In this document: piece by piece, positions 1 to 64,000 of the stretch
How positions within the stretch are numbered: the first letter of the stretch is position 1
Layout: each line of letters starts with the position of its first letter
Origin: Tubiluchus corallicola
Lineage: Eukaryota; Animalia; Priapulida
Length of the DNA: 64,000 bases
NCBI GenBank assembly: GCA_030141605.1
Contig: JAQGDQ010000503.1
Span: 96,978 to 160,977 of the forward strand
Direction: 5' to 3'
The notes under the pieces: model-generated
The model's database searches: none
Seen by the model: the letters and a program-made list of their open reading frames with translations, nothing else
What the model was told of the DNA's origin: nothing
Made by a program: the position numbers and the translations under genes

Positions 1-3
1 CAG

Positions 4-330
4 TTATCTGTTATGTGACAGCTTAAGGTACTTCCTTGATTTTCGACGCATGCTTTGAAATTCTTGATTGACAAATTTTAAGGTGTAGTAGATACGAACT
101 TTGACGAAGAGTTCCACAAGGTGGCGCACACCATCTTTGCAGAGTTTCATGTTTTGACATGTAACGTTGGATATTATTGTTTCCTTAATGACATGAGACA
201 CATTCTGTGCAGTACAGTATTGGTCAAATGTAGCTCTAAATTGATTTTCTGCCAGACTAAACCACGTTATGAAGTTGTCAGTTGGCACACGCAATCGCCT
301 ATAAAACTCATAATCGTTTATATGGTTTCT
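4..330 (-). pseudogene. C-terminal fragment of a P-element/THAP9-like DNA transposase
   Basis: ORF 4..294 ends ...HLVELFVKVRIYYTLKFVNQ...RRKSRKYLKLSH, resembling the C-terminal helix and basic tail of invertebrate P-element transposases. No catalytic core is seen. Confidence 0.55.
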
Positions 331-981
331 AAAAGTGCTGATTAATACACATTTGCACAGCTGTATCTCTATTTTTCCATATATTTATTTTGGGCAAAAA
401 ACAATAAAAAACTGACAATCATAAATGTGGATGTTTCCCTTCTTTCCGATCAGTCTTGAGCCTCGTTCTGTGCCTGGTCTCAGATAACAAAAATATCCTA
501 CAGAAGTAACTATGAACGTATCGAAAAATTTGAATGTTTGTTTGGTACCGGAAGCTGTACACAAATAAATGTACTACTTGACCAGGTATTCGCAAGCTTT
601 CTCTATAATCAACTTTCTTAACTTCTTTTGTAAATAAGCCTGTTAATTTTCATGAGATATGAATATAATAATTTTTATTTTAACTAATAATTCTAAATAA
701 TATTAAAAAATATCACAGCTGCTATAAATCGGCAAAGACAGATGTAGGCCTTGCAGTCTTTGGTTAGTGTACAAAAAATTAATGATATCTTAAATTGTAA
801 CAAAAGTTACAAAACTGTGCTATGATTAACATTTTAATGTAATTACCTGGCGGCATCCTTGGGAAATTTAAAAAAAGATATTCTAGCGTTTATATCTGTA
901 TTTTTAAAATTCACTGCGGCGCAGTAATGAGTGCCTGCCGACTGGCCATGCTTTGGTGAAGGCATCTCATAAATTCGTCTG

Positions 982-1720
982 CTAGATACCGGTGCGCGAA
1001 CTACTGCGCAGTAGGACTTTCCCCCGCTTTCTGTAGTTTATTGTACATTTCAGTATTTTGTTTTCCTCTTCTAGGTTTCTCATTTTTTCCTCATTTTGCT
1101 TATTCCGTTCTTGCAGATCTTCATATTGCTTTGAAATGAATTCCTGACTTTTCACAAGTCCGCCTATTTGTCTGTTTACTTCTGTAAGTTTTGAATCTAT
1201 TGCTGCAGAATTGTCATAAATCCTCTTACCCAATCGTTCCTCCATTGCTGTCAGTCGTTTCTCAAAAGCGGAAAGAAGTGCCTGCGCTGTATCCTCGTTT
1301 AAGCTGCTATTAGATGAGGCCATATTACTCCCAGTGTTACTATCTGTAGCTGTATGCTCCTTATGTGACTTTTTAAGAGTATTTACCATCTCACGGTTTT
1401 AATCAAAATCTACAGTAAGTTTTCATACCTCATGGTCTTTGCTTCACGTTCTCCGACAAATATTTCATCTAAAACATCCGATTCCTAGTTTTTCGAAGAG
1501 AGCTAGCGTTTTGAAACTTCCGCCTCAGCAGCAGTACGGGGAATCGATTGACGGCTGAGTGTCGAACTTTTCTTTGTTTACGAGTTCGCGCCAATGTCCA
1601 TACAGCATACGAGATACGATGTTTTTTCGTTCCAACGTATTTGGTAGCGTAACACCGAACCGGACTGGTTAACTTCCTAGTCCTCACTTCGCGACTGATT
1701 ACTTGATCGAAAAACAAAAA
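982..1720 (-). mobile_element. 5' UTR and truncated coiled-coil ORF1 of a CR1/L2-group non-LTR retrotransposon
   Basis: ORF 982..1389 has a heptad coiled coil with the SQEFISKQYEDL motif typical of L2/CR1-group ORF1p. The more GC-rich 1470-1720 stretch upstream resembles a 5' UTR. Confidence 0.55.
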
Positions 1721-1728
1721 ACTTACTC

Positions 1729-3660
1729 AAATATGAGGTGAGAAGATCGATATTGTTATGCTTAACATCATTCAGTTTCTTCCAAAAACAGAGAAAGAGT
1801 TTATCAACAATACATTTTCACATAGTGAGTAACAGCATTGTGACACACATGTAATAAGCAGATTGTTCATTATGTAAATAAGCCCTATACGTTTTAGTGG
1901 CTACATTGTTGAAGATTAGTAGCCATTGTTATTATAAGGAACAAATTTACTCTTTTCTTGTTGATTAATTTAGTGTTTGTGTAATAATACTGTACAAGCA
2001 TTAAAAAAACATTTGGACGCGAGGACTTTTAGACACATAAGACATTTAATTGGACATATAAGACATTTAGACACGGTAATTTGGATGCATGGGTCATTTT
2101 GAAACAATCACGGTGCCGGTGGACATACCAATAAAATTTATTAAAGCCTGTAGCATTATTATATCAAAACACATTAGCTATATTTTTAATCAAATGACTA
2201 TGCGTAGTAAGTTCCCAGATTTATGCAAAACTATTATTATTATTATTATTTATTTATTGACCATGGTCAAAGATATATACAAAAAGTCATAAGAATCGTT
2301 CCGAGATAGTTGCAACATTTAAGAAATTTAGGCTGATCATAGTCCATAGATCACTCAATGTATGGTGTAGTAACAATTAGAGACCAAAAATGGCTAGAGC
2401 ATCGTGTACAAAATTACAAATATCAGCGGGATTTCCGCTGAAAAAAGTCACTAAATCATCAAATATTAAATCGGAATTGTTTCTTAAGATACTACAAACC
2501 CATGCACAAACGCGGAGAGATAGATGATCCGAATAATTATCGTCCAATATCCATAAATCATGGAATTTCAAAATTTTCAAAAGTATTCTATACCAGCAAT
2601 TAAGCGATTATTAAGGAAAACAATGACCTCATACTTTGTTGCCTCGCTACTTCGCAGTTCATTTATCGCTGACCCGCTGTTCACTACCAGCATTACCAAC
2701 CAAGAAAACTTTATCTGTGTTTTTGTGCAGTCTTCTATCTGCCATTTGCCCATATTGTTCCATATTGCCCACATTAAACTGCTGATGAAAGCCGTAATGA
2801 ATTTCTAAATGAAATATCTATTTTTCTGTTTTTCAACAGAAAGAACAAAACTTTACAATCCACGAATCCGTTTATGATTTTTGTACTGATATTTTCAATG
2901 ATGGATGCCAAATCGTTAAAAATCTGTAAGTTGAGTTATCACAGTCCTTGATGGTCAGCTACATCTAGAGATCCGTTGGCAATGTCATACAAACAGTTTT
3001 TACATAAACACAATACATTTTATTGTGTAATTAAAAAAGTGTAAATTCAATTCATAAAAAGCACACATAAAAATATTTACAAAATTGATTACTACAGCTA
3101 GCATTAGTGATATCGAATTATTTTACAAATTATTTGGTAATTCAGAATCTTTGTATTGATATACTTCAATAGAGTATTCCATATCACTATAAATCTGCAA
3201 TAATTTCATTGATTTTTCAAGTTCAGACTTCGTATTTCTTTCACAAAGTACAATGCATTTCTCGCCATGTAGCGTTGTTGCAGTACACTTGTGTTTTGAG
3301 TCTGTTAGAGTACAGCGCAGATCTGACAAGCAAACAGTTAATAAAGCTAAGGCACATACTGCCAATAGCAAAGTGATGCTTATGCCAAAGTGAAATTCGG
3401 TAAAATATCTCTTCTGAGCATAAAATATGAGGTAAGAAGATCGATATTGTTATGGTTAACATCATTCAGTTTCTTCCAAAAACAGAGAAAGAGTTTATCA
3501 ACAATACATTTTCACATAGTGATTAACAGCATTGTGACACACATGCAATAAGCAGATTGTTCATTGTGTAAATAAGCCCTATACGTTTTAGTAGCTACAT
3601 TGTTGAAGATTAGTAGCCATTGTTATTATATGGAACAAATTTACTTATTTTTTGTTGATT
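1729..3660 (+). repeat. Dispersed ~240-bp direct duplication (1729-1965 and 3423-3660)
   Basis: AAATATGAGGT(G/A)AGAAGATCGATATTGTTATG...GGAACAAATTTAC...TTGTTGATT occurs twice with few substitutions. Confidence 0.9.
2110..2232 (+). pseudogene. Short LINE ORF2 (pre-RT region) fragment
   Basis: PVDIPIKFIKACSIIISKHISYIFNQMTMRSKFPDLCK matches the GPDGIP..LK......L..IFN.S...G.FP..WK segment just before the RT domain of CR1/L2 elements. Confidence 0.6.
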
Positions 3661-3768
3661 AGCTTTTTTATACAAGTCAGCATAATTCTGGTAGAGTTCT
3701 ACCTGGTTTTTCTGTCTGACAGTAATGCTCATTCAGGGAAATCATTTGATTGTTGTTATCCCTGCTGA

Positions 3769-5870
3769 CACGTGTGCGGCGTACTGTTGACTGATTAAAT
3801 TTGTTCGTTTGCGGCATACTGTTGACTGATTAAAGTTGTTCGAGTGTAGCCTACTGTGGACTGATTGAAGTTGTTTGTGTGCGGCCCACTGTTGCCTGAT
3901 TGAAGTTGTTCGTGTGCGGCCTACTGTGGACTGATTGAAGTTGTTCGTGTGCGGCCTACTGTTGACTGATTAAATTTGTTCGTTTGCGGCCTGCTGTTGA
4001 CTGATTAAAGTTGTTCGAGTGTAGCCTACTGTGGACTGATTGAAGTTGTTTGTGTGCGGCCCACTGTTGCCTGATTGAAGTTGTTCGTGTGCGGCCTGCT
4101 GTGGACTGATTGAAGTTGTTTGTGTGCGGCCCACTGTTGACTGATTAAAGTTGTTCGAGTGTAGCCTACTGTGGACTGATTGAAGTTGTTTGTGTGCGGC
4201 CCACTGTTGCCTGATTGAAGTTGTTCGTGTGCGGCCTACTGTGGACTGATTGAAGTTGTTCGTGTGCGGCCTACTGTGGACTGATTGAAGTTGTTCGTGT
4301 GCGGCCTGCTGTGGACTGATTGAAGTTGTTTGTGTGCGGCTTACTGTTGTGATTGAAGTTGTTCATGTGCGGCCTACTGTGGACTGATTGAAGTTGTTTG
4401 TGTGCGGCCCACTGTTGCCTGATTGAAGTTGTTCGTGTGCGGCTTACTGTGGACTGATTAAAGTTGTTTGTGTGCGGCTTACTGTTGTGATTGAAGTTGT
4501 TCATGTGCGGCCTACTGTGGACTGATTGAAGTTGTTTGTGTGCGGCCCACTGTTGCCTGATTGAAGTTGTTCGTGTGCGGCCTACTGTGGACTGATTGAA
4601 GTTGTTTGTGTGCGGCTTACTGTTGTGATTGAAGTTGTTCATGTGCGGCCTACTGTGGACTGATTGAAGTTGTTTGTGTGTGGCTTACTGTTGTGATTGA
4701 AGTTGTTCATGTGCGGCCTACTGTGGACTGATTGAAGTTGTTTGTGTGCGGCCCACTGTTGCCTGATTGAAGTTGTTCGTGTGCGGCTTACTGTGGACTG
4801 ATTGAAGTTGTTTGTGTGCGGCTTACTGTTGTGATTGAAGTTGTTCATGTGCGGCCTACTGTGGACTGATTGAAGTTGTTTGTGTGCGGCCCACTGTTGC
4901 CTGATTGAAGTTGTTCGTTGCGGCTTACTGTGGACTGATTAAGTTGTTTGTGTGCGGCTTACTGTTGTGATTGAAGTTGTTCATGTGCGGCCTACTGTGG
5001 ACTGATTGAAGTTGTTTGTGTGCGGCCCACTCGATTGAAGTTGTTCGTGTGCGGCCTACTGTGGACTGATTGAAGTTGTTTGTGTGCGGCTTACTGTTGT
5101 GATTGAAGTTGTTCATGTGCGGCCTACTGTGGACTGATTGGTTGTTTGTGTGCGGCCCACTGTTGCCTGATTGAAGTTGTTCGTGTGCGGCTTACTGTGG
5201 ACTGATTGAAGTTGTTTGTGTGCGGCTTACTGTTGTGATTGAAGTTGTTCATGTGCGGCCTACTGTGGACTGATTGAAGTTGTTTGTGTGCGGCTTACTG
5301 TTGCCTGATTGAAGTTGTTCGTGTGCGGCTTACTGTGGACTGATTGAAGTTGTTTGTGTGCGGCTTACTGTTGTGATTGAAGTTGTTCGTGTGCGGCCTA
5401 CTGTGGACTGATTGAAGTTGTTTGTGTGCGGCACTGTTGTGATTGAAGTTGTTCATGTGCGCCTACTGTGGACTGATTAGCCTACTGTGGACTGATTGAA
5501 GTTGTTTGTGTGTAGCCTACTGTTGACTGATTAAATTTGTTCGTTTGCGGCATACTGTTGACTGATTAAAGTTGTTCGAGTGTAGCCTACTGTGGACTGA
5601 TTGAAGTTGTTTGTGTGCGGTGGCTTATTGAAGTTGTTCATGTGCAGCCTACTGTGGACTGATTGAAGTTGTTTGTGTGTGGCTTACTGTTGTGATTGAA
5701 GTTGTTCATGTGCGGCCTACTGTGGACTGATTGAAGTTGTTTGTGTGTGGCTTACTGTTGTGATTGAAGTTGTTCATGTGCGGCCTAACTGATTGAAGTT
5801 GTTCGTGTGCGGCCTACTGTGGACTGATTGAAGTTGTTTGTGTGTAGCCTACTGTTGACCTATTGAAGTT
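3769..5870. repeat. 35-bp minisatellite, array 1 (GTGTGCGGCCTACTGTGGACTGATTGAAGTTGTTC and variants)
   Basis: Directly visible tandem repeat with recurring variant units (34-35 bp) forming higher-order blocks. Confidence 0.97.
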
Positions 5871-5879
5871 GCTAAGAAC

Positions 5880-6520
5880 TTTTGCAGTCACAGTAGCTAC
5901 ACTTTTTTGTGACAGTACACAATTGTCGACAGTCTGTGCAAGCAATCGAGTTGCAGAATTCCATGGCATTAACCATGTTAGAGGCATTGTCACTTATTAT
6001 CATAAATTCTTTCTCCCTGACATCCCAATGTTCAAATTGTGCTGTTGGATATCTGTGTGGCTGTCATACATTGGTAGTTTGTTGACTATAAAAGCATTTA
6101 GAATCATGGTCTGCACGAAAAATGGTTCATAATACTCAAAAATGCTTCTTCGTCTCTTGCAGACCAAATGCCGCATGTTATGTTTGCGTACTATGGTGAT
6201 GCTTAGTTGACTTGGAATTTCAGTTTCTACCTTGTTGAAATTTCACGTTGGGGTTGCAGTTTACTTAAGAGTTGTCTAAATCCTGGCTTCTCAGCCAATT
6301 GGAGAGATTCTTCTTCTACAGCTATAATAACCGAGATGACATTTGTTATTTGCATTGCATTTTCAGAATGCCGTGGTGACCTTTAAATCGATGTCTCCGA
6401 AATTGTTTTTTGCTTTAATGCCAAAGATTGAGATTCCCACATTTTACTTTTATGTTACCTTCTTCTTACGGCTTTAACTTCTGTGCAGTTAGACCTGATA
6501 AGAAAATTAAAAACACTTGG
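5880..6520 (-). pseudogene. Decayed hAT (ZBED1/ZBED4-like) transposase fragment
   Basis: Manual minus-strand translation across frameshifts gives ITNVISVIIAVEEESLQLAEKPGFRQLLSKLQPQREISTR, ITCGIWSARDEEAFLSIMNHF and ISDNASNMVNAM. These match the hAT motifs ..PGFR.LL..L.P.Y.IPSR, T.D.WTS....FL..TAHF and TDNA.NM. Confidence 0.75.
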
Positions 6521-7739
6521 TTAGGAATTTATGTCACGTGTTCTGTCGACTTGTATTATAGTAGTTGTATTGATGTTTTGAATAGCAATATAAGCTTTTT
6601 GGAGTTCTTCCATATGTGTATTAGATTATGGAATGCTATTTTCATAAATTTATATATAGACTAATTCAATTCAATTCACTTCAGTGTAATTCAATTTATT
6701 TATCTCTTTATGGTGTTACAATAAAACATGATTAATAAAAGAATCTCTAATAAGTTTTGAAGAATGGTTAAAATGTATAGATAGATCTAGAACTAGAGAA
6801 AGGATTGCAAAAAGACTATAAAGTCACCTAGTCTGCTATCCTTTACCGAATATAGATAAAAAGGTTTTTTAGGCACTGGTGGACATTAATGTTATCAGTT
6901 CAATTTACGAAACATTAGTGATTTTTAAAATCATGAGATTTTCTATATAATCCAGAGAGAAGAATATACATGTAGTTTAATTAGCGGGCAACAAAATAAG
7001 GTCAATCTTGATTAAACTAAAAATTGCATTTAGATTTTATGTGAAATACAGGTCAAAATTCTTATGAAATGATAAAAACACTTTGAGTTAATAATGCTAT
7101 TGATCAATGTAATTGTAACTATGTAATTTACACATGCATAAATTATTCATAAATTGAACGAAGTCTAGGAATCTCACAGTGACCTCATGAACGGCTCTTT
7201 CGTTCCTCTCATTTCTCGGCTGATGGGTTATCAAACATTTCATTAGTCAAGCAAATGTAAAGAATAATACAGTTAATGGCTATTTCACTGTTTAGCATCT
7301 TCGGGATTTTATTCACAGCATTATACCCAAATTTAGATTAAGTTATAAATTTGACGATACTTCAGAGCAGCTCACGTAATCATTCACATATTAGCACATA
7401 ACTAAATTTCATCGTAGGACTGAAATAGAAACAAAAAAGGAGAGAAATTGAATGCAGTAAATATGGAAAATCAATAATTATTACAAATTTAGATATGGAA
7501 AGACAAAAGTTATGCCTAGCACCTTTAGTGCTGTTCTTTTATTTTACAAAGATCAGGTAGCTATTGAGATGGAAAGCATATAGAAACCCCATTTCAAAAT
7601 ATGTATAATTACTACTAGGTCCCCATCTGTAACCAAACTAAATGCTGTAAAATAAACTAATTTAATTACATTCTAATTTATTGTAATAATTTACCTCGTC
7701 ACCCTTGGTGCCATCGGAGGCACTCCCCCTTGTGCTAGA

Positions 7740-10700
7740 GTGTGTAGCCTACTGTTGGCTGATTGAAGTTGTTCATGTGCGGCCTACTGTTGGCTGATTG
7801 AAGTTGTTCATGTGCGGCCTACTGTTGACTGATTGAAGTTGTTCATGTGCAGCCTACTGTTGGCTGATTGAAGTTGTTCATGTGCGGCCTACTGTTGACT
7901 GATTGAAGTTGTTCATGTGCAGCCTACTGTTGGCTGATTGAAGTTGTTCATGTGCAGCCTACTGTTGACTGATTGAAGTTGTTCATGTGCGGCCTACTCT
8001 TGCCTGATTGAAGTTGTTCATGTGCAGCCTACTGTTGGCTGATTGAAGTTGTTCATGTGCGGCCTACTGTTGACTGATTGAAGTTGTTCATGTGCAGCCT
8101 ACTGTTGACTGATTGAAGTTGTTCATGTGCAGCCTACTGTTGGCTGATTGAAGTTGTTCATGTGTAGCCTACTGTTGGCTGATTGAAGTTGTTCATGTGC
8201 AGCCTACTGTTGGCTGATTGAAGTTGTTCATGTGCAGCCTACTGTTGACTGATTGAAGTTGTTCATGTGCGGCCTACTGTTGACTGATTGAAGTTGTTCA
8301 TGTGCAGCCTACTGTTGACTGATTGAAGTTGTTCATGTGCAGCCTACTGTTGACTGATTGAAGTTGTTCATGTGCAGCCTACTGTTGACTGATTGAAGTT
8401 GTTCATGTGCGGCCTACTGTTGACTGATTGAAGTTGTTCATGTGCAGCCTACTGTTGACTGATTGAAGTTGTTCATGTGTAGCCTACTGTTGGCTGATTG
8501 AAGTTGTTCATGTGCAGCCTACTGAGGGCTGATTGAAGTTGTTCATGTGTACCCTACTGTTGACTGATTGAAGTTGTTCGTGTGCAGCCTACTGTTGACT
8601 GATTGAAGTTGTTCATGTGCGGCCTACTGTTGGCTGATTGAAGTTGTTCATGTGCGGCTTACTGTTGGCTGATTGAAGTTGTTCATGTGCGGCCTACTGT
8701 TGGCTGATTGAAGTTGTTCATGTGCGGCCTACTGTTGACTGATTGAAGTTGTTCATGTGCGGCCTACTGTTGACTGATTGAAGTTGTTCATGTGCAGCCT
8801 ACTGTTGACTGATTGAAGTTGTTCATGTGCAGCCTACTGTTGACTGATTGAAGTTGTTCATGTGCAGCCTACTGTTGACTGATTGAAGTTGTTCATGTGT
8901 GGCCTACTGTTGACTGATTGAAGTTGTTCATGTGCAGCCTACTGTTGACTGATTGAAGTTGTTCATGTGTAGCCTACTGTTGGCTGATTGAAGTTGTTCA
9001 TGTGTAGCCTACTGTTGACTGATTGAAGTTGTTCATGGAGCCTACTGTTGGCTGAGAATTCATGTGCGGCCTACTGTTGACTGATTGAAGTTGTTCATGT
9101 GCGGCCTACTGTTGACTGATTGAAGTTGTTCTTGTGCGGCCTACTGTTGACTGATTGAAGTTGTTCATGTGCAGCCTACTGTTGACTGATTGAAGTTGTT
9201 CATGTGCAGCCTACTGAGGGCTGATTGAAGTTGTTTATGTGTACCCTACTGTTGACTGATTGAAGTTGTTCGTGTGCAGCCTACTGTTAACTGATTGATG
9301 TTGTTCGTGTGCGGCCTACTGTTGGCTGATTGAAGTTGTTCGTATGTGGCTTACTGTTGGCTGATTGAAGTTGTTCGTGTGCGGCCTACTGTTGGCTGAT
9401 TGAAGTTGTTCGTATGTGGCTTACTGTTGACTGATTGAAGTTGTTCATGTGCGGCCTACTCTTGCCTGATTGAAGTTGTTCATGTGCAGCCTACTGTTGG
9501 CTGATTGAAGTTGTTCATGTGCGGCCTCCTGTTGACTGATTGAAGTTGTTTGTGTGCGGCCTACTGTTGACTGATTAAAGTTGTTCGAGTGTAGCCTACT
9601 GTGGACTGATTGAAGTTGTTTGTGTGCGGCCCACTGTTGCCTGATTGAAGTTGTTCGTGTGCGGCCTACTGTTGACTGATTAAATTTGTTCGTTTGTGGC
9701 ATACTGTTGACTGATTAAAGTTGTTCGAGTGTAGCCTACTGTGGACTGATTGAAGTTGTTTGTGTGTAGCCTACTGTTGGCTGATTGAAGTTGTTCATGT
9801 GCAGCCTACTGTTGACTGATTGAAGTTGTTCATGTGCGGCCTACTGTTGACTGATTGAAGTTGTTCATGTGCAGCCTACTGTTGACTGATTGAAGTTGTT
9901 CATGTGCAGCCTACTGTTGACTGATTGAAGTTGTTCATGTGTGGCCTACTGTTGACTGATTGAAGTTGTTCATGTGCAGCCTACTGTTGACTGATTGAAG
10001 TTGTTCATGTGTAGCCTACTGTTGGCTGATTGAAGTTGTTCATGTGTAGCCTACTGTTGACTGATTGAAGTTGTTCATGTGCAGCCTACTGTTGGCTGAT
10101 TGAAGTTGTTCATGTGCGGCCTACTGTTGACTGATTGAAGTTGTTCATGTGCGGCCTACTGTTGACTGATTGAAGTTGTTCTTGTGCGGCCTACTGTTGA
10201 CTGATTGAAGTTGTTCATGTGCAGCCTACTGTTGACTGATTGAAGTTGTTCATGTGCAGCCTACTGAGGGCTGATTGAAGTTGTTCATGTGTACCCTACT
10301 GTTGACTGATTGAAGTTGTTCGTGTGCAGCCTACTGTTAACTGATTGAAGTTGTTCGTGTGCGGCCTACTGTTGGCTGATTGAAGTTGTTCGTATGTGGC
10401 TTACTGTTGGCTGATTGAAGTTGTTCGTGTGCGGCCTACTGTTGGCTGATTGAAGTTGTTCGTATGTGGCTTACTGTTGACTGATTGAAGTTGTTCATGT
10501 GCGGCCTACTCTTGCCTGATTGAAGTTGTTCATGTGCAGCCTACTGTTGGCTGATTGAAGTTGTTCATGTGCGGCCTACTGTTGACTGATTGAAGTTGTT
10601 CTTGTGCGGCCTACTGTTGACTGATTGAAGTTGTTCATGTGCAGCCTACTGTTGACTGATTGAAGTTGTTCATGTGCAGCCTACTGTTGACTGATTGAAG

Positions 10701-11146
10701 TTGTTCATGTGCAGCCTACTGTTGGCTGATTGAAGTTGTTCATGTGCAGCCTACTGTTGACTGATTGAAGTTGTTCATGTGCGGCCTACTGTTGGCTGAT
10801 GGAAGTTGTTCATGTGCGGCTTACTGTTGGCTGATTGAAGTTGTTCATGTGCGGCCTACTGTTGGCTGATTGAAGTTGTTCATGTGCGGCCTACTGTTGA
10901 CTGATTGAAGTTGTTCATGTGCGGCCTACTGTTGACTGATTGAAGTTCTTTGTGTGCGGCCTACTGTTGACTGATTGAAGTTGTTCATGTGCGGCCTACT
11001 GTTGGCTGATTGAAGTTGTTCATGTGCGGCCTACTGTTGGCTGATTGAAGTTGTTCATGTGCGGCCTACTGTTGACTGATTGAAGTTGTTCATATGCGGC
11101 CTACTGTTGGCTGATTGAAGTTGTTCATGTGCAGCCTACTGTTGAC
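7740..11146. repeat. 35-bp minisatellite, array 2 (ATGTGCGGCCTACTGTTGACTGATTGAAGTTGTTC)
   Basis: Directly visible tandem array of the same family as array 1. It contains an internal ~1 kb higher-order duplication and a patch of array-1-type variant units at about 9540-9770. Confidence 0.97.
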
Positions 11147-11575
11147 AGTTGGAATAACAACTGTTAATACAGCCAATCACGAGAGTTCCTTTCCTAATGT
11201 GTTCACTGCAGTCATTCTCAAAACAACTAAGCGTGAATTATATTTGTGATACGCACATTTGAATTGCAAAATAACTGCAGTCATCTGAGTTCCATAAAAT
11301 ACAAATGCTGCCAACTACAGGCATCAGTGAAAGTTATTTACCTCTGACATTTCTGGCAGCATCTATATTAACAAATCGCAACTTGTATTAAATCTCATCA
11401 AAATTTAAAATAATTCAGTGCAGCTGGGTCTATTCAAAATAGGAATGTAAGAGAAATACAATGTTTAGCTCATAAAAGACAAATCAGTATAAGTCAAGAG
11501 TTAACTAGTTTGGCATGATTACAACAGTAGCTTTTATTGAACTGAACATTTTGCACAAATTAAAGTAATGCAATA

Positions 11576-12845
11576 TTACACACCTGTGTATTTTCCTGGT
11601 GCTTGATATGAAGAATCATAATCGCATCCAAAAACCTTCCTGTTGAGCTCATTCACTGTCTGCTTCAATTCTCTCTTTTTCTCAATGCACCTGTCTGAGT
11701 TTAGAGCTGGTAGTTTGGTGGATCTTGCAGACATTTCACACGACGTTTTTGTTGAGCCCATTCTGCCATCATACGCTGACTGTCGACAAGGGAACGCACA
11801 TGGTGTCCTTGCCTTGTTCTCCAGAAAAGACTTCGATTATTCTGTCTAGAAGGCAGGTCATTTCCTCCACTCCTTGTGTCGCACGACGACAGTGCCGAGC
11901 TAGCTCGTGTCTCGTCAATTGTCTTCTGACGTTAGTCCAGCAGTCCAGCGGCCATCTCCGTCAATCCAGCACCTTCTGCACACGTGGCAACAGATATGAG
12001 CACTTGTCCTAGTTCATTACCCACATTCGTACTGTGGCCAGCCAACTTCTTCACGACCTTCTTCGTGGAATCCATCTTCAGTATTTTGCCAAAAGTCGAT
12101 GTAACCTTAGCCTTCACCTCAACTAGCCTCTGAAGAGCGTCGAGAGCATATACACTCAAAAGCCATTTTGGAGTTGGTACGGATGGCATTTGGGGAATAG
12201 CCACAATCCTCACTGGTGTTATCATGGCTGAAGCAAATGGCTCGCATGCTGTCAGGTATTGTGCTGTTTTCACTAAGCATGCTTCAGTGTGAGATGCCAA
12301 GAGTTTATTGTATAACTGCGCTGATGTATTCCCCTTGCTTCTCTCTCTCAACAATATCAGAAGACGCTTGCTACATGCATACCTGTATGTTAGTAGTGCA
12401 GGAAACTGCGAACGCTGGCCTACATCGATTTGCTGCAGTATTCCTGGGCACCATGCTGCAACTTTGATATGGCATACTCTACATTCCAGATAGTCAGTAG
12501 CAAGAAGAAAGGTGCCATCCACATCGACTACTTGGCAAACTGTCTTTTAATATCCACAAAGAGCCATTTGTCCTACGCAGTCAGGTTTGACACACTGCAG
12601 TCTCACCTTCCAGAAACGAAGTGGCATCCAAAGAAATAATGGTCTTGCAAAAAACAGAGCCGTGGATGCTGGTGGCTGATTATGAATCATTAGAGGTTGT
12701 GGTGGATGAACCCACATCTGGATGTTCGGCTTCAACTGCCGTTTACCACCAGGTTCAATGATGGAAACAGCTTTAGAGATCCAGGCCTGTTCCCTCTTTG
12801 GTATGGCTTCTTTCGTTTGTATGTCCTTGGCATGGAGGACTGAAT
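11576..12845 (-). pseudogene. Fragmented DUF6729-type protein, probably a DNA-transposon-encoded transposase
   Basis: FFARPLFLWMP..W...L.C, YLEC..C.....W...IL.Q.D...RSQFPALLTY.YAC and LKMDSTKKVVKKLAG..TNVGNE.GQVL.SV.T..EG.GL are hallmarks of this widespread animal family. Frameshifts and internal deletions are present. Confidence 0.65.
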
Positions 12846-12883
12846 AGAACATCAGGAATATAGAGAAAGCAATACCTAAAATG

Positions 12884-13272
12884 ACAGTGGGGTAAGTTGA
12901 TCACCTGATCAAAATACCCCACTATGGCAAGATCATTTTACCCCATCCCATGTCACTTCACAAAAACTTCAACACACAAAAATCCAATCGCCAGAAAAGA
13001 ATTTAAATTGTCACAATTAAAGCATAAATATAACCGGTTGCTATATGCAAATGCAAATAACAAGCTATAGTAATATTAACACATACCTGATTCGCTGATT
13101 TTATGACCTATTTCTCTCCCTGTTCTACAGAACGCTTCTGCACAAAAATGGCGGATAGGCTATCAGTGGAGTCATTGCCTAATGATTCATGGAACATCTG
13201 AAAGACCTTATGGCACCACTAGTTTAGGATGATCAACCTGCCCCACTGTTCAACTTACCCCACTCTCCCCTA
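12884..13272. mobile_element. pogo/Tc1-mariner-type MITE remnant
   Basis: ACAGTGGGGTAAGTTGATCA at about 12884 is inverted relative to TGATCAACCTGCCCCACTGTTCAACTTACCCCACTCTCCCCTA at about 13230-13272. The right end terminates in TA. Confidence 0.55.
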
Positions 13273-13448
13273 TTAATAAACAATATATTTGAGCATGTTA
13301 TAAACCAGGTCACAGCTTCTTTCATGTAGGTGGATGCATACCTTTAGTTCAATAATGATACTAATGGCAGTATATTATTGTGAACGGTTAGTGCTCTATA
13401 AGAACTAATTTATTCACATTGCAACAAGTGTATAATAATGTAGCGTAC

Positions 13449-13617
13449 CTTGTCACACGGAGCGGAGCCGGCGGAAGCACCACGCCCTGCTCAACAGGGC
13501 AGCAGGAGTGCTTCCTCGCGGCCCCAAACCTAGCGTTTCCTAGGCCCTGACAGCCAATGTTGATCAACCTGAAGCCAGGCCCGATACCGGGCCTGTCGAA
13601 ATTTCTGCAGCATCGTC
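13449..13617 (-). other. Putative coding exon of an unknown protein (CCRNFDRPGIGPGFRLINIGCQGLGNARFG), copy 1
   Basis: GC-rich island bounded by TTTTCAG acceptor and AG/GTACG donor. A paralog at about 15100-15300 differs mostly at synonymous sites. Confidence 0.55.
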
Positions 13618-14014
13618 TGAAAAACAAGCATTTACTATTAGTAAAAAGAATAAATGACTCAAATAAACTGACAATGAGAATAAACAATTCATGACCTCCA
13701 ACATTAATAGAAAATCCAACTAGAAAATAATCCATATTAAGCACATTAATTAGTTTCAAAATATTTCAAATTACTATTTATTAGGAAACTGACAATTTAA
13801 CTTTTGCTCATTTTTGCAAAAAAATTAAATTACAGTGTGTTTAAACGTAACACCGCTCGCGACAATGCACTGCACCTTTAATATAAAACGTGTCGATGAA
13901 TTATTTTGGGTGCTAAAGTCTTATATGAGAACACAATGTCTCCACCGTTTCTTTCATTCTGCACATTTTGTTGTTACTTTATTATTTTTATACTTTATAT
14001 TTTTTACTCTATTA

Positions 14015-15008
14015 ATCCTATAAAGCCATTCCTTTCTTCCCAATGCCAGTCTCGTCATTTATGTAATACAAAAACTTTGGCATTTACTCATTGTGTAACT
14101 CTATAAAGCCATTCCTTTCGTTGCGATGCCAGTCTCGTCATTTATGTAATACAAAAACTTTGGCATTTACTCATTGTGTAACTCTATAAAGCCATTCCTT
14201 TCTTCGCAATGCCAGTCTCGTCATTCATGTAATACAAAAACTTCGGGCATTTACTCATTGTGTAACTCTATAAAGCCATTCCTTTCGTTGCGATGCCAGT
14301 CTTGTCATTCATGTAATACAAAAACTTTGGCATTTACTCCTTGTGTAACTCTATAAAGCCATTGCTTTCGTTGCGATGTCAGTCTCGTCATTCATGTAAT
14401 ACAAAAACTTCGGGCATTTACTCATTGCGTAACTCTATAAAGCCATTCCTTTCTTCGCAATGCCAGTCTTGTCATTCATGTAATACAAAAACTTTGGCAT
14501 TTACTCATTGCGTAACTCTATAAAGCCATTGCTTTCATTGCGATGCCAGTCTTGTCATTCATGTAATACAAAAACTTTGGCATTTACTCATTGTGTAACT
14601 CTATAAAGCCATTGCTTTCGTTGCGATGCCAGTCTTGTCATTCATGTAATACAAAAACTTTGGCATTTACTCATTGTGTAACTCTATAAAGCCATTGCTT
14701 TCGTTGCGATGCCAGTCTTGTCATTCATGTAATACAAAAACTTTGGCATTTACTCATTGTGTAACTCTATAAAGCCATTGCTTTCGTTGCGATGCCAGTC
14801 TTGTCATTCATGTAATACAAAAACTTTGGCATTTACTCATTGTGTAACTCTATAAAGCCATTGCTTTCATTGCGATGCCAGTCTTGTCATTCATGTAATA
14901 CAAAAACTTTGGCATTTACTCATTGTGTAACTCTATAAAGCCATTCCTTTCATTGCGATGCCAGTCTTGTCATTCATGTAATACGAAAACTTTGGCCTTT
15001 ACTCATTG
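14015..15008. repeat. 83-84-bp tandem repeat, about 12 copies
   Basis: The unit CTATAAAGCCATT(C/G)CTTTC...GCCAGTCT(C/T)GTCATTCATGTAATACAAAAACTTTGGCATTTACTCATTGTGTAACT is repeated head to tail. Confidence 0.95.
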
Positions 15009-15099
15009 TAAGGTGAATAATGCGAACTAAATTTTCATCATGACAACCGTAAATGGATATGAATGACCATATTAATTGTTACCAAAATGTCAGGAGCGG

Positions 15100-15645
15100 A
15101 AAGCAGACTATGTAGACTAGGAGCGGAGCTGGCGGAAGCACCACGCCCTGCTCTAAAGGGTAGCTGGCAAGAACGTAGTGCACGTAGCAATCCGCACGGG
15201 CCCAAAACGAACATTTCCCAGGCCCTGGCATCCTATGTTTATGAGGCGGAAACGAGGCCCGATACCGGGCCTGTCAAAATTTCTACATCTTGCTGCACAC
15301 TAAATGCTGTAAAATAAACTAATTTAATTACATTCTAATTTATTGTAGTAATTTACCTCATCACCCTTGGTGCCACCTGATAATGTTCATCTTTGTTGAA
15401 TTAAAATTACAAAATAGTAGCAAATTAAACTCACATTGGTTTGTGAACCTGTGCCTCCATTACATCCCAGTATGGTGGGCGTACCCTGGCTGGGGGAGCC
15501 AAACCTTGGGCTCTGGCTGTCCCACAAGCCTGCTCGTGCCGTTTGTCTGTGCCGTAGTGGAACGGGCATGCTGCGGTGGTCCGATGCCGATTGTATTGCA
15601 TATTCATGTTGTCAAGACCACCGCAATGAGCAAAGTAGAAGCATC
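15100..15645 (-). pseudogene. Exons of an unknown gene: copy 2 of the RNFDRPGIGP exon plus upstream Cys/His-rich exon(s)
   Basis: Translates as CRNFDRPGIGPRFRLINIGCQGLGNVRFG and CFYFAHCGGLDNMNMQYNRHRTTAACPFHYG. A short GTAAAT...TTTACAG intron lies at about 15307-15356. Confidence 0.5.
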
Positions 15646-18631
15646 TGAAATGCAAAAGTAAAATTTAGGCTTCATTTCACATTTCATTTTCTTCAAACTA
15701 TTTCAGATTTCACCAGCATCCTAGATTTGGCTTTATGAATTCATAAACTTGAATTTATGTCGAATTCAAGAATATTTTTCCTTTTATGTAAGTTTATAGC
15801 CATTTTATTTTACAATATTTAGGCACTTCCTAGCAAACCGAATGACATTTCAATTCCACCCCTATAGCACTGCACGTCTGCTAAATTGAGGCGGAAATTT
15901 ACTTCCCCATATTCCCCAAGGTTGTATTTCGTGTACAGTCTCTTTCGTGTGGATTTTCACTGTCTAGGAAGAAGTTTTATGCTCAACTCAACTGCCGGGC
16001 TGGGGCTGTCTGCCTCTTATATACGTGCACAGCGTGACCGTGGTACCACTCCTTAGCTGGCTTCATCGAGCGAGCATCTTATTAACATAATTATTTAACA
16101 TAATCTCCTGCTCTTAGTCTATAATTTAACAGGTTCTCTTTACTATCACCTTTGACCTTTATGTTCTTTAGTTTTAGTGGAATGTGAATACGGTTGGACC
16201 CGACTTGCTTGTAAAAAAGAATTTAAAATAATTAGCTAAGTATAGAGTAAATCATGGTTGGCCACATCACTGGAACACTCACCTATCCAGGATGTGACCA
16301 GACCTTCTGATTTACATCTTTATTATTAACTCTTGAACGGCATTTGCACTTGTAAATTGTATTTGCCTTTGTATAAAATAGAAGCACTTGTGAGGCAATA
16401 GTGAGAGGTTCACCTGGAGGAACAATGTGATGTTTAAGACATAAGACACCAGAACCTTATTTCACACATGTAACCTTTTACAAGCAAGTAATGGAGAATT
16501 AGACGAAACACTCCTGCTATAGAATGAGCAAAAGTTGCGAAATCTGCCACCTAAAAGTGAGTACTCCCAATAGCGCGACACTTTTGTAAAAAGAGAATGT
16601 CAACTATTGTTGGCAGGCCTCAACAAGAACAGAACCCCAGTCGTAGGTGTAAAAGAGTTTTGAACACTAAATTTGGACTATAATCCTCAATCACAGTTAG
16701 TAAGGCAAAAATAGACCTCCACAACCTGTACTCTTAAACCACTACAACAATTTCAATCGGGGCACGTTATTGTTGGCTTGATAAGGCTTATCCTAGGCCG
16801 AATCTTACAAAAATAATTCCTCAACTCGATCATCTATGATTTAATGTGTTAATTTAAAAGTCGAAGAGCCAGTATTTGTTGAGAAGAAAGCTTTTATTGT
16901 GAAGAATCTGGCGTGTATTTTAAGGCCTGTTTGGGCTTTACGGTGACAAACAAAGTCATCATTTTGCTCAGCATAACTGTTTATTGTTTGTGTACCATTT
17001 TCACGTCACTTGCCCCTTAGTCATTTACTTCATCATATCTGACACTGTGACGCCATTACCCAAAATATTACATTTTATCTGAAACAAGATATATAAATTC
17101 CTTTAATAAACTAACTCATTTCTATCAAAGGGTCGATTACGATTACGTGAAATTAATGAGAAACTTGCAGTAAATAAAATAAATAACTAAATATTACATA
17201 CATTGTTGGCATTAAATCGTGAGTTCACAGAAACACGTCATCACATGAACACATTGAAACTTAAATGACCGGAAATTGACTAGGATGCAAATATTGAGGC
17301 CAGGTGTCGCCACTTGTAACTGTAAAACGCTATATTGAATTTAACAAAACAAAAATCCTTGACAAGGCCTCTGTAAAAGAAGCTTTGGAATGGTACATTG
17401 TGCGACTTACCGCTAACAGAAATCTCTGATATAAATGTAACTCCCCCCCCCCAACACCTAAATTATCAGTAATGAAGGTAGATGTGCTTGATTTGGCATC
17501 AAATAAGATGAATACAGCAAGTTCAACTCTGAGATAAGTAGCGTAGATATGTTTTCGATACTAGAATGAAGCAAAGCGTGCAACGTATTTCTAATAGTTC
17601 CTGGTTAAACGCTGCCTTCTAGTCAAATCTTTCTGTAATGTGTTGTTAGGCAACATGAATATGTATATATATCATTTTTATTCGCACTCGTGGTACAATC
17701 ACATCAAATCAACAAATAGTTCAACATGCAAAATAACATTAATTAATAAGATTAGTAAGCAGTGTGAATATATACAATTAACTGACACAAGTAAAATAAT
17801 TGTTTGTCTATTTGCTGTTTTGCATTGCTAGCTGTATATTGGTGTTTTTGGGATGGCAAAACTATTAAGACTCAAGTTAAGAAACGTTTATTAAACATTT
17901 TAAAAGTAAATATCATAACAGATAGTCATGCCAAGCCCCCTGATCTGATCCGCTCTGATCTGGTCTCTGGTCTGATCTCCTGAGGTGCGGGCATGACAAA
18001 GATTTTCTAGGCTATCAAGCTCCGGAAGCTTCGGGCGCATCGACCGCCTGCGCTAAGTTCGATTCTGAATCACTTGATCACGTGATACCACACCTTAACT
18101 GGTCTTCATGCCAACATTTCATCAGAATTATTGTTTAGCATAATTTAACACTTTTAACACAATTTAACAGCTCTTCTTTACTCTACAGTAAGATATGTTA
18201 GCATGGCGTACAACTCATTCCTGTCAAAAAATCAAAACAATTACATTCCAGAGCCCATGTAACTTCTTTAATGAAATTTACAGTATGTATTTGTTCATCG
18301 CCAGCATTACCTCTTACATCTAATGTACAAGAAAAACTTTAGAAAGAAAATTTTCATTTCTGTAAAAAGTTTTGTACTCATTACAAATAGATAACAAATT
18401 ATAACCCATTATAGAAGAGGTATGAAATTCGTGCAAAGAAATGGCTATATGGTTTTCACTATATAAGCCACTGTGGTAAAATTTACCAAATCGTTTTTAT
18501 AGTTGTTTAAGCAGGGGAACAATATCACATATAAAAAGAAGACAGTATTTGTGTGATCTAAATGGCAAATTCTAAAGTTTTTCAGACTAGATGTCACTAG
18601 TCACTCACTTCTTTCTTTTTCTCCTCTCTAC

Positions 18632-18692
18632 TCTAGTATCACTGTAGTCTAGTATCACTGTAGTCTAGTATCACTGTAGTCTAGTATCACTC
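18632..18692. repeat. 16-bp tandem repeat (CTAGTATCACTGTAGT), about 4 copies
   Basis: Visible directly. Confidence 0.85.
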
Positions 18693-20015
18693 TAAGTGTG
18701 TAGTGATACTAGGCTCAATTGTGTGACACGTAGAGCATTTATATAGGTAGTGTTAACTAATTAAGTGGTCAACAGAAGTCCAATAGGTAATGTTAAAAAT
18801 AACAAAAACTTTATTAAAACTTTTACATTAAAAAGTAAAAAGGTAAAATCATGCCAAACGCCTCGACTAGTATGTCTGCTGAAATTGTGCCATTGGTCAC
18901 GACAACGGTTGACGGTGGCTCCATCAAAACAAAAAAGCATAGGGAAAAAAACGTTAAAAAACTTGTTAACTGAGAGCAGTTCCGAAGATGAAACTGATTA
19001 TTGAATTAGGATAACTCGAACACTTGGTTATTATGCTAGAATAACTCCAAAAGCTCCTAACTAGTACATCAACGTGGAACCGATAAACGTTGATATCCAG
19101 TGAACACTAAGTGAAAATTAAGAGAAATGTAGTTAACATATACAATAAGATTATTCAGATTAATATAATGCACACAAAATCTGTATTCATTGTTCTTTTC
19201 ACATTTTATGCACTCACTTCAAGGCATTAAGATCACACTGCAAAGAAAGAGTGTTTAATGCTGGCAACTGTTGTACTGAGTCACAATCATTTTTTATTTA
19301 TCTAGTTACTATCTGGCATCTCAATATTATTTTGGCATAGATTCTTATCTATCTTAACCTAAGTTATTTTGATTATTTGCATCTCATGATGTCTAGTGAC
19401 CTTTTTATGTCTAGATTTATTTGTTCTTCATTTCTAATTAAATCTACAATTTACTGATTAAAATAAAATACACTTGGTACTTTACACAGAACTCTGCTAG
19501 TTAGTGCATTAACTATTATGTCTTGCCAATGGATGGTTTGCCAATTGTAGCCGATTTGCATAAATGTGTTGCTAAGCAACTTACTTTTTTATCCCTCTGA
19601 AGCAGACATGTACACATTGCAGAAACCGTATACATAGCTGAACAGTCATAATCTATACAGGATAGCTCCCTCAACCTTTATTAATGACTGTGTATCTTGC
19701 ATTCACCGTTGTTGCACTCAGTCAGAATGAGTCATGCTGCGAGGTTTTTGGTAAGCTATTTCGCCTAGCAAAAAATGACACTATGAAGAAAAAGTCAAAA
19801 AAGAAGAAAAAGCAACATTGGCTGATAGGTTTCATTCTTTCTGCGATACAGTGTTAAAGGATCATTATTTTCTTGTTAGCCCCTATTTTTAGAAGAATCT
19901 TTCTAACTTGGAGTTTTTCTTACCTTGACGCCCTGGTTATTACTGAAGTCTGTTATACCAGCAAAGCTTCTTTCGTGGTAACCACGGATTATCGCGTTCA
20001 TGTGGAGTTTCTGTG

Positions 20016-20229
20016 GAAATGGATCTCTGTTATAGTTGGCTTCACGAACAATCCTTTAAAAAGATAAAGCCCTTCCTCCTCAGCTTCAATGTTTGGGAGA
20101 TATACTTCAGCATCAGTGGAGTTCTGGGGAAGGTTTAGTGGTGCTGATGTGCATTTATCTGGGGCGGAGGCAAGAGGGGTGGTCTCTTCCTAATTGTTCG
20201 TGAAGCCAACTATAACAGAGATCCATTTC
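20016..20229. repeat. Local 37-bp perfect inverted repeat with ~140-bp loop (mirrored at about 60573-60787)
   Basis: GAAATGGATCTCTGTTATAGTTGGCTTCACGAACAAT at 20016-20052 and its reverse complement at 20193-20229. Confidence 0.9.
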
Positions 20230-20310
20230 TGCAAGAGTTCAACATAAGTGATAGAGTTATTTTAGTCTTCATTTTTATTTTATTTTTTTATTTTTATTTT
20301 TTTATTTTTT

Positions 20311-21837
20311 TTATAAGTAAGACAACATATTATCAAAGGCACCTGGTCTTTTGAGCGCCATTTGGGTCAGTGTCCTAATGATAGTTCTTCCATATCTATT
20401 GGGCCACTCCTCATTTTGTTCGCTTAAACCATGCCCCACCCATTTGGGTTGGTGACAAATACATTTTGTTTCAAACAGTCTGCATCTTGCACAAAGATTT
20501 CTACAGTATGATCTCCAATTTCTCACATTGTAGTGGAAATTGTGCTTTTTGGACTTCACTAAGACATAAAAAACCCACATAGCCTGAAAATAGGAGTTAG
20601 TCCCTGGATAGAGTAATGATCCGATTCCTTTTAATGCAAACGTCCCCAAGGGGTCAGTTTCATCAAACCAGATTTCTTTGAATCTAACTTCTTCAATCGG
20701 ATCAATGATCCATGTGCTTGATGGTATACATCGGAGGCTGGAGTAAGTTTCAGACAACCTAGAGTGCAATTCCAGCATAACCTCAGTATAGTTGTGAGGT
20801 TCTTTTCCTGCATAATAGAAATTAATGATGTCATTTATTCCTTGGGCGGGTGTGATGTTTACAGTGTCTGCACAGGCTAGCCTATCACAGTAAAAGATAC
20901 ATTCAGTGTTTTCTAGAGAACTTGACCATGGTTTCATTATATAGTATGTGGCATATTGGAATCCTAGTTGAGTTAGTCTAGATATTGTTTTATCTGATAG
21001 ATTTTCTGCAATCAGTTTAAGTAGGACCTTTTTAGGTTTATACTCAAAACAGAGGTCTATTGCAACATCGACAAGATCACAGTAATATGTCGGATTCATG
21101 ACTTCAGCATCAAAAGTCAACACTGAGATTTCACCTCGTCTGAACTGATGTTTTAATGAATTGATTGTCTTTGGGTTAAATAGATCACCGTCAGTAAGGT
21201 TGTTCCTTAGGATCTGTTCCCAGTATTCGACACAATGACGACAAAATGTGTTCAAAGGCTTAGAATTGAAAGTGTCCTCTAAAAGGGACATATTGGTTTC
21301 TACTAAACTATTATAAACTACATACAATGGGTTCATGAGATGCAAAAACCCTGATAAAATTGATCCGTCTCCTTCAGCTAGGCACACAAGACCCCCTGGT
21401 TCGAAGTGAGTACTTCCTAATACTTCTAGAAATTTGTTTATACTAGTGCTGGTTATTCCAAACGGCCTAGCAATGTGGTGTAAATAGTGGCCTTTCCTTC
21501 TGGCTTTTGTGCTTGGTTCCATCCTAGGTAGTCTCACCGTACCCATGGGCGGTCTGATTCTAGATGTTGTTGCTGTTTGCCTGGTCTTGATGTTGATGTT
21601 TTTGATATCTTCAAACTTGTGGGCAACTATGATCCTAGAAGATAGAAACTCAGATAGTGGAGGCAAGTTGATTGTTTCGTTCACTTGGGTGAGTTTAATC
21701 CTACCCCTACTAAGGTGTTTGATTGCTCTTCTCAAATCTGAATAAGTGATATCAGCAGGGATGTAGAGAATTGGTGCTAACTTATTTTCTAAGTATATCC
21801 CTACGCAAGAAGCGTACAATACACACAACCAATACAA
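20311..21837 (-). CDS. Endogenous viral element: C-terminal ~490 aa of a Mononegavirales-like L protein (connector, cap methyltransferase, CTD); 5'-truncated but open
   Basis: K-D-K-E tetrad in order (FGITSTSINK, LTFDAE, VLLKL, KPWSSSLENTECIF) and the SAM-binding motif CLAEGDGS. No introns. The stop codon overlaps TTATAAAAAAAA and is followed by an A-rich tail. The first ~13 codons (TTG start) look host-derived. Confidence 0.85.
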   Translation of the reverse strand: MYWLCVLYASCVGIYLENKLAPILYIPADITYSDLRRAIKHLSRGRIKLTQVNETINLPPLSEFLSSRIIVAHKFEDIKNINIKTRQTATTSRIRPPMGTVRLPRMEPSTKARRKGHYLHHIARPFGITSTSINKFLEVLGSTHFEPGGLVCLAEGDGSILSGFLHLMNPLYVVYNSLVETNMSLLEDTFNSKPLNTFCRHCVEYWEQILRNNLTDGDLFNPKTINSLKHQFRRGEISVLTFDAEVMNPTYYCDLVDVAIDLCFEYKPKKVLLKLIAENLSDKTISRLTQLGFQYATYYIMKPWSSSLENTECIFYCDRLACADTVNITPAQGINDIINFYYAGKEPHNYTEVMLELHSRLSETYSSLRCIPSSTWIIDPIEEVRFKEIWFDETDPLGTFALKGIGSLLYPGTNSYFQAMWVFYVLVKSKKHNFHYNVRNWRSYCRNLCARCRLFETKCICHQPKWVGHGLSEQNEEWPNRYGRTIIRTLTQMALKRPGAFDNMLSYL

Positions 21838-21979
21838 CGAATTATTGAAATTCCGGCAATTCTTAAACTAAGTCCAACTATATTAGTGTCCAATAAAAGG
21901 GCAACAAAACGTTTTATAAAAGTGAACTGCAAACAATTGACACTAAAAAATTGTATCACCTAACATCAATCTATATAAC

Positions 21980-24680
21980 TTACTTGCAGAGAGATACCGC
22001 TTTGCTTAAAACTTGAACGAGCTCGCCAACTCTTCCCAAAGCTGGGTGTTCCCTATAGAGGCTGCTAATGTCCTCCCAACCGAAACCTACATTTGCCTTG
22101 ATGACGGCGAAAAAATGCTTGCACAGCATTCTCGAGTGTTGGAATGAAGGGCAAGAGCAAGAACAGCACTCATCACCATTACCAAATTTTACGGTATAAA
22201 TAGTGGAGGCATCTTGTTCGCTGGAGACATTGAACGTCTTATGTCCAATTACTGTAACTAAGGCTACCTAAGAATATGAAACAGTAAGTACTTAACCTGA
22301 AAATACAAGGCATTATAGCAGCAAATGGTGCCTATTGAAGATTCACTTATATGGAACTACGTTTATTGTATCGCTAACCTGTACAGAAAGCACATTACAT
22401 CAACAACATCATGTATTGCAATATATTGCCGAACACTAAGAAATGTGATGTAATACTTATAAACCGAAATCCATTATTGCTGGTAATTTCTGATTCAAGT
22501 ATACCATACATGTACCTGTGACGGCTTCACTTTCTCCATTTTGTCCCACATATCCTCAAAAATTGTTCTTGGCCTGTTCTGCAGCCAGGATGGGACTTCC
22601 ACAGACCAACTTCTGTACAAGTGAGAGCTCTTCACATTCATCTGCTCATAGCTAGAAAATGTATGAGATCTGAATTAAAAATACAGTTTGCAAATATATT
22701 GGACTGCTCTCCGCTGTCAATGGAGGCAGAACGGATGGCACCGCGGCCTACACCGTGCGGCATGTCTCAACTAACATGTCAATGCCAAACCAAAACCAAA
22801 ATGAATAATAAAATCAAAATGACAATTTATTACAAAAAAATATTCCAAATAGCTTACCGAACAGAGTAGAATAGAGCAAGCCTGAAGTGTGAACAGAGCT
22901 GAGGTGAGACGACCACTGACCAGGATCTACAGCAGACCTACCCTTTTTATAAGCTCAGGTGTGCACGTGACTAGTGGCTCCTACTAACACAAAGTCAGAA
23001 TAAGAGTCGATGTGCTAGTTAAAGCCACGTTCACACGCACACCTGAGAAGTCTGCTGTATTCCCCTGCCAGTATTACACTATCTCATCACAGCCCTGCAG
23101 TACAATATTTTAGATATTTTCTTTACCAATAAATAACATACAACTTTAACCGTTGTAACTTCAGAGAACTACACAAACAAGAATACTTGAGAAACTAGCA
23201 AAAGCTTCTCCAAGCCGAATAACAACCTTATTACAAAATAAACAAATTTAATATCCTGATTTGGTCACCCTGTCTCTCATAAAGGTGCTGCTAATCTGAA
23301 AATCAGGAAATTATGTTAGAAAATAATTTTCCACTTTAATAATCTCAACTGTTTGTTTACAAATGTAACTGTAACTTTCTGTTATTGTTCAATGAAAAAT
23401 AATAACAGATATGGTAGATGAACTTTTGAAAAATAGTACCGCTGGTATTTTGCTGGCAGCAAGTGTGTTATTAGAACATCCAGCAGTTCACTGCCGCCTC
23501 TTGCTGAGAAATCCATATTTCAGATCCTCGTTCATCCTCTCTACACCGTTATTCGTGTTCACAGCCAAGAGGAGTTCTTCTGGCCTAACAGAGCACTGCC
23601 GCCTCTTGCTGAGAAATCCATATTTCAGATCCTCGTTCATTCGCTCTACACCGTTATTGGTGTTCACAGCCAAGAGGAGTTCTTCTGGCCTATAAGCATT
23701 GCTCCATTTCTGAAACGTATTATCTTAACATAGTGGACATGTTAGCTATACTGAACGGTACCGTACAAACAACTTTACGAAAAAAAAGCCTACTTGGTTA
23801 GTAAATTGTGACATTTTACATAAACTGACACAATGCTTATCAGATGGTATTTTGTCAAGTTTTAGAGTTTGCACATTAACATGAACAATTCATTAATTGC
23901 TACCCAATTAAAAGTTTAAAGTTGTTATCCAATTATGGTTTAACCTGTAATATAAAAAATTAATAGAACGTGTAAAACTAATTTATAAATTTAGCTGATT
24001 TAAAAATATCTAATAGGTTAATAACACTCACGTAAATTTCAGTTATACTCACCTTGATTTCTGGCAGCCAGGTTTTACCAAACCAGTGCTGAAGTTTGGA
24101 GCTCTCTTGGTATATCTTGCAGGACTGGAGAGCTCTCAGGGAAGCTTGCAGCTTTGCATCAGAGCTAGCTCTGGCAACTTGTCTTAAGCGGCACTTTATT
24201 TCCTCAACATGTTCTGGATTAGCTGCCACCCCATTTGATCCCTTACTGAGCCATCTTACCCAGGTTTGCTCACGGTGGAAATCACATAAAAATACTTTAA
24301 TGCCTAAAATGCAAGGAACAAAGTTACGCATAGTAAAAGAAGCTGATAATCATGACCACATTAGCATGATTACGTCTTCACCCAACAAAATAATACTCGT
24401 TTTTCAGAAATCTGTACCAATTACATTAACCCCTCCCAAAAACATTTCACTAGTAATGACAGGTTGAGTATTCACTTTTGCACATTGGCACATTTAAGGG
24501 CATGTTCTCACAGGTAAATGTGATCTACATGTAGATATCCTATTGTTTACCTAGAAATGTTTCTTCCAGAGCTAAAGTTTCTTCTGATGCAAAATCCACC
24601 ATTGCAAACTGATGCAAAGGAGTCCAGCTTTTTACAACAGCCAAAGCTTTTGCGATGGTTGTTCTTGTTGCAAATGAAAC
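21980..24680 (-). pseudogene. Intron-containing MULE/Mutator-type transposase with SWIM zinc finger (decayed)
   Basis: Exons encode FAMVDFASEETLALEETF, VFLCDFHREQTWVRW, NTNNGVERMNEDLKYGFL (tandemly duplicated ~105 bp), VPSWLQNRP and the SWIM motif CSCSCPSFQHSRMLCKHFFAV, with GT-AG boundaries. Confidence 0.8.
22700..23104 (-). mobile_element. 405-bp solo LTR (gypsy-like, 4-bp TSD ATAT), copy 1, inside a MULE intron
   Basis: Termini TGTACTGC...GCAGTCCA flanked by ATAT on both sides. The empty site CTAAAATATATTTGC is present at about 58209-58223. It contains CACGTG, TATAAAAAG, TCAGT and a GTAAG donor. Confidence 0.85.
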
Positions 24681-25194
24681 AGTTGAAAGAGCTTATCGTT
24701 TTTGAACTGAAATGAATAATGGCACTAATCAGAGTGTAACTAGCAACACCTTTATACTCGCAACTGCATTTTTCAGCAAATTCTTTATAATTATTGGACT
24801 CATCATCATTGTTCTAAATATGCTTGTTGTCACTGCTATTCTCAAATATAAAAAGTTGCAAACATCGTCGAATTGACTGGTGCTTAATTTGTCAGTGGGT
24901 GATGGATTGTTTGGCAGCATGGCATTGATGCTTGTAGACGGTTCTTGCACATGAATGTTATTTCTGCAAATAAGTGCTTATTTATTGTTATGCAAAAGTT
25001 TTAGTTATGCAAACTAAATTAACGAATGCATCCATAATCGAAAGTAAGTAATGAATCACTAATGCATTTTAGTTTACTGAATAGCGCTCCAAACTGAGTT
25101 TTGCGAAACTCTGTTTCTACTTGTCAGAAAAATTGTCAACTAGTTTACAGCTACAATTTCTTACAATTTTTATTCGTAGCAGCATTCTACACCA

Positions 25195-25749
25195 TTAAAA
25201 TTGTTGTTGAAAGTGACGATAATGTAATTTGCCAAAGATATGCCGAGATGTCACGTGTCTCTTCGAAAAACATAATATATGGTGATCGTCATCATCACTA
25301 TCATCATCTCTCTCGGTCAAGTCAGTCTCGTTGGTAGCCAGCTCCGAATCACAACTCACATACTTCTCGAACGTTGTTTCCGATAAGTTTAGTTCACAGT
25401 GGCGATGAAGTCCCAAATGTTTCTTTCTTGTACAGACATCTCTGCGAGTAAGATATTCCCTCCGCTCGGCAGGCCTTTACACACCGCATTTGCATGTACC
25501 AGATAGTCAGAGCTTTCTCCGGTGGCTCTATATCTGATGTTCGCAATTCCTTCCATTTGTTTGTGACTTGATTTTTTCGTAAGCTTCCTTCAGTTTCTCC
25601 TTAGACGCGAAAATGCTGGATACCGTCTGTTTATTTAGGCCGTATTCTTCATAAATTTTGCTTTGTTTTGCACCAGTCTTGATTTTTTCGATAATCTCGA
25701 TTTTTGTGACGAGCTCAATAGCTTTCCACTTCTGCTTGATACTGCTCAT
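25195..25749 (-). pseudogene. Internally deleted Tigger/pogo (CENP-B-like) transposase
   Basis: MSSIKQKWKAIELVTKIEIIEKIKTGAKQSKIYEEYGLNKQTVSSIFASKEKL is a psq-type HTH. It is followed by a GLPSGGNILL remnant and the C-terminal FEKYVSCDSELAT. The DDE domain is missing. Confidence 0.8.
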
Positions 25750-26399
25750 TGTGCCGTTTTGGTGGTGAGCAAAGGGCAGAAAAATGGCGAAACAATGTTC
25801 GTCTCGTCCATAAACAATACCAACCTCGTTCCCAGCAGGGTTGCCAGTATGGCATTTTCTTCCAGATCCAAAACCGAAATGCTGCTAGTAGAGTAGTAGT
25901 AAAATCTTTATTTGCCATTTTAAAACATTGACCATCATATTAAAAGACAGACAATCAGTGTTAGTTCATATAAAAAACATACACTGTTCTGGGCAAATGC
26001 GTCTGGTGCAAGCTAAACTATAAGTGCAACTAGAAATTCAAAAATAAAATATAAACTAGTTTTGCAAGGTCTAGGAAAAAGGAAATTATGATTTGAGTAA
26101 GTATCATCGTGTTCGTATGTCGGATATTCAAAACGAGTCATTAAATGTTTTTTTTAATTTAGACTTGAATATTGATAAAGAGCTGCTGTGTTTTAGTGAT
26201 GTCGGTAATGAATTCCTAGGTTGTATTGCTTGCTTAGTTATGGAATTCTTTCCACATTGGTTGTTCGTTTTAACATCATTAGAATGTACATCGTTCTATT
26301 AGTTATTTAGAATGTACATCGTTCTATTAGTTATACAGAAGTAAAATTGATTCAAAGTCCAAAATTCTGAATAGGTTACAATTCAATTACATTTACATG

Positions 26400-26640
26400 C
26401 ATAGCAAATGTTTAGTAGACCTTGTGTAGTTCTGCAACAATTTTAGGAGAATTCCACTCATGAGTTATGTGCTGATAATAACAAAGCTGATTCAATGATG
26501 GTGTTTTGTGTATGTCATAGTTTGAACACTCACAAAAATAATGGCGGGGGCTCTCAGTCGAACTGTTGCAGCTACAAGAGGGGTCATCGATGTATTCCTA
26601 GAAAACTTGTGAAAAATTGGCAATGAACATATTTGTTCAA
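26400..26640 (-). pseudogene. Probable LINE ORF2 C-terminal (CCHC-like) fragment; empty site of the nucleoprotein-like EVE
   Basis: Translates as EYIDDPSCSCNSSTESPRHYFCEC, similar to the C.C....ES..HYF..C tail of CR1/L2 ORF2. Mirrored at about 54330-54564. Confidence 0.45.
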
Positions 26641-26944
26641 ATCTGTTAAATTAAAACTATAAATAGCTGCCATACATAATTTGATGTTGAGTTTTAACAG
26701 CCTGTAAAACAGACGTTTTATACAGCAAATGTGCTGGCGGAAAGTATTATGGCAATACACACCTACATATGAACAAACGCACTCTCTCCCTATAACTTGC
26801 TAAATTTGGCTTAATTGTACACATGGATCTGCACTTATAAATTATTGTTGGTCTTCAAGACTGACAAATGTGTGTGTGCCCTAGACAAGCATACGTAACA
26901 CCACCATACACCAAGTGTGCCACACTACAGTACTCTATATTTAC

Positions 26945-29900
26945 AAGTTTCAGATTTTCCATCACTGAATTTCCTTAAGGCAACTAAGAAGTCGTATTCA
27001 TCCGGAATGAAGCGCCAATTTTCGCGCCAGATGAAGAACTTCCTACTGATATAGGAAAACAATTAAACTCCTTTTTGGTATCACCAATTTCCTGGCAAGC
27101 TGACTGTACAACAGAAAGTTTCCTAAAAAATTTTATTTCCAGCATGCCAGTGATTTTCTTACATCCTGCTATGTCTTCTTCGTTAGGTGTTCTCTTCAGT
27201 GGTTTACACTCTTTGTGCATCTCAGGTATGTACAATAAGTGGCCCACTGTTTCTTTATACTCGTCGTTCATTGTTATTACGTTCACTAAATTGTGTATAT
27301 CCAGTGCTGTCAGCCCTTTATTGTTTGGCTTTTCAAGGCAGACTCCATGCTAACATTGTGTAACGTCACTTCTTGTACCTGTGTGTGAATGCGCAGCTGC
27401 GTATAGTGGAATGTCACCTTCTTTATTACAAATGTCAAGACCACTTCCGTACAGCAGAGCTGTGTTGTCAAACTTACCATTTTTATTTATAAAATAATGT
27501 AGGCTTAGCTCAGACCTCTCTATTGCAGCAATCGACTTATTGCTAGAGCCAGGAACTCCTAACAGATGTTGGAGTAAAACACGTAGTGTTTCTGTGCTTC
27601 CAACTTTAACTACAGCTATAAGAGCTGTCTGTTCATCCTTATTGCTAGAGCTGGGACTACAGCTATAAGAGCTGTCTGTTCGTCCTTTTATGCTAGAGCT
27701 GGGACTACAGCTATAAGAGCTGTCTGTTCATCCTTTTATGCTAGAGCTCTGACTACAGCTATAAGAGCTGTTTGTTCGTCCTTTTATGCTAGAGCTGGGA
27801 CTACAGCTATAAGAGCTGTCTGTTCGTCCTTTTATGCTAGAGCTGGGACTACAGCTATAAGAGCTCTCTGTTCATCCTTTTATGCTAGAGCTCTGACTAC
27901 AGCTATAAGAGCTCTCTGTTCACCCTTATTGCTAGAGCTGGGAACTCCTGACAAATGTTGCAGTAAAATGCATAGTGTTTCTGTGCTTCCACCTTTAATT
28001 AGCACCATGACAAAGTAATAATTCCAGCGTTTCATGATGCCCGTGTGCAGCTGCAGTCATTAGAGCTGTCACATCAAATGCATCACAACCATTACAATCA
28101 GTATTGCGGTCAAGAGCCAAGAGACATTCAACAGTAACATTGCCATGGGAAAAGTCTGTTTGTTATCCTTGTTGTTACATGATGTTAGAATGCAACTTCT
28201 CTGCCATAACAAGTTTATGGCTTGTTCATCTCTGTTACCAGCAGCAATCAAAGGTGCAGACCAGCCGTCTTTGGATTTGGCATTACAAATAGCACCAAAA
28301 GCCAGAAGAATCAATATGGTTGCATAATTGCTAGCACGTGTAGCATACATAAGAGGCGTCCATGTATCTTTATTACTGACATTACAGTCAGCATTACTTC
28401 TAAGCAGCAATTTAAGTCAGCAACACCAGCGACTTAACTCCTTCCCTACATTCGAGTCTCCCTTCTTAGCTGCCCAGATAAGAGCAGTCTGTCCAAGCCT
28501 GTCACTGACATTACAATCAGCTCCATTAGCTAGTAAGAGCTGAACTACATTCAAATGTCCTTTATAAGCTGCTAGCATCAGAGCAGTTTGTCCATACTTG
28601 TCACAGACATTACAATCAGCTTCACTAGCTACTAAGAACTGAACTACATTCACATGTCCTTTAAAAGTTGCTTTCATGACAGGAGTCCATCCATTGTTGT
28701 CACTTACATTACAATCAGCTCCACTAGCTAATAAGCTCTATAAGCTACTAGCATCAGAACAGTTTGTCCATGCTTCTCACAGACATTACAATCACCTCCA
28801 CTAGCTAGTAAGAGCTGAACTACATTCAAATGTCCTTTATAAGCTGCTAGCATCAGAGCAGTTTGTCCATACTTGTTACAGACATTACAATCATACAATC
28901 AGCTCCACCAGCTAGTAAGAGATGAACTACATTCAAATGTCCTTTATAAGCTGCTAGCATCAGAGCAGTCTGTCCATACTTGTCACAGACATTACAATCA
29001 TACAATCTGCTCCACTAGCTACTAAGAGCTGAACTACATTCACATGTCCTTTATAAGCTGCTAGCATCAGAGCAGTTTGTCCATACTTGTCGCAGACATT
29101 ACAATCATACAATCTGCTCCACTAGCTACTAAGAGCTGAACTACATTCACGTGTCCTTTATAAGCTGCTTTCATAAGAGTCGTCCATCCATCATAATCAG
29201 CTCTACTAGCTAGTAAGAGCTGAACTACATCCACATGTCCATTGTAAGCTGCTTTCATGGCAGGTGTCCATCCATTGTTGTCACTTATGTTACAATCAGC
29301 TTCACTAGCTACTAAGAGCTGAACTACATTCAAATGTCCTTTATAAACTGCTAGCATCAGAGGAGTTTTTCCATACTTGTCACAGACATTACAATCATAC
29401 AATCACCTCCACTAGCTAGTAAGAGCTGAACTACATTCACATGTCCCTTATAAGCTGCTAGCATCAGAGCAGTTTGTCCATACTTGTCACAGACATTACA
29501 ATCATACAATCAGCTCCACTAGCTAGTAAGAGCTGAACTACATTCACATGTCCTTTATAAGCTGCTAGCATCAGAGCAGTTTGTCCGTACTTGTCACAGA
29601 CATTACAATCATACAATCAGCTCCACTAGCTAGTAAGAGCTGAACTACATTCAAATGTCCTTTATAAGCTGCTAGCATCAGAGCAGTTTGTCCATACTTG
29701 TCACAGACATTACAATCATACAATCACCTCCACTAGCTAGTAAGAGCTGAACTACATTCACATGTCCTTTATAAGCTGCTAGCATCAGAGCAGTTTGTCC
29801 GTACTTGTCACAGACATTACAATCATACAATCACCTCCACTAGCTAGTAAGAGCTGAACTACATTCACATGTCCTTTATAAGCTGCTAGCATCAGAGCAG

Positions 29901-30190
29901 TTTGTCCGTACTTGTCACAGACATTACAATCATACAATCAGCTCCACTAGCTAGTAAGAGCTGAACTACATTCAAATGTCCTTTATAAGCTGCTAGCATC
30001 AGAGCAGTTTGTCCATACTTGTCACAGACATTACAATCATACAATCACCTCCACTAGCTAGTAAGAGCTGAACTACATTCACATGTCCCTTATAAGCTGC
30101 TAGCATCAGAGCAGTTTGTCCATACTTGTCACAGACATTACAATCATACAATCAGCTCCACTAGCTAGTAAGATCTGAACTACATTCAAG
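26945..30190 (-). pseudogene. Ankyrin-repeat plus cGAS-like/Mab-21 nucleotidyltransferase (cGLR-like) pseudogene, left copy
   Basis: Many ankyrin units ([29 protein letters not shown]), then FPISVGSSSSGAKIG-[frameshift]-PDEYDFLVAL at about 26975-27060, which is the GS...[DE]h[DE]h NTase motif. Multiple stops and frameshifts. Confidence 0.75.
27608..27942. repeat. 48-bp tandem repeat derived from half an ankyrin unit (about 7 copies; about 14 at 52645-53360)
   Basis: Unit ACTACAGCTATAAGAGCTGTCTGTTCGTCCTTTTATGCTAGAGCTGGG. On the ankyrin strand it reads KDEQTALIAVV. Confidence 0.85.
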
Positions 30191-31316
30191 TGTCATTTAT
30201 TTGTTACAGTAAAGTACGTATAACTCAAAATTGTTACATTAAAGTAAAGTATTTGTTACTATCTTACGCTGATATTAAATGTTTTAAGATTACACATAGA
30301 CAAGTTAATCTCTGTACAAATATCGCTATAGCTTCTAGGTGGAAACCATGACATTTTTAATACATATAGGACAGTAGGATCAGAGCGATATATTATGTAT
30401 GCATTTGTAATCACCCTTAATTACGACTGCTAAATATGTTTTGATTCACTAAGAAAACTCAACTGTTTTACAAAAACATGCAATAGTGTTTGAAACAAAG
30501 CATAATTGAAGCAAAGTAAATCTGAGTTTTTTTAAGCAAAGTAAAGCAACATGGGCTGGCTTTGCAATATATCGGTAAACTGACTTTCGAAGGTGCTGAA
30601 AATTGACTCAAGACTGTGTAGAAAAAGCGTTCTAACAAAACTAACTCGTAATATCCATCATTGCACATGCATTAAAAATAGTAATACACAATCGTGCAGC
30701 ACGGTTTCTTTTTTTCGACAGCAAATTCTCCAAGACCCCTACTGTTAACACAGCAAAACACGACAGTTCCTTTCATAAGGTGTTTATTGCAGTCTTTATT
30801 TTCTAAAGGAGAAAAACAAAAGAATACATAAAATTTTCAGTAATGCAATTTGAACAAAACTACAGAAATTTGAACAAAAAAAAATTACACAGAAAATTGC
30901 TTTCTAATTAATAAACTTAGATTTACAAAAATCACTTACTTCGTTTGGCTAGAGAGCGCACACTGTTTATGGTTGAAGCATGACATTAAATTTCTCACAT
31001 AAAAATTGCATTATCCACATTACAAGTCTCTGCTATAACCAGTCAACTCTTTTGGCTCCCTCATGCGGGAAAAAAACAAATTATATGGGTAATTTGCCCA
31101 TAACACCTACCAAGGGTCATTAGAAGTTTTTTTATACCCTGTGTTCAACTGTTGGGTTATTTTTCTGTTTTGAGATCACAATTCAGAATCATTTCACTGT
31201 GTACAAGTATGCGCTGCACTGACTTGGTATTCGAGTGTCATTAAACCAACTGAGGATAGCCGGTATTGCATGAAAGAACAACAACAAAAATATTTAAATG
31301 TCCTTTTTTAGTTTAA

Positions 31317-34076
31317 CCTTTATCTTACCGCGTATACTTCTAGCTGTCCGTTTTATTCATTTTTACATGGATGTGTTCTATTAACATACCTATTGTATGT
31401 AACAAGTTTCAGGCAAATCCCTTCACGGGTTACGGAGATATGGAATGTTCCATTTATGGAACATTGGGAAGATCAGCACGTATTACTTACAAAAGGACAC
31501 ACTGAAGATTGATGCATGTTGCATTGCATTTTCGATGTTTATTTACAGCAATACATGACAACACAATGTATGTATACAACACATGATATTTCTTCATGTG
31601 CACGACTGAACATGCACATGCCTATCACACTGCATGTGCATATACACCTCGCCCTAGCGGCGGTGGTACACGATAAAGCAGTCCTTCTGCCTCTCACTGT
31701 GGAGCCGCACTCCGCACTTGTTGCACATTAGTTTCGTGTTTGTTTTACATACTTTACATCGTCCCTGAGTCGTTGTCACAGCCTGGTGATTTCGACCATC
31801 AAACCTCGCGTCGACTGGAAGGCCCATAGGCCCGTGACCTACGCCTCGAACAGCAAATGGTTCAGTGTCCGCTTTTAGTAGGCACAAAGCCACATTCCGC
31901 CGAAAGTCCAAATGAGTCATCACTGTCACGATGAAGGACACAGTAAAGCCGCCACGCTGCAACAATGGATACGTTCACTGCATTTAGGAAGAGTGGCCAG
32001 TACCACTTTTTTCCTCTGATCATTGGCCTGTACGATCCTAGAAGGCGATCAAATAGGTCCACTCTGCCCATACCCTGATTGTATGCATTGACAAGGTGAG
32101 GCTGGGCAACGTCCTTCTCTCCCCCTTTTGTTCTCCTTTTCACCTGGTGAATCGGAAGATGGGTTTGATAGTTGCTAGCTACCGCTACAACTGAATTGTC
32201 GGTCCACATTGTTACGTAGACATTGCCATCAAATGTGTAATCAAATGTGCCCCTATCCTTCTTGGCAAGTTCTTTCTTGGAAATCATAGATTTCGAAGCA
32301 CCACGTGTTCTGTTTTCTTGGACAGTTCCTGTTGCTTTCAAGTTTGCCGCATACAAATCACTCAACAGATCATACGAAGTAAAAAAATTATCAAAGAACA
32401 GTTCGTGGCGGTGAACGTCCGAGTTTTCCGAAATAACCTTCACCATATTCTGTACAACTCGAGTTCCTAACGGGATGTCACGATCTGCACCCTCTTCCTT
32501 CCCTTGGTACAGTCGCATTGCATATGGGTAGCCGTCAGCACCGCAGAAACACCATATTTTGTACCCAAATCTAATGGGCTTTCGTTTTATGTACATCTTG
32601 CCCCCGTGTCGCCCGAAATAAGGCACCATGCTTTCGTCTACGCTCAAAAGATTGTGGAACACACCAAACCGAACAATGTTGGCATTGAGAACGTCATATA
32701 ACGGCATTACTTTTGCGAACTTATTTCCACGAGCAAGGTTCTGATTATCGGCGAAGTGAATATACCTTTTTATTTCCTGAAACCTGTTTCTGCTCATTGC
32801 GTTGGAAATGACTGGAACTCCCAAATCAGGCTGTGTTGACCAGTAGTGGTGTTCTTCAGGAAGACTGTGGTAACCCGACACAACTAGACATCCGATGAAC
32901 CGTCATACTTCTGACTTTGTGACTGTAAAGCTGGGCTTGTTTTTATCCCGACGTGCGTAGAGTAGTGTCTGCTCAACAACATCATTCATCAAATTGTCGG
33001 AAAAGATTTCTCTCCACAACTCGTATGGAGTCTCGCCTTCCAATGCATTCAGTTCATGAGACAACGTGATATCAGCAGTGGATAATATCTTGTCGAAGTC
33101 AGTCTTCTTTCTCCAATTTGGAAGTTGTCTTCGTTCTCCACGACGGGCGGATTTACTTGGTGGTTCTTCATTCTCGACTACATCGTCATCCGCTTCCTCC
33201 TCCACTTCCATCTCTCCCGCCGGCTCGAAGTCAACATCTTCTTGGCTGTCCTCCAAATCACTGTCTTGATCAGCTTCGTCTCCTGCGGCGGGAGGAAGCA
33301 GGACCACATTGACTGGGTGTTCACTCTGTTCCAGTGTGTCGCGTGCCTCCGCTAGAGTACGAACACGTGAGGACTTTCTCCCGTAGAAGAACGTGGTATC
33401 GATAACCTAGAAAAATTTGGTCGAGCTCTATTTAGGTCAACTTACAACACACTATGCTAATAACGTAACACGCTAAATTAGATAAATTACAATTTACATT
33501 GACTACAATAGCTAGAACAATAGCAAAAATACGTGTTTTGTAACGCTGGTATCCACAAAATGTTGTGTTTCACTCAACTTGTTAGGAAAGTATCAAGAAC
33601 AATGGCAGTGAGCGCTACGCTACTTGGCAATAAGCTGCACACTGTAAGCATGACTGTGGGGAGCCACGCTCCACTGTACACTGCAACCTAAAACGTGCTG
33701 ATCCTACCAATGTTCCATAAATGGAACATCAAAATATTACAGTATTTTTTTAGTACTTAGCAACCGAATGTACGATCTGTTATATTGCCAATCAATACCT
33801 TGGAGTGTAAGCTTTTAGGCAGTGCAGCCAATTTCCACTGAAGTTCACTCTGCACTTTTTCAGGCCAATTTGAAATTGCGCGGTCAAATTTCGTATTTTT
33901 AGGCCTTAGTTGGGCAACCATGAAAAATTTGAATCTCAATATAAAAAGTTCAGTTTCCCAACAAAGTAAGAAACATGTCAGGACATCACGATAGAGGTAG
34001 AATTGCCTCGATAAATTAAGCATGTGAGCTGCGATGGCGCCATAAAAAGTATGTTCCATTTATGGTAAGATAAAGG
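31317..34076 (-). mobile_element. Near full-length piggyBac transposon (PGBD3-like transposase, frameshifted)
   Basis: TTAA TSDs at 31313-31316 and 34077-34080 and 13-bp TIRs CCTTTATCTTACC. Transposase motifs SVDESMVPYFGRH, KPIRFGYKIW, FFDNFFTS, YNQGMG.VDLFD and a C-terminal Cys-rich finger are split across ORFs 32903..33307, 31862..32881 and 31654..31965. Confidence 0.95.
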
Positions 34077-34109
34077 TTAAGAAGCTTTATTAAGTTTTTA
34101 TAATAATTT

Positions 34110-34585
34110 TGTGAAAGTTATTTATGAAGTTGAAATTGAACACTTGTAGAAAACAACTAAACACAAGATTACATGTTTGCACAAAACTAAACACTTTTAT
34201 TGCACTAAATACACAGTAAAATGCACAAGTAAAATGAAGATCACAACTGCTGCACAGCACTGAGTGTGTGACAGAGAGACAGTGTGTCCCATGAGTTGCA
34301 CGACTGCACTGCCTGAGACAGAGAGACAGTGTGTCCCATGAGTTGCACGACTGCACTGCCTGAGACAGAGAGTGACTAGCAGTGAAATCTAGCCAGTTTA
34401 TATAGGTAGAGAACTATGCAAAAACTTGGCTTCACATATCCCATTACAGTGAAATAGGGGAGATACAATGAGTTTGAATATTCACTGGACCGAACAATTG
34501 TACTAAGGGTGAGTTGAACTAGTAAATGTTAAAGTAACTAATCAATAGTTGGCAGCACCTAAAATATACAGTTACAACTTTCACA
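34110..34585 (-). mobile_element. Solo LTR with 5-bp TSD (AATTT), left copy
   Basis: TGTGAAAGTT...AACTTTCACA inverted termini with AATTT on both sides. Internal TATATAAA and AATAAA on the minus strand. Confidence 0.85.
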
Positions 34586-34599
34586 AATTTCAAATACAA

Positions 34600-37500
34600 T
34601 TAATAACATGCAATATAGCCCTCTTCAGCTGATAAGTTATATATAACTCCATATAATATTGCCTATATGACTATTTCTGTTTTATGATTTTCTGCTTTTC
34701 CGCTGTAGTTACTATTATGATTAGATGGCCAGCAGAAATTTCCCAAATTAATGAAAGTAGCGTTAAGAGCATTTGCAATGTCTTTAGTTTACTTTATTAC
34801 TTTATTGTCAATTATAAGTTCCGTGATATGGGTTCGCTTGTTTGTATATCTGTTAATGACATTATTAATTATTTCCCATTTATCTTTAGAAGAGGTTGCC
34901 TTATTACATTTTTGCTGTATATATTTGTTTTTTAAAGATTTGTTTAGATTATTAAATGCATTTCTCGCTTTTTTATAATTATGTTTAGATTTGGTAGTTG
35001 TCCACAATTTATTTAAGTGTTGTTTCGTTGTTCTTAGTAAATCCAGTTCTTGAGTAGTCCATGGACTTTTAGTATTTCGCTTACGTTCGGGTTGAGCAAA
35101 AGTTTTTATACGTTTATAGGGGGCGTGCAAATTAAGACAGTATTCAATATTATTTGTAATAAGTTCAACTTGGGCATCAATATTAGTAGTGTAATAGATT
35201 TCTTTCCAACTCATTTTAGCTAAATCGTCAAGAAAATATGTCTCATTGAATTAGTAGTGTCTTATGAGTTTGTATGATGGATTAGAGTCAAAATTTGATG
35301 AGGGGGATTTTTGACCCGCTATAATAACAAAATTGTGATCAGAATAATCACAAGGGCAGCTGTCGTAGGACAGACAAATTTTGTATTGTCATTTGAGATG
35401 AAGTGGTCAATTAATGTAGATGATGTTTTAGATATTCTTGTCGGTTACATTTAGACAGAATTTATTTAATAGTTCAATGTATTGTTTGCATTCAGGACTT
35501 TTGGTATTATTAATGTCAATGTTAAAATCTCCCATTATAAGGATACGCTTGTTTTCGAAAACAGCTCGTCAAACTTCTACCGAAAAATGTTTTAGGAAGG
35601 TTTTATATATTTGATTTGGGGACCGGTAAATAATTCCAACTAGGTAATCTTCTATGTTGTACCATAAAGTTTCGATTTTATTAGTTCTTATGCCTTTTGC
35701 TTCAGTTGATTTGAAATGTGCTGGGATGTAAATTGCTACCCCTCCTCCGTTTCTCGAATTGCATCTGTCTTTTCGCATTAGGATGTGCTTAGGTAATTGT
35801 AAAGATTTGCTTGATATTTTTTTGTTCAACCAAGTTTCGGTGATAACAATTACTAGGTTTTCCGATGCGTGTACATTATCTTTGAGAAGCCAGTGTTTTT
35901 TTTTGTTAAACTTTGAATATTAATATTAAGAAATTTTATATTTTTCTTGAATTTATTAATAAAATTGTTTATTTCCAGAGTTAAATTATTGTGTGTGTTG
36001 CTGCTGCTGTTAATGTTGTTGTTAATGGGCTTGGGTTTGACTCTATACAACCTATAATGAGTAATATACTTAAAATAATTAATTTGAAAGCCATTTAAGC
36101 ATGTTTTGCACAAGCAGCAATGCAGCATTGAACGCATTTGCCTTTTCAGGAAATACACAGAGTTAAAAATATTTTTTACAAGTGGTTGAGCGTCATAATT
36201 AAAGTTGAAATTATTAAAATCAGACCAATTTTTAAGTTTAAAACTATGATAATTCTTAATTATTACAGGTAAGTTGGTGTTGCCATTGTACAGCTGTAAG
36301 ATGCATATCGAAGCAATAAATAAAATTTTATGGGAATTACATTTAGCTTTTACACATATGAATTTTTTTGAAATATAAATTAAGATCTGTATTACAGTAC
36401 TTATTAAGTCAAGACTATAAAGCAGAAAATCAGGATTAAGGCAACATGGGTCCACTAGTAAAATATATGAAGGTATTACGCTTAAATTTATCAGCACCAT
36501 AATTAGTTTACTATTGTGTGACTTAGAAAGAGTAACGTAAATTATGAGAGTTAGACTGATTGCCAATAGGCTAATGTTGACGATAGGCCTATAACATGCA
36601 CACATTTCATCATTAGTGCGTACATTATATGAAGTACAGGCGGCACTAAATAGTAGCATAAATAGCAAAAACGTTATTTTTAAACTGAACATAAAAACGT
36701 CAATACCAATGAAATTCAATCGGGAAACTCGTAATAAATTTGTTTGCTACAACGGGAGTTTCTTAGATACAATTTTAATTACAGAAAACTGTTTAAGAAC
36801 TTTTGCACAGCGTTGCTAATGAGCTCATTCAATTGTTCTTTCTTTTCAGCGTCACAATTTGATGCAGGCGAGCCAGTGGTTGGGGTGCTAATCTGTTTTG
36901 GTTGTTTGTGTAGGACCTGTGCGCATGTGCTATTGTGTTGTTTATTATTCACGAGTAGGTCTTGATCAGTGGTTTTGTTGTTTGTTGTAGTGTAACAATC
37001 CTGATCAGGTACGGGCGTTGGCAGCAAAGCTGGTCTTCTCAATGTTCGCTGTAGTATAAAATTATCATTCATTTCCTTGCTTTGTGTGATTGATGCTGTT
37101 TGTCCTATAATGGGCTTTACTGGCCTACTATTATACCGTTTAGGCGCAATCCACCTTTTATTGTCACTGGTCAAGCAGTGAGAAATTACCTGGGTTAATT
37201 TATCAACACCTGTTCTACTTAGGTGTAATCCATCCATTGCTATCAATTCATTATTAATCCATCATTATTAACGAAAAATTTTGCCACTTCGCTCAATATC
37301 AAGTCCTCATTACTGGTTAATTTATACAATTCGCTTTTCAATTGATATACGGTCTTATTAATGGTATCCGTAATTTGAATTTTTCCAAAAACATATTTGT
37401 TGTTAAATATCACAGGAATGTCACATATGAAAATGTTAGCTGGCGAAAAGACTTTCCTAATTTTACTTACGCAATATCTAAACCTTTCAATCGTTACAGC
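34600..37500 (-). mobile_element. CR1-group LINE, 3'-truncated: ORF1 with SGNH esterase motif and ORF2 APE endonuclease (frameshifted), left copy
   Basis: DGLHLSRTG (esterase D-x-x-H). Endonuclease motifs LNINIQSL, ITETWL, RKDR...GGGVAIY, IYRSPN, MGDFNIDI, TLIDHF, SDHNF, then the PW.T.E linker. No RT domain. Confidence 0.85.
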
Positions 37501-37501
37501 C

Positions 37502-37572
37502 GTAGTAGTAGTAGTAGTAGCAGTAGTAGTAGCAGTAGTAGTAGCAGTAGTAGTAGTAGCAGTAGTAGTAGT

Positions 37573-37602
<30 letters not shown>
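37502..37602. repeat. Compound (TAG)n/(CAG)n microsatellite (mirrored at about 44522-44623)
   Basis: Visible directly. Confidence 0.95.
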
Positions 37603-37604
<2 letters not shown>

Positions 37605-39128
37605 TACGACCACGAGAAATTTTTGATCAGTCTTCGATTTTCTGAAGCTTCACAACCAGCAGAATGGGGGCATTTGATTGGCTACTGTATTTAAGCACCA
37701 GTACCACTAAACATCGTCGATAGAATGGATGGGTGAGCAGTGGAAAACTGCTTCTGACTGTTTAAACACTATTTATCTTGCAGAGTAACAGAGTACAGAC
37801 ATATGAATAAAAAATTATCCTATAAAATTTTATATTATTAATATTAATGCCTTTGCTCCACAAGGGAGTTATTTTTTTTCCAATTTTGGATGTGTCCATG
37901 AGTTTAACAAATATATGGTTTTGATTGAGAAGGGTCCAGAAAAGAGTCCATTAAAAGAAAACTGTTGCATGTTCAAAAAAGCTGGATGCACAAAAAGAAA
38001 CAGGAAATCGGCAGAAAAATTCTACCGCAGGTGGCGCTTCAGTGCCACGTGAGTTAATTTGCATGAGGAAAATTTGTATGGAAACCGATAGAAGCAAATA
38101 AAATCGGAAATTATAATTCACCTGGCGCCATCTATGATGTAGCATAGCAATCGTTTTCATTGCATCAGCAAATAACTGTCTTGTTCCTAAAGACTGCATG
38201 TGTCCTAAACCAAGAAATCATTAACATTTAGTTGCCTATTAGTTTTGTGAAAATTCAACACGTCATTTATGCCACAACATAGAACAACATTATGCAATTT
38301 AGTATGTGCATAGCTATCTATCACTTTTTCATCTAGATCTCTTCTCGCATTACACGCAGATTACAGCAGATCAGATTACAAGCAGATTCACCAATTTCGT
38401 TACTGCCCATTCTTTGAAGCCTCCTCCGGTGATTATGATTTTGCCAGTTCGAGATGACCTGTTTGATGTCAGGCATAGAAATCGTGAATTGCTGATTGCC
38501 ATTTGTTTGACTTTTATGGCAAGTAGCGGTTGGTTCTATCTGTGATATTTGAGAACATATTAATCTAACTTTGCTACAAGCAAGACAGTGGAGCAATTTA
38601 ACGTGGAGGCTTCACCTTGAATCTGTCACCAGCTTGTCTGCTGCAAACACCTCGCTGTTTCTGCAAGCTAAACATTTTTTGCAGTTCTCGCTGCTTTTCA
38701 CAAGGGAAACAAGGTGATCACCAGCTGCAGCTCATCAAACACTAGATGTCAGGTGTTCCGCGTGCCAACAAATGAAGCAACCGACCTTGCATGAATTTTT
38801 GTAATTTTTAGTGGTGATAATAAGATTTTGCGCGATTTTTTTTATTACGTCACTTATATAAATTAATATACTGAAATCAATGCACATAGGAATTTTGCAC
38901 TAATTGCTGGATATAAAAAAATATTAAATGAATAGCATTTGTGAAAGTCATGTTTAAAGTTGTAGATCACTCACTTTGTAGAACAAGAATAAAAAACTAT
39001 ACTGCATATTTGCACACAAAAGTGTTTATTAAACTACATACACATGAGTAAAATGACTGTTGACAGGCGAGCACGCAGATCTCGCATGGACGTATACTTA
39101 CACATTCTCTTGTATACTCACATTTGCA

Positions 39129-39314
39129 GCACCTTCAGCTCACCACAACACACCTAAAAGAACAGATAATGAAAGTATCATGTGTTCCGGGCACTGTAAA
39201 CACCTTCACCTCACCACAACACACCTAAAAAGAACAGATAATGAAAGTATGATGTGTTCCGGGCACTGTAAACACCTTCAGCTCACCAAAACACACCTAA
39301 AAAAACAGATAATG
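39129..39314. repeat. ~72-bp tandem repeat, about 2.5 copies, in the palindrome spacer
   Basis: CACCTTCAGCTCACCACAACACACCTAAAAGAACAGATAATGAAAGTAT.ATGTGTTCCGGGCACTGTAAA is repeated. Confidence 0.85.
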
Positions 39315-39456
39315 ATTCAGTTTCGATCTGTGTGCCTATTCCATGACTTGCACAAAACAAACTACAGCAGTTGTTCTTTCAACAACTAACAGATTTTTCG
39401 TCTTTGTTCTTTTTAGATTGTTCAGTTGTTAAAACAATAGTACACTGTAATAATAC

Positions 39457-42400
39457 TGTGAAAGTTGTAATTGTACATTTTTAATTAGGTGCTGCCATCT
39501 ATGAACTAATCCTGTTACTCTACCAGCTACTTACGCCAGTATAATTGTACGGTCCAGTGAATGCATATTCGCGGGATCTCTCATTATTTTTGAGTTATGG
39601 TTGTTGTAGCCTTTGCAGTCTGCATAGGTCACCTATACCTATATATACTGACTGATTTACTTTCTACTCTCTCTCATTCTCAGTGTTCAGTGCAGGACAC
39701 TCTCATTCTCAGTGTTCAGTGCAGGACTCTCACTCTCAGTGTTCAGTGCAGGACTCTCATTCTCAGTGTTCAGTGCAGGACACTCTCACTCTCAGTGTTC
39801 AGTGCAGGACACTCTCATTCTCAGTGTTCAGTGCAGGACACTCTCACTCTCAGTGTTCAGTGCAGGACACTCTCATTCTCAGTGTTCAGTGCAGGACACT
39901 CATTCTCAGTGTTCAGTGCAGGACACTCATTCTCAGTGTTCAGTGCAGGACACTCTCATTCTCAGTGTTCAGTGCAGGACACTCTCACTCTCAGTGTTCA
40001 TTGCAGGACTCTCAGTCTCAGTGTTCAGTGCAGGACTCTCTCACTCTCAGTGTTCAGTGCAGGACTCTCATTCTCAGTGTTCAGTGCAGGACACTCATTC
40101 TCAGTGTTCAGTGCAGGACTCTCATTCTCAGTGTTCAGTGCAGGACTCTCATTCTCAGTGTTCAGTGCAGGACTCTCATTCTCAGTGTTCAGTGCAGGAC
40201 ACTCATTCTCAGTGTTCAGTGCAGGACGCTCATTCTCAGTGTTCAGTGCAGGGCACTCATTCTCAGGGTTCAGTGCAGGACACTCTCACTCTCAGTACTC
40301 AGTGCAGGACACTCTAACTCTCAGTGTTCAGTGCAGGACACTCTCACTCTCAGTGTTCAGTGCAGGACACTCATTCTCAGTGTTCATTGCAGGACTCTCA
40401 TTCTCAGTGTTCAGTGCAGGACTCTCATTCTCAGTGTTCAGTGCAGGACACTCATTCTCAGTGTTCAGTGCAGGACACTCTCATTCTCAGGGTTCAGTGC
40501 AGGACACTCATTCTCAGTGTTCAGTGCAGGACTCTCATTCTCAGTGTTCAGTGCAGGACTCTCATTCTCAGTGTTCAGTGCAGGACACTCATTCTCAGTG
40601 TTCAGTGCAGGACACTCATTCTCAGGGTTCAGTGCAGGAGACTCTCACTCTCAGTGTTCAGTGCAGGACACTCATTCTCAGTGTTCAGTGCAGGACACTC
40701 TCACTCTCAGTGTTCAGTGCAGGACACTCATTCTCAGTGTTCAGTGCAGGACTCTCTAACTCTCAGTGTTCAGTGCAGGACTCTCACTCTCAGTGTTCAG
40801 TGCAGGACTCTAACTCTCAGTGTTCAGTGCAGGACACTCTAACTCTCAGTGTTCAGTGCAGGACTCTAATTCTCAGTGTTCAGTGCAGGACACTCTCATT
40901 CTCAGTGTTCAGTGCAGGACACTCTCATTCTCAGTGTTCAGTGCAGGACACTCTCATTCTCAGGGTTCAGTGCAGGACACTCATTCTCAGGGTTCAGTGC
41001 AGGACACTCATTCTCAGTGTTCAGTGCAGGACACTCTCATTCTCAGGGTTCAGTGCAGGACACTCATTCTCAGTGTTCAGTGCAGGACACTCTCACTCTC
41101 AGTGTTCAGTGCAGGACACTCTCACTCTCAGTGTTCAGTGCAGGACTCTAACTCTCAGTGTTCAGTGCAGGACTCTCACTCTCAGTGTTCAGTGCAGGAC
41201 ACTCTCACTCTCAGGGTTCAGTGCAGGACACTCATTCTCAGGATTCAGTGCAGGACACTCATTCTCAGTGTTCAGTGCAGGACTCTCATTCTCAGTGTTC
41301 AGTGCAGGACTCTCATTCTCAGTGTTCAGTGCAGGACACTCTCACTCTCAGTACTCAGTGCAGGACTCTCATTCTCAGTGTTCAGTGCAGGACTCGCTAA
41401 CTCTCTGTACTCAGTGCAGGACACTCTCATTCTCAGTGTTCAGTGCAGGACACTCTCATTCTCAGTGTTCAGTGCAGGACTCTCATTCTCAGTGTTCAGT
41501 GCAGGACACTCTCACTCTCAGTGTTCAGTGCAGGACACTCTCACTCTCAGTGTTCAGTGCAGGACACTCTCACTCTCAGTGTTCAGTGCAGGACACTCTC
41601 ATTCTCAGTGTTCATTGCAGGACTCTCATTCTCAGTGTTCAGTGCAGGACTCTCACTCTCAGTGTTCAGTGCAGGACTCTCACTCTCAGTGTTCAGTGCA
41701 GGACACTCATTCTCAGTGTTCAGTGCAGGACACTCATTCTCAGTGTTCAGTGCAGGACACTCATTCTCAGTGTTCAGTGCAGGACACTCTCATTCTCAGT
41801 GTTCAGTGCAGGACACTCTCATTCTCAGTGTTCAGTGCAGGACTCTCTCACTCTCAGTGTTCAGTGCAGGACTCTCATTCTCAGTGTTCAGTGCAGGACT
41901 CTCACTCTCAGTGTTCAGTGCAGGACACTCTCATTCTCAGTGTTCAGTGCAGGACACTAACTCTCAGTGTTCAGTGCAGGACACTCTCACTCTCAGTACT
42001 CAGTGCAGGACACTAATTCTCAGTGTTCAGTGCAGGACACTCATTCTCAGTGTTCAGTGCAGGACACTCTCACTCTCAGTGTTCAGTGCAGGACACTCTC
42101 ATTCTCAGTGTTCAGTGCAGGACTCTCTCACTCTCAGTGTTCAGTGCAGGACTCTCATTCTCAGTGTTCAGTGTAGGACTCTCACTCTCAGTGTTCAGTG
42201 CAGGACACTCTCATTCTCAGTGTTCAGTGCAGGACACTCTAACTCTCAGTGTTCAGTGCAGGACACTCACTCTCAGTGTTCAGTGCAGGACACTCTCACT
42301 CTCAGTGTTCAGTGCAGGACACTCTCACTCTCAGTGTTCAGTGCAGGACACTCTCATTCTCAGTGTTCAGTGCAGGACACTCTCACTCTCAGTGTTCAGT

Positions 42401-43133
42401 GCAGGACACTCTCATTCTCAGTGTTCAGTGCAGGACACTCTCATTCTCAGTGTTCAGTGCAGGACACTCTCATTCTCAGTGTTCAGTGCAGGACACTCTC
42501 ATTCTCAGTGTTCAGTGCAGGACACTCTAACTCTCAGTGTTCAGTGCAGGACACTCTCACTCTCAGTGTTCAGTGCAGGACACTCTCATTCTCAGTGTTC
42601 AGTGCAGGACACTCTCACTCTCAGTGTTCAGTGCAGGACACTCTCACTCTCAGTGTTCAGTGCAGGACACTCTCACTCTCAGTGTTCAGTGCAGGACACT
42701 CTCACTCTCAGTGTTCAGTGCAGGACACTCTCATTCTCAGTGTTCAGTGCAGGACTCTCTAACTCTCAGTGTTCAGTGCAGGACACTCTCACTCTCAGTG
42801 TTCAGTGCAGGACTCTCTCACTCTCAGTGTTCAGTGCAGGACACTCTCACTCTCAGTGTTCAGTGCAGGACACTCTCACTCTCAGTGTTCAGTGCAGGAC
42901 ACTCTCACTCTCAGTGTTCAGTGCAGGACACTCTCACTCTCAGTGTTCAGTGCAGGACACTCTTATTCTCAGTGATCAGTGCAGGACACTCTCATTCTCA
43001 GTGTTGAGTGCAGCAGTCATTTTACTCATGTGTATGTAGTTTAATAAACACTTTTGTGTGCAAATATGCAGTATAGTTTTTTATTCTTGTTCTACAAAGT
43101 GAGTGATCTACAACTTTAAACATGACTTTCACA
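39457..43133 (+). mobile_element. Solo LTR inflated to 3.7 kb by an internal satellite
   Basis: TGTGAAAGT...ACTTTCACA termini and near-perfect 5-bp TSD AATAC/AATGC. Shares TAGGTGCTGCCA, CGGTCCAGTGAAT, CCTATATA and CATTTTACT blocks with the LTR at 47531-47947. Confidence 0.8.
39672..43013. repeat. 27/29-bp satellite (CTCAGTGTTCAGTGCAGGACACTCTCATT and variants), ~3.3 kb
   Basis: Visible directly; more than 100 units. Confidence 0.98.
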
Positions 43134-44520
43134 AATGCTATTCATTTAATATTTTTTTATATCCAGCAATTAGTGCAAAATTCCTATGTGCATTGATTTC
43201 AGTATATTAATTTATATAAGTGACGTAATAAAAAAAATCGCGCAAAATCTTATTATCACCACTAAAAATTACAAAAATTCATGCAAGGTCGGTTGCTTCA
43301 TTTGTTTATAGTGTTACAGTGTTTATTGTGATAAAAACGTTGTTTTATACAGCACATATTCACGCAGAACACCTGGCACCTAGTGTTTGATGAGCTGCAG
43401 TTGTTGACGACCTTGTTTCCCTTGTGAAAAACAGCGAGAACTGCAAAAAATGTTTAGCTTGCAGAAACAGCGAGGTGTTTGCAGCAGACAAGCTGGTGAC
43501 AGATTCAAGGTGAAGCCCCCACGTTAAATTGCTCCACTGTCTTGCTTGTAGCAAAGTTAGATTAATATGTTCTCAAATATCACAGATAGAACCAACCGCT
43601 ACTTGCCATAAAAGTCAAACAAATGGCAATCAGCAATTCACGATTTCTATGCCTGACATCAAACAGGTCATCTCGAACTGGCAAAATCATAATCACCGGA
43701 GGAGGCTTCAAAGAATGGGCAGTAACGAAATTGGTGAATCTGCTTGTAATCTGATCTGCTGTAATCTGCGTGTAATGCGAGAAGAGATCTAGATGAAAAA
43801 GTGATAGATAGCTATGCACATACTAAATTGCATAATGTTGTTCTATGTTGTGGCATAAATGACGTGTTGAATTTTCACAAAACTAATAGGCAACTAAATG
43901 TTAATGATTTCATGGTTTAGGACACATGCAGTCTTTAGGAACAAGACAGTTATTTGCTGATGCAATGAAAACGATTGCTATGCTACATCATAGATGGCGC
44001 CAGGTGAATTATAATTTCCGATTTTATTTGCTTCTATCGGTTTCCATACAAATTTTCCTCATGCAAATTAACTCACGTGGCACTGAAGCGCCACCTGCGG
44101 TAGAATTTTTCTGCCGATTTCCTGTTTCTTTTTGTGCATCCAGCTTTTTTGAACATGCAACAGTTTTCTTTTAATGGACTCTTTTCTGGACCCTTCTCAA
44201 TCAAAACCATATATTTGTTAAACTCATGGACACATCCAAAATTGGAAAAAAAATAACTCCCTTGTGGAGCAAAGGCATTAATATTAATAATATAAAATTT
44301 TATAGGATAATTTTTTATTCATATGTCTGTACTCTGTTACTCTGCAAGATAAATAGTGTTTAAACAGTCAGAAGCAGTTTTCCACTGCTCACCCATCCAT
44401 TCTATCGACGATGTTTAGTGGTACTGGTGCTTAAATACAGTAGCCAATCAAATGCCCCCATTCTGCTGGTTGTGAAGCTTCAGAAAATCGAAGACTGATC
44501 AAAAATTTCTCGTGGTCGTA

Positions 44521-44552
<32 letters not shown>

Positions 44553-44624
44553 ACTACTACTACTGCTACTACTACTACTGCTACTACTACTGCTACTACT
44601 ACTGCTACTACTACTACTACTACG

Positions 44625-47515
44625 GCTGTAACGATTGAAAGGGTTAGATATTGCGTAAGTAAAATTAGCAAAGTCTTTTCGCCAGCTAACATTTTCATAT
44701 GTGACATTCCTGTGATATTTAACAACAAATATGTTTCTGGAAAAATTCAAATTACGGATACCATTAATAAGACCGTATATCAATTGAATAGCGAATTGTA
44801 TAAATTAACCAGTAATGAGGACTTGATATTGAGCGAAGTGGCAAAATTTTTCGTTAATAATGAATTGATAGCGATGGATGGATTACACCTGAGTAGAACA
44901 GGTGTTGATAAATTAACCCAGGTAATTTCTCACTGCTTGACCAGTGACAATAAAAGGTGGATTGCCCCTAAACGGTATAATAGTAGGCCAGTAAAGCCCA
45001 TTATAGGACAAACAGCGTCAATCACACAAAGCAAGGAAATGAATGATAATTTTATACTACAGCAAACATTGAGAAGACCAGCTTTGCTGCCAACGCCGGT
45101 ACCTGATCAGGATTGTTACATTGTAACAAACAACAAAACCACTGATCAAGACCTACTCGTGAATAATCAACAACACAATAGCACATACGCACAGGTACTA
45201 CACAAACAACCAAAACAGATTAGCAACCCAACCACTGGCTCGCATGCATCAAATTGTGACGCTGAAAAGAAAGAACAATTGAATGAGCTCATTTGTAACG
45301 CTGTGCAAAAGTTCTTAAACAGGTTTCTGTAATTAAAATTGTATCTAAGAAGCTCCCGTTGTAGCAAACAAATTTATTTCGAGTTTCCCGATTGAATTAA
45401 AATATAAATTGACGTTTTTATGTTCAGTTTAAAAATAACGTTTTTTGCTATTTATGCTACTATTTAGTGCCGCCTGTACTTCATATAATGTACCCACTAA
45501 TGATGAAATGTGTGCATGTTATAGGCCTATCGTCAACATTAGCCTGTTGGCAATCAGTCTAACTCTCATAATTTACGTTACTCTTTCTAAGTCACACAAT
45601 AGTAAACTAATTATGGTGCTGATAAATTTAAGCGTAATACCTTCATATATTTTACTAGTGGACCCATGTTGCCTTAATCCTGATTTTGTGCTTTATACTC
45701 TTGACTTAATGGGTACTGTAATACAGATCTTAATTTATATTTCAAAAATTTTCATATGTGTAAAAGCTAAATGTAATTCCCATAAAATTTTATTTATTGC
45801 TTCGATATGCATCTTACAGCTGTACAATGGCAACACCAACTTACCTGTAATAATTAAGAATTATCATAGTTTTAAACTTAAAAATTGGTCTGATTTTAAT
45901 AATTTCAACTTTAATTATGACGTTCAACCACTTGTAAAAAATATTTTTAACTCTGTGTACTTCCTGAAAAGGCTAATGCGTTCAATGCTGCATTGCTGCT
46001 TGTGCAAAACGTGCTTAAATTTCTTTAAAATTAATTATTTTAAGTATATTACTCATTATAGGTTGTATAGAGTCAAACCCAAGCCCATTAACAACAACAT
46101 TAACAGCAGCAGCAACACACACAATAATTTAACTCTGGAAATAAACAATTTTATTAATAAATTCAAGAAAAATATAAAATTTCTTAATATTAATATTCAA
46201 AGTTTAACAAAAAAAAACACTGGCTTCTCAAAGATAATGTACACGCATCGGAAAACCTAGTAATTGTTATCACCGAAACTTGGTTGAACAAAAAAATATC
46301 AAGCAAATCTTTACAATTACCTAAGCACATCCTAATGCGAAAAGACAGATGCAATTCGAGAAACGGAGGAGGGGTAGCAATTTACATCCCAGCACATTTC
46401 AAATCAACTGAAGCAAAAGGCATAAGAACTAATAAAATCGAAACTTTATGGTACAACATAGAAGATTACCTAGTTGGAATTATTTACCGGTCCCCAAATC
46501 AAATATATAAAACCTTCCTAAAACATTTTTCGGTAGAAGTTTGACGAGCTGTTTTCGAAAACAAGCGTATCCTTATAATGGGAGATTTTAACATTGACAT
46601 TAATAATACCAAAAGTCCTGAATGCAAACAATACATTGAACTATTAAATAAATTCTGTCTAAATGTAACCGACAAGAATATCTAAAACATCATCTACATT
46701 AATTGACCACTTCATCTCAAATGACAATACAAAATTTGTCTGTCCTACGACAGCTGCCCTTGTGATTATTCTGATCACAATTTTGTTATTATAGCGGGTC
46801 AAAAATCCCCCTCATCAAATTTTGACTCTAATCCATCATACAAACTCATAAGAGACTACACATAATTCAATGAGACATATTTTCTTGACGATTTAGCTAA
46901 AATGAGTTGGAAAGAAATCTATTACACTACTAATATTGATGCCCAAGTTGAACTTATTACAAATAATATTGAATACTGTCTTAATTTGCACGCCCCCTAT
47001 AAACGTATAAAAACTTTTGCTCAACCCGAACGTAAGCGAAATACTAAAAGTCCATGGACTACTCAAGAACTGGATTTACTAAGAACAACGAAACAACACT
47101 TAAATAAATTGTGGACAACTACCAAATCTAAACATAATTATAAAAAAGCGAGAAATTCATTTAATAATCTAAACAAATCTTTAAAAAACAAATATATACA
47201 GCAAAAATGTAATAAGGCAACCTCTTCTAAAGATAAATGGGAAATAATTAATAATGTCATTAACAGATATACAAACAAGCGAACCCATATCACGGAACTT
47301 ATAATTGACAATAAAGTAATAAAGTAAACTAAAGACATTGCAAATGCTCTTAACGCTACTTTCATTAATTTGGGAAATTTCTGCTGGCCATCTAATCATA
47401 ATAGTAACTACAGCGGAAAAGCAGAAAATCATAAAACAGAAATAGTCATATAGGCAATATTATATGGAGTTATATATAACTTATCAGCTGAAGAGGGCTA
47501 TACTGCATGTTATTA
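44625..47515 (+). mobile_element. CR1-group LINE 5' portion, right-arm copy
   Basis: ORFs 44712..45332, 45445..46260, 46284..46544 and 46902..47327 mirror the left copy, with the same esterase and APE motifs. Confidence 0.85.
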
Positions 47516-47530
47516 ATTGTATTTGAAATT

Positions 47531-47947
47531 TGTGAAAGTTGTAACTGTATATTTTAGGTGCTGCCAACTATTGATTAGTTACTTTAACATTTACTAGTTC
47601 AACTCACCCTTAGTACAATTGTTCGGTCCAGTGAATATTCAAACTCATTGTATCTCCCCTATTTCACTGTAATGGGATATGTGAAGCCAAGTTTTTGCAT
47701 AGTTCTCTACCTATATAAACTGGCTAGATTTCACTGCTAGTCACTCTCTGTCTCAGGCAGTGCAGTCGTGCAACTCATGGGACACACTGTCTCTCTGTCA
47801 CACACTCAGTGCTGTGCAGCAGTTGTGATCTTCATTTTACTTGTGCATTTAGTGCAATAAAAGTGTTTAGTTTTGTGCAAACATGTAATCTTGTGTTTAG
47901 TTGTTTTCTACAAGTGTTCAATTTCAACTTCACAAATAACTTTCACA
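47531..47947 (+). mobile_element. Solo LTR with 5-bp TSD AAATT, right copy
   Basis: TGTGAAAGTT...AACTTTCACA, AAATT at 47526-47530 and 47948-47952, CTATATAAA and AATAAA inside. Confidence 0.87.
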
Positions 47948-47980
47948 AAATTAATATAAAAACTTAATAAAGCTTCTTAA

Positions 47981-49660
47981 CCTTTATCTTACCATAAATG
48001 GAACATACTTTTTATGGCGCCATCGCAGCTCACATGCTTAATTTATCGAGGCAATTCTACCTATCGTGATGTCCTGACGTGTCTCTTACTTTGTTGGGAA
48101 ACTGAACTTTTTATATTGAGATTCAAATTTTTCATGGTTGCCCAACTAAGGCCTAAAAATACGAAATTTGACCGCGCAATTTCAAATTGGCCTGAAAAAG
48201 TGCAGAGTGAACTTCAGTGGAAATTGGCTGCACTGCCTAAAAGCTTACACTCCAAGGTATTGATTGGCAATATAACAGATCGTAATTCGGTTGCTAAGTA
48301 CTAAAAAAATACTGTAATATTTTGATGTTCCATTTATGGAACATTGGTAGGATCAGCACGTTTTAGGTTGCAGTGTACAGTGGAGCCTGGCTCCCCACAG
48401 TCATGCTTACAGTGTACAGTAGACAGTGTGCAGCTTATTGCCAAGTAGCCATTGTTCACTGCCATTGTTCTTGACAATACTTTCCTAACAAGTTGAGTGA
48501 AACACAACATTTTGTGGATACCAGCGTTACAAAACACGTATTTTTGCTATTGTTCTAGCTATTGTAGTCAATGTAAATTGTAATTTATCTATTTTAGCGT
48601 GTGTTACGTTATTAGCATAGTGTGTTGTAAGTTGACCTAAATAGAGCTCGACCAAATTTTTCTAGGTTATGGATACCACGTTCTTCTACAGGAGAAAGTC
48701 CTCACAGGTCAGATGGCAATGTCTACGTAACAATGTGGAAAGTCCTCACAGGTCAGATGGCAATGTCTACGTAACAATGTGGAACGACAAGTCAGTTGTA
48801 GCGGTAGCTAGCAACTATCAAACCCATCTTCTGATTCACCAGGTGAAAAGGAGAACAAAAGGGGGAGAGAAGGACGTTGCCCAGCCTCACCTTGTCAATG
48901 CATACAATCAGGGTATGGGCGGAGTGGACCTATTTGATCGCCTTCTAGGATCGTACAGGCCAATGATCAGAGGAAAAAAGTGGTACTGGCCACTCTTCCT
49001 AAATGCAGTGAACGTATCCATTGTTGCAGCGTGGCGGCTTTACTGTGTCCTTCATCGTGAGACAGTGATGACTCATTTGGACTTTCGGCGGAATGTGGCT
49101 TTGTGCCTACTAAAAGCGGACACTGAACCATTTGCTGTTCGAGGCGTAGGTCACGGGCCTATGGGCCTTCCAGTCGACGCGAGGTTTGATGGTCGAAATC
49201 ACCAGGCTGTGACAACGACTCAGGGACGATGTAAAGTATGTAAAACAAACACGAAACGAATGTGCAACAAGTGTGGAGTGCGGCTCCACAGTGAGAGGCA
49301 GAAGGACTGCTTTATCGTGTACCACCGCCGCTAGGGCGAGGTGTATATGCACATGCAGTGTGATGTTCAGTCGTGCACATGAAGAAATATCATGTGTTGT
49401 ATACATACATTGTGTTGTCATGGTATTGCTGTAAATAAACATCGAAAATGCAATGCAACATGCATCAATCTTCAGTGTGTCCTTTTGTAAGTAATACGTG
49501 CCGATCTTCCCAATGTTCCATAAATGGAACATTCCATATCTCCGTAACCCGTGAAGGGATTTGCCTGAAACTTGTTACATACAATAGGTATGTTAATAGA
49601 ACACATCCATGTAAAAATGAATAAAACGGACAGCTAGAAGTATACGCGGTAAGATAAAGG
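47981..49660 (+). mobile_element. Internally deleted piggyBac, right-arm copy
   Basis: TTAA at 47977-47980 and 49661-49664 with the same TIRs. About 1.1 kb of the transposase is deleted, with a ~44-bp tandem duplication at the junction (about 48694-48781). Confidence 0.93.
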
Positions 49661-50807
49661 TTAAACTAAAAAAGGACATTTAAATATTTTTGTTGTTGTT
49701 CTTTCATGCAATACTGGCTATCCTCAGTTGGTTTAATGACACTCGAATACCAAGTCAGTGCAGCGCATACTTGTACACAGTGAAATGATTCTGAATTGTG
49801 ATCTCAAAACAGAAAAACAACCCAACAGTTTAACACAGGGTATAAAAAACTTCTAATGACCCTTGGTAGGTGTTATGGGCAAATTACCCATATAATTTGT
49901 TTTTTTCCCGCATGAGGGAGCCAAAAGAGTTGACTGGTTATAGCAGAGACTTGTAATGTGGATAATGCAATTTTTATGTGAGAAATTTAATGTCATGCTT
50001 CAACCATAAACAGTGTGTGCTCTCTAGCCAAACGAAGTAAGTGATTTTTGTAAATCTAAGTTTATTAATTAGAAAGCAATTTTCTGTGTAATTTTTTTTT
50101 GTTCAAATTTCTGTAGTTTTGTTCAAATTGCATTACTGAAAATTTTATGTATTCTTTTGTTTTTCTCCTTTAGAAAATAAAGACTGCAATAAACACCTTA
50201 TGAAAGGAACTGTCGTGTTTTGCTGTGTTAACAGTAGGGGTCTTGGAGAATTTGCAGTCGAAAAAAAGAAACCGTGCTGCACGATTGTGTATTACTATTT
50301 TTAATGCATGTGCAATGATGGATATTACGAGTTAGTTTTGTTAGAACGCTTTTTCTACACAGTCTTGAGTCAATTTTCAGCACCTTCGAAAGTCAGTTTA
50401 CCGATATATTGCAAAGCCAGCCCATGTTGCTTTACTTTGCTTAAAAAAACTCAGATTTACTTTGCTTCAATTATGCTTTGTTTCAAACACTATTGCATGT
50501 TTTTGTAAAACAGTTGAGTTTTCTTAGTGAATCAAAACATATTTAGCAGTCGTAATTAAGGGTGATTACAAATGCATACATAATATATCGCTCTGATCCT
50601 ACTGTCCTATATGTATTAAAAATGTCATGGTTTCCACCTAGAAGCTATAGCGATATTCGTACAGAGATTAACTTGTCTATGTGTAATCTTAAAACATTTA
50701 ATATCAGCGTAAGATAGTAACAAATACTTTACTTTACTGTAACAATTTTGAGTTATACGTACTTTACTGTAACAAATACTTTACTTTACTGTAACAAATA
50801 AATGACA

Positions 50808-53800
50808 CTTGAATGTAGTTCAGATCTTACTAGCTAGTGGAGCTGATTGTATGATTGTAATGTCTGTGACAAGTATGGACAAACTGCTCTGATGCTAGCA
50901 GCTTATAAGGGACATGTGAATGTAGTTCAGCTCTTACTAGCTAGTGGAGGTGATTGTATGATTGCAATGTCTGTGACAAGTATGGACAAACTGCTCTGAT
51001 GCTAGCAGCTTATAAAGGACATTTGAATGTAGTTCAGCTCTTACTAGCTAGTGGAGCTGATTGTATGATTGTAATGTCTGTGACAAGTACGGACAAACTG
51101 CTCTGATGCTAGCAGCTTATAAAGGACATGTGAATGTAGTTCAGCTCTTACTAGCTAGTGGAGCTGATTGTATGATTGTAATGTCTGTGACAAGTATGGA
51201 CAAACTGCTCTGATGCTAGCAGCTTATAAGGGAATGTAGTTCAGCTCTTACTAGCTAGTGGAGGTGATTGTATGATTGTAATGTCTGTGACAAGTATGGA
51301 CAAACTCCTCTGATGCTAGCAGTTTATAAAGGACATTTGAATGTAGTTCAGCTCTTAGTAGCTAGTGAAGCTGATTGTAACATAAGTGACAACAATGGAT
51401 GGACACCTGCCATGAAAGCAGCTTACAATGGACATGTGGATGTAGTTCACTTCTTACTAGCTAGTGGAGCTGATTATGATGGATGGACGACTCTTATGAA
51501 AGCAGCTTATAAAGGACACGTGAATGTAGTTCAGCTCTTAGTAGCTAGTGGAGCAGATTGTATGACTGTAATGTCTGTGACAAGTATGGACAAACTGCTC
51601 TGATGCTAGCAGCTTATAAAGGACATTTGAATGTAGTTCATCTCTTACTAGCTGGTGGAGCTGATTGTATGATTGTAATGTCTGTGACAAGTACGGACAA
51701 ACTGCTCTGATGCTAGCAGCTTATAAAGGACATTTGAATGTAGTTCAGCTCTTACTAGCTAGTGGAGCTGATTGTAATGTCTGTGAGAAGTATGGACAAA
51801 CTGTTCTGATGCTAGCAGCTTATAAAGGACATGTGAATGTAGTTCAGCTCTTAGTAGCTAGTGAGGCTGATTGTAACGTAAGTGACAAAAATGGATGGAC
51901 TCCTGTCATGAAAGCAACTTTTAAAGGACATGTGAATGTAGTTCAGTTCTTAGTAGCTAGTGAAGCTGATTGTAATGTCTGTGATAAGTATGGACAAACT
52001 GCTCTGATGCTAGCAGCTTATAAAGGACATTTGAATGTAGTTCAGCTCTTACTAGCTAATGGAGCTGATTGTAATGTCAGTGACAGGCTTGGACAGACTG
52101 CTCTTATCTGGGCAGCTAAGAAGGGACACTCGAATGTAGGGAAGGAGTTAAGTTGCTGGTGCTGCTGACTTAAATTGCTGCTTAGAAGTAATGCTGACTG
52201 TAATGTCAGTAATAAAGATACATGGACGCCTCTTATGTATGCTACACGTGCTAGCAATTATGCAACCATATTGAATCTTCTGGCTTTTGGTGCTATTTGT
52301 AATGCCAAATCCAAAGACGGCTGGTCTGCACCTTTGATTGCTGCTGGTAACAGAGATGAACAAGCCATAAACTTGTTATGGCAGAGAAGTTGCATTCTAA
52401 CATCATGTAAATACAAGGATAACAAACAGACTTTTCCCATGGCAATGTTACTGTTGAATGTCTCTTGGCTCTTGACCGCAATACTGATTGTAATGGTTGT
52501 GATGCATTTGATGTGACAGCTCTAATGACTGCAGCTGCACACGGGCATCATGAAACGCTGGAATTATTACTTTGTCATGGTGCTAATTAAAGGTGGAAGC
52601 ACAGAAACACTACGCATTTTACTGCAACATTTGTCAGGAGTTCCCAGCTCTAGCAATAAGGGTGAACAGAGAGCTCTTATAGCTGTAGTCCCAGCTCTAG
52701 CATAAAAGGACGAACAGACAGCTCTTATAGCTGTAGTCAGAGCTCTAGCAATAAGGATGAACAGACAGCTCTTATAGCTGTAGTCAGAGCTCTAGCATAA
52801 AAGGATGAACAGAGAGCTCTTATAGCTGTAGTCCCAGCTCTAGCATAAAAGGATGAACAGACAGCTCTTATAGCTGTAGTCAGAGCTCTAGCATAAAAGG
52901 ATGAACAGAGAGCTCTTATAGCTGTAGTCCCAGCTCTAGCATAAAAGGATGAACAGAGAGCTCTTATAGCTGTAGTCCCAGCTCTAGCACAAAAGGACGA
53001 ACAGACAGCTCTTATAGCTGTAGTCAGAGCTCTAGCATAAAAGGACGAACAGACAGCTCTTATAGCTGTAGTCAGAGCTCTAGCATAAAAGGATGAACAG
53101 ACAGCTCTTATAGCTGTAGTCCCAGCTCTAGCACAAAAGGACGAACAGACAGCTCTTATAGCTGTAGTCCCAGCTCTAGCATAAAAGGACAAACAGACAG
53201 CTCTTATAGCTGTAGTCAGAGCTCTAGCATAAAAGGATGAACAGACAGCTCTTATAGCTGTAGTCCCAGCTCTAGCATAAAAGGACGAACAGACAGCTCT
53301 TATAGCTGTAGTCAGAGCTCTAGCAATAAGGATGAACAGACAGCTCTTATAGCTGTAGTTAAAGTTGGAAGCACAGAAACACTACGTGTTTTACTCCAAC
53401 ATTTGTCAGGAGTTCCCGGCTCTAGCAATAAGTCGATTGCTACAATAGAGAGGTCTGAGCTAAGCCTACATTATTTTATAAATAAAAATGGTAAGTTTGA
53501 CAACACAGGTCTGCTGTACGGAAGTGGTCTTGACATTTGTAATAAAGAAGGTGACATTCCACTATACGCAGCTGCGCATTCACACACAGGTACAAGAAGT
53601 GACGTTACACAATGTTAACATGGAGTCTGCCTTAAAAAGCCAAACAATAAAGGGCTGACAGCACTGGATATATACAATTTAGTGAACGTAATAACAATGA
53701 ACGACGAGTATAAAGAAACAGTGGGCCACTTATTGTACATACCTGAGACGCACAAAGAGTGTAAACCACTGAAGAGAACACCTACCGAAGAAGACATAGC

Positions 53801-54015
53801 AGGATGTAAGAAAATCACTGGCATGCTGGAATTAAATTTTTTAGGAAACTTTCTGTTGTAGAGTCAGCTTGCCAGGGAATTGGTGAAACCAAAAAGGAGT
53901 TTAATTGTTTTCCTATATCAGTAGGAAGTTCTTCATCTGGCACGAGAATTGGCCGGATGAATACGATTTCTTAGTTGCCTTAAGGAAATTCAGTGATGGA
54001 AAATCTGAAACTTGT
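50808..54015 (+). pseudogene. Ankyrin plus cGLR-like pseudogene, right copy
   Basis: Ankyrin ORFs 51268..51603, 51665..52168 and 52175..52516. VGSSSSGTRIG-[frameshift]-PDEYDFLVAL at about 53920-53982. Confidence 0.75.
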
Positions 54016-54496
54016 AAATATAGAGTACTGTAGTGTGGCACACTTGGTGTATAGTGGTGTTACGTATGCTTGTCTAGGGCACACACACATTTGTCAGTCT
54101 TGAAGACCAACAATAATTTATAAGCGCAGATCCATGTGTACAATTAAGCCAAATTTAGCAAGTTATAGGGAGAGAGTGTGTTTGTTCATATGTAGGTGTG
54201 TATTGCCATAATGCTTTCCGCCAACACATTTGCTGTATCAAACGTCTGTTTTACAGGCTGTTAAAACTCAACATCAAATTATGTATGGCAGCTATTTATA
54301 GTTTTAATTTATCAGATTTGAACAAATAGGTTTATTGCCAATTTTTCACAAGTTTTCTAGGAATACATCGATGACCCCTCTTGTAGCTGCAACAGTTCGA
54401 CTGAGAGCCCCCGCCATTATTTTTGTGAGTGTTCAGACTATGACATACACAAAACACCATCATTGAATCAGCTTTGTTATTATCAGCACATAACTC

Positions 54497-55624
54497 ATGA
54501 GTGGAATTCTCCTCAAATTGTCGCAGAACTACACAAGGTCTACTAAACATTTGCTATGCATGTACTGGTGCGTAGATAATATGAAAAGGCACCCTGCCTT
54601 GGCTACAGGTATAATAGTTTATCTGTTTACCAGAAATCTCAACATAGAGTCTCAATTAGCAATAAATACTGGGGGCTTAATTGAGGACCCAGAGCATACT
54701 GTAATAGAGACAGCTGATTACTTTAAAACTGCTACCAAAGATGGCAAGGCAATGATTTACAATGCTTTATCCCTGCTGTTTTCAGAAGTTCCGGAGGAGA
54801 GAGAAAAAAGGTGGAAAAGGGTCAAAGCCGCCATTGCCTCTATGGGTTACGACCCTGACGAATGGAGTCTTGAAAGGACTGATGGCAAGTGTGGGCAGCA
54901 GTACAAGGATGGACATATGCAGCCCGCCAGAAAGGCCATCAAGAAGTATTTGTCTTTGACTGACGTCATCTGTGAAGAAGGGAAAGCCCTGGCAAACTAC
55001 ACTCTGGATATGATTGGCAAAAATGATCTCAAAGCTATTTTCTTCATAGAAAGCGCTTTCCAAGAGGTCCCAAAACTGTTCAACGCTAGATTGCTAGGAG
55101 AATCAGAAACAAGAGCATTTCTAAAAGCACTAGAGATAGCAGAAGATCGGAAGATGGCTACTGTTGAGAGAGATCCTGCTCTTCAGCATAAGAATTTCCC
55201 GATGATCCATGGGTTGACCATCTCTTTCCTAAAAGAACTTTTCTATCTTGGCTACTGCGGTCCATTCGGCCGACAAAATATTGATAATGCTTTTGGAGAT
55301 TTCTACAGAGACGTCCCTCTACCACCAACGATACAACGCAATAAGAGATCCATCAATGCTCTAGCTGTAGAGTTCAAGAAAAAATCCGAAGCAAAAGGGG
55401 ATGCGTATAGTGGGCGGTGGGGTTATTGGCAGTCTGACGGCAGCTTCCAAGATGATGGGGGCATCGACAAACAATTCTATGATGAAGAAGATCAGCCCTT
55501 TGATATGGAGGCCATGAAAGATCTAATTAAGACAATTAAGGCAAAAGGGGCAGGAAGAGATGGATCACAAGAGAAAGAAAGAAGAGACTCTGACGATTTC
55601 GATTATGCAAGTTATCGTAGATAA
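54497..55624 (+). CDS. Endogenous viral element: probable Mononegavirales-like nucleoprotein, 5'-truncated and fused in frame to a host-derived ATG
   Basis: Intronless 375-aa ORF with higher GC and purine content than its flanks. It looks mostly helical, has LQHKNFPMIHGL (compare the L...(N/S)FP.L motif of borna/nyami-like N) and ends in an acidic/basic tail. Bases 54565-55637 are absent from the left arm. Confidence 0.6.
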   Translation: MSGILLKLSQNYTRSTKHLLCMYWCVDNMKRHPALATGIIVYLFTRNLNIESQLAINTGGLIEDPEHTVIETADYFKTATKDGKAMIYNALSLLFSEVPEEREKRWKRVKAAIASMGYDPDEWSLERTDGKCGQQYKDGHMQPARKAIKKYLSLTDVICEEGKALANYTLDMIGKNDLKAIFFIESAFQEVPKLFNARLLGESETRAFLKALEIAEDRKMATVERDPALQHKNFPMIHGLTISFLKELFYLGYCGPFGRQNIDNAFGDFYRDVPLPPTIQRNKRSINALAVEFKKKSEAKGDAYSGRWGYWQSDGSFQDDGGIDKQFYDEEDQPFDMEAMKDLIKTIKAKGAGRDGSQEKERRDSDDFDYASYRR

Positions 55625-56260
55625 AATTTCTTCTTTCTAAATGTGATTGAATTGTAACCTATTCACAATTTTGGACTTTTGAATCAATTTTACTTCTGTA
55701 TAACTAATAGAATGATGTACATTCTAATGATGTTAAAACGAACAACCAATATGGAAAGAATTCCATAACTAAGCAAGCAATACAACTTAGGAATTCATTA
55801 CCGACATCACTAAAACACAGCAGCTCTTTATCAATATTCAAGTCTAAATTAAAAAACATTTAATGACTCGTTTTGAATATCCGACATACGAACACGATGA
55901 TACTTACTCAAATCATAATTTCCTTTTTCCTAGACCTTACTAAACTAGTTTATATTTATTTTTTGAATTTCTAGTTGCACTTATAGTTTAGCTTGCACCA
56001 GACGCATTTGTCCAGAACAGTGTATGTTTTTTATATGAACTAACACTGATTGTCTGTCTTTTAATATGATGGTCAATGTTTTATAAAATGGCAATTAAAG
56101 ATTTTACTACTACTACTACTACTAGCAGCATTTCGGTTTTGGATCTGGAAGAAAATGTCATACTGGCAACCCTGCTGGGAACGAGGTTGGTATTGTTTAT
56201 GGACAAGACGAACATTGTTTCGCCATTTTTCTGCCCTTTGTTCACCACCAAAACGGCACA

Positions 56261-56965
56261 ATGAGCCGTATCAAGCAGAAGTGGAAAGCTATTGAGCTCG
56301 TCACGAAAATCGAGATTATCGAAAAAATCCAGGCTGGTGCAAAACAAAGCAAAATTTGTGAAGAATACGGCCTAAATATAGTCCTCCCCGTGGAGTAGTC
56401 GCAACTGCTGAAGGACCAATGCCTCTTTCTTCTACCCGATCCTATCCTCGTAGAATACGCCTTCCTACCTCCCATTATGGAAACTTCGTTTATGATCCAG
56501 TAGTGGAAAACAAAGTAAAATTTGTGAAGAATACGGCCTAAATAAACAGACGGTATCCAGCATTTTCGCGTCTAAGGAGAAGCTGAAAGAAGCTTACGAA
56601 AAAAATCAAGTCACAGACAAATGGAAGAAATTGCGAACATCAGATATAGAGCCACTGGAGAAAGCTATGACTATCTGGTACATGCAAATGCGGTGTGTAA
56701 AGGCCTGCCGAGCGGAGGGAATATCTTACTCGCAGAGATGTCTGTACAAGAAAGAAACGTTTGGGACTTCATCGCCACTGAACTAAACTTATCGGAAACA
56801 ACGTTCGAGAAGTATGTGAGTTGTGATTCGGAGCTGGCTACCGACGAGAGAGATGATGATAGTGATGATGACGATCACCATATATTATGTTTTTCGCAGA
56901 GACACGTGACATCTCGGCATATCTTTGGCAAATTACATTATCGTCAGTTTCAACAACAATTTTAA
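56261..56965 (+). pseudogene. Tigger/CENP-B-like transposase remnant, right copy, interrupted by a ~130-bp foreign insert
   Basis: Mirror of 25195-25749. The insert at about 56378-56506 is flanked by a duplicated ~37-bp AAAACAAAG.AAAATTTGTGAAGAATACGGCCTAAAT. Confidence 0.75.
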
Positions 56966-57689
56966 TGGTGTAGAGTGCTGCTACTAATAAAAATTGTAAG
57001 AAATTTTAGCCAATTTGTAAACTAGTTGACAATTTTTCTGACAAGTAGAAACTGAGTTTTGCAAATCTCAGTTTGGAACGCTATTCAGTAAACTAAAATG
57101 CATTAGTGATTCATTACTTACTTTCGATTATGGATGCATTCGTTAATTTAGTTTGCATAACTAAAACATAACTAAAACTTTTGCATAACAATAAATAAGC
57201 ACTTATTTGCAGAAATAACATTCATGTGCAAGACACCGTCTACAAGCATCAATGCCATGCTGCCACAAACAATCCATCACCCACTGACAAATGAAGCACC
57301 AGTCAATTCTACATTGTTTGCAACTTTTTATATTTGAGAATAGCAGTGAAAACAAGCATATTTAGAACAATGATGATGAGTCCAATAATTATGAAGAATG
57401 TGCCGAAAAATGCTGCTGCGAGTACGAAAGTGTTGCTAGTTACACTCTGATTAGTGCCATTATTCATTTCAGTTCAAAAATGATTAACTGTTTCAACTGT
57501 TTCATTAGCAACAAGAACCTCTTTAGCAGAATACACGCATATATTACACAGAATGTATAGTTAACTGCTACATTGAGAGGCAGAAATTAAGCAATGTCCT
57601 TAGAGTGATTATTTTGAGAGATCGTAATGCACAAAGAAAAAAGGTTCAGTATAGCTAACATGTCCACTATGTTAAGATAATACGTTTCA

Positions 57690-58930
57690 GAAATGGAGCA
57701 ATGCTTATAGGCCAGCAGAACTCCTCTTGGCTGTGAACACCAATAACGGTGTAGAGCGGATGAACGAGGATCTGAAATATGGATTTCTCAGCAAGAGGCG
57801 GCAGTGCTCTTTAAGTGAACTGCTCGTTATTCCAATAAAACACTTTCTGCCAGCAAAATATCAGCGGTACTATTTTTTAAAAGTTCATCTACCATATCTG
57901 TTATTATTTTTCATTGCACAATAACAGAAAGTTACAGTTACATTTGTAAACAAACAGTTGAGATTATTAAAGTGGAATATTATTTTCTAACATAAATTCC
58001 TGATTTTCAGATTAGCAGCACCTTTCTGAGAGAGACAGGGTGACCAAATCAGGATATTAAATTTGTTTATTTTGTAATACGGTTGTTATTTGGCTTGGAG
58101 TAGCTTTTGCTAGTTTCTCAAGTATTCTTGTTTGTGTAGTCCTCTGAAGTTACAACGGTTAAAGTTGTATGTTATATATTGGTGAAGAAAATGTCTAAAT
58201 AAATTTGTCTAAAATATATTTGCAAACTGTATTTTTAATTCAGATCTCGTACATTTTCGCAGCTATGAGCAGATGAATGTGAAAAACTGTCACTTGTACA
58301 AAAGTTGGTCTGTGCAACTCCCATCCTGGCTGCAGAACAGGCCAAGAACAATTTTTGAGGATATGTGGGACAAAATGGAGAAAGTGAAGCCGTCACAGGT
58401 ACATGTATGGTATACTTGAATCAGAAATTACCAGCAATAATGGATTTCGGTTTATAAGTATTACATCACATTTCTTAGTGTTCGGCAATATATTGCAATA
58501 CATGATGTTGTTGATGTAATGTGCTTTCTGTACAGGTTAGCGATACAATAAACGTAGTTCCATATAAGTGAATCTTCAATAGGCACCATTTGCTGCTATA
58601 ATGCCTTGTATTTTCAGGTTAAGTACTTACTGTTTCATATTCTTAGGTAGCCTTAGTTACAGTAATTGGACATAAGACGTTCAATGTCTCCAGCGAACAA
58701 GATGCCTCCACTATTTATACCGTAAAATTTGGTAATGGTGATGAGTGCTGTTCTTGCTCTTGCCCTTCATTCCAACACTCGAGAATGCTGTGCAAGCATT
58801 TTTTCGCCGTCATCAAGGCAAATGTAGGTTTCGGTTGGGAGGACATTAGCAGCCTCTATAGGGAACACCCAGCTTCGGGAAGAGTTGGCGAGCTCGTTCA
58901 AGTTTTAAGCAAAGCGGTATCTCTCTGCAA
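57690..58930 (+). pseudogene. MULE-SWIM transposase remnant, right-arm copy lacking the upstream exons and the 405-bp LTR
   Basis: NTNNGVERMNEDLKYGFLSKRRQCSLSELL..FLP exon, WLQNRP exon and SWIM exon. Confidence 0.75.
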
Positions 58931-59076
58931 GTAAGTTATATAGATTGATGTTAGGTGATACAATTTTTTAGTGTCAATTGTTTGCAGTTCACTTTTATAA
59001 AACGTTTTGTTGCCCTTTTATTGGACACTAATATAGTTGGACTTAGTTTAAGAATTGCCGGAATTTCAATAATTCG

Positions 59077-60491
59077 TTGTATTGGTTGTGTGTATTGTAC
59101 GCTTCTTGCGTAGGGATATACTTAGAAAATAAGTTAGCACCAATTCTCTACATCCCTGCTGATATCACTTATTCAGATTTGAGAAGAGCAATCAAACACC
59201 TTAGTAGGGGTAGGATTAAACTCACCCAAGTGAACGAAACAATCAACTTGCCTCAACTATCTGAGTGAGACTACCTAGGATGGAACCAAGCACAAAAGCC
59301 AGAAGGAAAGGCCACTATTTACACCACATTGCTAGGCCGTTTGGAATAACCAGCACTAGTATAAACAAATTTCTAGAAGTATTAGGAAGTACTCACTTCG
59401 AACCAGGGGGTCTTGTGTGCCTAGCTGAAGGAGACGGATCAATTTTATCAGGGTTTTTGCATCTCATGAACCCATTGTATGTAGTTTATAATAGTTTAGT
59501 AGAAACCAATATGTCCCTTTTAGAGGACACTTTCAATTCTAAGCCTTTGAACACATTTTGTCGTCATTGTGTCGAATACTGGGAACAGATCCTATGGAAC
59601 AACCTTACTGACGGTGATCTATTTAACCCAAAGACAATCAATTCATTAAAACATCAGTTCAGACGAGGTGAAATCTCAGTGTTGACTTTTGATGCTGAAG
59701 TCATGAATCCGACATATTACTGTGATCTTGTCGAAGTTGCAATAGACCTCTGTTTTGAGTATAAACCTAAAAAGGTCCTACTCAAACTGATTGCAGAAAA
59801 TCTATCAGATAAAACAATATCTAGACTAACTCAACTAGGATTCCAATATGCCACATACTATATAATGAAACCATGGTCAAGTTCTCTAGAAAACACTGAA
59901 TGTATCTTTTACTGTGATAGGCTAGCCTGTGCAGACACTGTAAACATCACACCCGCCCAAGGAATAAATGACATCATTAATTTCTATTATGCAGGAAAAG
60001 AACCTCACAACTATACTGAGGTTATGCTGGAATTGCACTCTAGGTTGTCTGAAACTTACTCCAGCCTCCGATGTATACCATCAAGCACATGGATCATTGA
60101 TCCGATTGAAGAAGTTAGATTCAAAGAAATCTGGTTTGATGAAACTGACCCCTTGGGGACGTTTGCATTAAAAGGAATCGGATCATTACTCTATCCAGGG
60201 ACTAACTCCTATTTTCAGGCTATGTGGGTTTTTTATGTCTTAGTGAAGTCCAAAAAGCACAATTTCCACTACAATGTGAGAAATTGGAGATCATACTGTA
60301 GAAATCTTTGTGCAAGATGCAGACTGTTTGAAACAAAATGTATTTGTCACCAACCCAAATGGGTGGGGCATGGTTTAAGCGAACAAAATGAGGAGTGGCC
60401 CAATAGATATGGAAGAACTATCATTAGGACACTGACCCAAATGGCGCTCAAAAGACCAGGTGCCTTTGATAATATGTTGTCTTACTTATAA
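59077..60491 (+). pseudogene. L-protein EVE, copy 2, with a 112-bp frameshifting deletion
   Basis: Nearly identical to 20311..21837 but 112 bp shorter. The deletion joins CTGAG to TGAGACTACC at about 59265, leaving the MTase/CTD (59265..60491) open. Confidence 0.85.
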
Positions 60492-61028
60492 AAAAAATAA
60501 AAAAATAAAAATAAAAAAATAAAATAAAAATGAAGACTAAAATAACTCTATCACTTATGTTGAACTCTTGCAGAAATGGATCTCTGTTATAGTTGGCTTC
60601 ACGAACAATTAGGAAGAGACCACCCCTCTTGCCTCCGCCCCAGATAAATGCACATCAGCGCCACTAAACCTTCCCCAGAACTCCACTGATGCTGAAGTAT
60701 ATCTCCCAAACATTGAAGCTGAGGAGGAAGGGCTTTATCTTTTTAAAGGATTGTTCGTGAAGCCAACTATAACAGAGATCCATTTCCACAGAAACTCCAC
60801 ATGAACGCGATAATCCGTGGTTACCACGAAAGAAGCTTTGCTGGTATAACAGACTTCAGTAATAACCAGGGCGTCAAGGTAAGAAAAACTCCAAGTTAGA
60901 AAGATTCTTCTAAAAATAGGGGCTAACAAGAAAATAATGATCCTTTAACACTGTATCGCAGAAAGAATGAAACCTATCAGCCAATGTTGCTTTTTCTTCT
61001 TTTTTGACTTAGTAAATATCTAAAATAT

Positions 61029-61433
61029 TGTACTGCAGGGCTGTGATGAGATAGTGTAATACTGGCAGGGGAATACAGCAGACTTCTCAGGTGTGCGTGT
61101 GAACGTGGCTTTAACTAGCACATCGACTCTTATTCTGACTTTGTGTTAGTAGGAGCCACTAGTCACGTGCACACCTGAGCTTATAAAAAGGGTAGGTCTG
61201 CTGTAGATCCTGGTCAGTGGTCGTCTCACCTCAGCTCTGTTCACACTTCAGGCTTGCTCTATTCTACTCTGTTCGGTAAGCTATTTGGAATATTTTTTTG
61301 TAATAAATTGTCATTTTGATTTTATTATTCATTTTGGTTTTGGTTTGGCATTGACATGTTAGTTGAGACATGCCGCACGGTGTAGGCCGCGGTGCCATCC
61401 GTTCTGCCTCCATTGACAGCGGAGAGCAGTCCA
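61029..61433 (+). mobile_element. 405-bp solo LTR, copy 2
   Basis: ATAT-TGTACTGC...GCAGTCCA-ATAT. Confidence 0.85.
61164..61280 (+). promoter_or_regulatory. Putative Pol II promoter in the LTR: E-box, TATA box, Inr-like element and splice donor
   Basis: CACGTG 61164-61169, TATAAAA 61182-61188, TCAGT 61214-61218, GTAAG 61276-61280. Confidence 0.55.
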
Positions 61434-62295
61434 ATATATTTGCAAACTGTATTTTTAATTCAGATCTCATACATTTTCTAGCTATGAGCAGATGAATGTG
61501 AAGAGCTCTCACTTGTACAGAAGTTGGTCTGTGGAAGTCCCATCCTGGCTGCAGAACAGGCCAAGAACAATTTTTGAGGATATGTGGGACAAAATGGAGA
61601 AAGTGAAGCCGTCACAGGTACATGTATGGTATACTTGAATCAGAAATTACCAGCAATAATGGATTTCGGTTTATAAGTATTACATCACATTTCTTAGTGT
61701 TCGGCAATATATTGCAATACATGATGTTGTTGATGTAATGTGCTTTCTGTACAGGTTAGCGATACAATAAACGTAGTTCCATATAAGTGAATCTTCAATA
61801 GGCACCATTTGCTGCTATAATGCCTTGTATTTTCAGGTTAAGTACTTACTGTTTCATATTCTTAGGTAGCCTTAGTTACAGTAATTGGACATAAGACGTT
61901 CAATGTCTCCAGCGAACAAGATGCCTCCACTATTTATACCGTAAAATTTGGTAATGGTGATGAGTGCTGTTCTTGCTCTTGCCCTTCATTCCAACACTCG
62001 AGAATGCTGTGCAAGCATTTTTTCGCCGTCATCAAGGCAAATGTAGGTTTCGGTTGGGAGGACATTAGCAGCCTCTATAGGGAACACCCAGCTTCGGGAA
62101 GAGTTGGCGAGCTCGTTCAAGTTTTAAGCAAAGCGGTATCTCTCTGCAAGTAAGTTATATAGATTGATGTTAGGTGATACAATTTTTTAGTGTCAATTGT
62201 TTGCAGTTCACTTTTATAAAACGTTTTGTTGCCCTTTTATTGGACACTAATATAGTTGGACTTAGTTTAAGAATTGCCGGAATTTCAATAATTCG

Positions 62296-62952
62296 TTGTA
62301 TTGGTTGTGTGTATTGTACGCTTCTTGCGTAGGGATATACTTAGAAAATAAGTTAGCACCAATTCTCTACATCCCTGCTGATATCACTTATTCAGATTTG
62401 AGAAGAGCAATCAAACACCTTAGTAGGGGTAGGATTAAACTCACCCAAGTGAACGAAACAATCAACTTGCCTCAACTATCTGAGTTTCTATCTTCTAGGA
62501 TCATAGTTGCCCACAAGTTTGAAGATATCAAAAACATCAACATCAAGACCAGGCAAACAGCAACAACATCTAGAATCACACCGCCCATGGGTACGGTGAG
62601 ACTACCTAGGATGGAACCAAGCACAAAAGCCAGAAGGAAAGGCCACTATTTACACCACATTGCTAGGCCGTTTGGAATAACCAGCACTAGTATAAACAAA
62701 TTTCTAGAAGTATTAGGAAGTACTCACTTCGAACCAGGGGGTCTTGTGTGCCTAGCTGAAGGAGACGGATCAATTTTATCAGGGTTTTTGCATCTCATGA
62801 ACCCATTGTATGTAGTTTATAATAGTTTAGTAGAAACCAATATGTCCCTTTTAGAGGACACTTTCAATTCTAAGCCTTTGAACACATTTTGTCGTCATTG
62901 TGTCGAATACTGGGAACAGATCCTAAGGAACAACCTTACTGACGGTGATCTA
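62296..62952 (+). pseudogene. L-protein EVE, copy 3, truncated at a fold-back junction
   Basis: Matches copy 1 up to NLTDGDL. The rest of ORF 62296..63066 reads into inverted MULE intron sequence. Confidence 0.85.
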
Positions 62953-64000
62953 ATGAAGGTCCACTTATATGGAATACATTTGTGTATCGCTAACCTGTAC
63001 AGAAAGCACATTACATCAACAGCATCATGTATTGCAATACATGTTGCGAACACTAAGAAATGCTGATGTAATACTTATAAACAAATCCATTATTTGCTGG
63101 TAATTTCTGATTCAATTATACCGCACATGTACCTGTGACGGCTTCACTTTCTCCATTTGTCCCACATATCCTCAAGAATTTATTCTTGGCCTGTTCTGCA
63201 GAACAGGATGGGACTTCCACAGACCAACTTCTGTACAAGTGAGAGCTCTTCACATTCATCTGCTCATAGCTAGAAAATGTATGAGATCTGAATTAAAAAT
63301 ACAGTTTGCAAATATATTGGACTGCTCTCCGCTGTCAATGGAGGCAGAACGGATGGCACCGCGGCCTACACCGTGCGGCATGTCTCAACTAACATGTCAA
63401 TGCCAAACCAAAACCAAAATGAATAATAAAATCAAAATGACAATTTATTACAAAAAAATATTCCAAATAGCTTACCGAACAGAGTAGAATAGAGCAAGCC
63501 TGAAGTGTGAACAGAGCTGAGGTGAGACGACCACTGACCAGGATCTACAGCAGACCTACCCTTTTTATAAGCTCAGGTGTGCACGTGACTAGTGGCTCCT
63601 ACTAACACAAAGTCAGAATAAGAGTCGATGTGCTAGTTAAAGCCACGTTCACACGCACACCTGAGAAGTCTGCTGTATTCCCCTGCCAGTATTACACTAT
63701 CTCATCACAGCCCTGCAGTACAATATTTTAGATATTTACTAAGTCAAAAAAGAAGAAAAAGCAACATTGGCTGATAGGTTTCATTCTTTCTGCGATACAG
63801 TGTTAAAGGATCATTATTTTCTTGTTAGCCCCTATTTTTAGAAGAATCTTTCTAACTTGGAGTTTTTCTTACCTTGACGCCCTGGTTATTACTGAAGTCT
63901 GTTATACCAGCAAAGCTTCTTTCGTGGTAACCACGGATTATCGCGTTCATGTGGAGTTTCTGTGGAAATGGATCTCTGTTATAGTTGGCTTCACGAACAA
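62953..64000. repeat. Right arm of a second inverted repeat (reverse complement of about 60750-61797), running off the window end
   Basis: Contains the same novel junction (TAGATATTTACT-AAGTCAAAAAAG) seen inverted at 61001-61022. Confidence 0.88.
63318..63722 (-). mobile_element. 405-bp solo LTR, copy 3
   Basis: Matches 22700-23104, with ATAT flanks. Confidence 0.85.

Follow-up and report, generated by a model that had tools for sequence, protein, structure and literature searches.

Two inverted arms around a satellite spacer

The window analysed here is a stretch of 64,000 nucleotides from the priapulid Tubiluchus corallicola (GenBank assembly GCA_030141605.1, contig JAQGDQ010000503.1, positions 96,978 to 160,977), and all coordinates below refer to it. 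Self-BLAST and global alignment of the window resolve two inverted arms, 19792-39062 on the plus strand and 61010-43011 on the minus strand, around a spacer at 39063..43010, bearing out the initial annotation, which had described such arms and a spacer of about 4 kb. The left arm is likely one allele (allele A; arm-specific junctions at 86-93x in sequencing run X2) and the right arm likely another (allele B; arm-specific contigs at 80-110x in X2). The window contains no N, so that arms and spacer are gapless in the assembly. No intact host gene was seen in the arms on inspection, in agreement with the earlier claim. Features that the initial annotation had missed are further copies past 61010, a one-strand bias left of 19792 and half depth on each arm.

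The arms differ by 206 substitutions in 14,045 aligned bases (1.47% over twelve clean blocks); block-wise divergence is lowest at the outer end, 0.2%, and reaches 6.7%, with an abrupt switch near 22595. Arm-specific indels include segments of 112 bp, about 410 bp (a solo LTR), about 900 bp, about 1.1 kb (in a piggyBac element), 166 bp and 1,075 bp. Public short-read contigs contain both forms of every arm indel that could be checked, and the arms are therefore not one folded-back read, as had already been argued from their substitutions and element-scale indels. A single-read fold-back was accordingly rejected as the origin of the main arms, the filled and the empty site of the 1,075-bp insert both being present in contigs.

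The spacer consists of about 390 bp, which include a 72-bp tandem and match nothing else within the window, followed by the 5' part and the array of a satellite-bearing repeat element. The 29-bp satellite fills most of the spacer (39671-43013, 119 copies) in one orientation, its motif occurring 112 times forward and never in reverse. The high-copy element with this expanded array was placed at 39457..43303 on the plus strand by homology to a shorter copy at 34108-34585, and loose ends at 43303 and 38770 mark where the element stops. With its 3' part the element extends into the right arm, whose inner end it forms; the right-hand boundary is therefore naturally continuous, and the novel junction is 39062/39063. 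No spanning contig for the centre of the palindrome was found among those listed, and the depth bins at the spacer junctions are dominated by high-copy repeats.

Joined to the outer end of the right arm is an extra, LTR-bearing copy of 21181-23122 (61011..62952, minus strand, by self-BLAST); the junction 23119>19792 is present at 74.4x in X2. It is followed by a second fold-back (62950..64000, plus strand), in which 248 noisy bases with 8 short indels and 14 substitutions precede a perfect copy, identical over 529 bp. This second fold-back is likely a read artefact. The surplus LTR-bearing copy begins with 24-fold more short indels than the arm-to-arm differences show, so that a read-level artefact is likely present in this part of the contig.

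A mononegavirus-like L fragment

A 518-codon open frame at 20311..21867 on the minus strand, with the L fragment starting from about 21813, encodes a predicted 5'-truncated cap-methyltransferase and C-terminal region of a mononegavirus-like L protein; the lines of evidence are individually weak and mutually agreeing. The fragment matches Pfam Methyltrans_Mon_2nd (PF14314) with E 0.0014 and 18.4 bits, below the cut-off of 25.2, and the paramyxovirus-type L chain 8izl in the PDB with E 0.017. An FtsJ-like atlas match scores 0.93, the family being present on 22% of the members of that cluster. Inspection by eye shows a K-D-K-E-like tetrad (K145, D253, K284, E322). With the L cap methyltransferase of Mononegavirales (PF14314, 8izl) the fragment shares the motif at the start of the domain, the glycine-rich SAM motif and the K-D-K-E-like residues in order; it differs in being very distant, below the Pfam cut-off, and without the polymerase core. 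Searches of large databases for homologues returned no relatives. The structure model is poor (pLDDT 37), and a fold search with it ranked FtsJ-type methyltransferases (Z 6.3-6.8; for 1ej0, 102 aligned positions at rmsd 3.2) behind small, unrelated domains; these fold matches are left out of the support for the L identity.

An A-rich tract (20271..20310, minus strand) lies just past the L stop codon and is likely the relic of a polyadenylated viral mRNA. The right-arm copy of L (59265..60491, plus strand) lacks the 112 bp at 21536-21647, and the same deleted form was found in record 26 of run X4. This record spans L and the adjacent MULE transposase fragment (20651-22073), which places L in host DNA, and three runs from sample S1, assumed to be DNA runs, contain the span. 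The L insert, which makes up 8% of the left arm, is young and polymorphic, and its frame is still open.

Transposon remnants and other relics

The MULE, Tigger, piggyBac and LINE cargo reported earlier is supported by Pfam, and the LTR component amounts to one solo LTR. In the left arm these coding remnants lie on the minus strand: MULE transposase fragments with a SWIM finger (21983..24349; PF04434, E 1.1e-6, the rest read by eye), a Tigger/pogo fragment (25531..25884; CENP-B_N, E 2.6e-4), a broken piggyBac-type transposase (31654..33406; DDE_Tnp_1_7, E 2e-72), about 1.1 kb of which is absent from the right-arm copy in the global alignment, and the 5' part of a LINE (34789..37626; endonuclease Exo_endo_phos, E 8.7e-4), in which no reverse transcriptase was found. 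The solo LTR (22700..23104), present in the left arm only, has TG...CA ends and a 4-bp flanking direct repeat; it is high-copy, with a bin depth of 48,268x in X2. An Rfam search gave 0 matches.

Other relics comprise an ankyrin-repeat pseudogene (27350..30200, minus strand; Pfam ankyrin E down to 4e-53) with 107-bp frame-breaking repeats, and next to it a broken nucleotidyltransferase-like relic (26394..27349, minus strand), possibly a cGLR at the level of motifs only. In the left flank, a DUF6729 relic (11932..12900, E 1e-41 and 5e-24) lies on the same strand as the arm cargo. Ankyrin-cGLR fusions are known, and the cGLR active site is described as h[QT]GS X8-20 [DE]h[DE]h X50-90 h[DE]h (both in PMC9980059). 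The relic has a GS loop and an acidic pair, split by a frameshift near 27000; the [QT] position is mismatched, no third acid was found at the stated spacing, and the relic is cut near 26394. The frame has no match in Pfam, the PDB or the databases searched. Thus, of the "ANK-cGLR relic" proposed initially, the ankyrin part is confirmed by Pfam, but the cGLR label, which refers to a frameshift-split motif, is unproven.

An orphan reading frame in the right arm

An intronless insert found only in the right arm (54565..55639, plus strand; 6% of that arm) contains one ORF of 347 aa starting at ATG 54581. A contig of 1,173 bp at 109.6x matches its filled site without a single difference, and the empty site is present at 85.6x (run X2). 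The ORF has no homologue in Pfam or in any sequence-database search, nucleoproteins included; the fold search was likewise empty, but the model has a pLDDT of 37 and is uninformative on the fold. Base composition does not separate the insert from host elements. A viral origin is unproven. The initial description of the arms as loaded with RNA-virus EVEs, viral L and N-like, thus reduces to a single supported viral fragment: L has individually weak but agreeing matches in Pfam and the PDB, whereas the "N-like" insert, an orphan ORF without homologue, matched nothing in the searches.

None of the listed runs that contain this stretch is recorded as RNA, a result that weighs neither for nor against expression. 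In run X3 (sample S2), pieces of L and of the orphan show, compared with high-copy repeats, an enrichment of about 10- to 20-fold, and there is no cover at 50238-50904. This enrichment and the missing cover could reflect RNA or another genotype, and are not counted as expression. A joint in X3, 60885>58325, was considered as a canonical splice and rejected, both ends being 7-11 bases off the nearest splice-like sites.

Read depth and the nature of the palindrome

All 5 arm- or side-specific contigs in X2 have depths of 74-110x (median 86), while the 17 other-locus junctions among those listed, a listing that favours well-supported rows and omits up to 4 joints, have a median of 180x and a minimum of 143x, most lying at 143-218x. 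Sequence common to both arms is at 158-190x. In run X1 the medians are 4.5x for arm-specific and 10x for other-locus junctions; the ratio of arm-specific to other-locus depth is 0.47 in X2 and 0.45 in X1. Copy-specific variants of both arms are present in the reads, each at near-haploid depth. These depths correspond to a single copy of each arm in the diploid genome, where the genome-wide depth is an inferred value and sample S1 is taken, from exact matches, to have the assembled genotype. The initial annotation had pointed out that two haplotypes misjoined head to head would leave half depth on each arm and no reads across the centre; the first of these, half depth on each arm, was found in S1.

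We lean towards the view that the contig joins two alleles head to head via the satellite, one of them with a 3.3-kb tandem duplication. Allele A would consist of the flank and the left arm, and allele B of the flank, a tandem extra copy of 19792-23122 and the right arm; the two alleles would have the spacer of about 4 kb in opposite orientations, and it is there that the assembly graph would have been traversed the wrong way. Besides the half-depth arm-specific contigs in both X2 and X1, this view is favoured by the copy flow in X2. About 253-329x flows out at 19792, of which the duplication junction supplies a measured 74x, so that 180-255x, two arm-units or more, is left for the flank; at 23119 the outflow of 167x corresponds to two LTR-bearing copies, where the window shows three. 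Block-wise divergence of 0.2-6.7% and the switch near 22595 fit allelic recombination, and the surplus copy by 62950 is a probable read-level artefact in the same contig. In PMC9516828, heterotype false duplications are recognised chiefly by their haploid depth, and our case shares with those described there the haploid-level depth, the copy-specific variants in the reads and the location of both copies on one contig. It differs in the inverted orientation and in the absence of a gap between copies: false duplications in that account are mostly gap-separated, and it also describes a haploid-depth duplication that is genuine and specific to one allele.

The same depths are predicted by a real fold-back palindrome on one chromosome copy (sex-limited, B or a presence/absence segment) whose arms have diverged and been partly homogenised by conversion, provided that the flank lies inside the arms. 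We regard this as a possible but less favoured explanation. The gapless sequence agrees with it, as do the equal depth of the variants of both arms and the combination of one natural and one novel inner junction, expected from a fold-back followed by a spacer flip. All 17 listed other-locus junctions in X2 look homozygous (at least 143x), which is odd beside alleles 1.5% apart, and the misjoin needs a spacer inversion between alleles that is itself unobserved. Flank depth speaks both ways. The X1 estimate is 3.8-5.9x in four of five models, near the arm-specific level and thus near one unit; bin-based estimates in X2 are 145-211x in four of five models, and the fifth gives a half-depth flank of 81-90x, which conflicts with the measured 262x at 20142. 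Given the flow in X2, a hemizygous palindrome would require either that the flank be duplicated too or that the second homologue keep the flank without the 19 kb; it would also require conversion to explain a divergence of 0.2% at the outer end against a mean of 1.5%, and the neighbouring fold-back at 62950 looks artefactual. A palindrome present on both homologues, as implied initially, is very improbable: it holds only if about 90x is the diploid depth in X2, in which case all 17 listed other-locus junctions would be present in two copies or more.

Strand bias and possible small-RNA function

Of the coding fragments in 1-39062, 7 have Pfam support, and every one of these, across 39 kb, is on the minus strand (p 0.016), as are three further fragments read by eye; the bias reaches left of 19792. 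One plus-strand transcript would consequently be antisense to all 7. The locus is likely a unistrand piRNA-type trap and not a hairpin. In the proposed mechanism, the L fragment would probably have been copied from polyadenylated viral mRNA and then trapped, and a precursor from the plus strand, being antisense to each of the trapped fragments, would yield primary piRNAs against the trapped transposons and the cognate virus. The small-RNA source proposed initially therefore retains its cargo orientation, antisense to a plus-strand transcript, but the palindrome is not needed for that: a hairpin requires both arms on one molecule, and a one-strand trap does not. Strand bias of trapped fragments marks flamenco-like clusters (PMC10643416) and mosquito core clusters with EVEs (10.1101/2022.08.22.504762).

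It is rather unlikely that the region is neutral heterochromatic debris without a small-RNA role, its bias due to chance or insertion preference, a reading that overlaps with the structural ones. The satellite-rich setting and the small number of fragments with database support, only 7, favour it; against it, elements of unrelated classes, namely DNA transposons, a LINE, a copy resembling a viral mRNA and a host pseudogene, all lie on one strand (p 0.016). The composite picture, in which misjoined half-depth alleles of a one-strand-biased graveyard form a unistrand piRNA-type trap and not a hairpin, appears to us evenly poised between right and wrong. Quite unlikely is a real, hemizygous palindrome of at least 41 kb inside a unistrand piRNA cluster. 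One precursor, antisense in the left arm and sense in the right, would there form a duplex of about 16 kb feeding both siRNAs and piRNAs against a divergent negative-strand RNA virus, represented by L and a still unrecognisable viral gene, and alleles rearranging fast around the viral insert would constitute a heritable, polymorphic antiviral memory.

Relation to known systems

As in the core unistrand piRNA clusters of Aedes presented in 10.1101/2022.08.22.504762 and PMC5497376, a fragment of a negative-strand RNA virus sits among remnants of transposons, one orientation predominates, there are local duplications, and samples differ from one another. The locus differs from those clusters in having one supported viral fragment and a cargo mostly of DNA transposons and LINE, and in being known from sequence alone. 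Flamenco-like clusters of Drosophila show the same strong strand bias of trapped fragments, but theirs, as PMC10643416 describes it, is Gypsy-driven, while here there is only one solo LTR and no Gypsy coding sequence was found. Drosophila hairpin-RNA loci likewise consist of an inverted repeat with transposon or gene fragments; in the account of PMC10317233, however, what defines them is a transcript together with 21-nt siRNAs that depend on Dcr-2, whereas here there is an assembly repeat only, itself doubtful.

Should the palindrome be real and transcribed through, hairpin siRNA and piRNA memory would be joined in one locus, a combination for which no case appeared among the literature matches listed. 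If the misjoin is true, the case is a caution that a long "palindrome" with diverged arms, in an animal assembly rich in repeats, may consist of two alleles that the assembler crossed at a satellite. The locus would then still be a candidate for a unistrand piRNA cluster. It would contain an L fragment, young and with its frame still open, from a divergent negative-strand RNA virus, and the orphan ORF of 347 aa, in which the two alleles differ, so that EVE capture would become testable within one species.

The inverted arms and the spacer

Comparison of the window with itself reveals two inverted arms, at 19792-39062 (left) and 61010-43011 (right), on either side of a spacer (39063-43010). Over twelve blocks picked without tandem arrays or large indels, the arms differ by 206 substitutions in 14,045 bases (1.47%); divergence is 0.2% in the outer 2.7 kb, reaches a maximum of 6.7% right after 22595, and is 0.7-3.7% deeper in. 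A solo LTR, ~900 bp of MULE and ~1.1 kb of piggyBac are found only in the left arm, and a 1,075-bp insert only in the right. Most of the spacer consists of a 29-bp satellite running in a single orientation. Comparison with a shorter relative at 34108-34585 identifies 39457-43303 as a single repeat element whose internal array has expanded; the join of the right arm to the satellite is therefore natural, and 39062/39063 is the novel junction. Satellites abound throughout the window, and the left flank contains 35-bp arrays at 3771-5871 (~60 copies) and 7741-11146 (~97 copies) and an 83-bp array at 14018-15009 (12 copies).

Arm copies go on beyond 61010, where 61011-62952 repeats 21181-23122, and there is another fold-back, an inverted repeat between 60751-61801 and 64000-62950. 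This surplus segment has 8 short indels in its first 248 bases, versus 19 in the 14,045 bases compared arm to arm, and is perfect thereafter, a pattern that we take to suggest a folded-back read, i.e., a long-read artefact; 62950-64000 is probably such a read incorporated in the contig.

Read depth and genotype

Four sequencing runs, in the form of contigs, were compared over 19501-39500 and 42901-62900. Three of them come from a single sample, S1, whose contigs match the right arm exactly over 1,173 bp and include the junctions of both arms. We infer from this that the genotype of S1 is the assembled one; the sample therefore serves as a depth control, not as independent support. In the deep run X2 of this sample, five arm- or side-specific contigs have depths of 74-110x and sequence common to the arms 158-190x, against a median of 180x for junction contigs of other loci (among the 17 listed, 15 at 143-218x and two above). 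Another 11 joints fell outside one listing, 7 of which a second table identified. Run X1 gives the same ratio with more noise. Half depth on each arm, one part of what the initial annotation said would refute its reading, is seen in both runs, and each arm is thus present in about one copy per diploid genome. The ~41-kb palindrome of that annotation stands as a feature of the assembled sequence; a homozygous palindrome we regard as very improbable.

About three units of depth leave 19792; one enters by the duplication junction 23119>19792 (74x), and about two remain for the flank. A bin-based flank estimate, which shares inputs with this flow-based one, concurs in four of five models for X2 and is unclear for X1. 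The outflow at 23119 equals two units (167x); the window has three LTR-bearing copies and the duplication junction twice. In the simplest genotype, allele A would comprise the flank and the left arm, and allele B the flank, an extra 19792-23122 unit and the right arm; with the spacer inverted between alleles, a wrong crossing there would give a gapless false palindrome. That the arms are two alleles is, in our judgement, somewhat probable. A hemizygous palindrome whose arms take in the flank would produce identical depths, and the apparent homozygosity of other loci keeps this possibility in play; we consider it a less probable but serious alternative, and other arrangements account for the small remainder.

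Putative viral sequences and other cargo

A minus-strand frame of 518 open codons (20311-21867) appears, from its sequence, to encode the end of a mononegavirus-like L protein that carries the cap methyltransferase. Three individually weak lines agree: a match to Pfam PF14314 (E 0.0014, with a score short of the cut-off), an alignment to the start of this domain in a solved viral L structure (E 0.017), and FtsJ-like atlas neighbours (0.93). K-D-K-E-like residues also occur in order. Database searches found no close relative. The fragment is truncated 5', and the A-rich tract directly after the frame suggests capture of a viral mRNA. Just downstream of this tail lies a 36-37-bp inverted duplication (20016-20052 and 20193-20229).

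Sample S2 (run X3) contains another partial L copy (21095-21813), with 7 differences and different flanks. X2 contigs fork at 21813, and a variant at 21217, absent from all L copies in the window, occurs in S1 too; the additional copy may reach further into viral sequence. S2 also has a different tandem-type junction, 60885 to 58325, around the viral insert, and this 3-kb unit seems to rearrange repeatedly.

The right-arm insert (54565-55639), annotated initially as N-like, is a single intronless ORF without a homologue in database searches and scans; the odds of its viral origin are about even. The same 9-base motif occurs right before its ATG and across its stop, much like a gene-boundary signal present twice. 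A 5-base direct repeat lies in the empty site, which for this reason may be a deletion footprint, not pristine. Of the proposed viral load, one L fragment is upheld, and supported viral sequence makes up 8% of one arm.

Pfam supports MULE, Tigger, piggyBac, LINE and ankyrin sequences. The putative cGLR pseudogene fits part of a published motif (PMC9980059) across a frameshift, and beyond this partial fit database searches gave no match. Variant contigs at 147-218x in X2 (26394-30700) indicate that the ankyrin/cGLR-like relic has a paralogue at another genomic site, and this paralogue may be its parent gene.

Strand bias and nature of the locus

Within 1-39062, fragments of DUF6729, L, SWIM, CENP-B_N, ankyrin, piggyBac and LINE endonuclease are all on the minus strand, with none opposed (p 0.016), a bias that stands whether or not the palindrome is real. 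It is shared by the right-arm orphan ORF and by three flank fragments seen by eye (4-384, 982-1398, 5870-6400), which have no Pfam or database match and which we presume to be P-element-like, LINE ORF1-like and hAT-like. A precursor in the plus orientation, as predicted for this locus, would run antisense to the entire cargo. The one-strand bias resembles that of flamenco-like clusters (PMC10643416), and a strand-biased locus bearing an EVE recalls the mosquito core clusters with antisense EVEs (10.1101/2022.08.22.504762). Aedes integrations of this sort yield piRNAs and no siRNAs (PMC5497376).

The original observation is partly confirmed, and its reading as a hairpin antiviral memory is weakened. 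The locus is likely of an ordinary kind, a polymorphic transposon trap with a strand bias and an EVE, whose alleles are displayed as a palindrome through assembly; the L fragment, young and very divergent, sustains its modest interest together with the orphan ORF.

Follow-up and report, generated by a model that had tools for sequence, protein, structure and literature searches.

The window, meaning the whole stretch of 64,000 nucleotides of DNA analysed here, carries three copies of an element that resembles the 3' end of a mononegaviral L gene. Copy 1 occupies positions 20311–21813 of the minus strand and comprises 500 open codons followed by a stop, within a stop-to-stop frame of 518 codons (20311–21867) whose numbering is used for all residues below. 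An earlier interpretation made from the DNA letters alone (hereafter the sequence-only reading) had proposed an open cap-methyltransferase frame of about 490 codons, and this frame proved to be real, as the longest frame in 200 shuffled versions of the region 15001–27000 reached 180 codons against the 518 observed. The same reading had described one L element extending over 20271–21837. The element and its tail end at 20271 stand, whereas the locatable 5' edge lies at 21813 rather than 21837 and the window holds three copies rather than one. Copy 2 (59101–60531, plus strand) retains the tail, and a 110-nt deletion equivalent to 21538–21647 breaks its upstream frame, leaving the methyltransferase (MTase) frame open from M116 (403 aa). 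Copy 3 (62320–62952, plus strand) ends within the MTase, at the equivalent of 21181, where a fold-back junction is found.

Copy 1 appears to be laid out as a presumed connector of about 110 codons, followed by the MTase domain and a probable C-terminal domain, with the earliest in-frame ATG codons at 21546 (M108) and 21522 (M116). Herein, the first ~110 codons would be viral; the 94 codons that follow the 5' junction gave no match to connector profiles (164, 49 and 135 of 500 shuffles scored equally well or better). The region behind the MTase, 183 aa long, is the second shortest when set against 67 full-length L proteins (151–348 aa, median 252) and lies within their range, and its scores against C-terminal-domain profiles were weak, with 4, 11 and 217 of 500 shuffles equal or better. 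Copy 1 encodes the MTase of a mononegaviral L and probably the L C-terminal domain as well, and its stop would be the natural L stop. Neither an RdRp nor a capping domain was found in the frame by Pfam, in agreement with the absence of both domains noted earlier.

The MTase domain spans 20872–21495 on the minus strand (codons 125–332) and reached 156.8 bits with a profile from which the element had been left out. The K-D-K-E tetrad and the CLAEGDGS motif reported by the sequence-only reading are both present and fall in conserved columns of an alignment with 73 relatives. At the tetrad positions K145 (21435), D253 (21111), K284 (21018) and E322 (20904), the same residue is carried by 71, 73, 73 and 71 of these 73 aligned L MTases, respectively. 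In the SAM loop LAEGDG, which starts at residue 163 (21381), the first glycine is found in all 73 relatives and the second in 68. Pfam returned PF14314 alone for the frame, with an E-value of 0.0014 that falls under the cut-off. Furthermore, a HMMER search against 1.84 billion protein representatives yielded 15 matches at E ≤ 0.001: ten with a Mononegavirales RdRp domain, four fragments whose best family was PF14314, and one with no family. The top match was the L of soybean cyst nematode nyami-like virus (E 2.4e-13, 30% identity). Among the 99 proteins fetched, the highest named scores belonged to this same virus (66.5 bits), Socyvirus heteroderae (50.8) and forcipomyiae 2 virus (46.0), while 38 paramyxovirus-like L proteins scored 19.6 at most.

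Other searches were run in addition. The nearest ESM Atlas clusters were giant-virus FtsJ-like (0.88–0.89, beneath the lead level of 0.9), and the PDB sequence search with the L fragment gave a weak match to an L only (8izl, E 0.071). Single-sequence AlphaFold models were poor (pLDDT 37), the named top fold matches of the L-fragment model being viral polymerases. A word-based homolog search for the L fragment among longer proteins returned nothing, and relatives of neither the L fragment nor P0005 were found in viral or metagenome contigs. With 14 of the 15 HMMER matches being L proteins or PF14314 fragments, sequence comparison supports the ORF as part of a divergent mononegaviral L, the origin put forward by the sequence-only reading. 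The alternative which that reading had raised, a cellular FtsJ/CMTR methyltransferase, was checked, and the matches are to viral L instead.

The affinity of the donor virus was addressed with three trees. Tree 1 (FastTree) held 74 MTase sequences, 26 of 100 having been dropped because the domain was missing or matched poorly. Tree 2 (IQ-TREE) used 30 of the tree 1 sequences, and tree 3 (IQ-TREE) combined 25 of those with 11 paramyxovirus-like records, whose paramyxovirus labels were deduced from motifs and genome size. The branch of the element measures about 2 substitutions per site. In tree 1 it falls within a group of nyami- and xinmoviruses (SH 0.90) with its sister unsettled, and in tree 2 its position has no support. 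In tree 3 it is placed with socyviruses and xinmoviruses at a support of 64, outside the paramyxo-like (UFBoot 100), lispi- (100), rhabdo- (94) and xinmovirus crown (97) clades. The MTase phylogeny that had been suggested as a check succeeded in separating the element from these crowns, while a grouping with the nyamiviruses, which provide the best sequence matches, is supported by 64 at most in IQ-TREE. It is fair to state from the MTase tree that the donor would be an unplaced lineage nearest Nyamiviridae/Xinmoviridae. That it fits no named family tested suggests an undescribed virus, the trees being built on the MTase only and having no named reference for Chuviridae, Artoviridae, Pneumoviridae or Filoviridae. 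Divergent mononegaviruses have been reported from tunicates (bioRxiv 10.1101/2024.12.15.628590). As a separate observation, a 2042-aa xinmo-like L (P0035) stands on a 6-Mb contig as an annotated gene of Papilio machaon; it is a probable near-full-length L EVE in this butterfly.

At the 3' end of copy 1, a gene-end-like TTAT-A8 that includes the stop codon is followed by five units of one T and four to seven A (20271–20316, minus strand; 46 nt, 37 A). The stop TAA is formed by the T and the first two A of TTAT-A8, and the successive A-runs measure 8, 7, 5, 7, 4 and 5, with a single T between runs and the T positions identical in copies 1 and 2. Within the 64 kb, at least 33 A or T in 45 nt occur only in this tract and its copy at 60486–60536. 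The earlier description of a stop followed by a degenerate A-tract is borne out. A perfect 37-bp inverted repeat (20016–20052 and 20193–20229) is located just downstream of the tail.

Viral gene ends were examined for comparison. The Socyvirus genome carries CTTAAG-A5/6 at five gene ends. A further comparison used 46 viral L genes that carry an A-run behind the stop, with the caveat that the first such run may not in every case be the genuine gene-end signal. The stop is formed by T plus the run, in the same way as here, in 3 of them and lies within 4 nt in 7, and TTAT precedes the A-run in 2. The genome runs on for at least 31 nt past the A-run in 42 of these 46 L ends, whereas the element has an A-rich tail instead. 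An A-rich tail at a gene-end-like signal, in place of further genome, favours a polyadenylated mRNA template, and the element was likely copied from polyadenylated L mRNA. The T-interrupted tail departs from a plain, newly made poly(A). A possible source of the interruptions is a reverse transcriptase that slipped on the T-A8 unit, and template slippage at 3' repeats has been described for UnaL2 (PMC3747384).

The 5' side was studied in Logan contigs, where empty sites and further copies were also sought. X2 corresponds to sample S1 and X3 to sample S2 of another study; the contigs bearing the stretch come from DNA or unlabelled runs, and X5, which contains almost none of the stretch, was uninformative. 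The element is present, with host–virus junctions, in samples S1 and S2, and X2 contigs connect the viral part with the 5' flank (21784–22073). The window copies have their 5' junction at 21813/21814, and a second form continues with different DNA: in X2 and in X3, a contig follows the element up to 21813 and then runs on into the same non-window letters (loose ends of at least 255 letters in X2 and 176 in X3). As a rough guide, binned X2 depth was about 185 for the second form, compared with 270 where the junction is of the window type and 165 in the unique flank. X3 cover is missing at 21814–21880 and 20935–21094, and these holes were not counted as evidence. The presence of the second form in both samples is most simply explained if 21813 is a later DNA breakpoint. 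This 5' edge is probably secondary, having arisen at the DNA level, and the letters of the second form beyond it, which may be either viral or host, may include the original 5' end.

Between the viral part and the adjoining gene lies a host-like spacer of 230 nt (21814–22043, minus strand) with a GTAAGT donor-like site near 21983. It borders a SWIM zinc-finger gene exon (22044–22267, minus strand; PF04434, E 1.1e-6), which is broken at 22044 in this haplotype and for which both samples show a second form beyond that point. Given what is known of SWIM transposases, the gene is presumably of the Mutator-like transposase type. An intronic location of the element, with the SWIM gene intact, was considered and dropped in view of the second form of the exon. 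The idea that X3 represents RNA, raised by its uneven depth, was rejected as unprovable; a contig at 22044–22464 spans the presumed intron unspliced. Further DNA-level junctions in the neighbourhood lie at 22044, 21181, 21537/21648 and 23119/19792, and in X3 at 21095.

On a larger scale, the window is an inverted duplication (19792–39062 against 43011–61010) centred on a tandem array at about 39.6–43 kb. When it was compared in 800-nt pieces, the best matches differed by 0.1–4.5% outside the ankyrin repeats and by 0–0.4% in the EVE unit. The segment 58213–64000 consists of nested tandem and fold-back rearrangements of the 19792–23122 unit, which are not an artefact of this assembly alone because the duplicate-specific joints 22700>23109 and 23119>19792 were found in X2 contigs. 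Copy-specific joints and breakpoints likewise occur in contigs of S1, a sample that may be the source of the window, and in X1 contigs terminate at 21537 and at 21207, the latter a copy-2 variant. Between copies 1 and 2, 4 of 1746 sites differ, and between copies 1 and 3, 4 of 1942; these distances of 0.2–0.3% agree with the young integration that had been proposed. An X3 contig differs from the element at 7 of 719 sites, and one copy in X3 stops at 21095, within the MTase. Duplication after insertion is reported to be frequent among Aedes aegypti EVEs, 126 of 276 of which share at least 98% identity (PMC6580184).

Several other sequences are found in the window. Short, very high-copy repeats occupy 22701–23108 and 25892–26273 (summed X2 depth 100,000–290,000 against 165 for the unique flank), the first of which is missing from the flank of copy 2. 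Remains of a piggyBac-like transposase lie at 31862–33406 (minus strand) and 48666–49334 (plus strand; PF13843, E 2e-72), a DUF6729 fragment at 11932–12546 (minus strand; E 1e-41), and tandem ankyrin-repeat exons at 50798–52168 (plus strand), mirrored at 28446–30200. A degraded ORF1/ORF2 fragment at 34789–37261 (minus strand) and 44499–47327 (plus strand), which is presumably LINE-like by its motifs and had no Pfam match, stops before the RT domain. Intron-like sequence and the transposons of the window point to an animal genome.

The plus strand also contains a 1073-nt insertion (54565–55637) with an open frame of 352 codons, or 347 from the ATG at 54581. This is the N-like gene of the sequence-only reading, which had considered that it might come from the same virus as L. 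It is missing from the mirror arm at 26394/26395 and thus present in one arm only. The insertion is blunt, with 1-nt microhomology and neither target-site duplication (TSD) nor A-tail, and because of these features it would have entered differently from the L element. No meaningful match to its ORF was obtained in Pfam, the PDB sequence search, homolog searches or the Atlas, and no relatives were found in viral or metagenome contigs. It did not align with Socyvirus N or with any of 308 ORFs from 80 mononegaviral contigs. Against a profile made from 21 partial N proteins of paramyxo-like type it scored −1.8 bits (251 of 1000 shuffles equal or better), and with 18 profiles derived from 34 upstream ORFs the score never exceeded 1.0 bit. 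A fold search, made with a poor model and meaningless either way, returned 0 matches at E ≤ 0.001. The ORF may be a very divergent N, and the L virus may or may not have been its donor.

Altogether, the element is interpreted, with moderate confidence, as the endogenous 3' end of L from an unplaced mononegavirus, retrocopied from mRNA and rearranged later, that persists as a non-functional fossil with its frame open through youth. L mRNA would have been polyadenylated at its gene-end signal and copied by the reverse transcriptase of a host retroelement, after which the DNA copy would have integrated; slippage during reverse transcription would have yielded the T-interrupted tail. The locus would later have been broken at its 5' side and joined to the disrupted SWIM gene in a Mutator-like region. 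Finally, the element would have been duplicated through DNA rearrangements, its copies now decaying, presumably under neutrality. As for the insertion route, the chances of LINE-type target priming are evenly balanced.

A different entry is conceivable in which a viral cDNA, made from mRNA or antigenome, was captured during double-strand-break repair and ligated, through end-joining or microhomology, to an A/T-rich tract of the host; the tail would then be partly host DNA, with no LINE endonuclease involved. This proposal is the most serious competitor, though an unlikely one, and it draws on the target site. No word of five or more letters is common to the flanks of the junctions at 21813 or 21837, and the best TSD candidate elsewhere is a 7-mer, a length of at least 7 being reached by 121 of 300 random controls. 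No empty site, that is, no joint spanning the element, appeared among the Logan contig joints listed. The missing TSD and the interrupted tail speak for repair capture, and the neighbouring 1073-nt insertion is equally blunt and free of tail and TSD. Insect and isopod EVEs have been reported without TSDs as well (PMC2987831, PMC4231630). However, no comparable tract exists in the rest of the 64 kb, and it is unlikely that the L stop would have hit one unless a viral A-run guided it; moreover, TTAT-A8 fits the layout of viral gene ends.

The target site also bears on a classic LINE retrocopy, in which target-primed reverse transcription from the poly(A) would have halted at 21813, with the insertion's original ends preserved as the junctions of the window. 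The sense-strand 3' fragment with its gene-end-like signal and A-rich tail is well accommodated by such an event, and a degraded fragment at 46.7–47.4 kb is presumably LINE-like by its motifs, with no Pfam confirmation. The bat L retrocopy eEBLL-1 is described with the same pattern, comprising a termination signal, a poly-A tail and a TSD of 9 bp (PMC4865735). Published criteria for LINE insertion combine the tail with a TSD (PMC2987831, PMC4865735), but the TSD is absent here, the second form runs past 21813 in both samples and the neighbourhood is full of DNA-level junctions, which together make a classic LINE event improbable. From the mRNA retrocopy of the sequence-only reading, the mRNA-like 3' end is retained, whereas the 5' truncation is not supported as a LINE signature, given the lack of a TSD and the second form beyond 21813.

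The non-functional nature of the fossil was considered in the light of its open frame. Because the copies are so alike, an open frame is expected by chance: the chance of acquiring no nonsense change is 0.79 at 0.3% divergence and 0.46 at 1%. The frame is likely open only because the element is young; on the other side stands the MTase frame, which is still open in two of the three copies. Across 12 distinct variants, 5 synonymous and 7 non-synonymous, no significant purifying selection was detected (P 0.09–0.22 against neutrality). The six S2/X3-specific variants, a subset chosen post hoc, comprise 4 synonymous and 2 non-synonymous changes (P 0.02–0.055) and hint weakly at either constraint or a second viral template, while the six variants of S1 and the window comprise 1 synonymous and 5 non-synonymous changes.

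Exaptation, whereby the host keeps the MTase and the C-terminal domain from M108/M116 as a stand-alone enzyme for cap or internal adenosine methylation, would draw on this hint, as 4 of 6 S2-specific variants lean synonymous. It could further invoke the catalytic residues, all of which are present, and the frame from M116 that is open in copies 1 and 2. The retained piece also corresponds to the MTase–CTD unit, reported to be active alone in RSV (PMC8130918). Nevertheless, the copies are too alike for the open frame to carry meaning, the 5:1 excess of non-synonymous changes in S1 and the window runs the other way, copy 3 and one X3 copy are cut within the MTase, and a retrocopy keeps the 3' end anyway; exaptation is considered very improbable. 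An equally slight chance is given to a more ambitious combination, in which the element is the sole trace to date of a family-level undescribed mononegavirus that infects the animal now, retrocopied with slippage at the gene-end signal, and the host is starting to use the MTase–CTD, with its frame open from M116 in two copies, as a stand-alone RNA methyltransferase. It is scarcely credible that the element is an assembly artefact, viral RNA present as a contaminant, or an FtsJ gene of cellular or giant-virus origin. The large inverted duplication of the window, with its fold-back junctions, and the FtsJ-like Atlas neighbours would favour such readings, but the junctions and copy-specific breaks recur in independent contigs, the sequence matches are L proteins and the named top fold matches, albeit of a poor model, are viral polymerases.

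Endogenous fragments of mononegaviral L are common and well described, and the element at this locus, read as a young fossil, speaks more of an undescribed virus than of a new host gene. Its copies are young, so that its sequence is probably close to that of a living virus; it may serve as a useful bait with which RNA libraries can be searched. In addition, it shows a gene-end signal with an A-tail in an invertebrate-type genome and illustrates the loss of original junctions through later duplication. A surprise would come only from an MTase that is expressed and under selection, for which the evidence is slight. A narrow literature search, with supplements excluded, found no MTase-only EVE described.

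Among known viruses, the L proteins of soybean cyst nematode nyami-like virus and Socyvirus heteroderae (Nyamiviridae) share with the element the K-D-K-E tetrad, an LAEGxG motif and a similar gene-end layout, whereas identity reaches only 28–30% and no supported grouping was recovered in the three trees. Among endogenous sequences, arthropod EVEs and NIRVS resemble it as long-branch mononegaviral L fragments in repeat-rich DNA that are often duplicated and reported without TSDs (PMC2987831, PMC4231630, PMC6580184). In the insect EVEs of one of these reports poly-A tails were not apparent (PMC2987831), in contrast to the gene-end signal and A-rich tail seen here. The element differs from the bat endogenous bornavirus-like L, eEBLL-1, in being a young MTase–CTD fragment with no TSD in an invertebrate-type genome, and it shares with eEBLL-1 the form of an L mRNA copy with a termination signal, an A-tail and an open frame (PMC4865735).

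Follow-up and report, generated by a model that had tools for sequence, protein, structure and literature searches.

The window, by which we mean the whole 64,000-nucleotide stretch of Tubiluchus corallicola DNA that was analysed, contains a large inverted repeat with arms at 19792-39059 and 43014-62952. The identity between the arms is patchy, ranging from 93 to 99.8%, and is interrupted by many kb-scale indels. A 3.95-kb spacer containing a 29-bp satellite (satellite stretch 3.3 kb) separates the arms. Satellite arrays are present at 3771-11146 (35-bp units) and at 39671-43013 (29-bp units), the latter filling the inter-arm spacer, and a fragment of a DUF6729 protein is found at 11932-12546 (E 1e-41). 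Both arms carry an ankyrin-repeat unit (50798-53861 and 26984-30200) built of 107-bp and 48-bp tandem repeats, which is interrupted by stops in either copy and is located upstream of the insertion site described below, at a distance of about 0.7 kb. They also carry a piggyBac-like transposase (PF13843, E 2e-72; 31865-33406 and 48666-49334), about 1.1 kb of which is found in the left arm only. Very high-copy short repeats at 55733-56080 and around 61100 (summed depth in sequencing run X1 up to 300,000) adjoin the two viral elements of the locus.

Three segments of about 1.1 kb are confined to one arm. One of them, in the right arm, is the subject of this analysis:

19792..39059, minus strand: left arm of the inverted repeat (arm comparison)
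43014..62952, plus strand: right arm of the inverted repeat (arm comparison)
54565..55637, plus strand: arm-specific insert, 1073 bp, GC 43%, likely a nucleoprotein-gene EVE (arm comparison, spanning read contig)
54563..54564, plus strand: TA at the left junction; the second TA is at 55638-55639
26394..26395, minus strand (left arm): empty site with a single TA (arm comparison; joint present in read contigs)
54497..55624, plus strand: 375-aa ORF of 23 flank codons and 352 insert codons (ORF translation)

An arm-specific insert and its empty site

The earlier note on this DNA had described an arm-specific segment with its empty site in the opposite arm, an uninterrupted frame from the flank ATG at 54497 (375 aa), a TA at both ends and no poly(A), and our results confirmed each of these points. 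The right arm reads flank, TA, 1073 bp, TA, flank and in the left arm a single TA, at 26394/5, stands between the flanks, which leaves 1075 bp extra with a 2-bp microhomology. In the empty arm the frame from the flank ATG stops right at the insertion site. The insert also has an in-frame ATG of its own at 54581, absent from the earlier note, that gives a protein of 347 aa and is the only one with an A at −3 among the ATG contexts compared. Its open frame of 352 aa can be set against a longest frame of 187 aa (mean 90) in 2000 shuffles. At the insert ends there was neither a poly(A) nor a terminal inverted repeat (5/29 end bases match). A 9-bp direct repeat is present at 54571-54579, just before the own ATG, and at 55616-55624, over the stop; it was reached by 53 of 10000 random pairs in a post hoc count, and could be a viral gene-junction signal.

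Both junctions were found in public contigs. A contig from run X1, whose label as DNA was guessed, spans 54535-55707 with 0 differences at a depth of 109.6, and the empty-site joint (54562>55638) is present in X1 (85.6) and X2 (3.6). X1 and X2 are the same sample and possibly the source of the assembly, and they therefore confirm the junctions rather than represent a second individual. In run X3, which comes from another sample of a different study, contigs lie on the insert and over the right junction, and no empty-site joint was among its listed joints. Four of the six listed runs entered this comparison. The insert is carried by 2 samples of 2 studies, the identity and kind of X3 not being on record. 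Run X5 covers just 9 of 30 bins, so that missing cover there is no evidence. A second copy of the insert at 88% identity or more was not found in the read contigs, and the depth of the insert is that of one contig, which argues against a close parent gene.

The two arms meet at a 3.3-kb satellite, and together with the patchy identity and the many kb-scale indels this would be expected if they were two haplotypes of one locus misjoined head to head, with the insert as a heterozygous presence/absence EVE. The depths of the insert and the left-arm junction are equal (86-110 in X1), which suits either model. However, the homology ends at both sides, 610 bp of unmatched DNA precedes the satellite, one TRF array has no inverted copy, and the DNA past the tail of the viral L element differs between the arms. 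Furthermore, X3 has the insert and, at a distance of 700 bp, a 166-bp skip of the left type. The asymmetry of the spacer speaks for a real duplication, which we consider the probable origin of the arms, and misjoined haplotypes are a less likely though serious alternative. That alternative is compatible with the identity of the insert as a nucleoprotein (N) gene and takes away only the in-cis empty site.

Nucleoprotein profile signal in the insert

The suggestion of the earlier note that the product is nucleoprotein-like was supported by a custom profile test, and standard searches and predicted folds lent it no support. The insert had no match in Pfam or among PDB sequences, no homologue in protein sets of 5.8 billion and of 1.84 billion representatives, just unnamed or weak bacterial clusters in the ESM Atlas, and nothing in viral and metagenome contigs or by exact look-up. 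As comparators we gathered 131 viral loci with motif patterns. The insert did not match the bornavirus N family PF06407, which 8 comparator N proteins match at E 7e-5 or better and to which the first ORFs of loci L019, L025 and L026 belong by match. A phmmer comparison with 376 viral ORFs gave a best E of 1.2. Two single-sequence AlphaFold models were helical and, with a pLDDT of 37 each, unusable, and Foldseek found no match at E 0.001 in three runs with the models. A chuvirus N (Wenzhou crab virus 3) ranked first with the first model at E 0.29; it was not in the top 50 with the second and was given no weight.

N profiles were built from 8 borna/nyami-like N, from 16 chuvirus-like N, and from both plus one further ORF (25 sequences). 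With hmmsearch the insert scored −1.6 to −0.1 bits, which 8-30 of 500 shuffles also reached, and hhalign was not significant (P 0.06-0.14), yet with all three profiles hhalign aligned residues 151-218 of the insert with the C-lobe core, a stretch that closes with an L-x-H-x-x-F-P motif. A glocal alignment of the insert with the 25-sequence N core gave a Z of 4.3, a score that none of 1000 local shuffles attained, whereas controls reached at most 2.9 (18 non-N viral proteins) and 3.1 (9 N proteins of other families). Over all 16 combinations of four core windows and four gap settings, 0-2 of the 647 natural viral decoys equalled the insert, although the first core windows had been picked after the hhalign match was seen and the scoring scheme was custom-made. 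This was further supported by sliding windows over the N core, which were not chosen by eye and gave Z 4.3-6.0 with a steady offset of 95-111, as compared to Z of at most 2.0 for 44 windows taken from profiles of G, F, HN, P and L (5 HN windows included). With the full-length N profile significance was not reached, 14-68 of the 647 decoys scoring as high, because its first 100 columns have no counterpart in the insert. The chuvirus N profile alone gave Z 3.3 in the glocal core test, N profiles restricted to a single family gave a weaker signal, with Z of at most 2.6 and 3.2, and no signal with the insert was seen for profiles of rhabdovirus N, mymonavirus N or the first ORFs of the L007/L004 group.

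54686..55288, plus strand: alignment region with the N-lobe/C-lobe core of Monjiviricetes N, approximately insert residues 41-241 (custom glocal profile)
55181..55207, plus strand: L-x-H-x-x-F-P-x-(I/L), matching in register the aromatic-Pro motif found in the C-lobe of nyami/borna-like and chuvirus N (profile alignments)

Six positions of the L-x-H-x-x-F-P motif are common to L023 and the insert; mafft --add placed the motif in another register. In the insert protein it lies at residue 207-212, as compared to 248-377 in 8 of the 9 comparators with the pattern. The motif is thus nearer the N-terminus, and the gene would be either 5'-truncated or natively short.

Taken together, these comparisons suggest that the insert protein is very probably a nucleoprotein. 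Since standard databases and folds give no evidence for N, the segment might instead be a non-viral orphan, that is a gene carried as cargo by a transposon, or a processed gene of the host, and a TA duplication is the target signature of Tc1/mariner elements. We regard this as improbable, as there are no terminal inverted repeats, no second genomic copy in the reads and no homologue in the 1.84 billion representatives, the profile signal is specific to N, and a viral neighbour shares composition and end motif with the insert. A Tc1/mariner element as such was rejected for the lack of terminal inverted repeats and of a DDE transposase. The putative viral gene lies within host DNA with host flanks on both sides, as in an nrEVE. 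Nucleoprotein EVEs are a well-described class, common in arthropods (PMC4384744), and the insert likely adds one from an unclassified virus lineage.

The neighbouring L element and a possible common source virus

Both arms also contain a fragment of a viral L protein that was absent from the earlier note. It consists of the methyltransferase and the C-terminal part, and does not include the RdRp core.

19794..21867, minus strand: left copy of the L element, with an open 518-codon frame and a 517-nt tail; its 5' boundary is not fixed (Pfam, phmmer)
59047..61008, plus strand: right copy of the L element, broken by a 112-bp deletion at 59266/59267 (arm comparison)
62266..64000, both strands: further partial L copies, in tandem at 62266-62952 (plus) and inverted at 63741-64000 (minus) (self-comparison)
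55627..55636, plus strand: T-rich 10-mer at the insert 3' end, also present at the 3' end of the L element (window-wide count)

The copies in the two arms are 0.25% substitutions apart, and read depth points to about 3-4 copies of the element. The region 58213-64000 holds tandem and fold-back L copies with a SWIM-finger flank, which we take to be MULE-like, and this array exceeds the window. Near the C-terminus of the fragment there is a cysteine-rich, zinc-finger-like stretch (60300-60350). The tail (60560-60790; 20016-20229) has an inverted repeat of about 40 bp and is preceded by an A-rich run at the L stop. At 517 nt the tail exceeds 51 of the 53 comparator tails in length, and it had no viral ORF match at E 1.

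Against PF14314 the L fragment scored E 4e-4 to 0.0014, below the cut-off. With phmmer it matched the L of L019 best (E 2.6e-16), followed by L006, L007, L025 and L005, and no chuvirus-like L was among the top 14 matches. A methyltransferase tree (226 columns, 62 rows) grouped the fragment with a support of 0.89 with six loci of a layout like that of Nyamiviridae/Artoviridae (PMC10010136, PMC6394706), the family labels of these loci being inferred from Pfam and gene order. L005 and L007 are sister to it in the tree (support 0.74); they are complete-looking mononegaviral genomes whose first ORFs have no Pfam family. The fragment sits on a long branch, at least 3.6 substitutions per site from its nearest neighbour, and no relative was found in the set of 5.8 billion proteins, in viral contigs or in metagenome contigs. 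By sequence, then, it appears closest to borna/nyami/arto-like mononegaviruses and not to chuviruses. The insert is comparable to the N EVEs of Jingchuvirales (PMC4384744) in that a chuvirus N profile contributes to its signal (Z 3.3 for that profile alone), but the neighbouring L scores with mononegaviral and not chuvirus L. A source virus in Jingchuvirales does not appear to fit this L, and for the insert this matters only if the source was shared.

Several features hint at one source for the two elements. The window contains four occurrences of the T-rich 10-mer, one at the insert 3' end and one at the 3' end of each of three L-tail copies, with a post hoc p of about 0.001-0.005. The 10-mer is of low complexity, and at the left L junction it lies beside a local duplication. 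In base composition the insert resembles the L fragment (A 0.33; TpA 0.72 vs 0.79), and the codon-usage correlation between them is 0.60, whereas for 7 frames of the host or of transposons it lies between −0.08 and 0.47. From codon usage and the 3'-end 10-mer we infer that the insert and the L fragment came from one source virus, near Nyamiviridae/Artoviridae. The earlier proposal of an undescribed mononegavirus as the source is plausible in the light of this borna/nyami/arto-like L on its long branch. Nyaviruses replicate in the nucleus, which would favour integration.

Should the 10-mer mark the end of a segment, N would have been the last gene of its segment and the virus would have had two segments, like Tapwovirus of the Nyamiviridae (PMC10010136). 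One locus would then have caught the 3' ends of both segments of such a mononegavirus lineage: the L segment, with its tail of 517 nt, and a small one with N at its end, each terminating in the 10-mer. This is a speculative and rather unlikely reading; the 10-mer forms the genome end in 0 of 53 comparator genomes. RNA2 of Tapwovirus carries several ORFs (PMC10010136), and here N would end a segment.

Probable insertion, age and possible function

We propose that a reverse transcriptase of a host retroelement made a cDNA of the viral N gene, and that end-joining put this cDNA into a chromosome break, rather than LINE target-primed insertion. The joining would have followed the divergence of the arms, with the insert representing most or all of the N gene, and the frame would still be intact since the insert is young. 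Our main reading, to which we give a probability of about 60%, is that the 1073 bp are a cDNA copy of the N gene of an unclassified negative-strand RNA virus, end-joined after arm divergence and so far probably functionless.

Insertion by end-joining after the arms diverged had also been the conclusion of the earlier note, and it is likely from the evidence below, although the TA on which it drew is uninformative. The 112-bp deletion in the right L copy, an event of known polarity, likewise has a 2-bp microhomology, so that the TA can neither polarise the event nor serve as proof of insertion. Insertion is favoured by other observations. The 3' break lies one base past the shared terminal 10-mer and the GC content falls to 25% beyond it, the insertion flanks differ by 2.1% between the arms as compared to 0.25% for the L copies, and the left flank (54444-54564) has multi-copy depth in three runs, at 9-56x that of the insert as judged indirectly by bin arithmetic, which suggests multi-copy host DNA.

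These observations also bear on the possibility that the element predates the duplication and that the left arm lost its middle, in which case viral N would really begin at the ATG at 54497 and include the 68 bp from there to the insert. The frame does continue across the junction to an ATG, and counted from 54497 the motif falls at residue 235, nearer the 248-377 of the comparators than 207-212. Moreover, these arms contain kb-scale deletions as well as deletions with 2-bp microhomology. The position of the 3' break just after the shared motif, with 25% GC beyond, speaks against a loss in the left arm, as do the short flanks, which are host-like and differ by several substitutions where the L copies differ by 0.25%, and the indirect multi-copy depth of the left flank. 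We therefore hold an older element to be unlikely.

PMC10288550 describes EBLs with empty loci and with signs of LINE-1 activity, namely poly(A), 6-8-bp duplications and transcription signals. All of these hallmarks are lacking in the insert, which makes LINE target-primed insertion unlikely, and a LINE retrocopy was rejected as there is neither a poly(A) tail nor a 6-8-bp target duplication. Like EBLN (itEBLN, miEBLN-1), the insert would be a mononegaviral N with an open frame; unlike them it has no PF06407 match. For Aedes, PMC8048955 documents viral cDNA that was inserted with no retrotransposon co-integrated, as well as an anphevirus N nrEVE that is polymorphic. One closely comparable nrEVE case resembles the insert in being a recent RNA-virus fragment among DNA transposons, with no co-integrated LTR element and a known empty site. 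It differs in that the source virus of the insert lies beyond standard searches, the N frame is near-complete and the empty site is apparently in cis.

The earlier note had also taken the open frame with its flank ATG as a hint of EBLN-type translation, but both are expected by chance. An in-frame upstream ATG was present at 26% of 18114 sampled positions, so the flank ATG is no sign of exaptation and was rejected as such. Nonsense changes make up 4.7% of substitutions, and the probability of no nonsense at the observed distances is 0.59-0.94 when indels are ignored. An intact frame is thus expected at this age, and the ATG-less L fragment is equally open.

The frame, either fused or from its own ATG, might nevertheless be translated to an N that acts as a dominant negative and, like itEBLN, poisons the nucleocapsids of its cognate virus. 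The intact frame covers the N core, the own ATG has an A at −3, and the co-oriented ankyrin-repeat unit upstream could supply read-through; itEBLN (PMC6361761) and Flavi24 (PMC13643977) are precedents. However, intactness and flank ATG are accounted for by chance, the ankyrin unit is stop-broken in both arms, and there is no splice, promoter or selection evidence, which makes such a restriction function very improbable. If the insert is active at all, the likeliest route would be as a passive small-RNA (piRNA) source in a transposon-dense locus. This model has a counterpart in the N-only EVE of the dog whelk, likewise an invertebrate element, which PMC6085071 gives as lyssavirus-related and fixed in the samples, whereas the insert had no signal with the rhabdovirus N profile. 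We consider a piRNA source a likelier activity than translated restriction, with neutrality as the default.

A literature search linking nrEVE with empty-site and microhomology terms, which left most subscription journals outside its reach, found no paper. The gene was missed by all standard searches and came to light only through the arm-specific gap, which implies that EVEs of this kind are undercounted. The N and L elements provide paired markers for a virus lineage without a close relative in the searched collections. With filled and empty junctions that are known to the base and lack LINE hallmarks, the route of integration and a small-RNA effect, if any, can be tested directly, and if the bi-segmented reading is true, the locus would be a dated, base-exact record of LINE-independent capture with its pre-insertion site kept in the sister arm.
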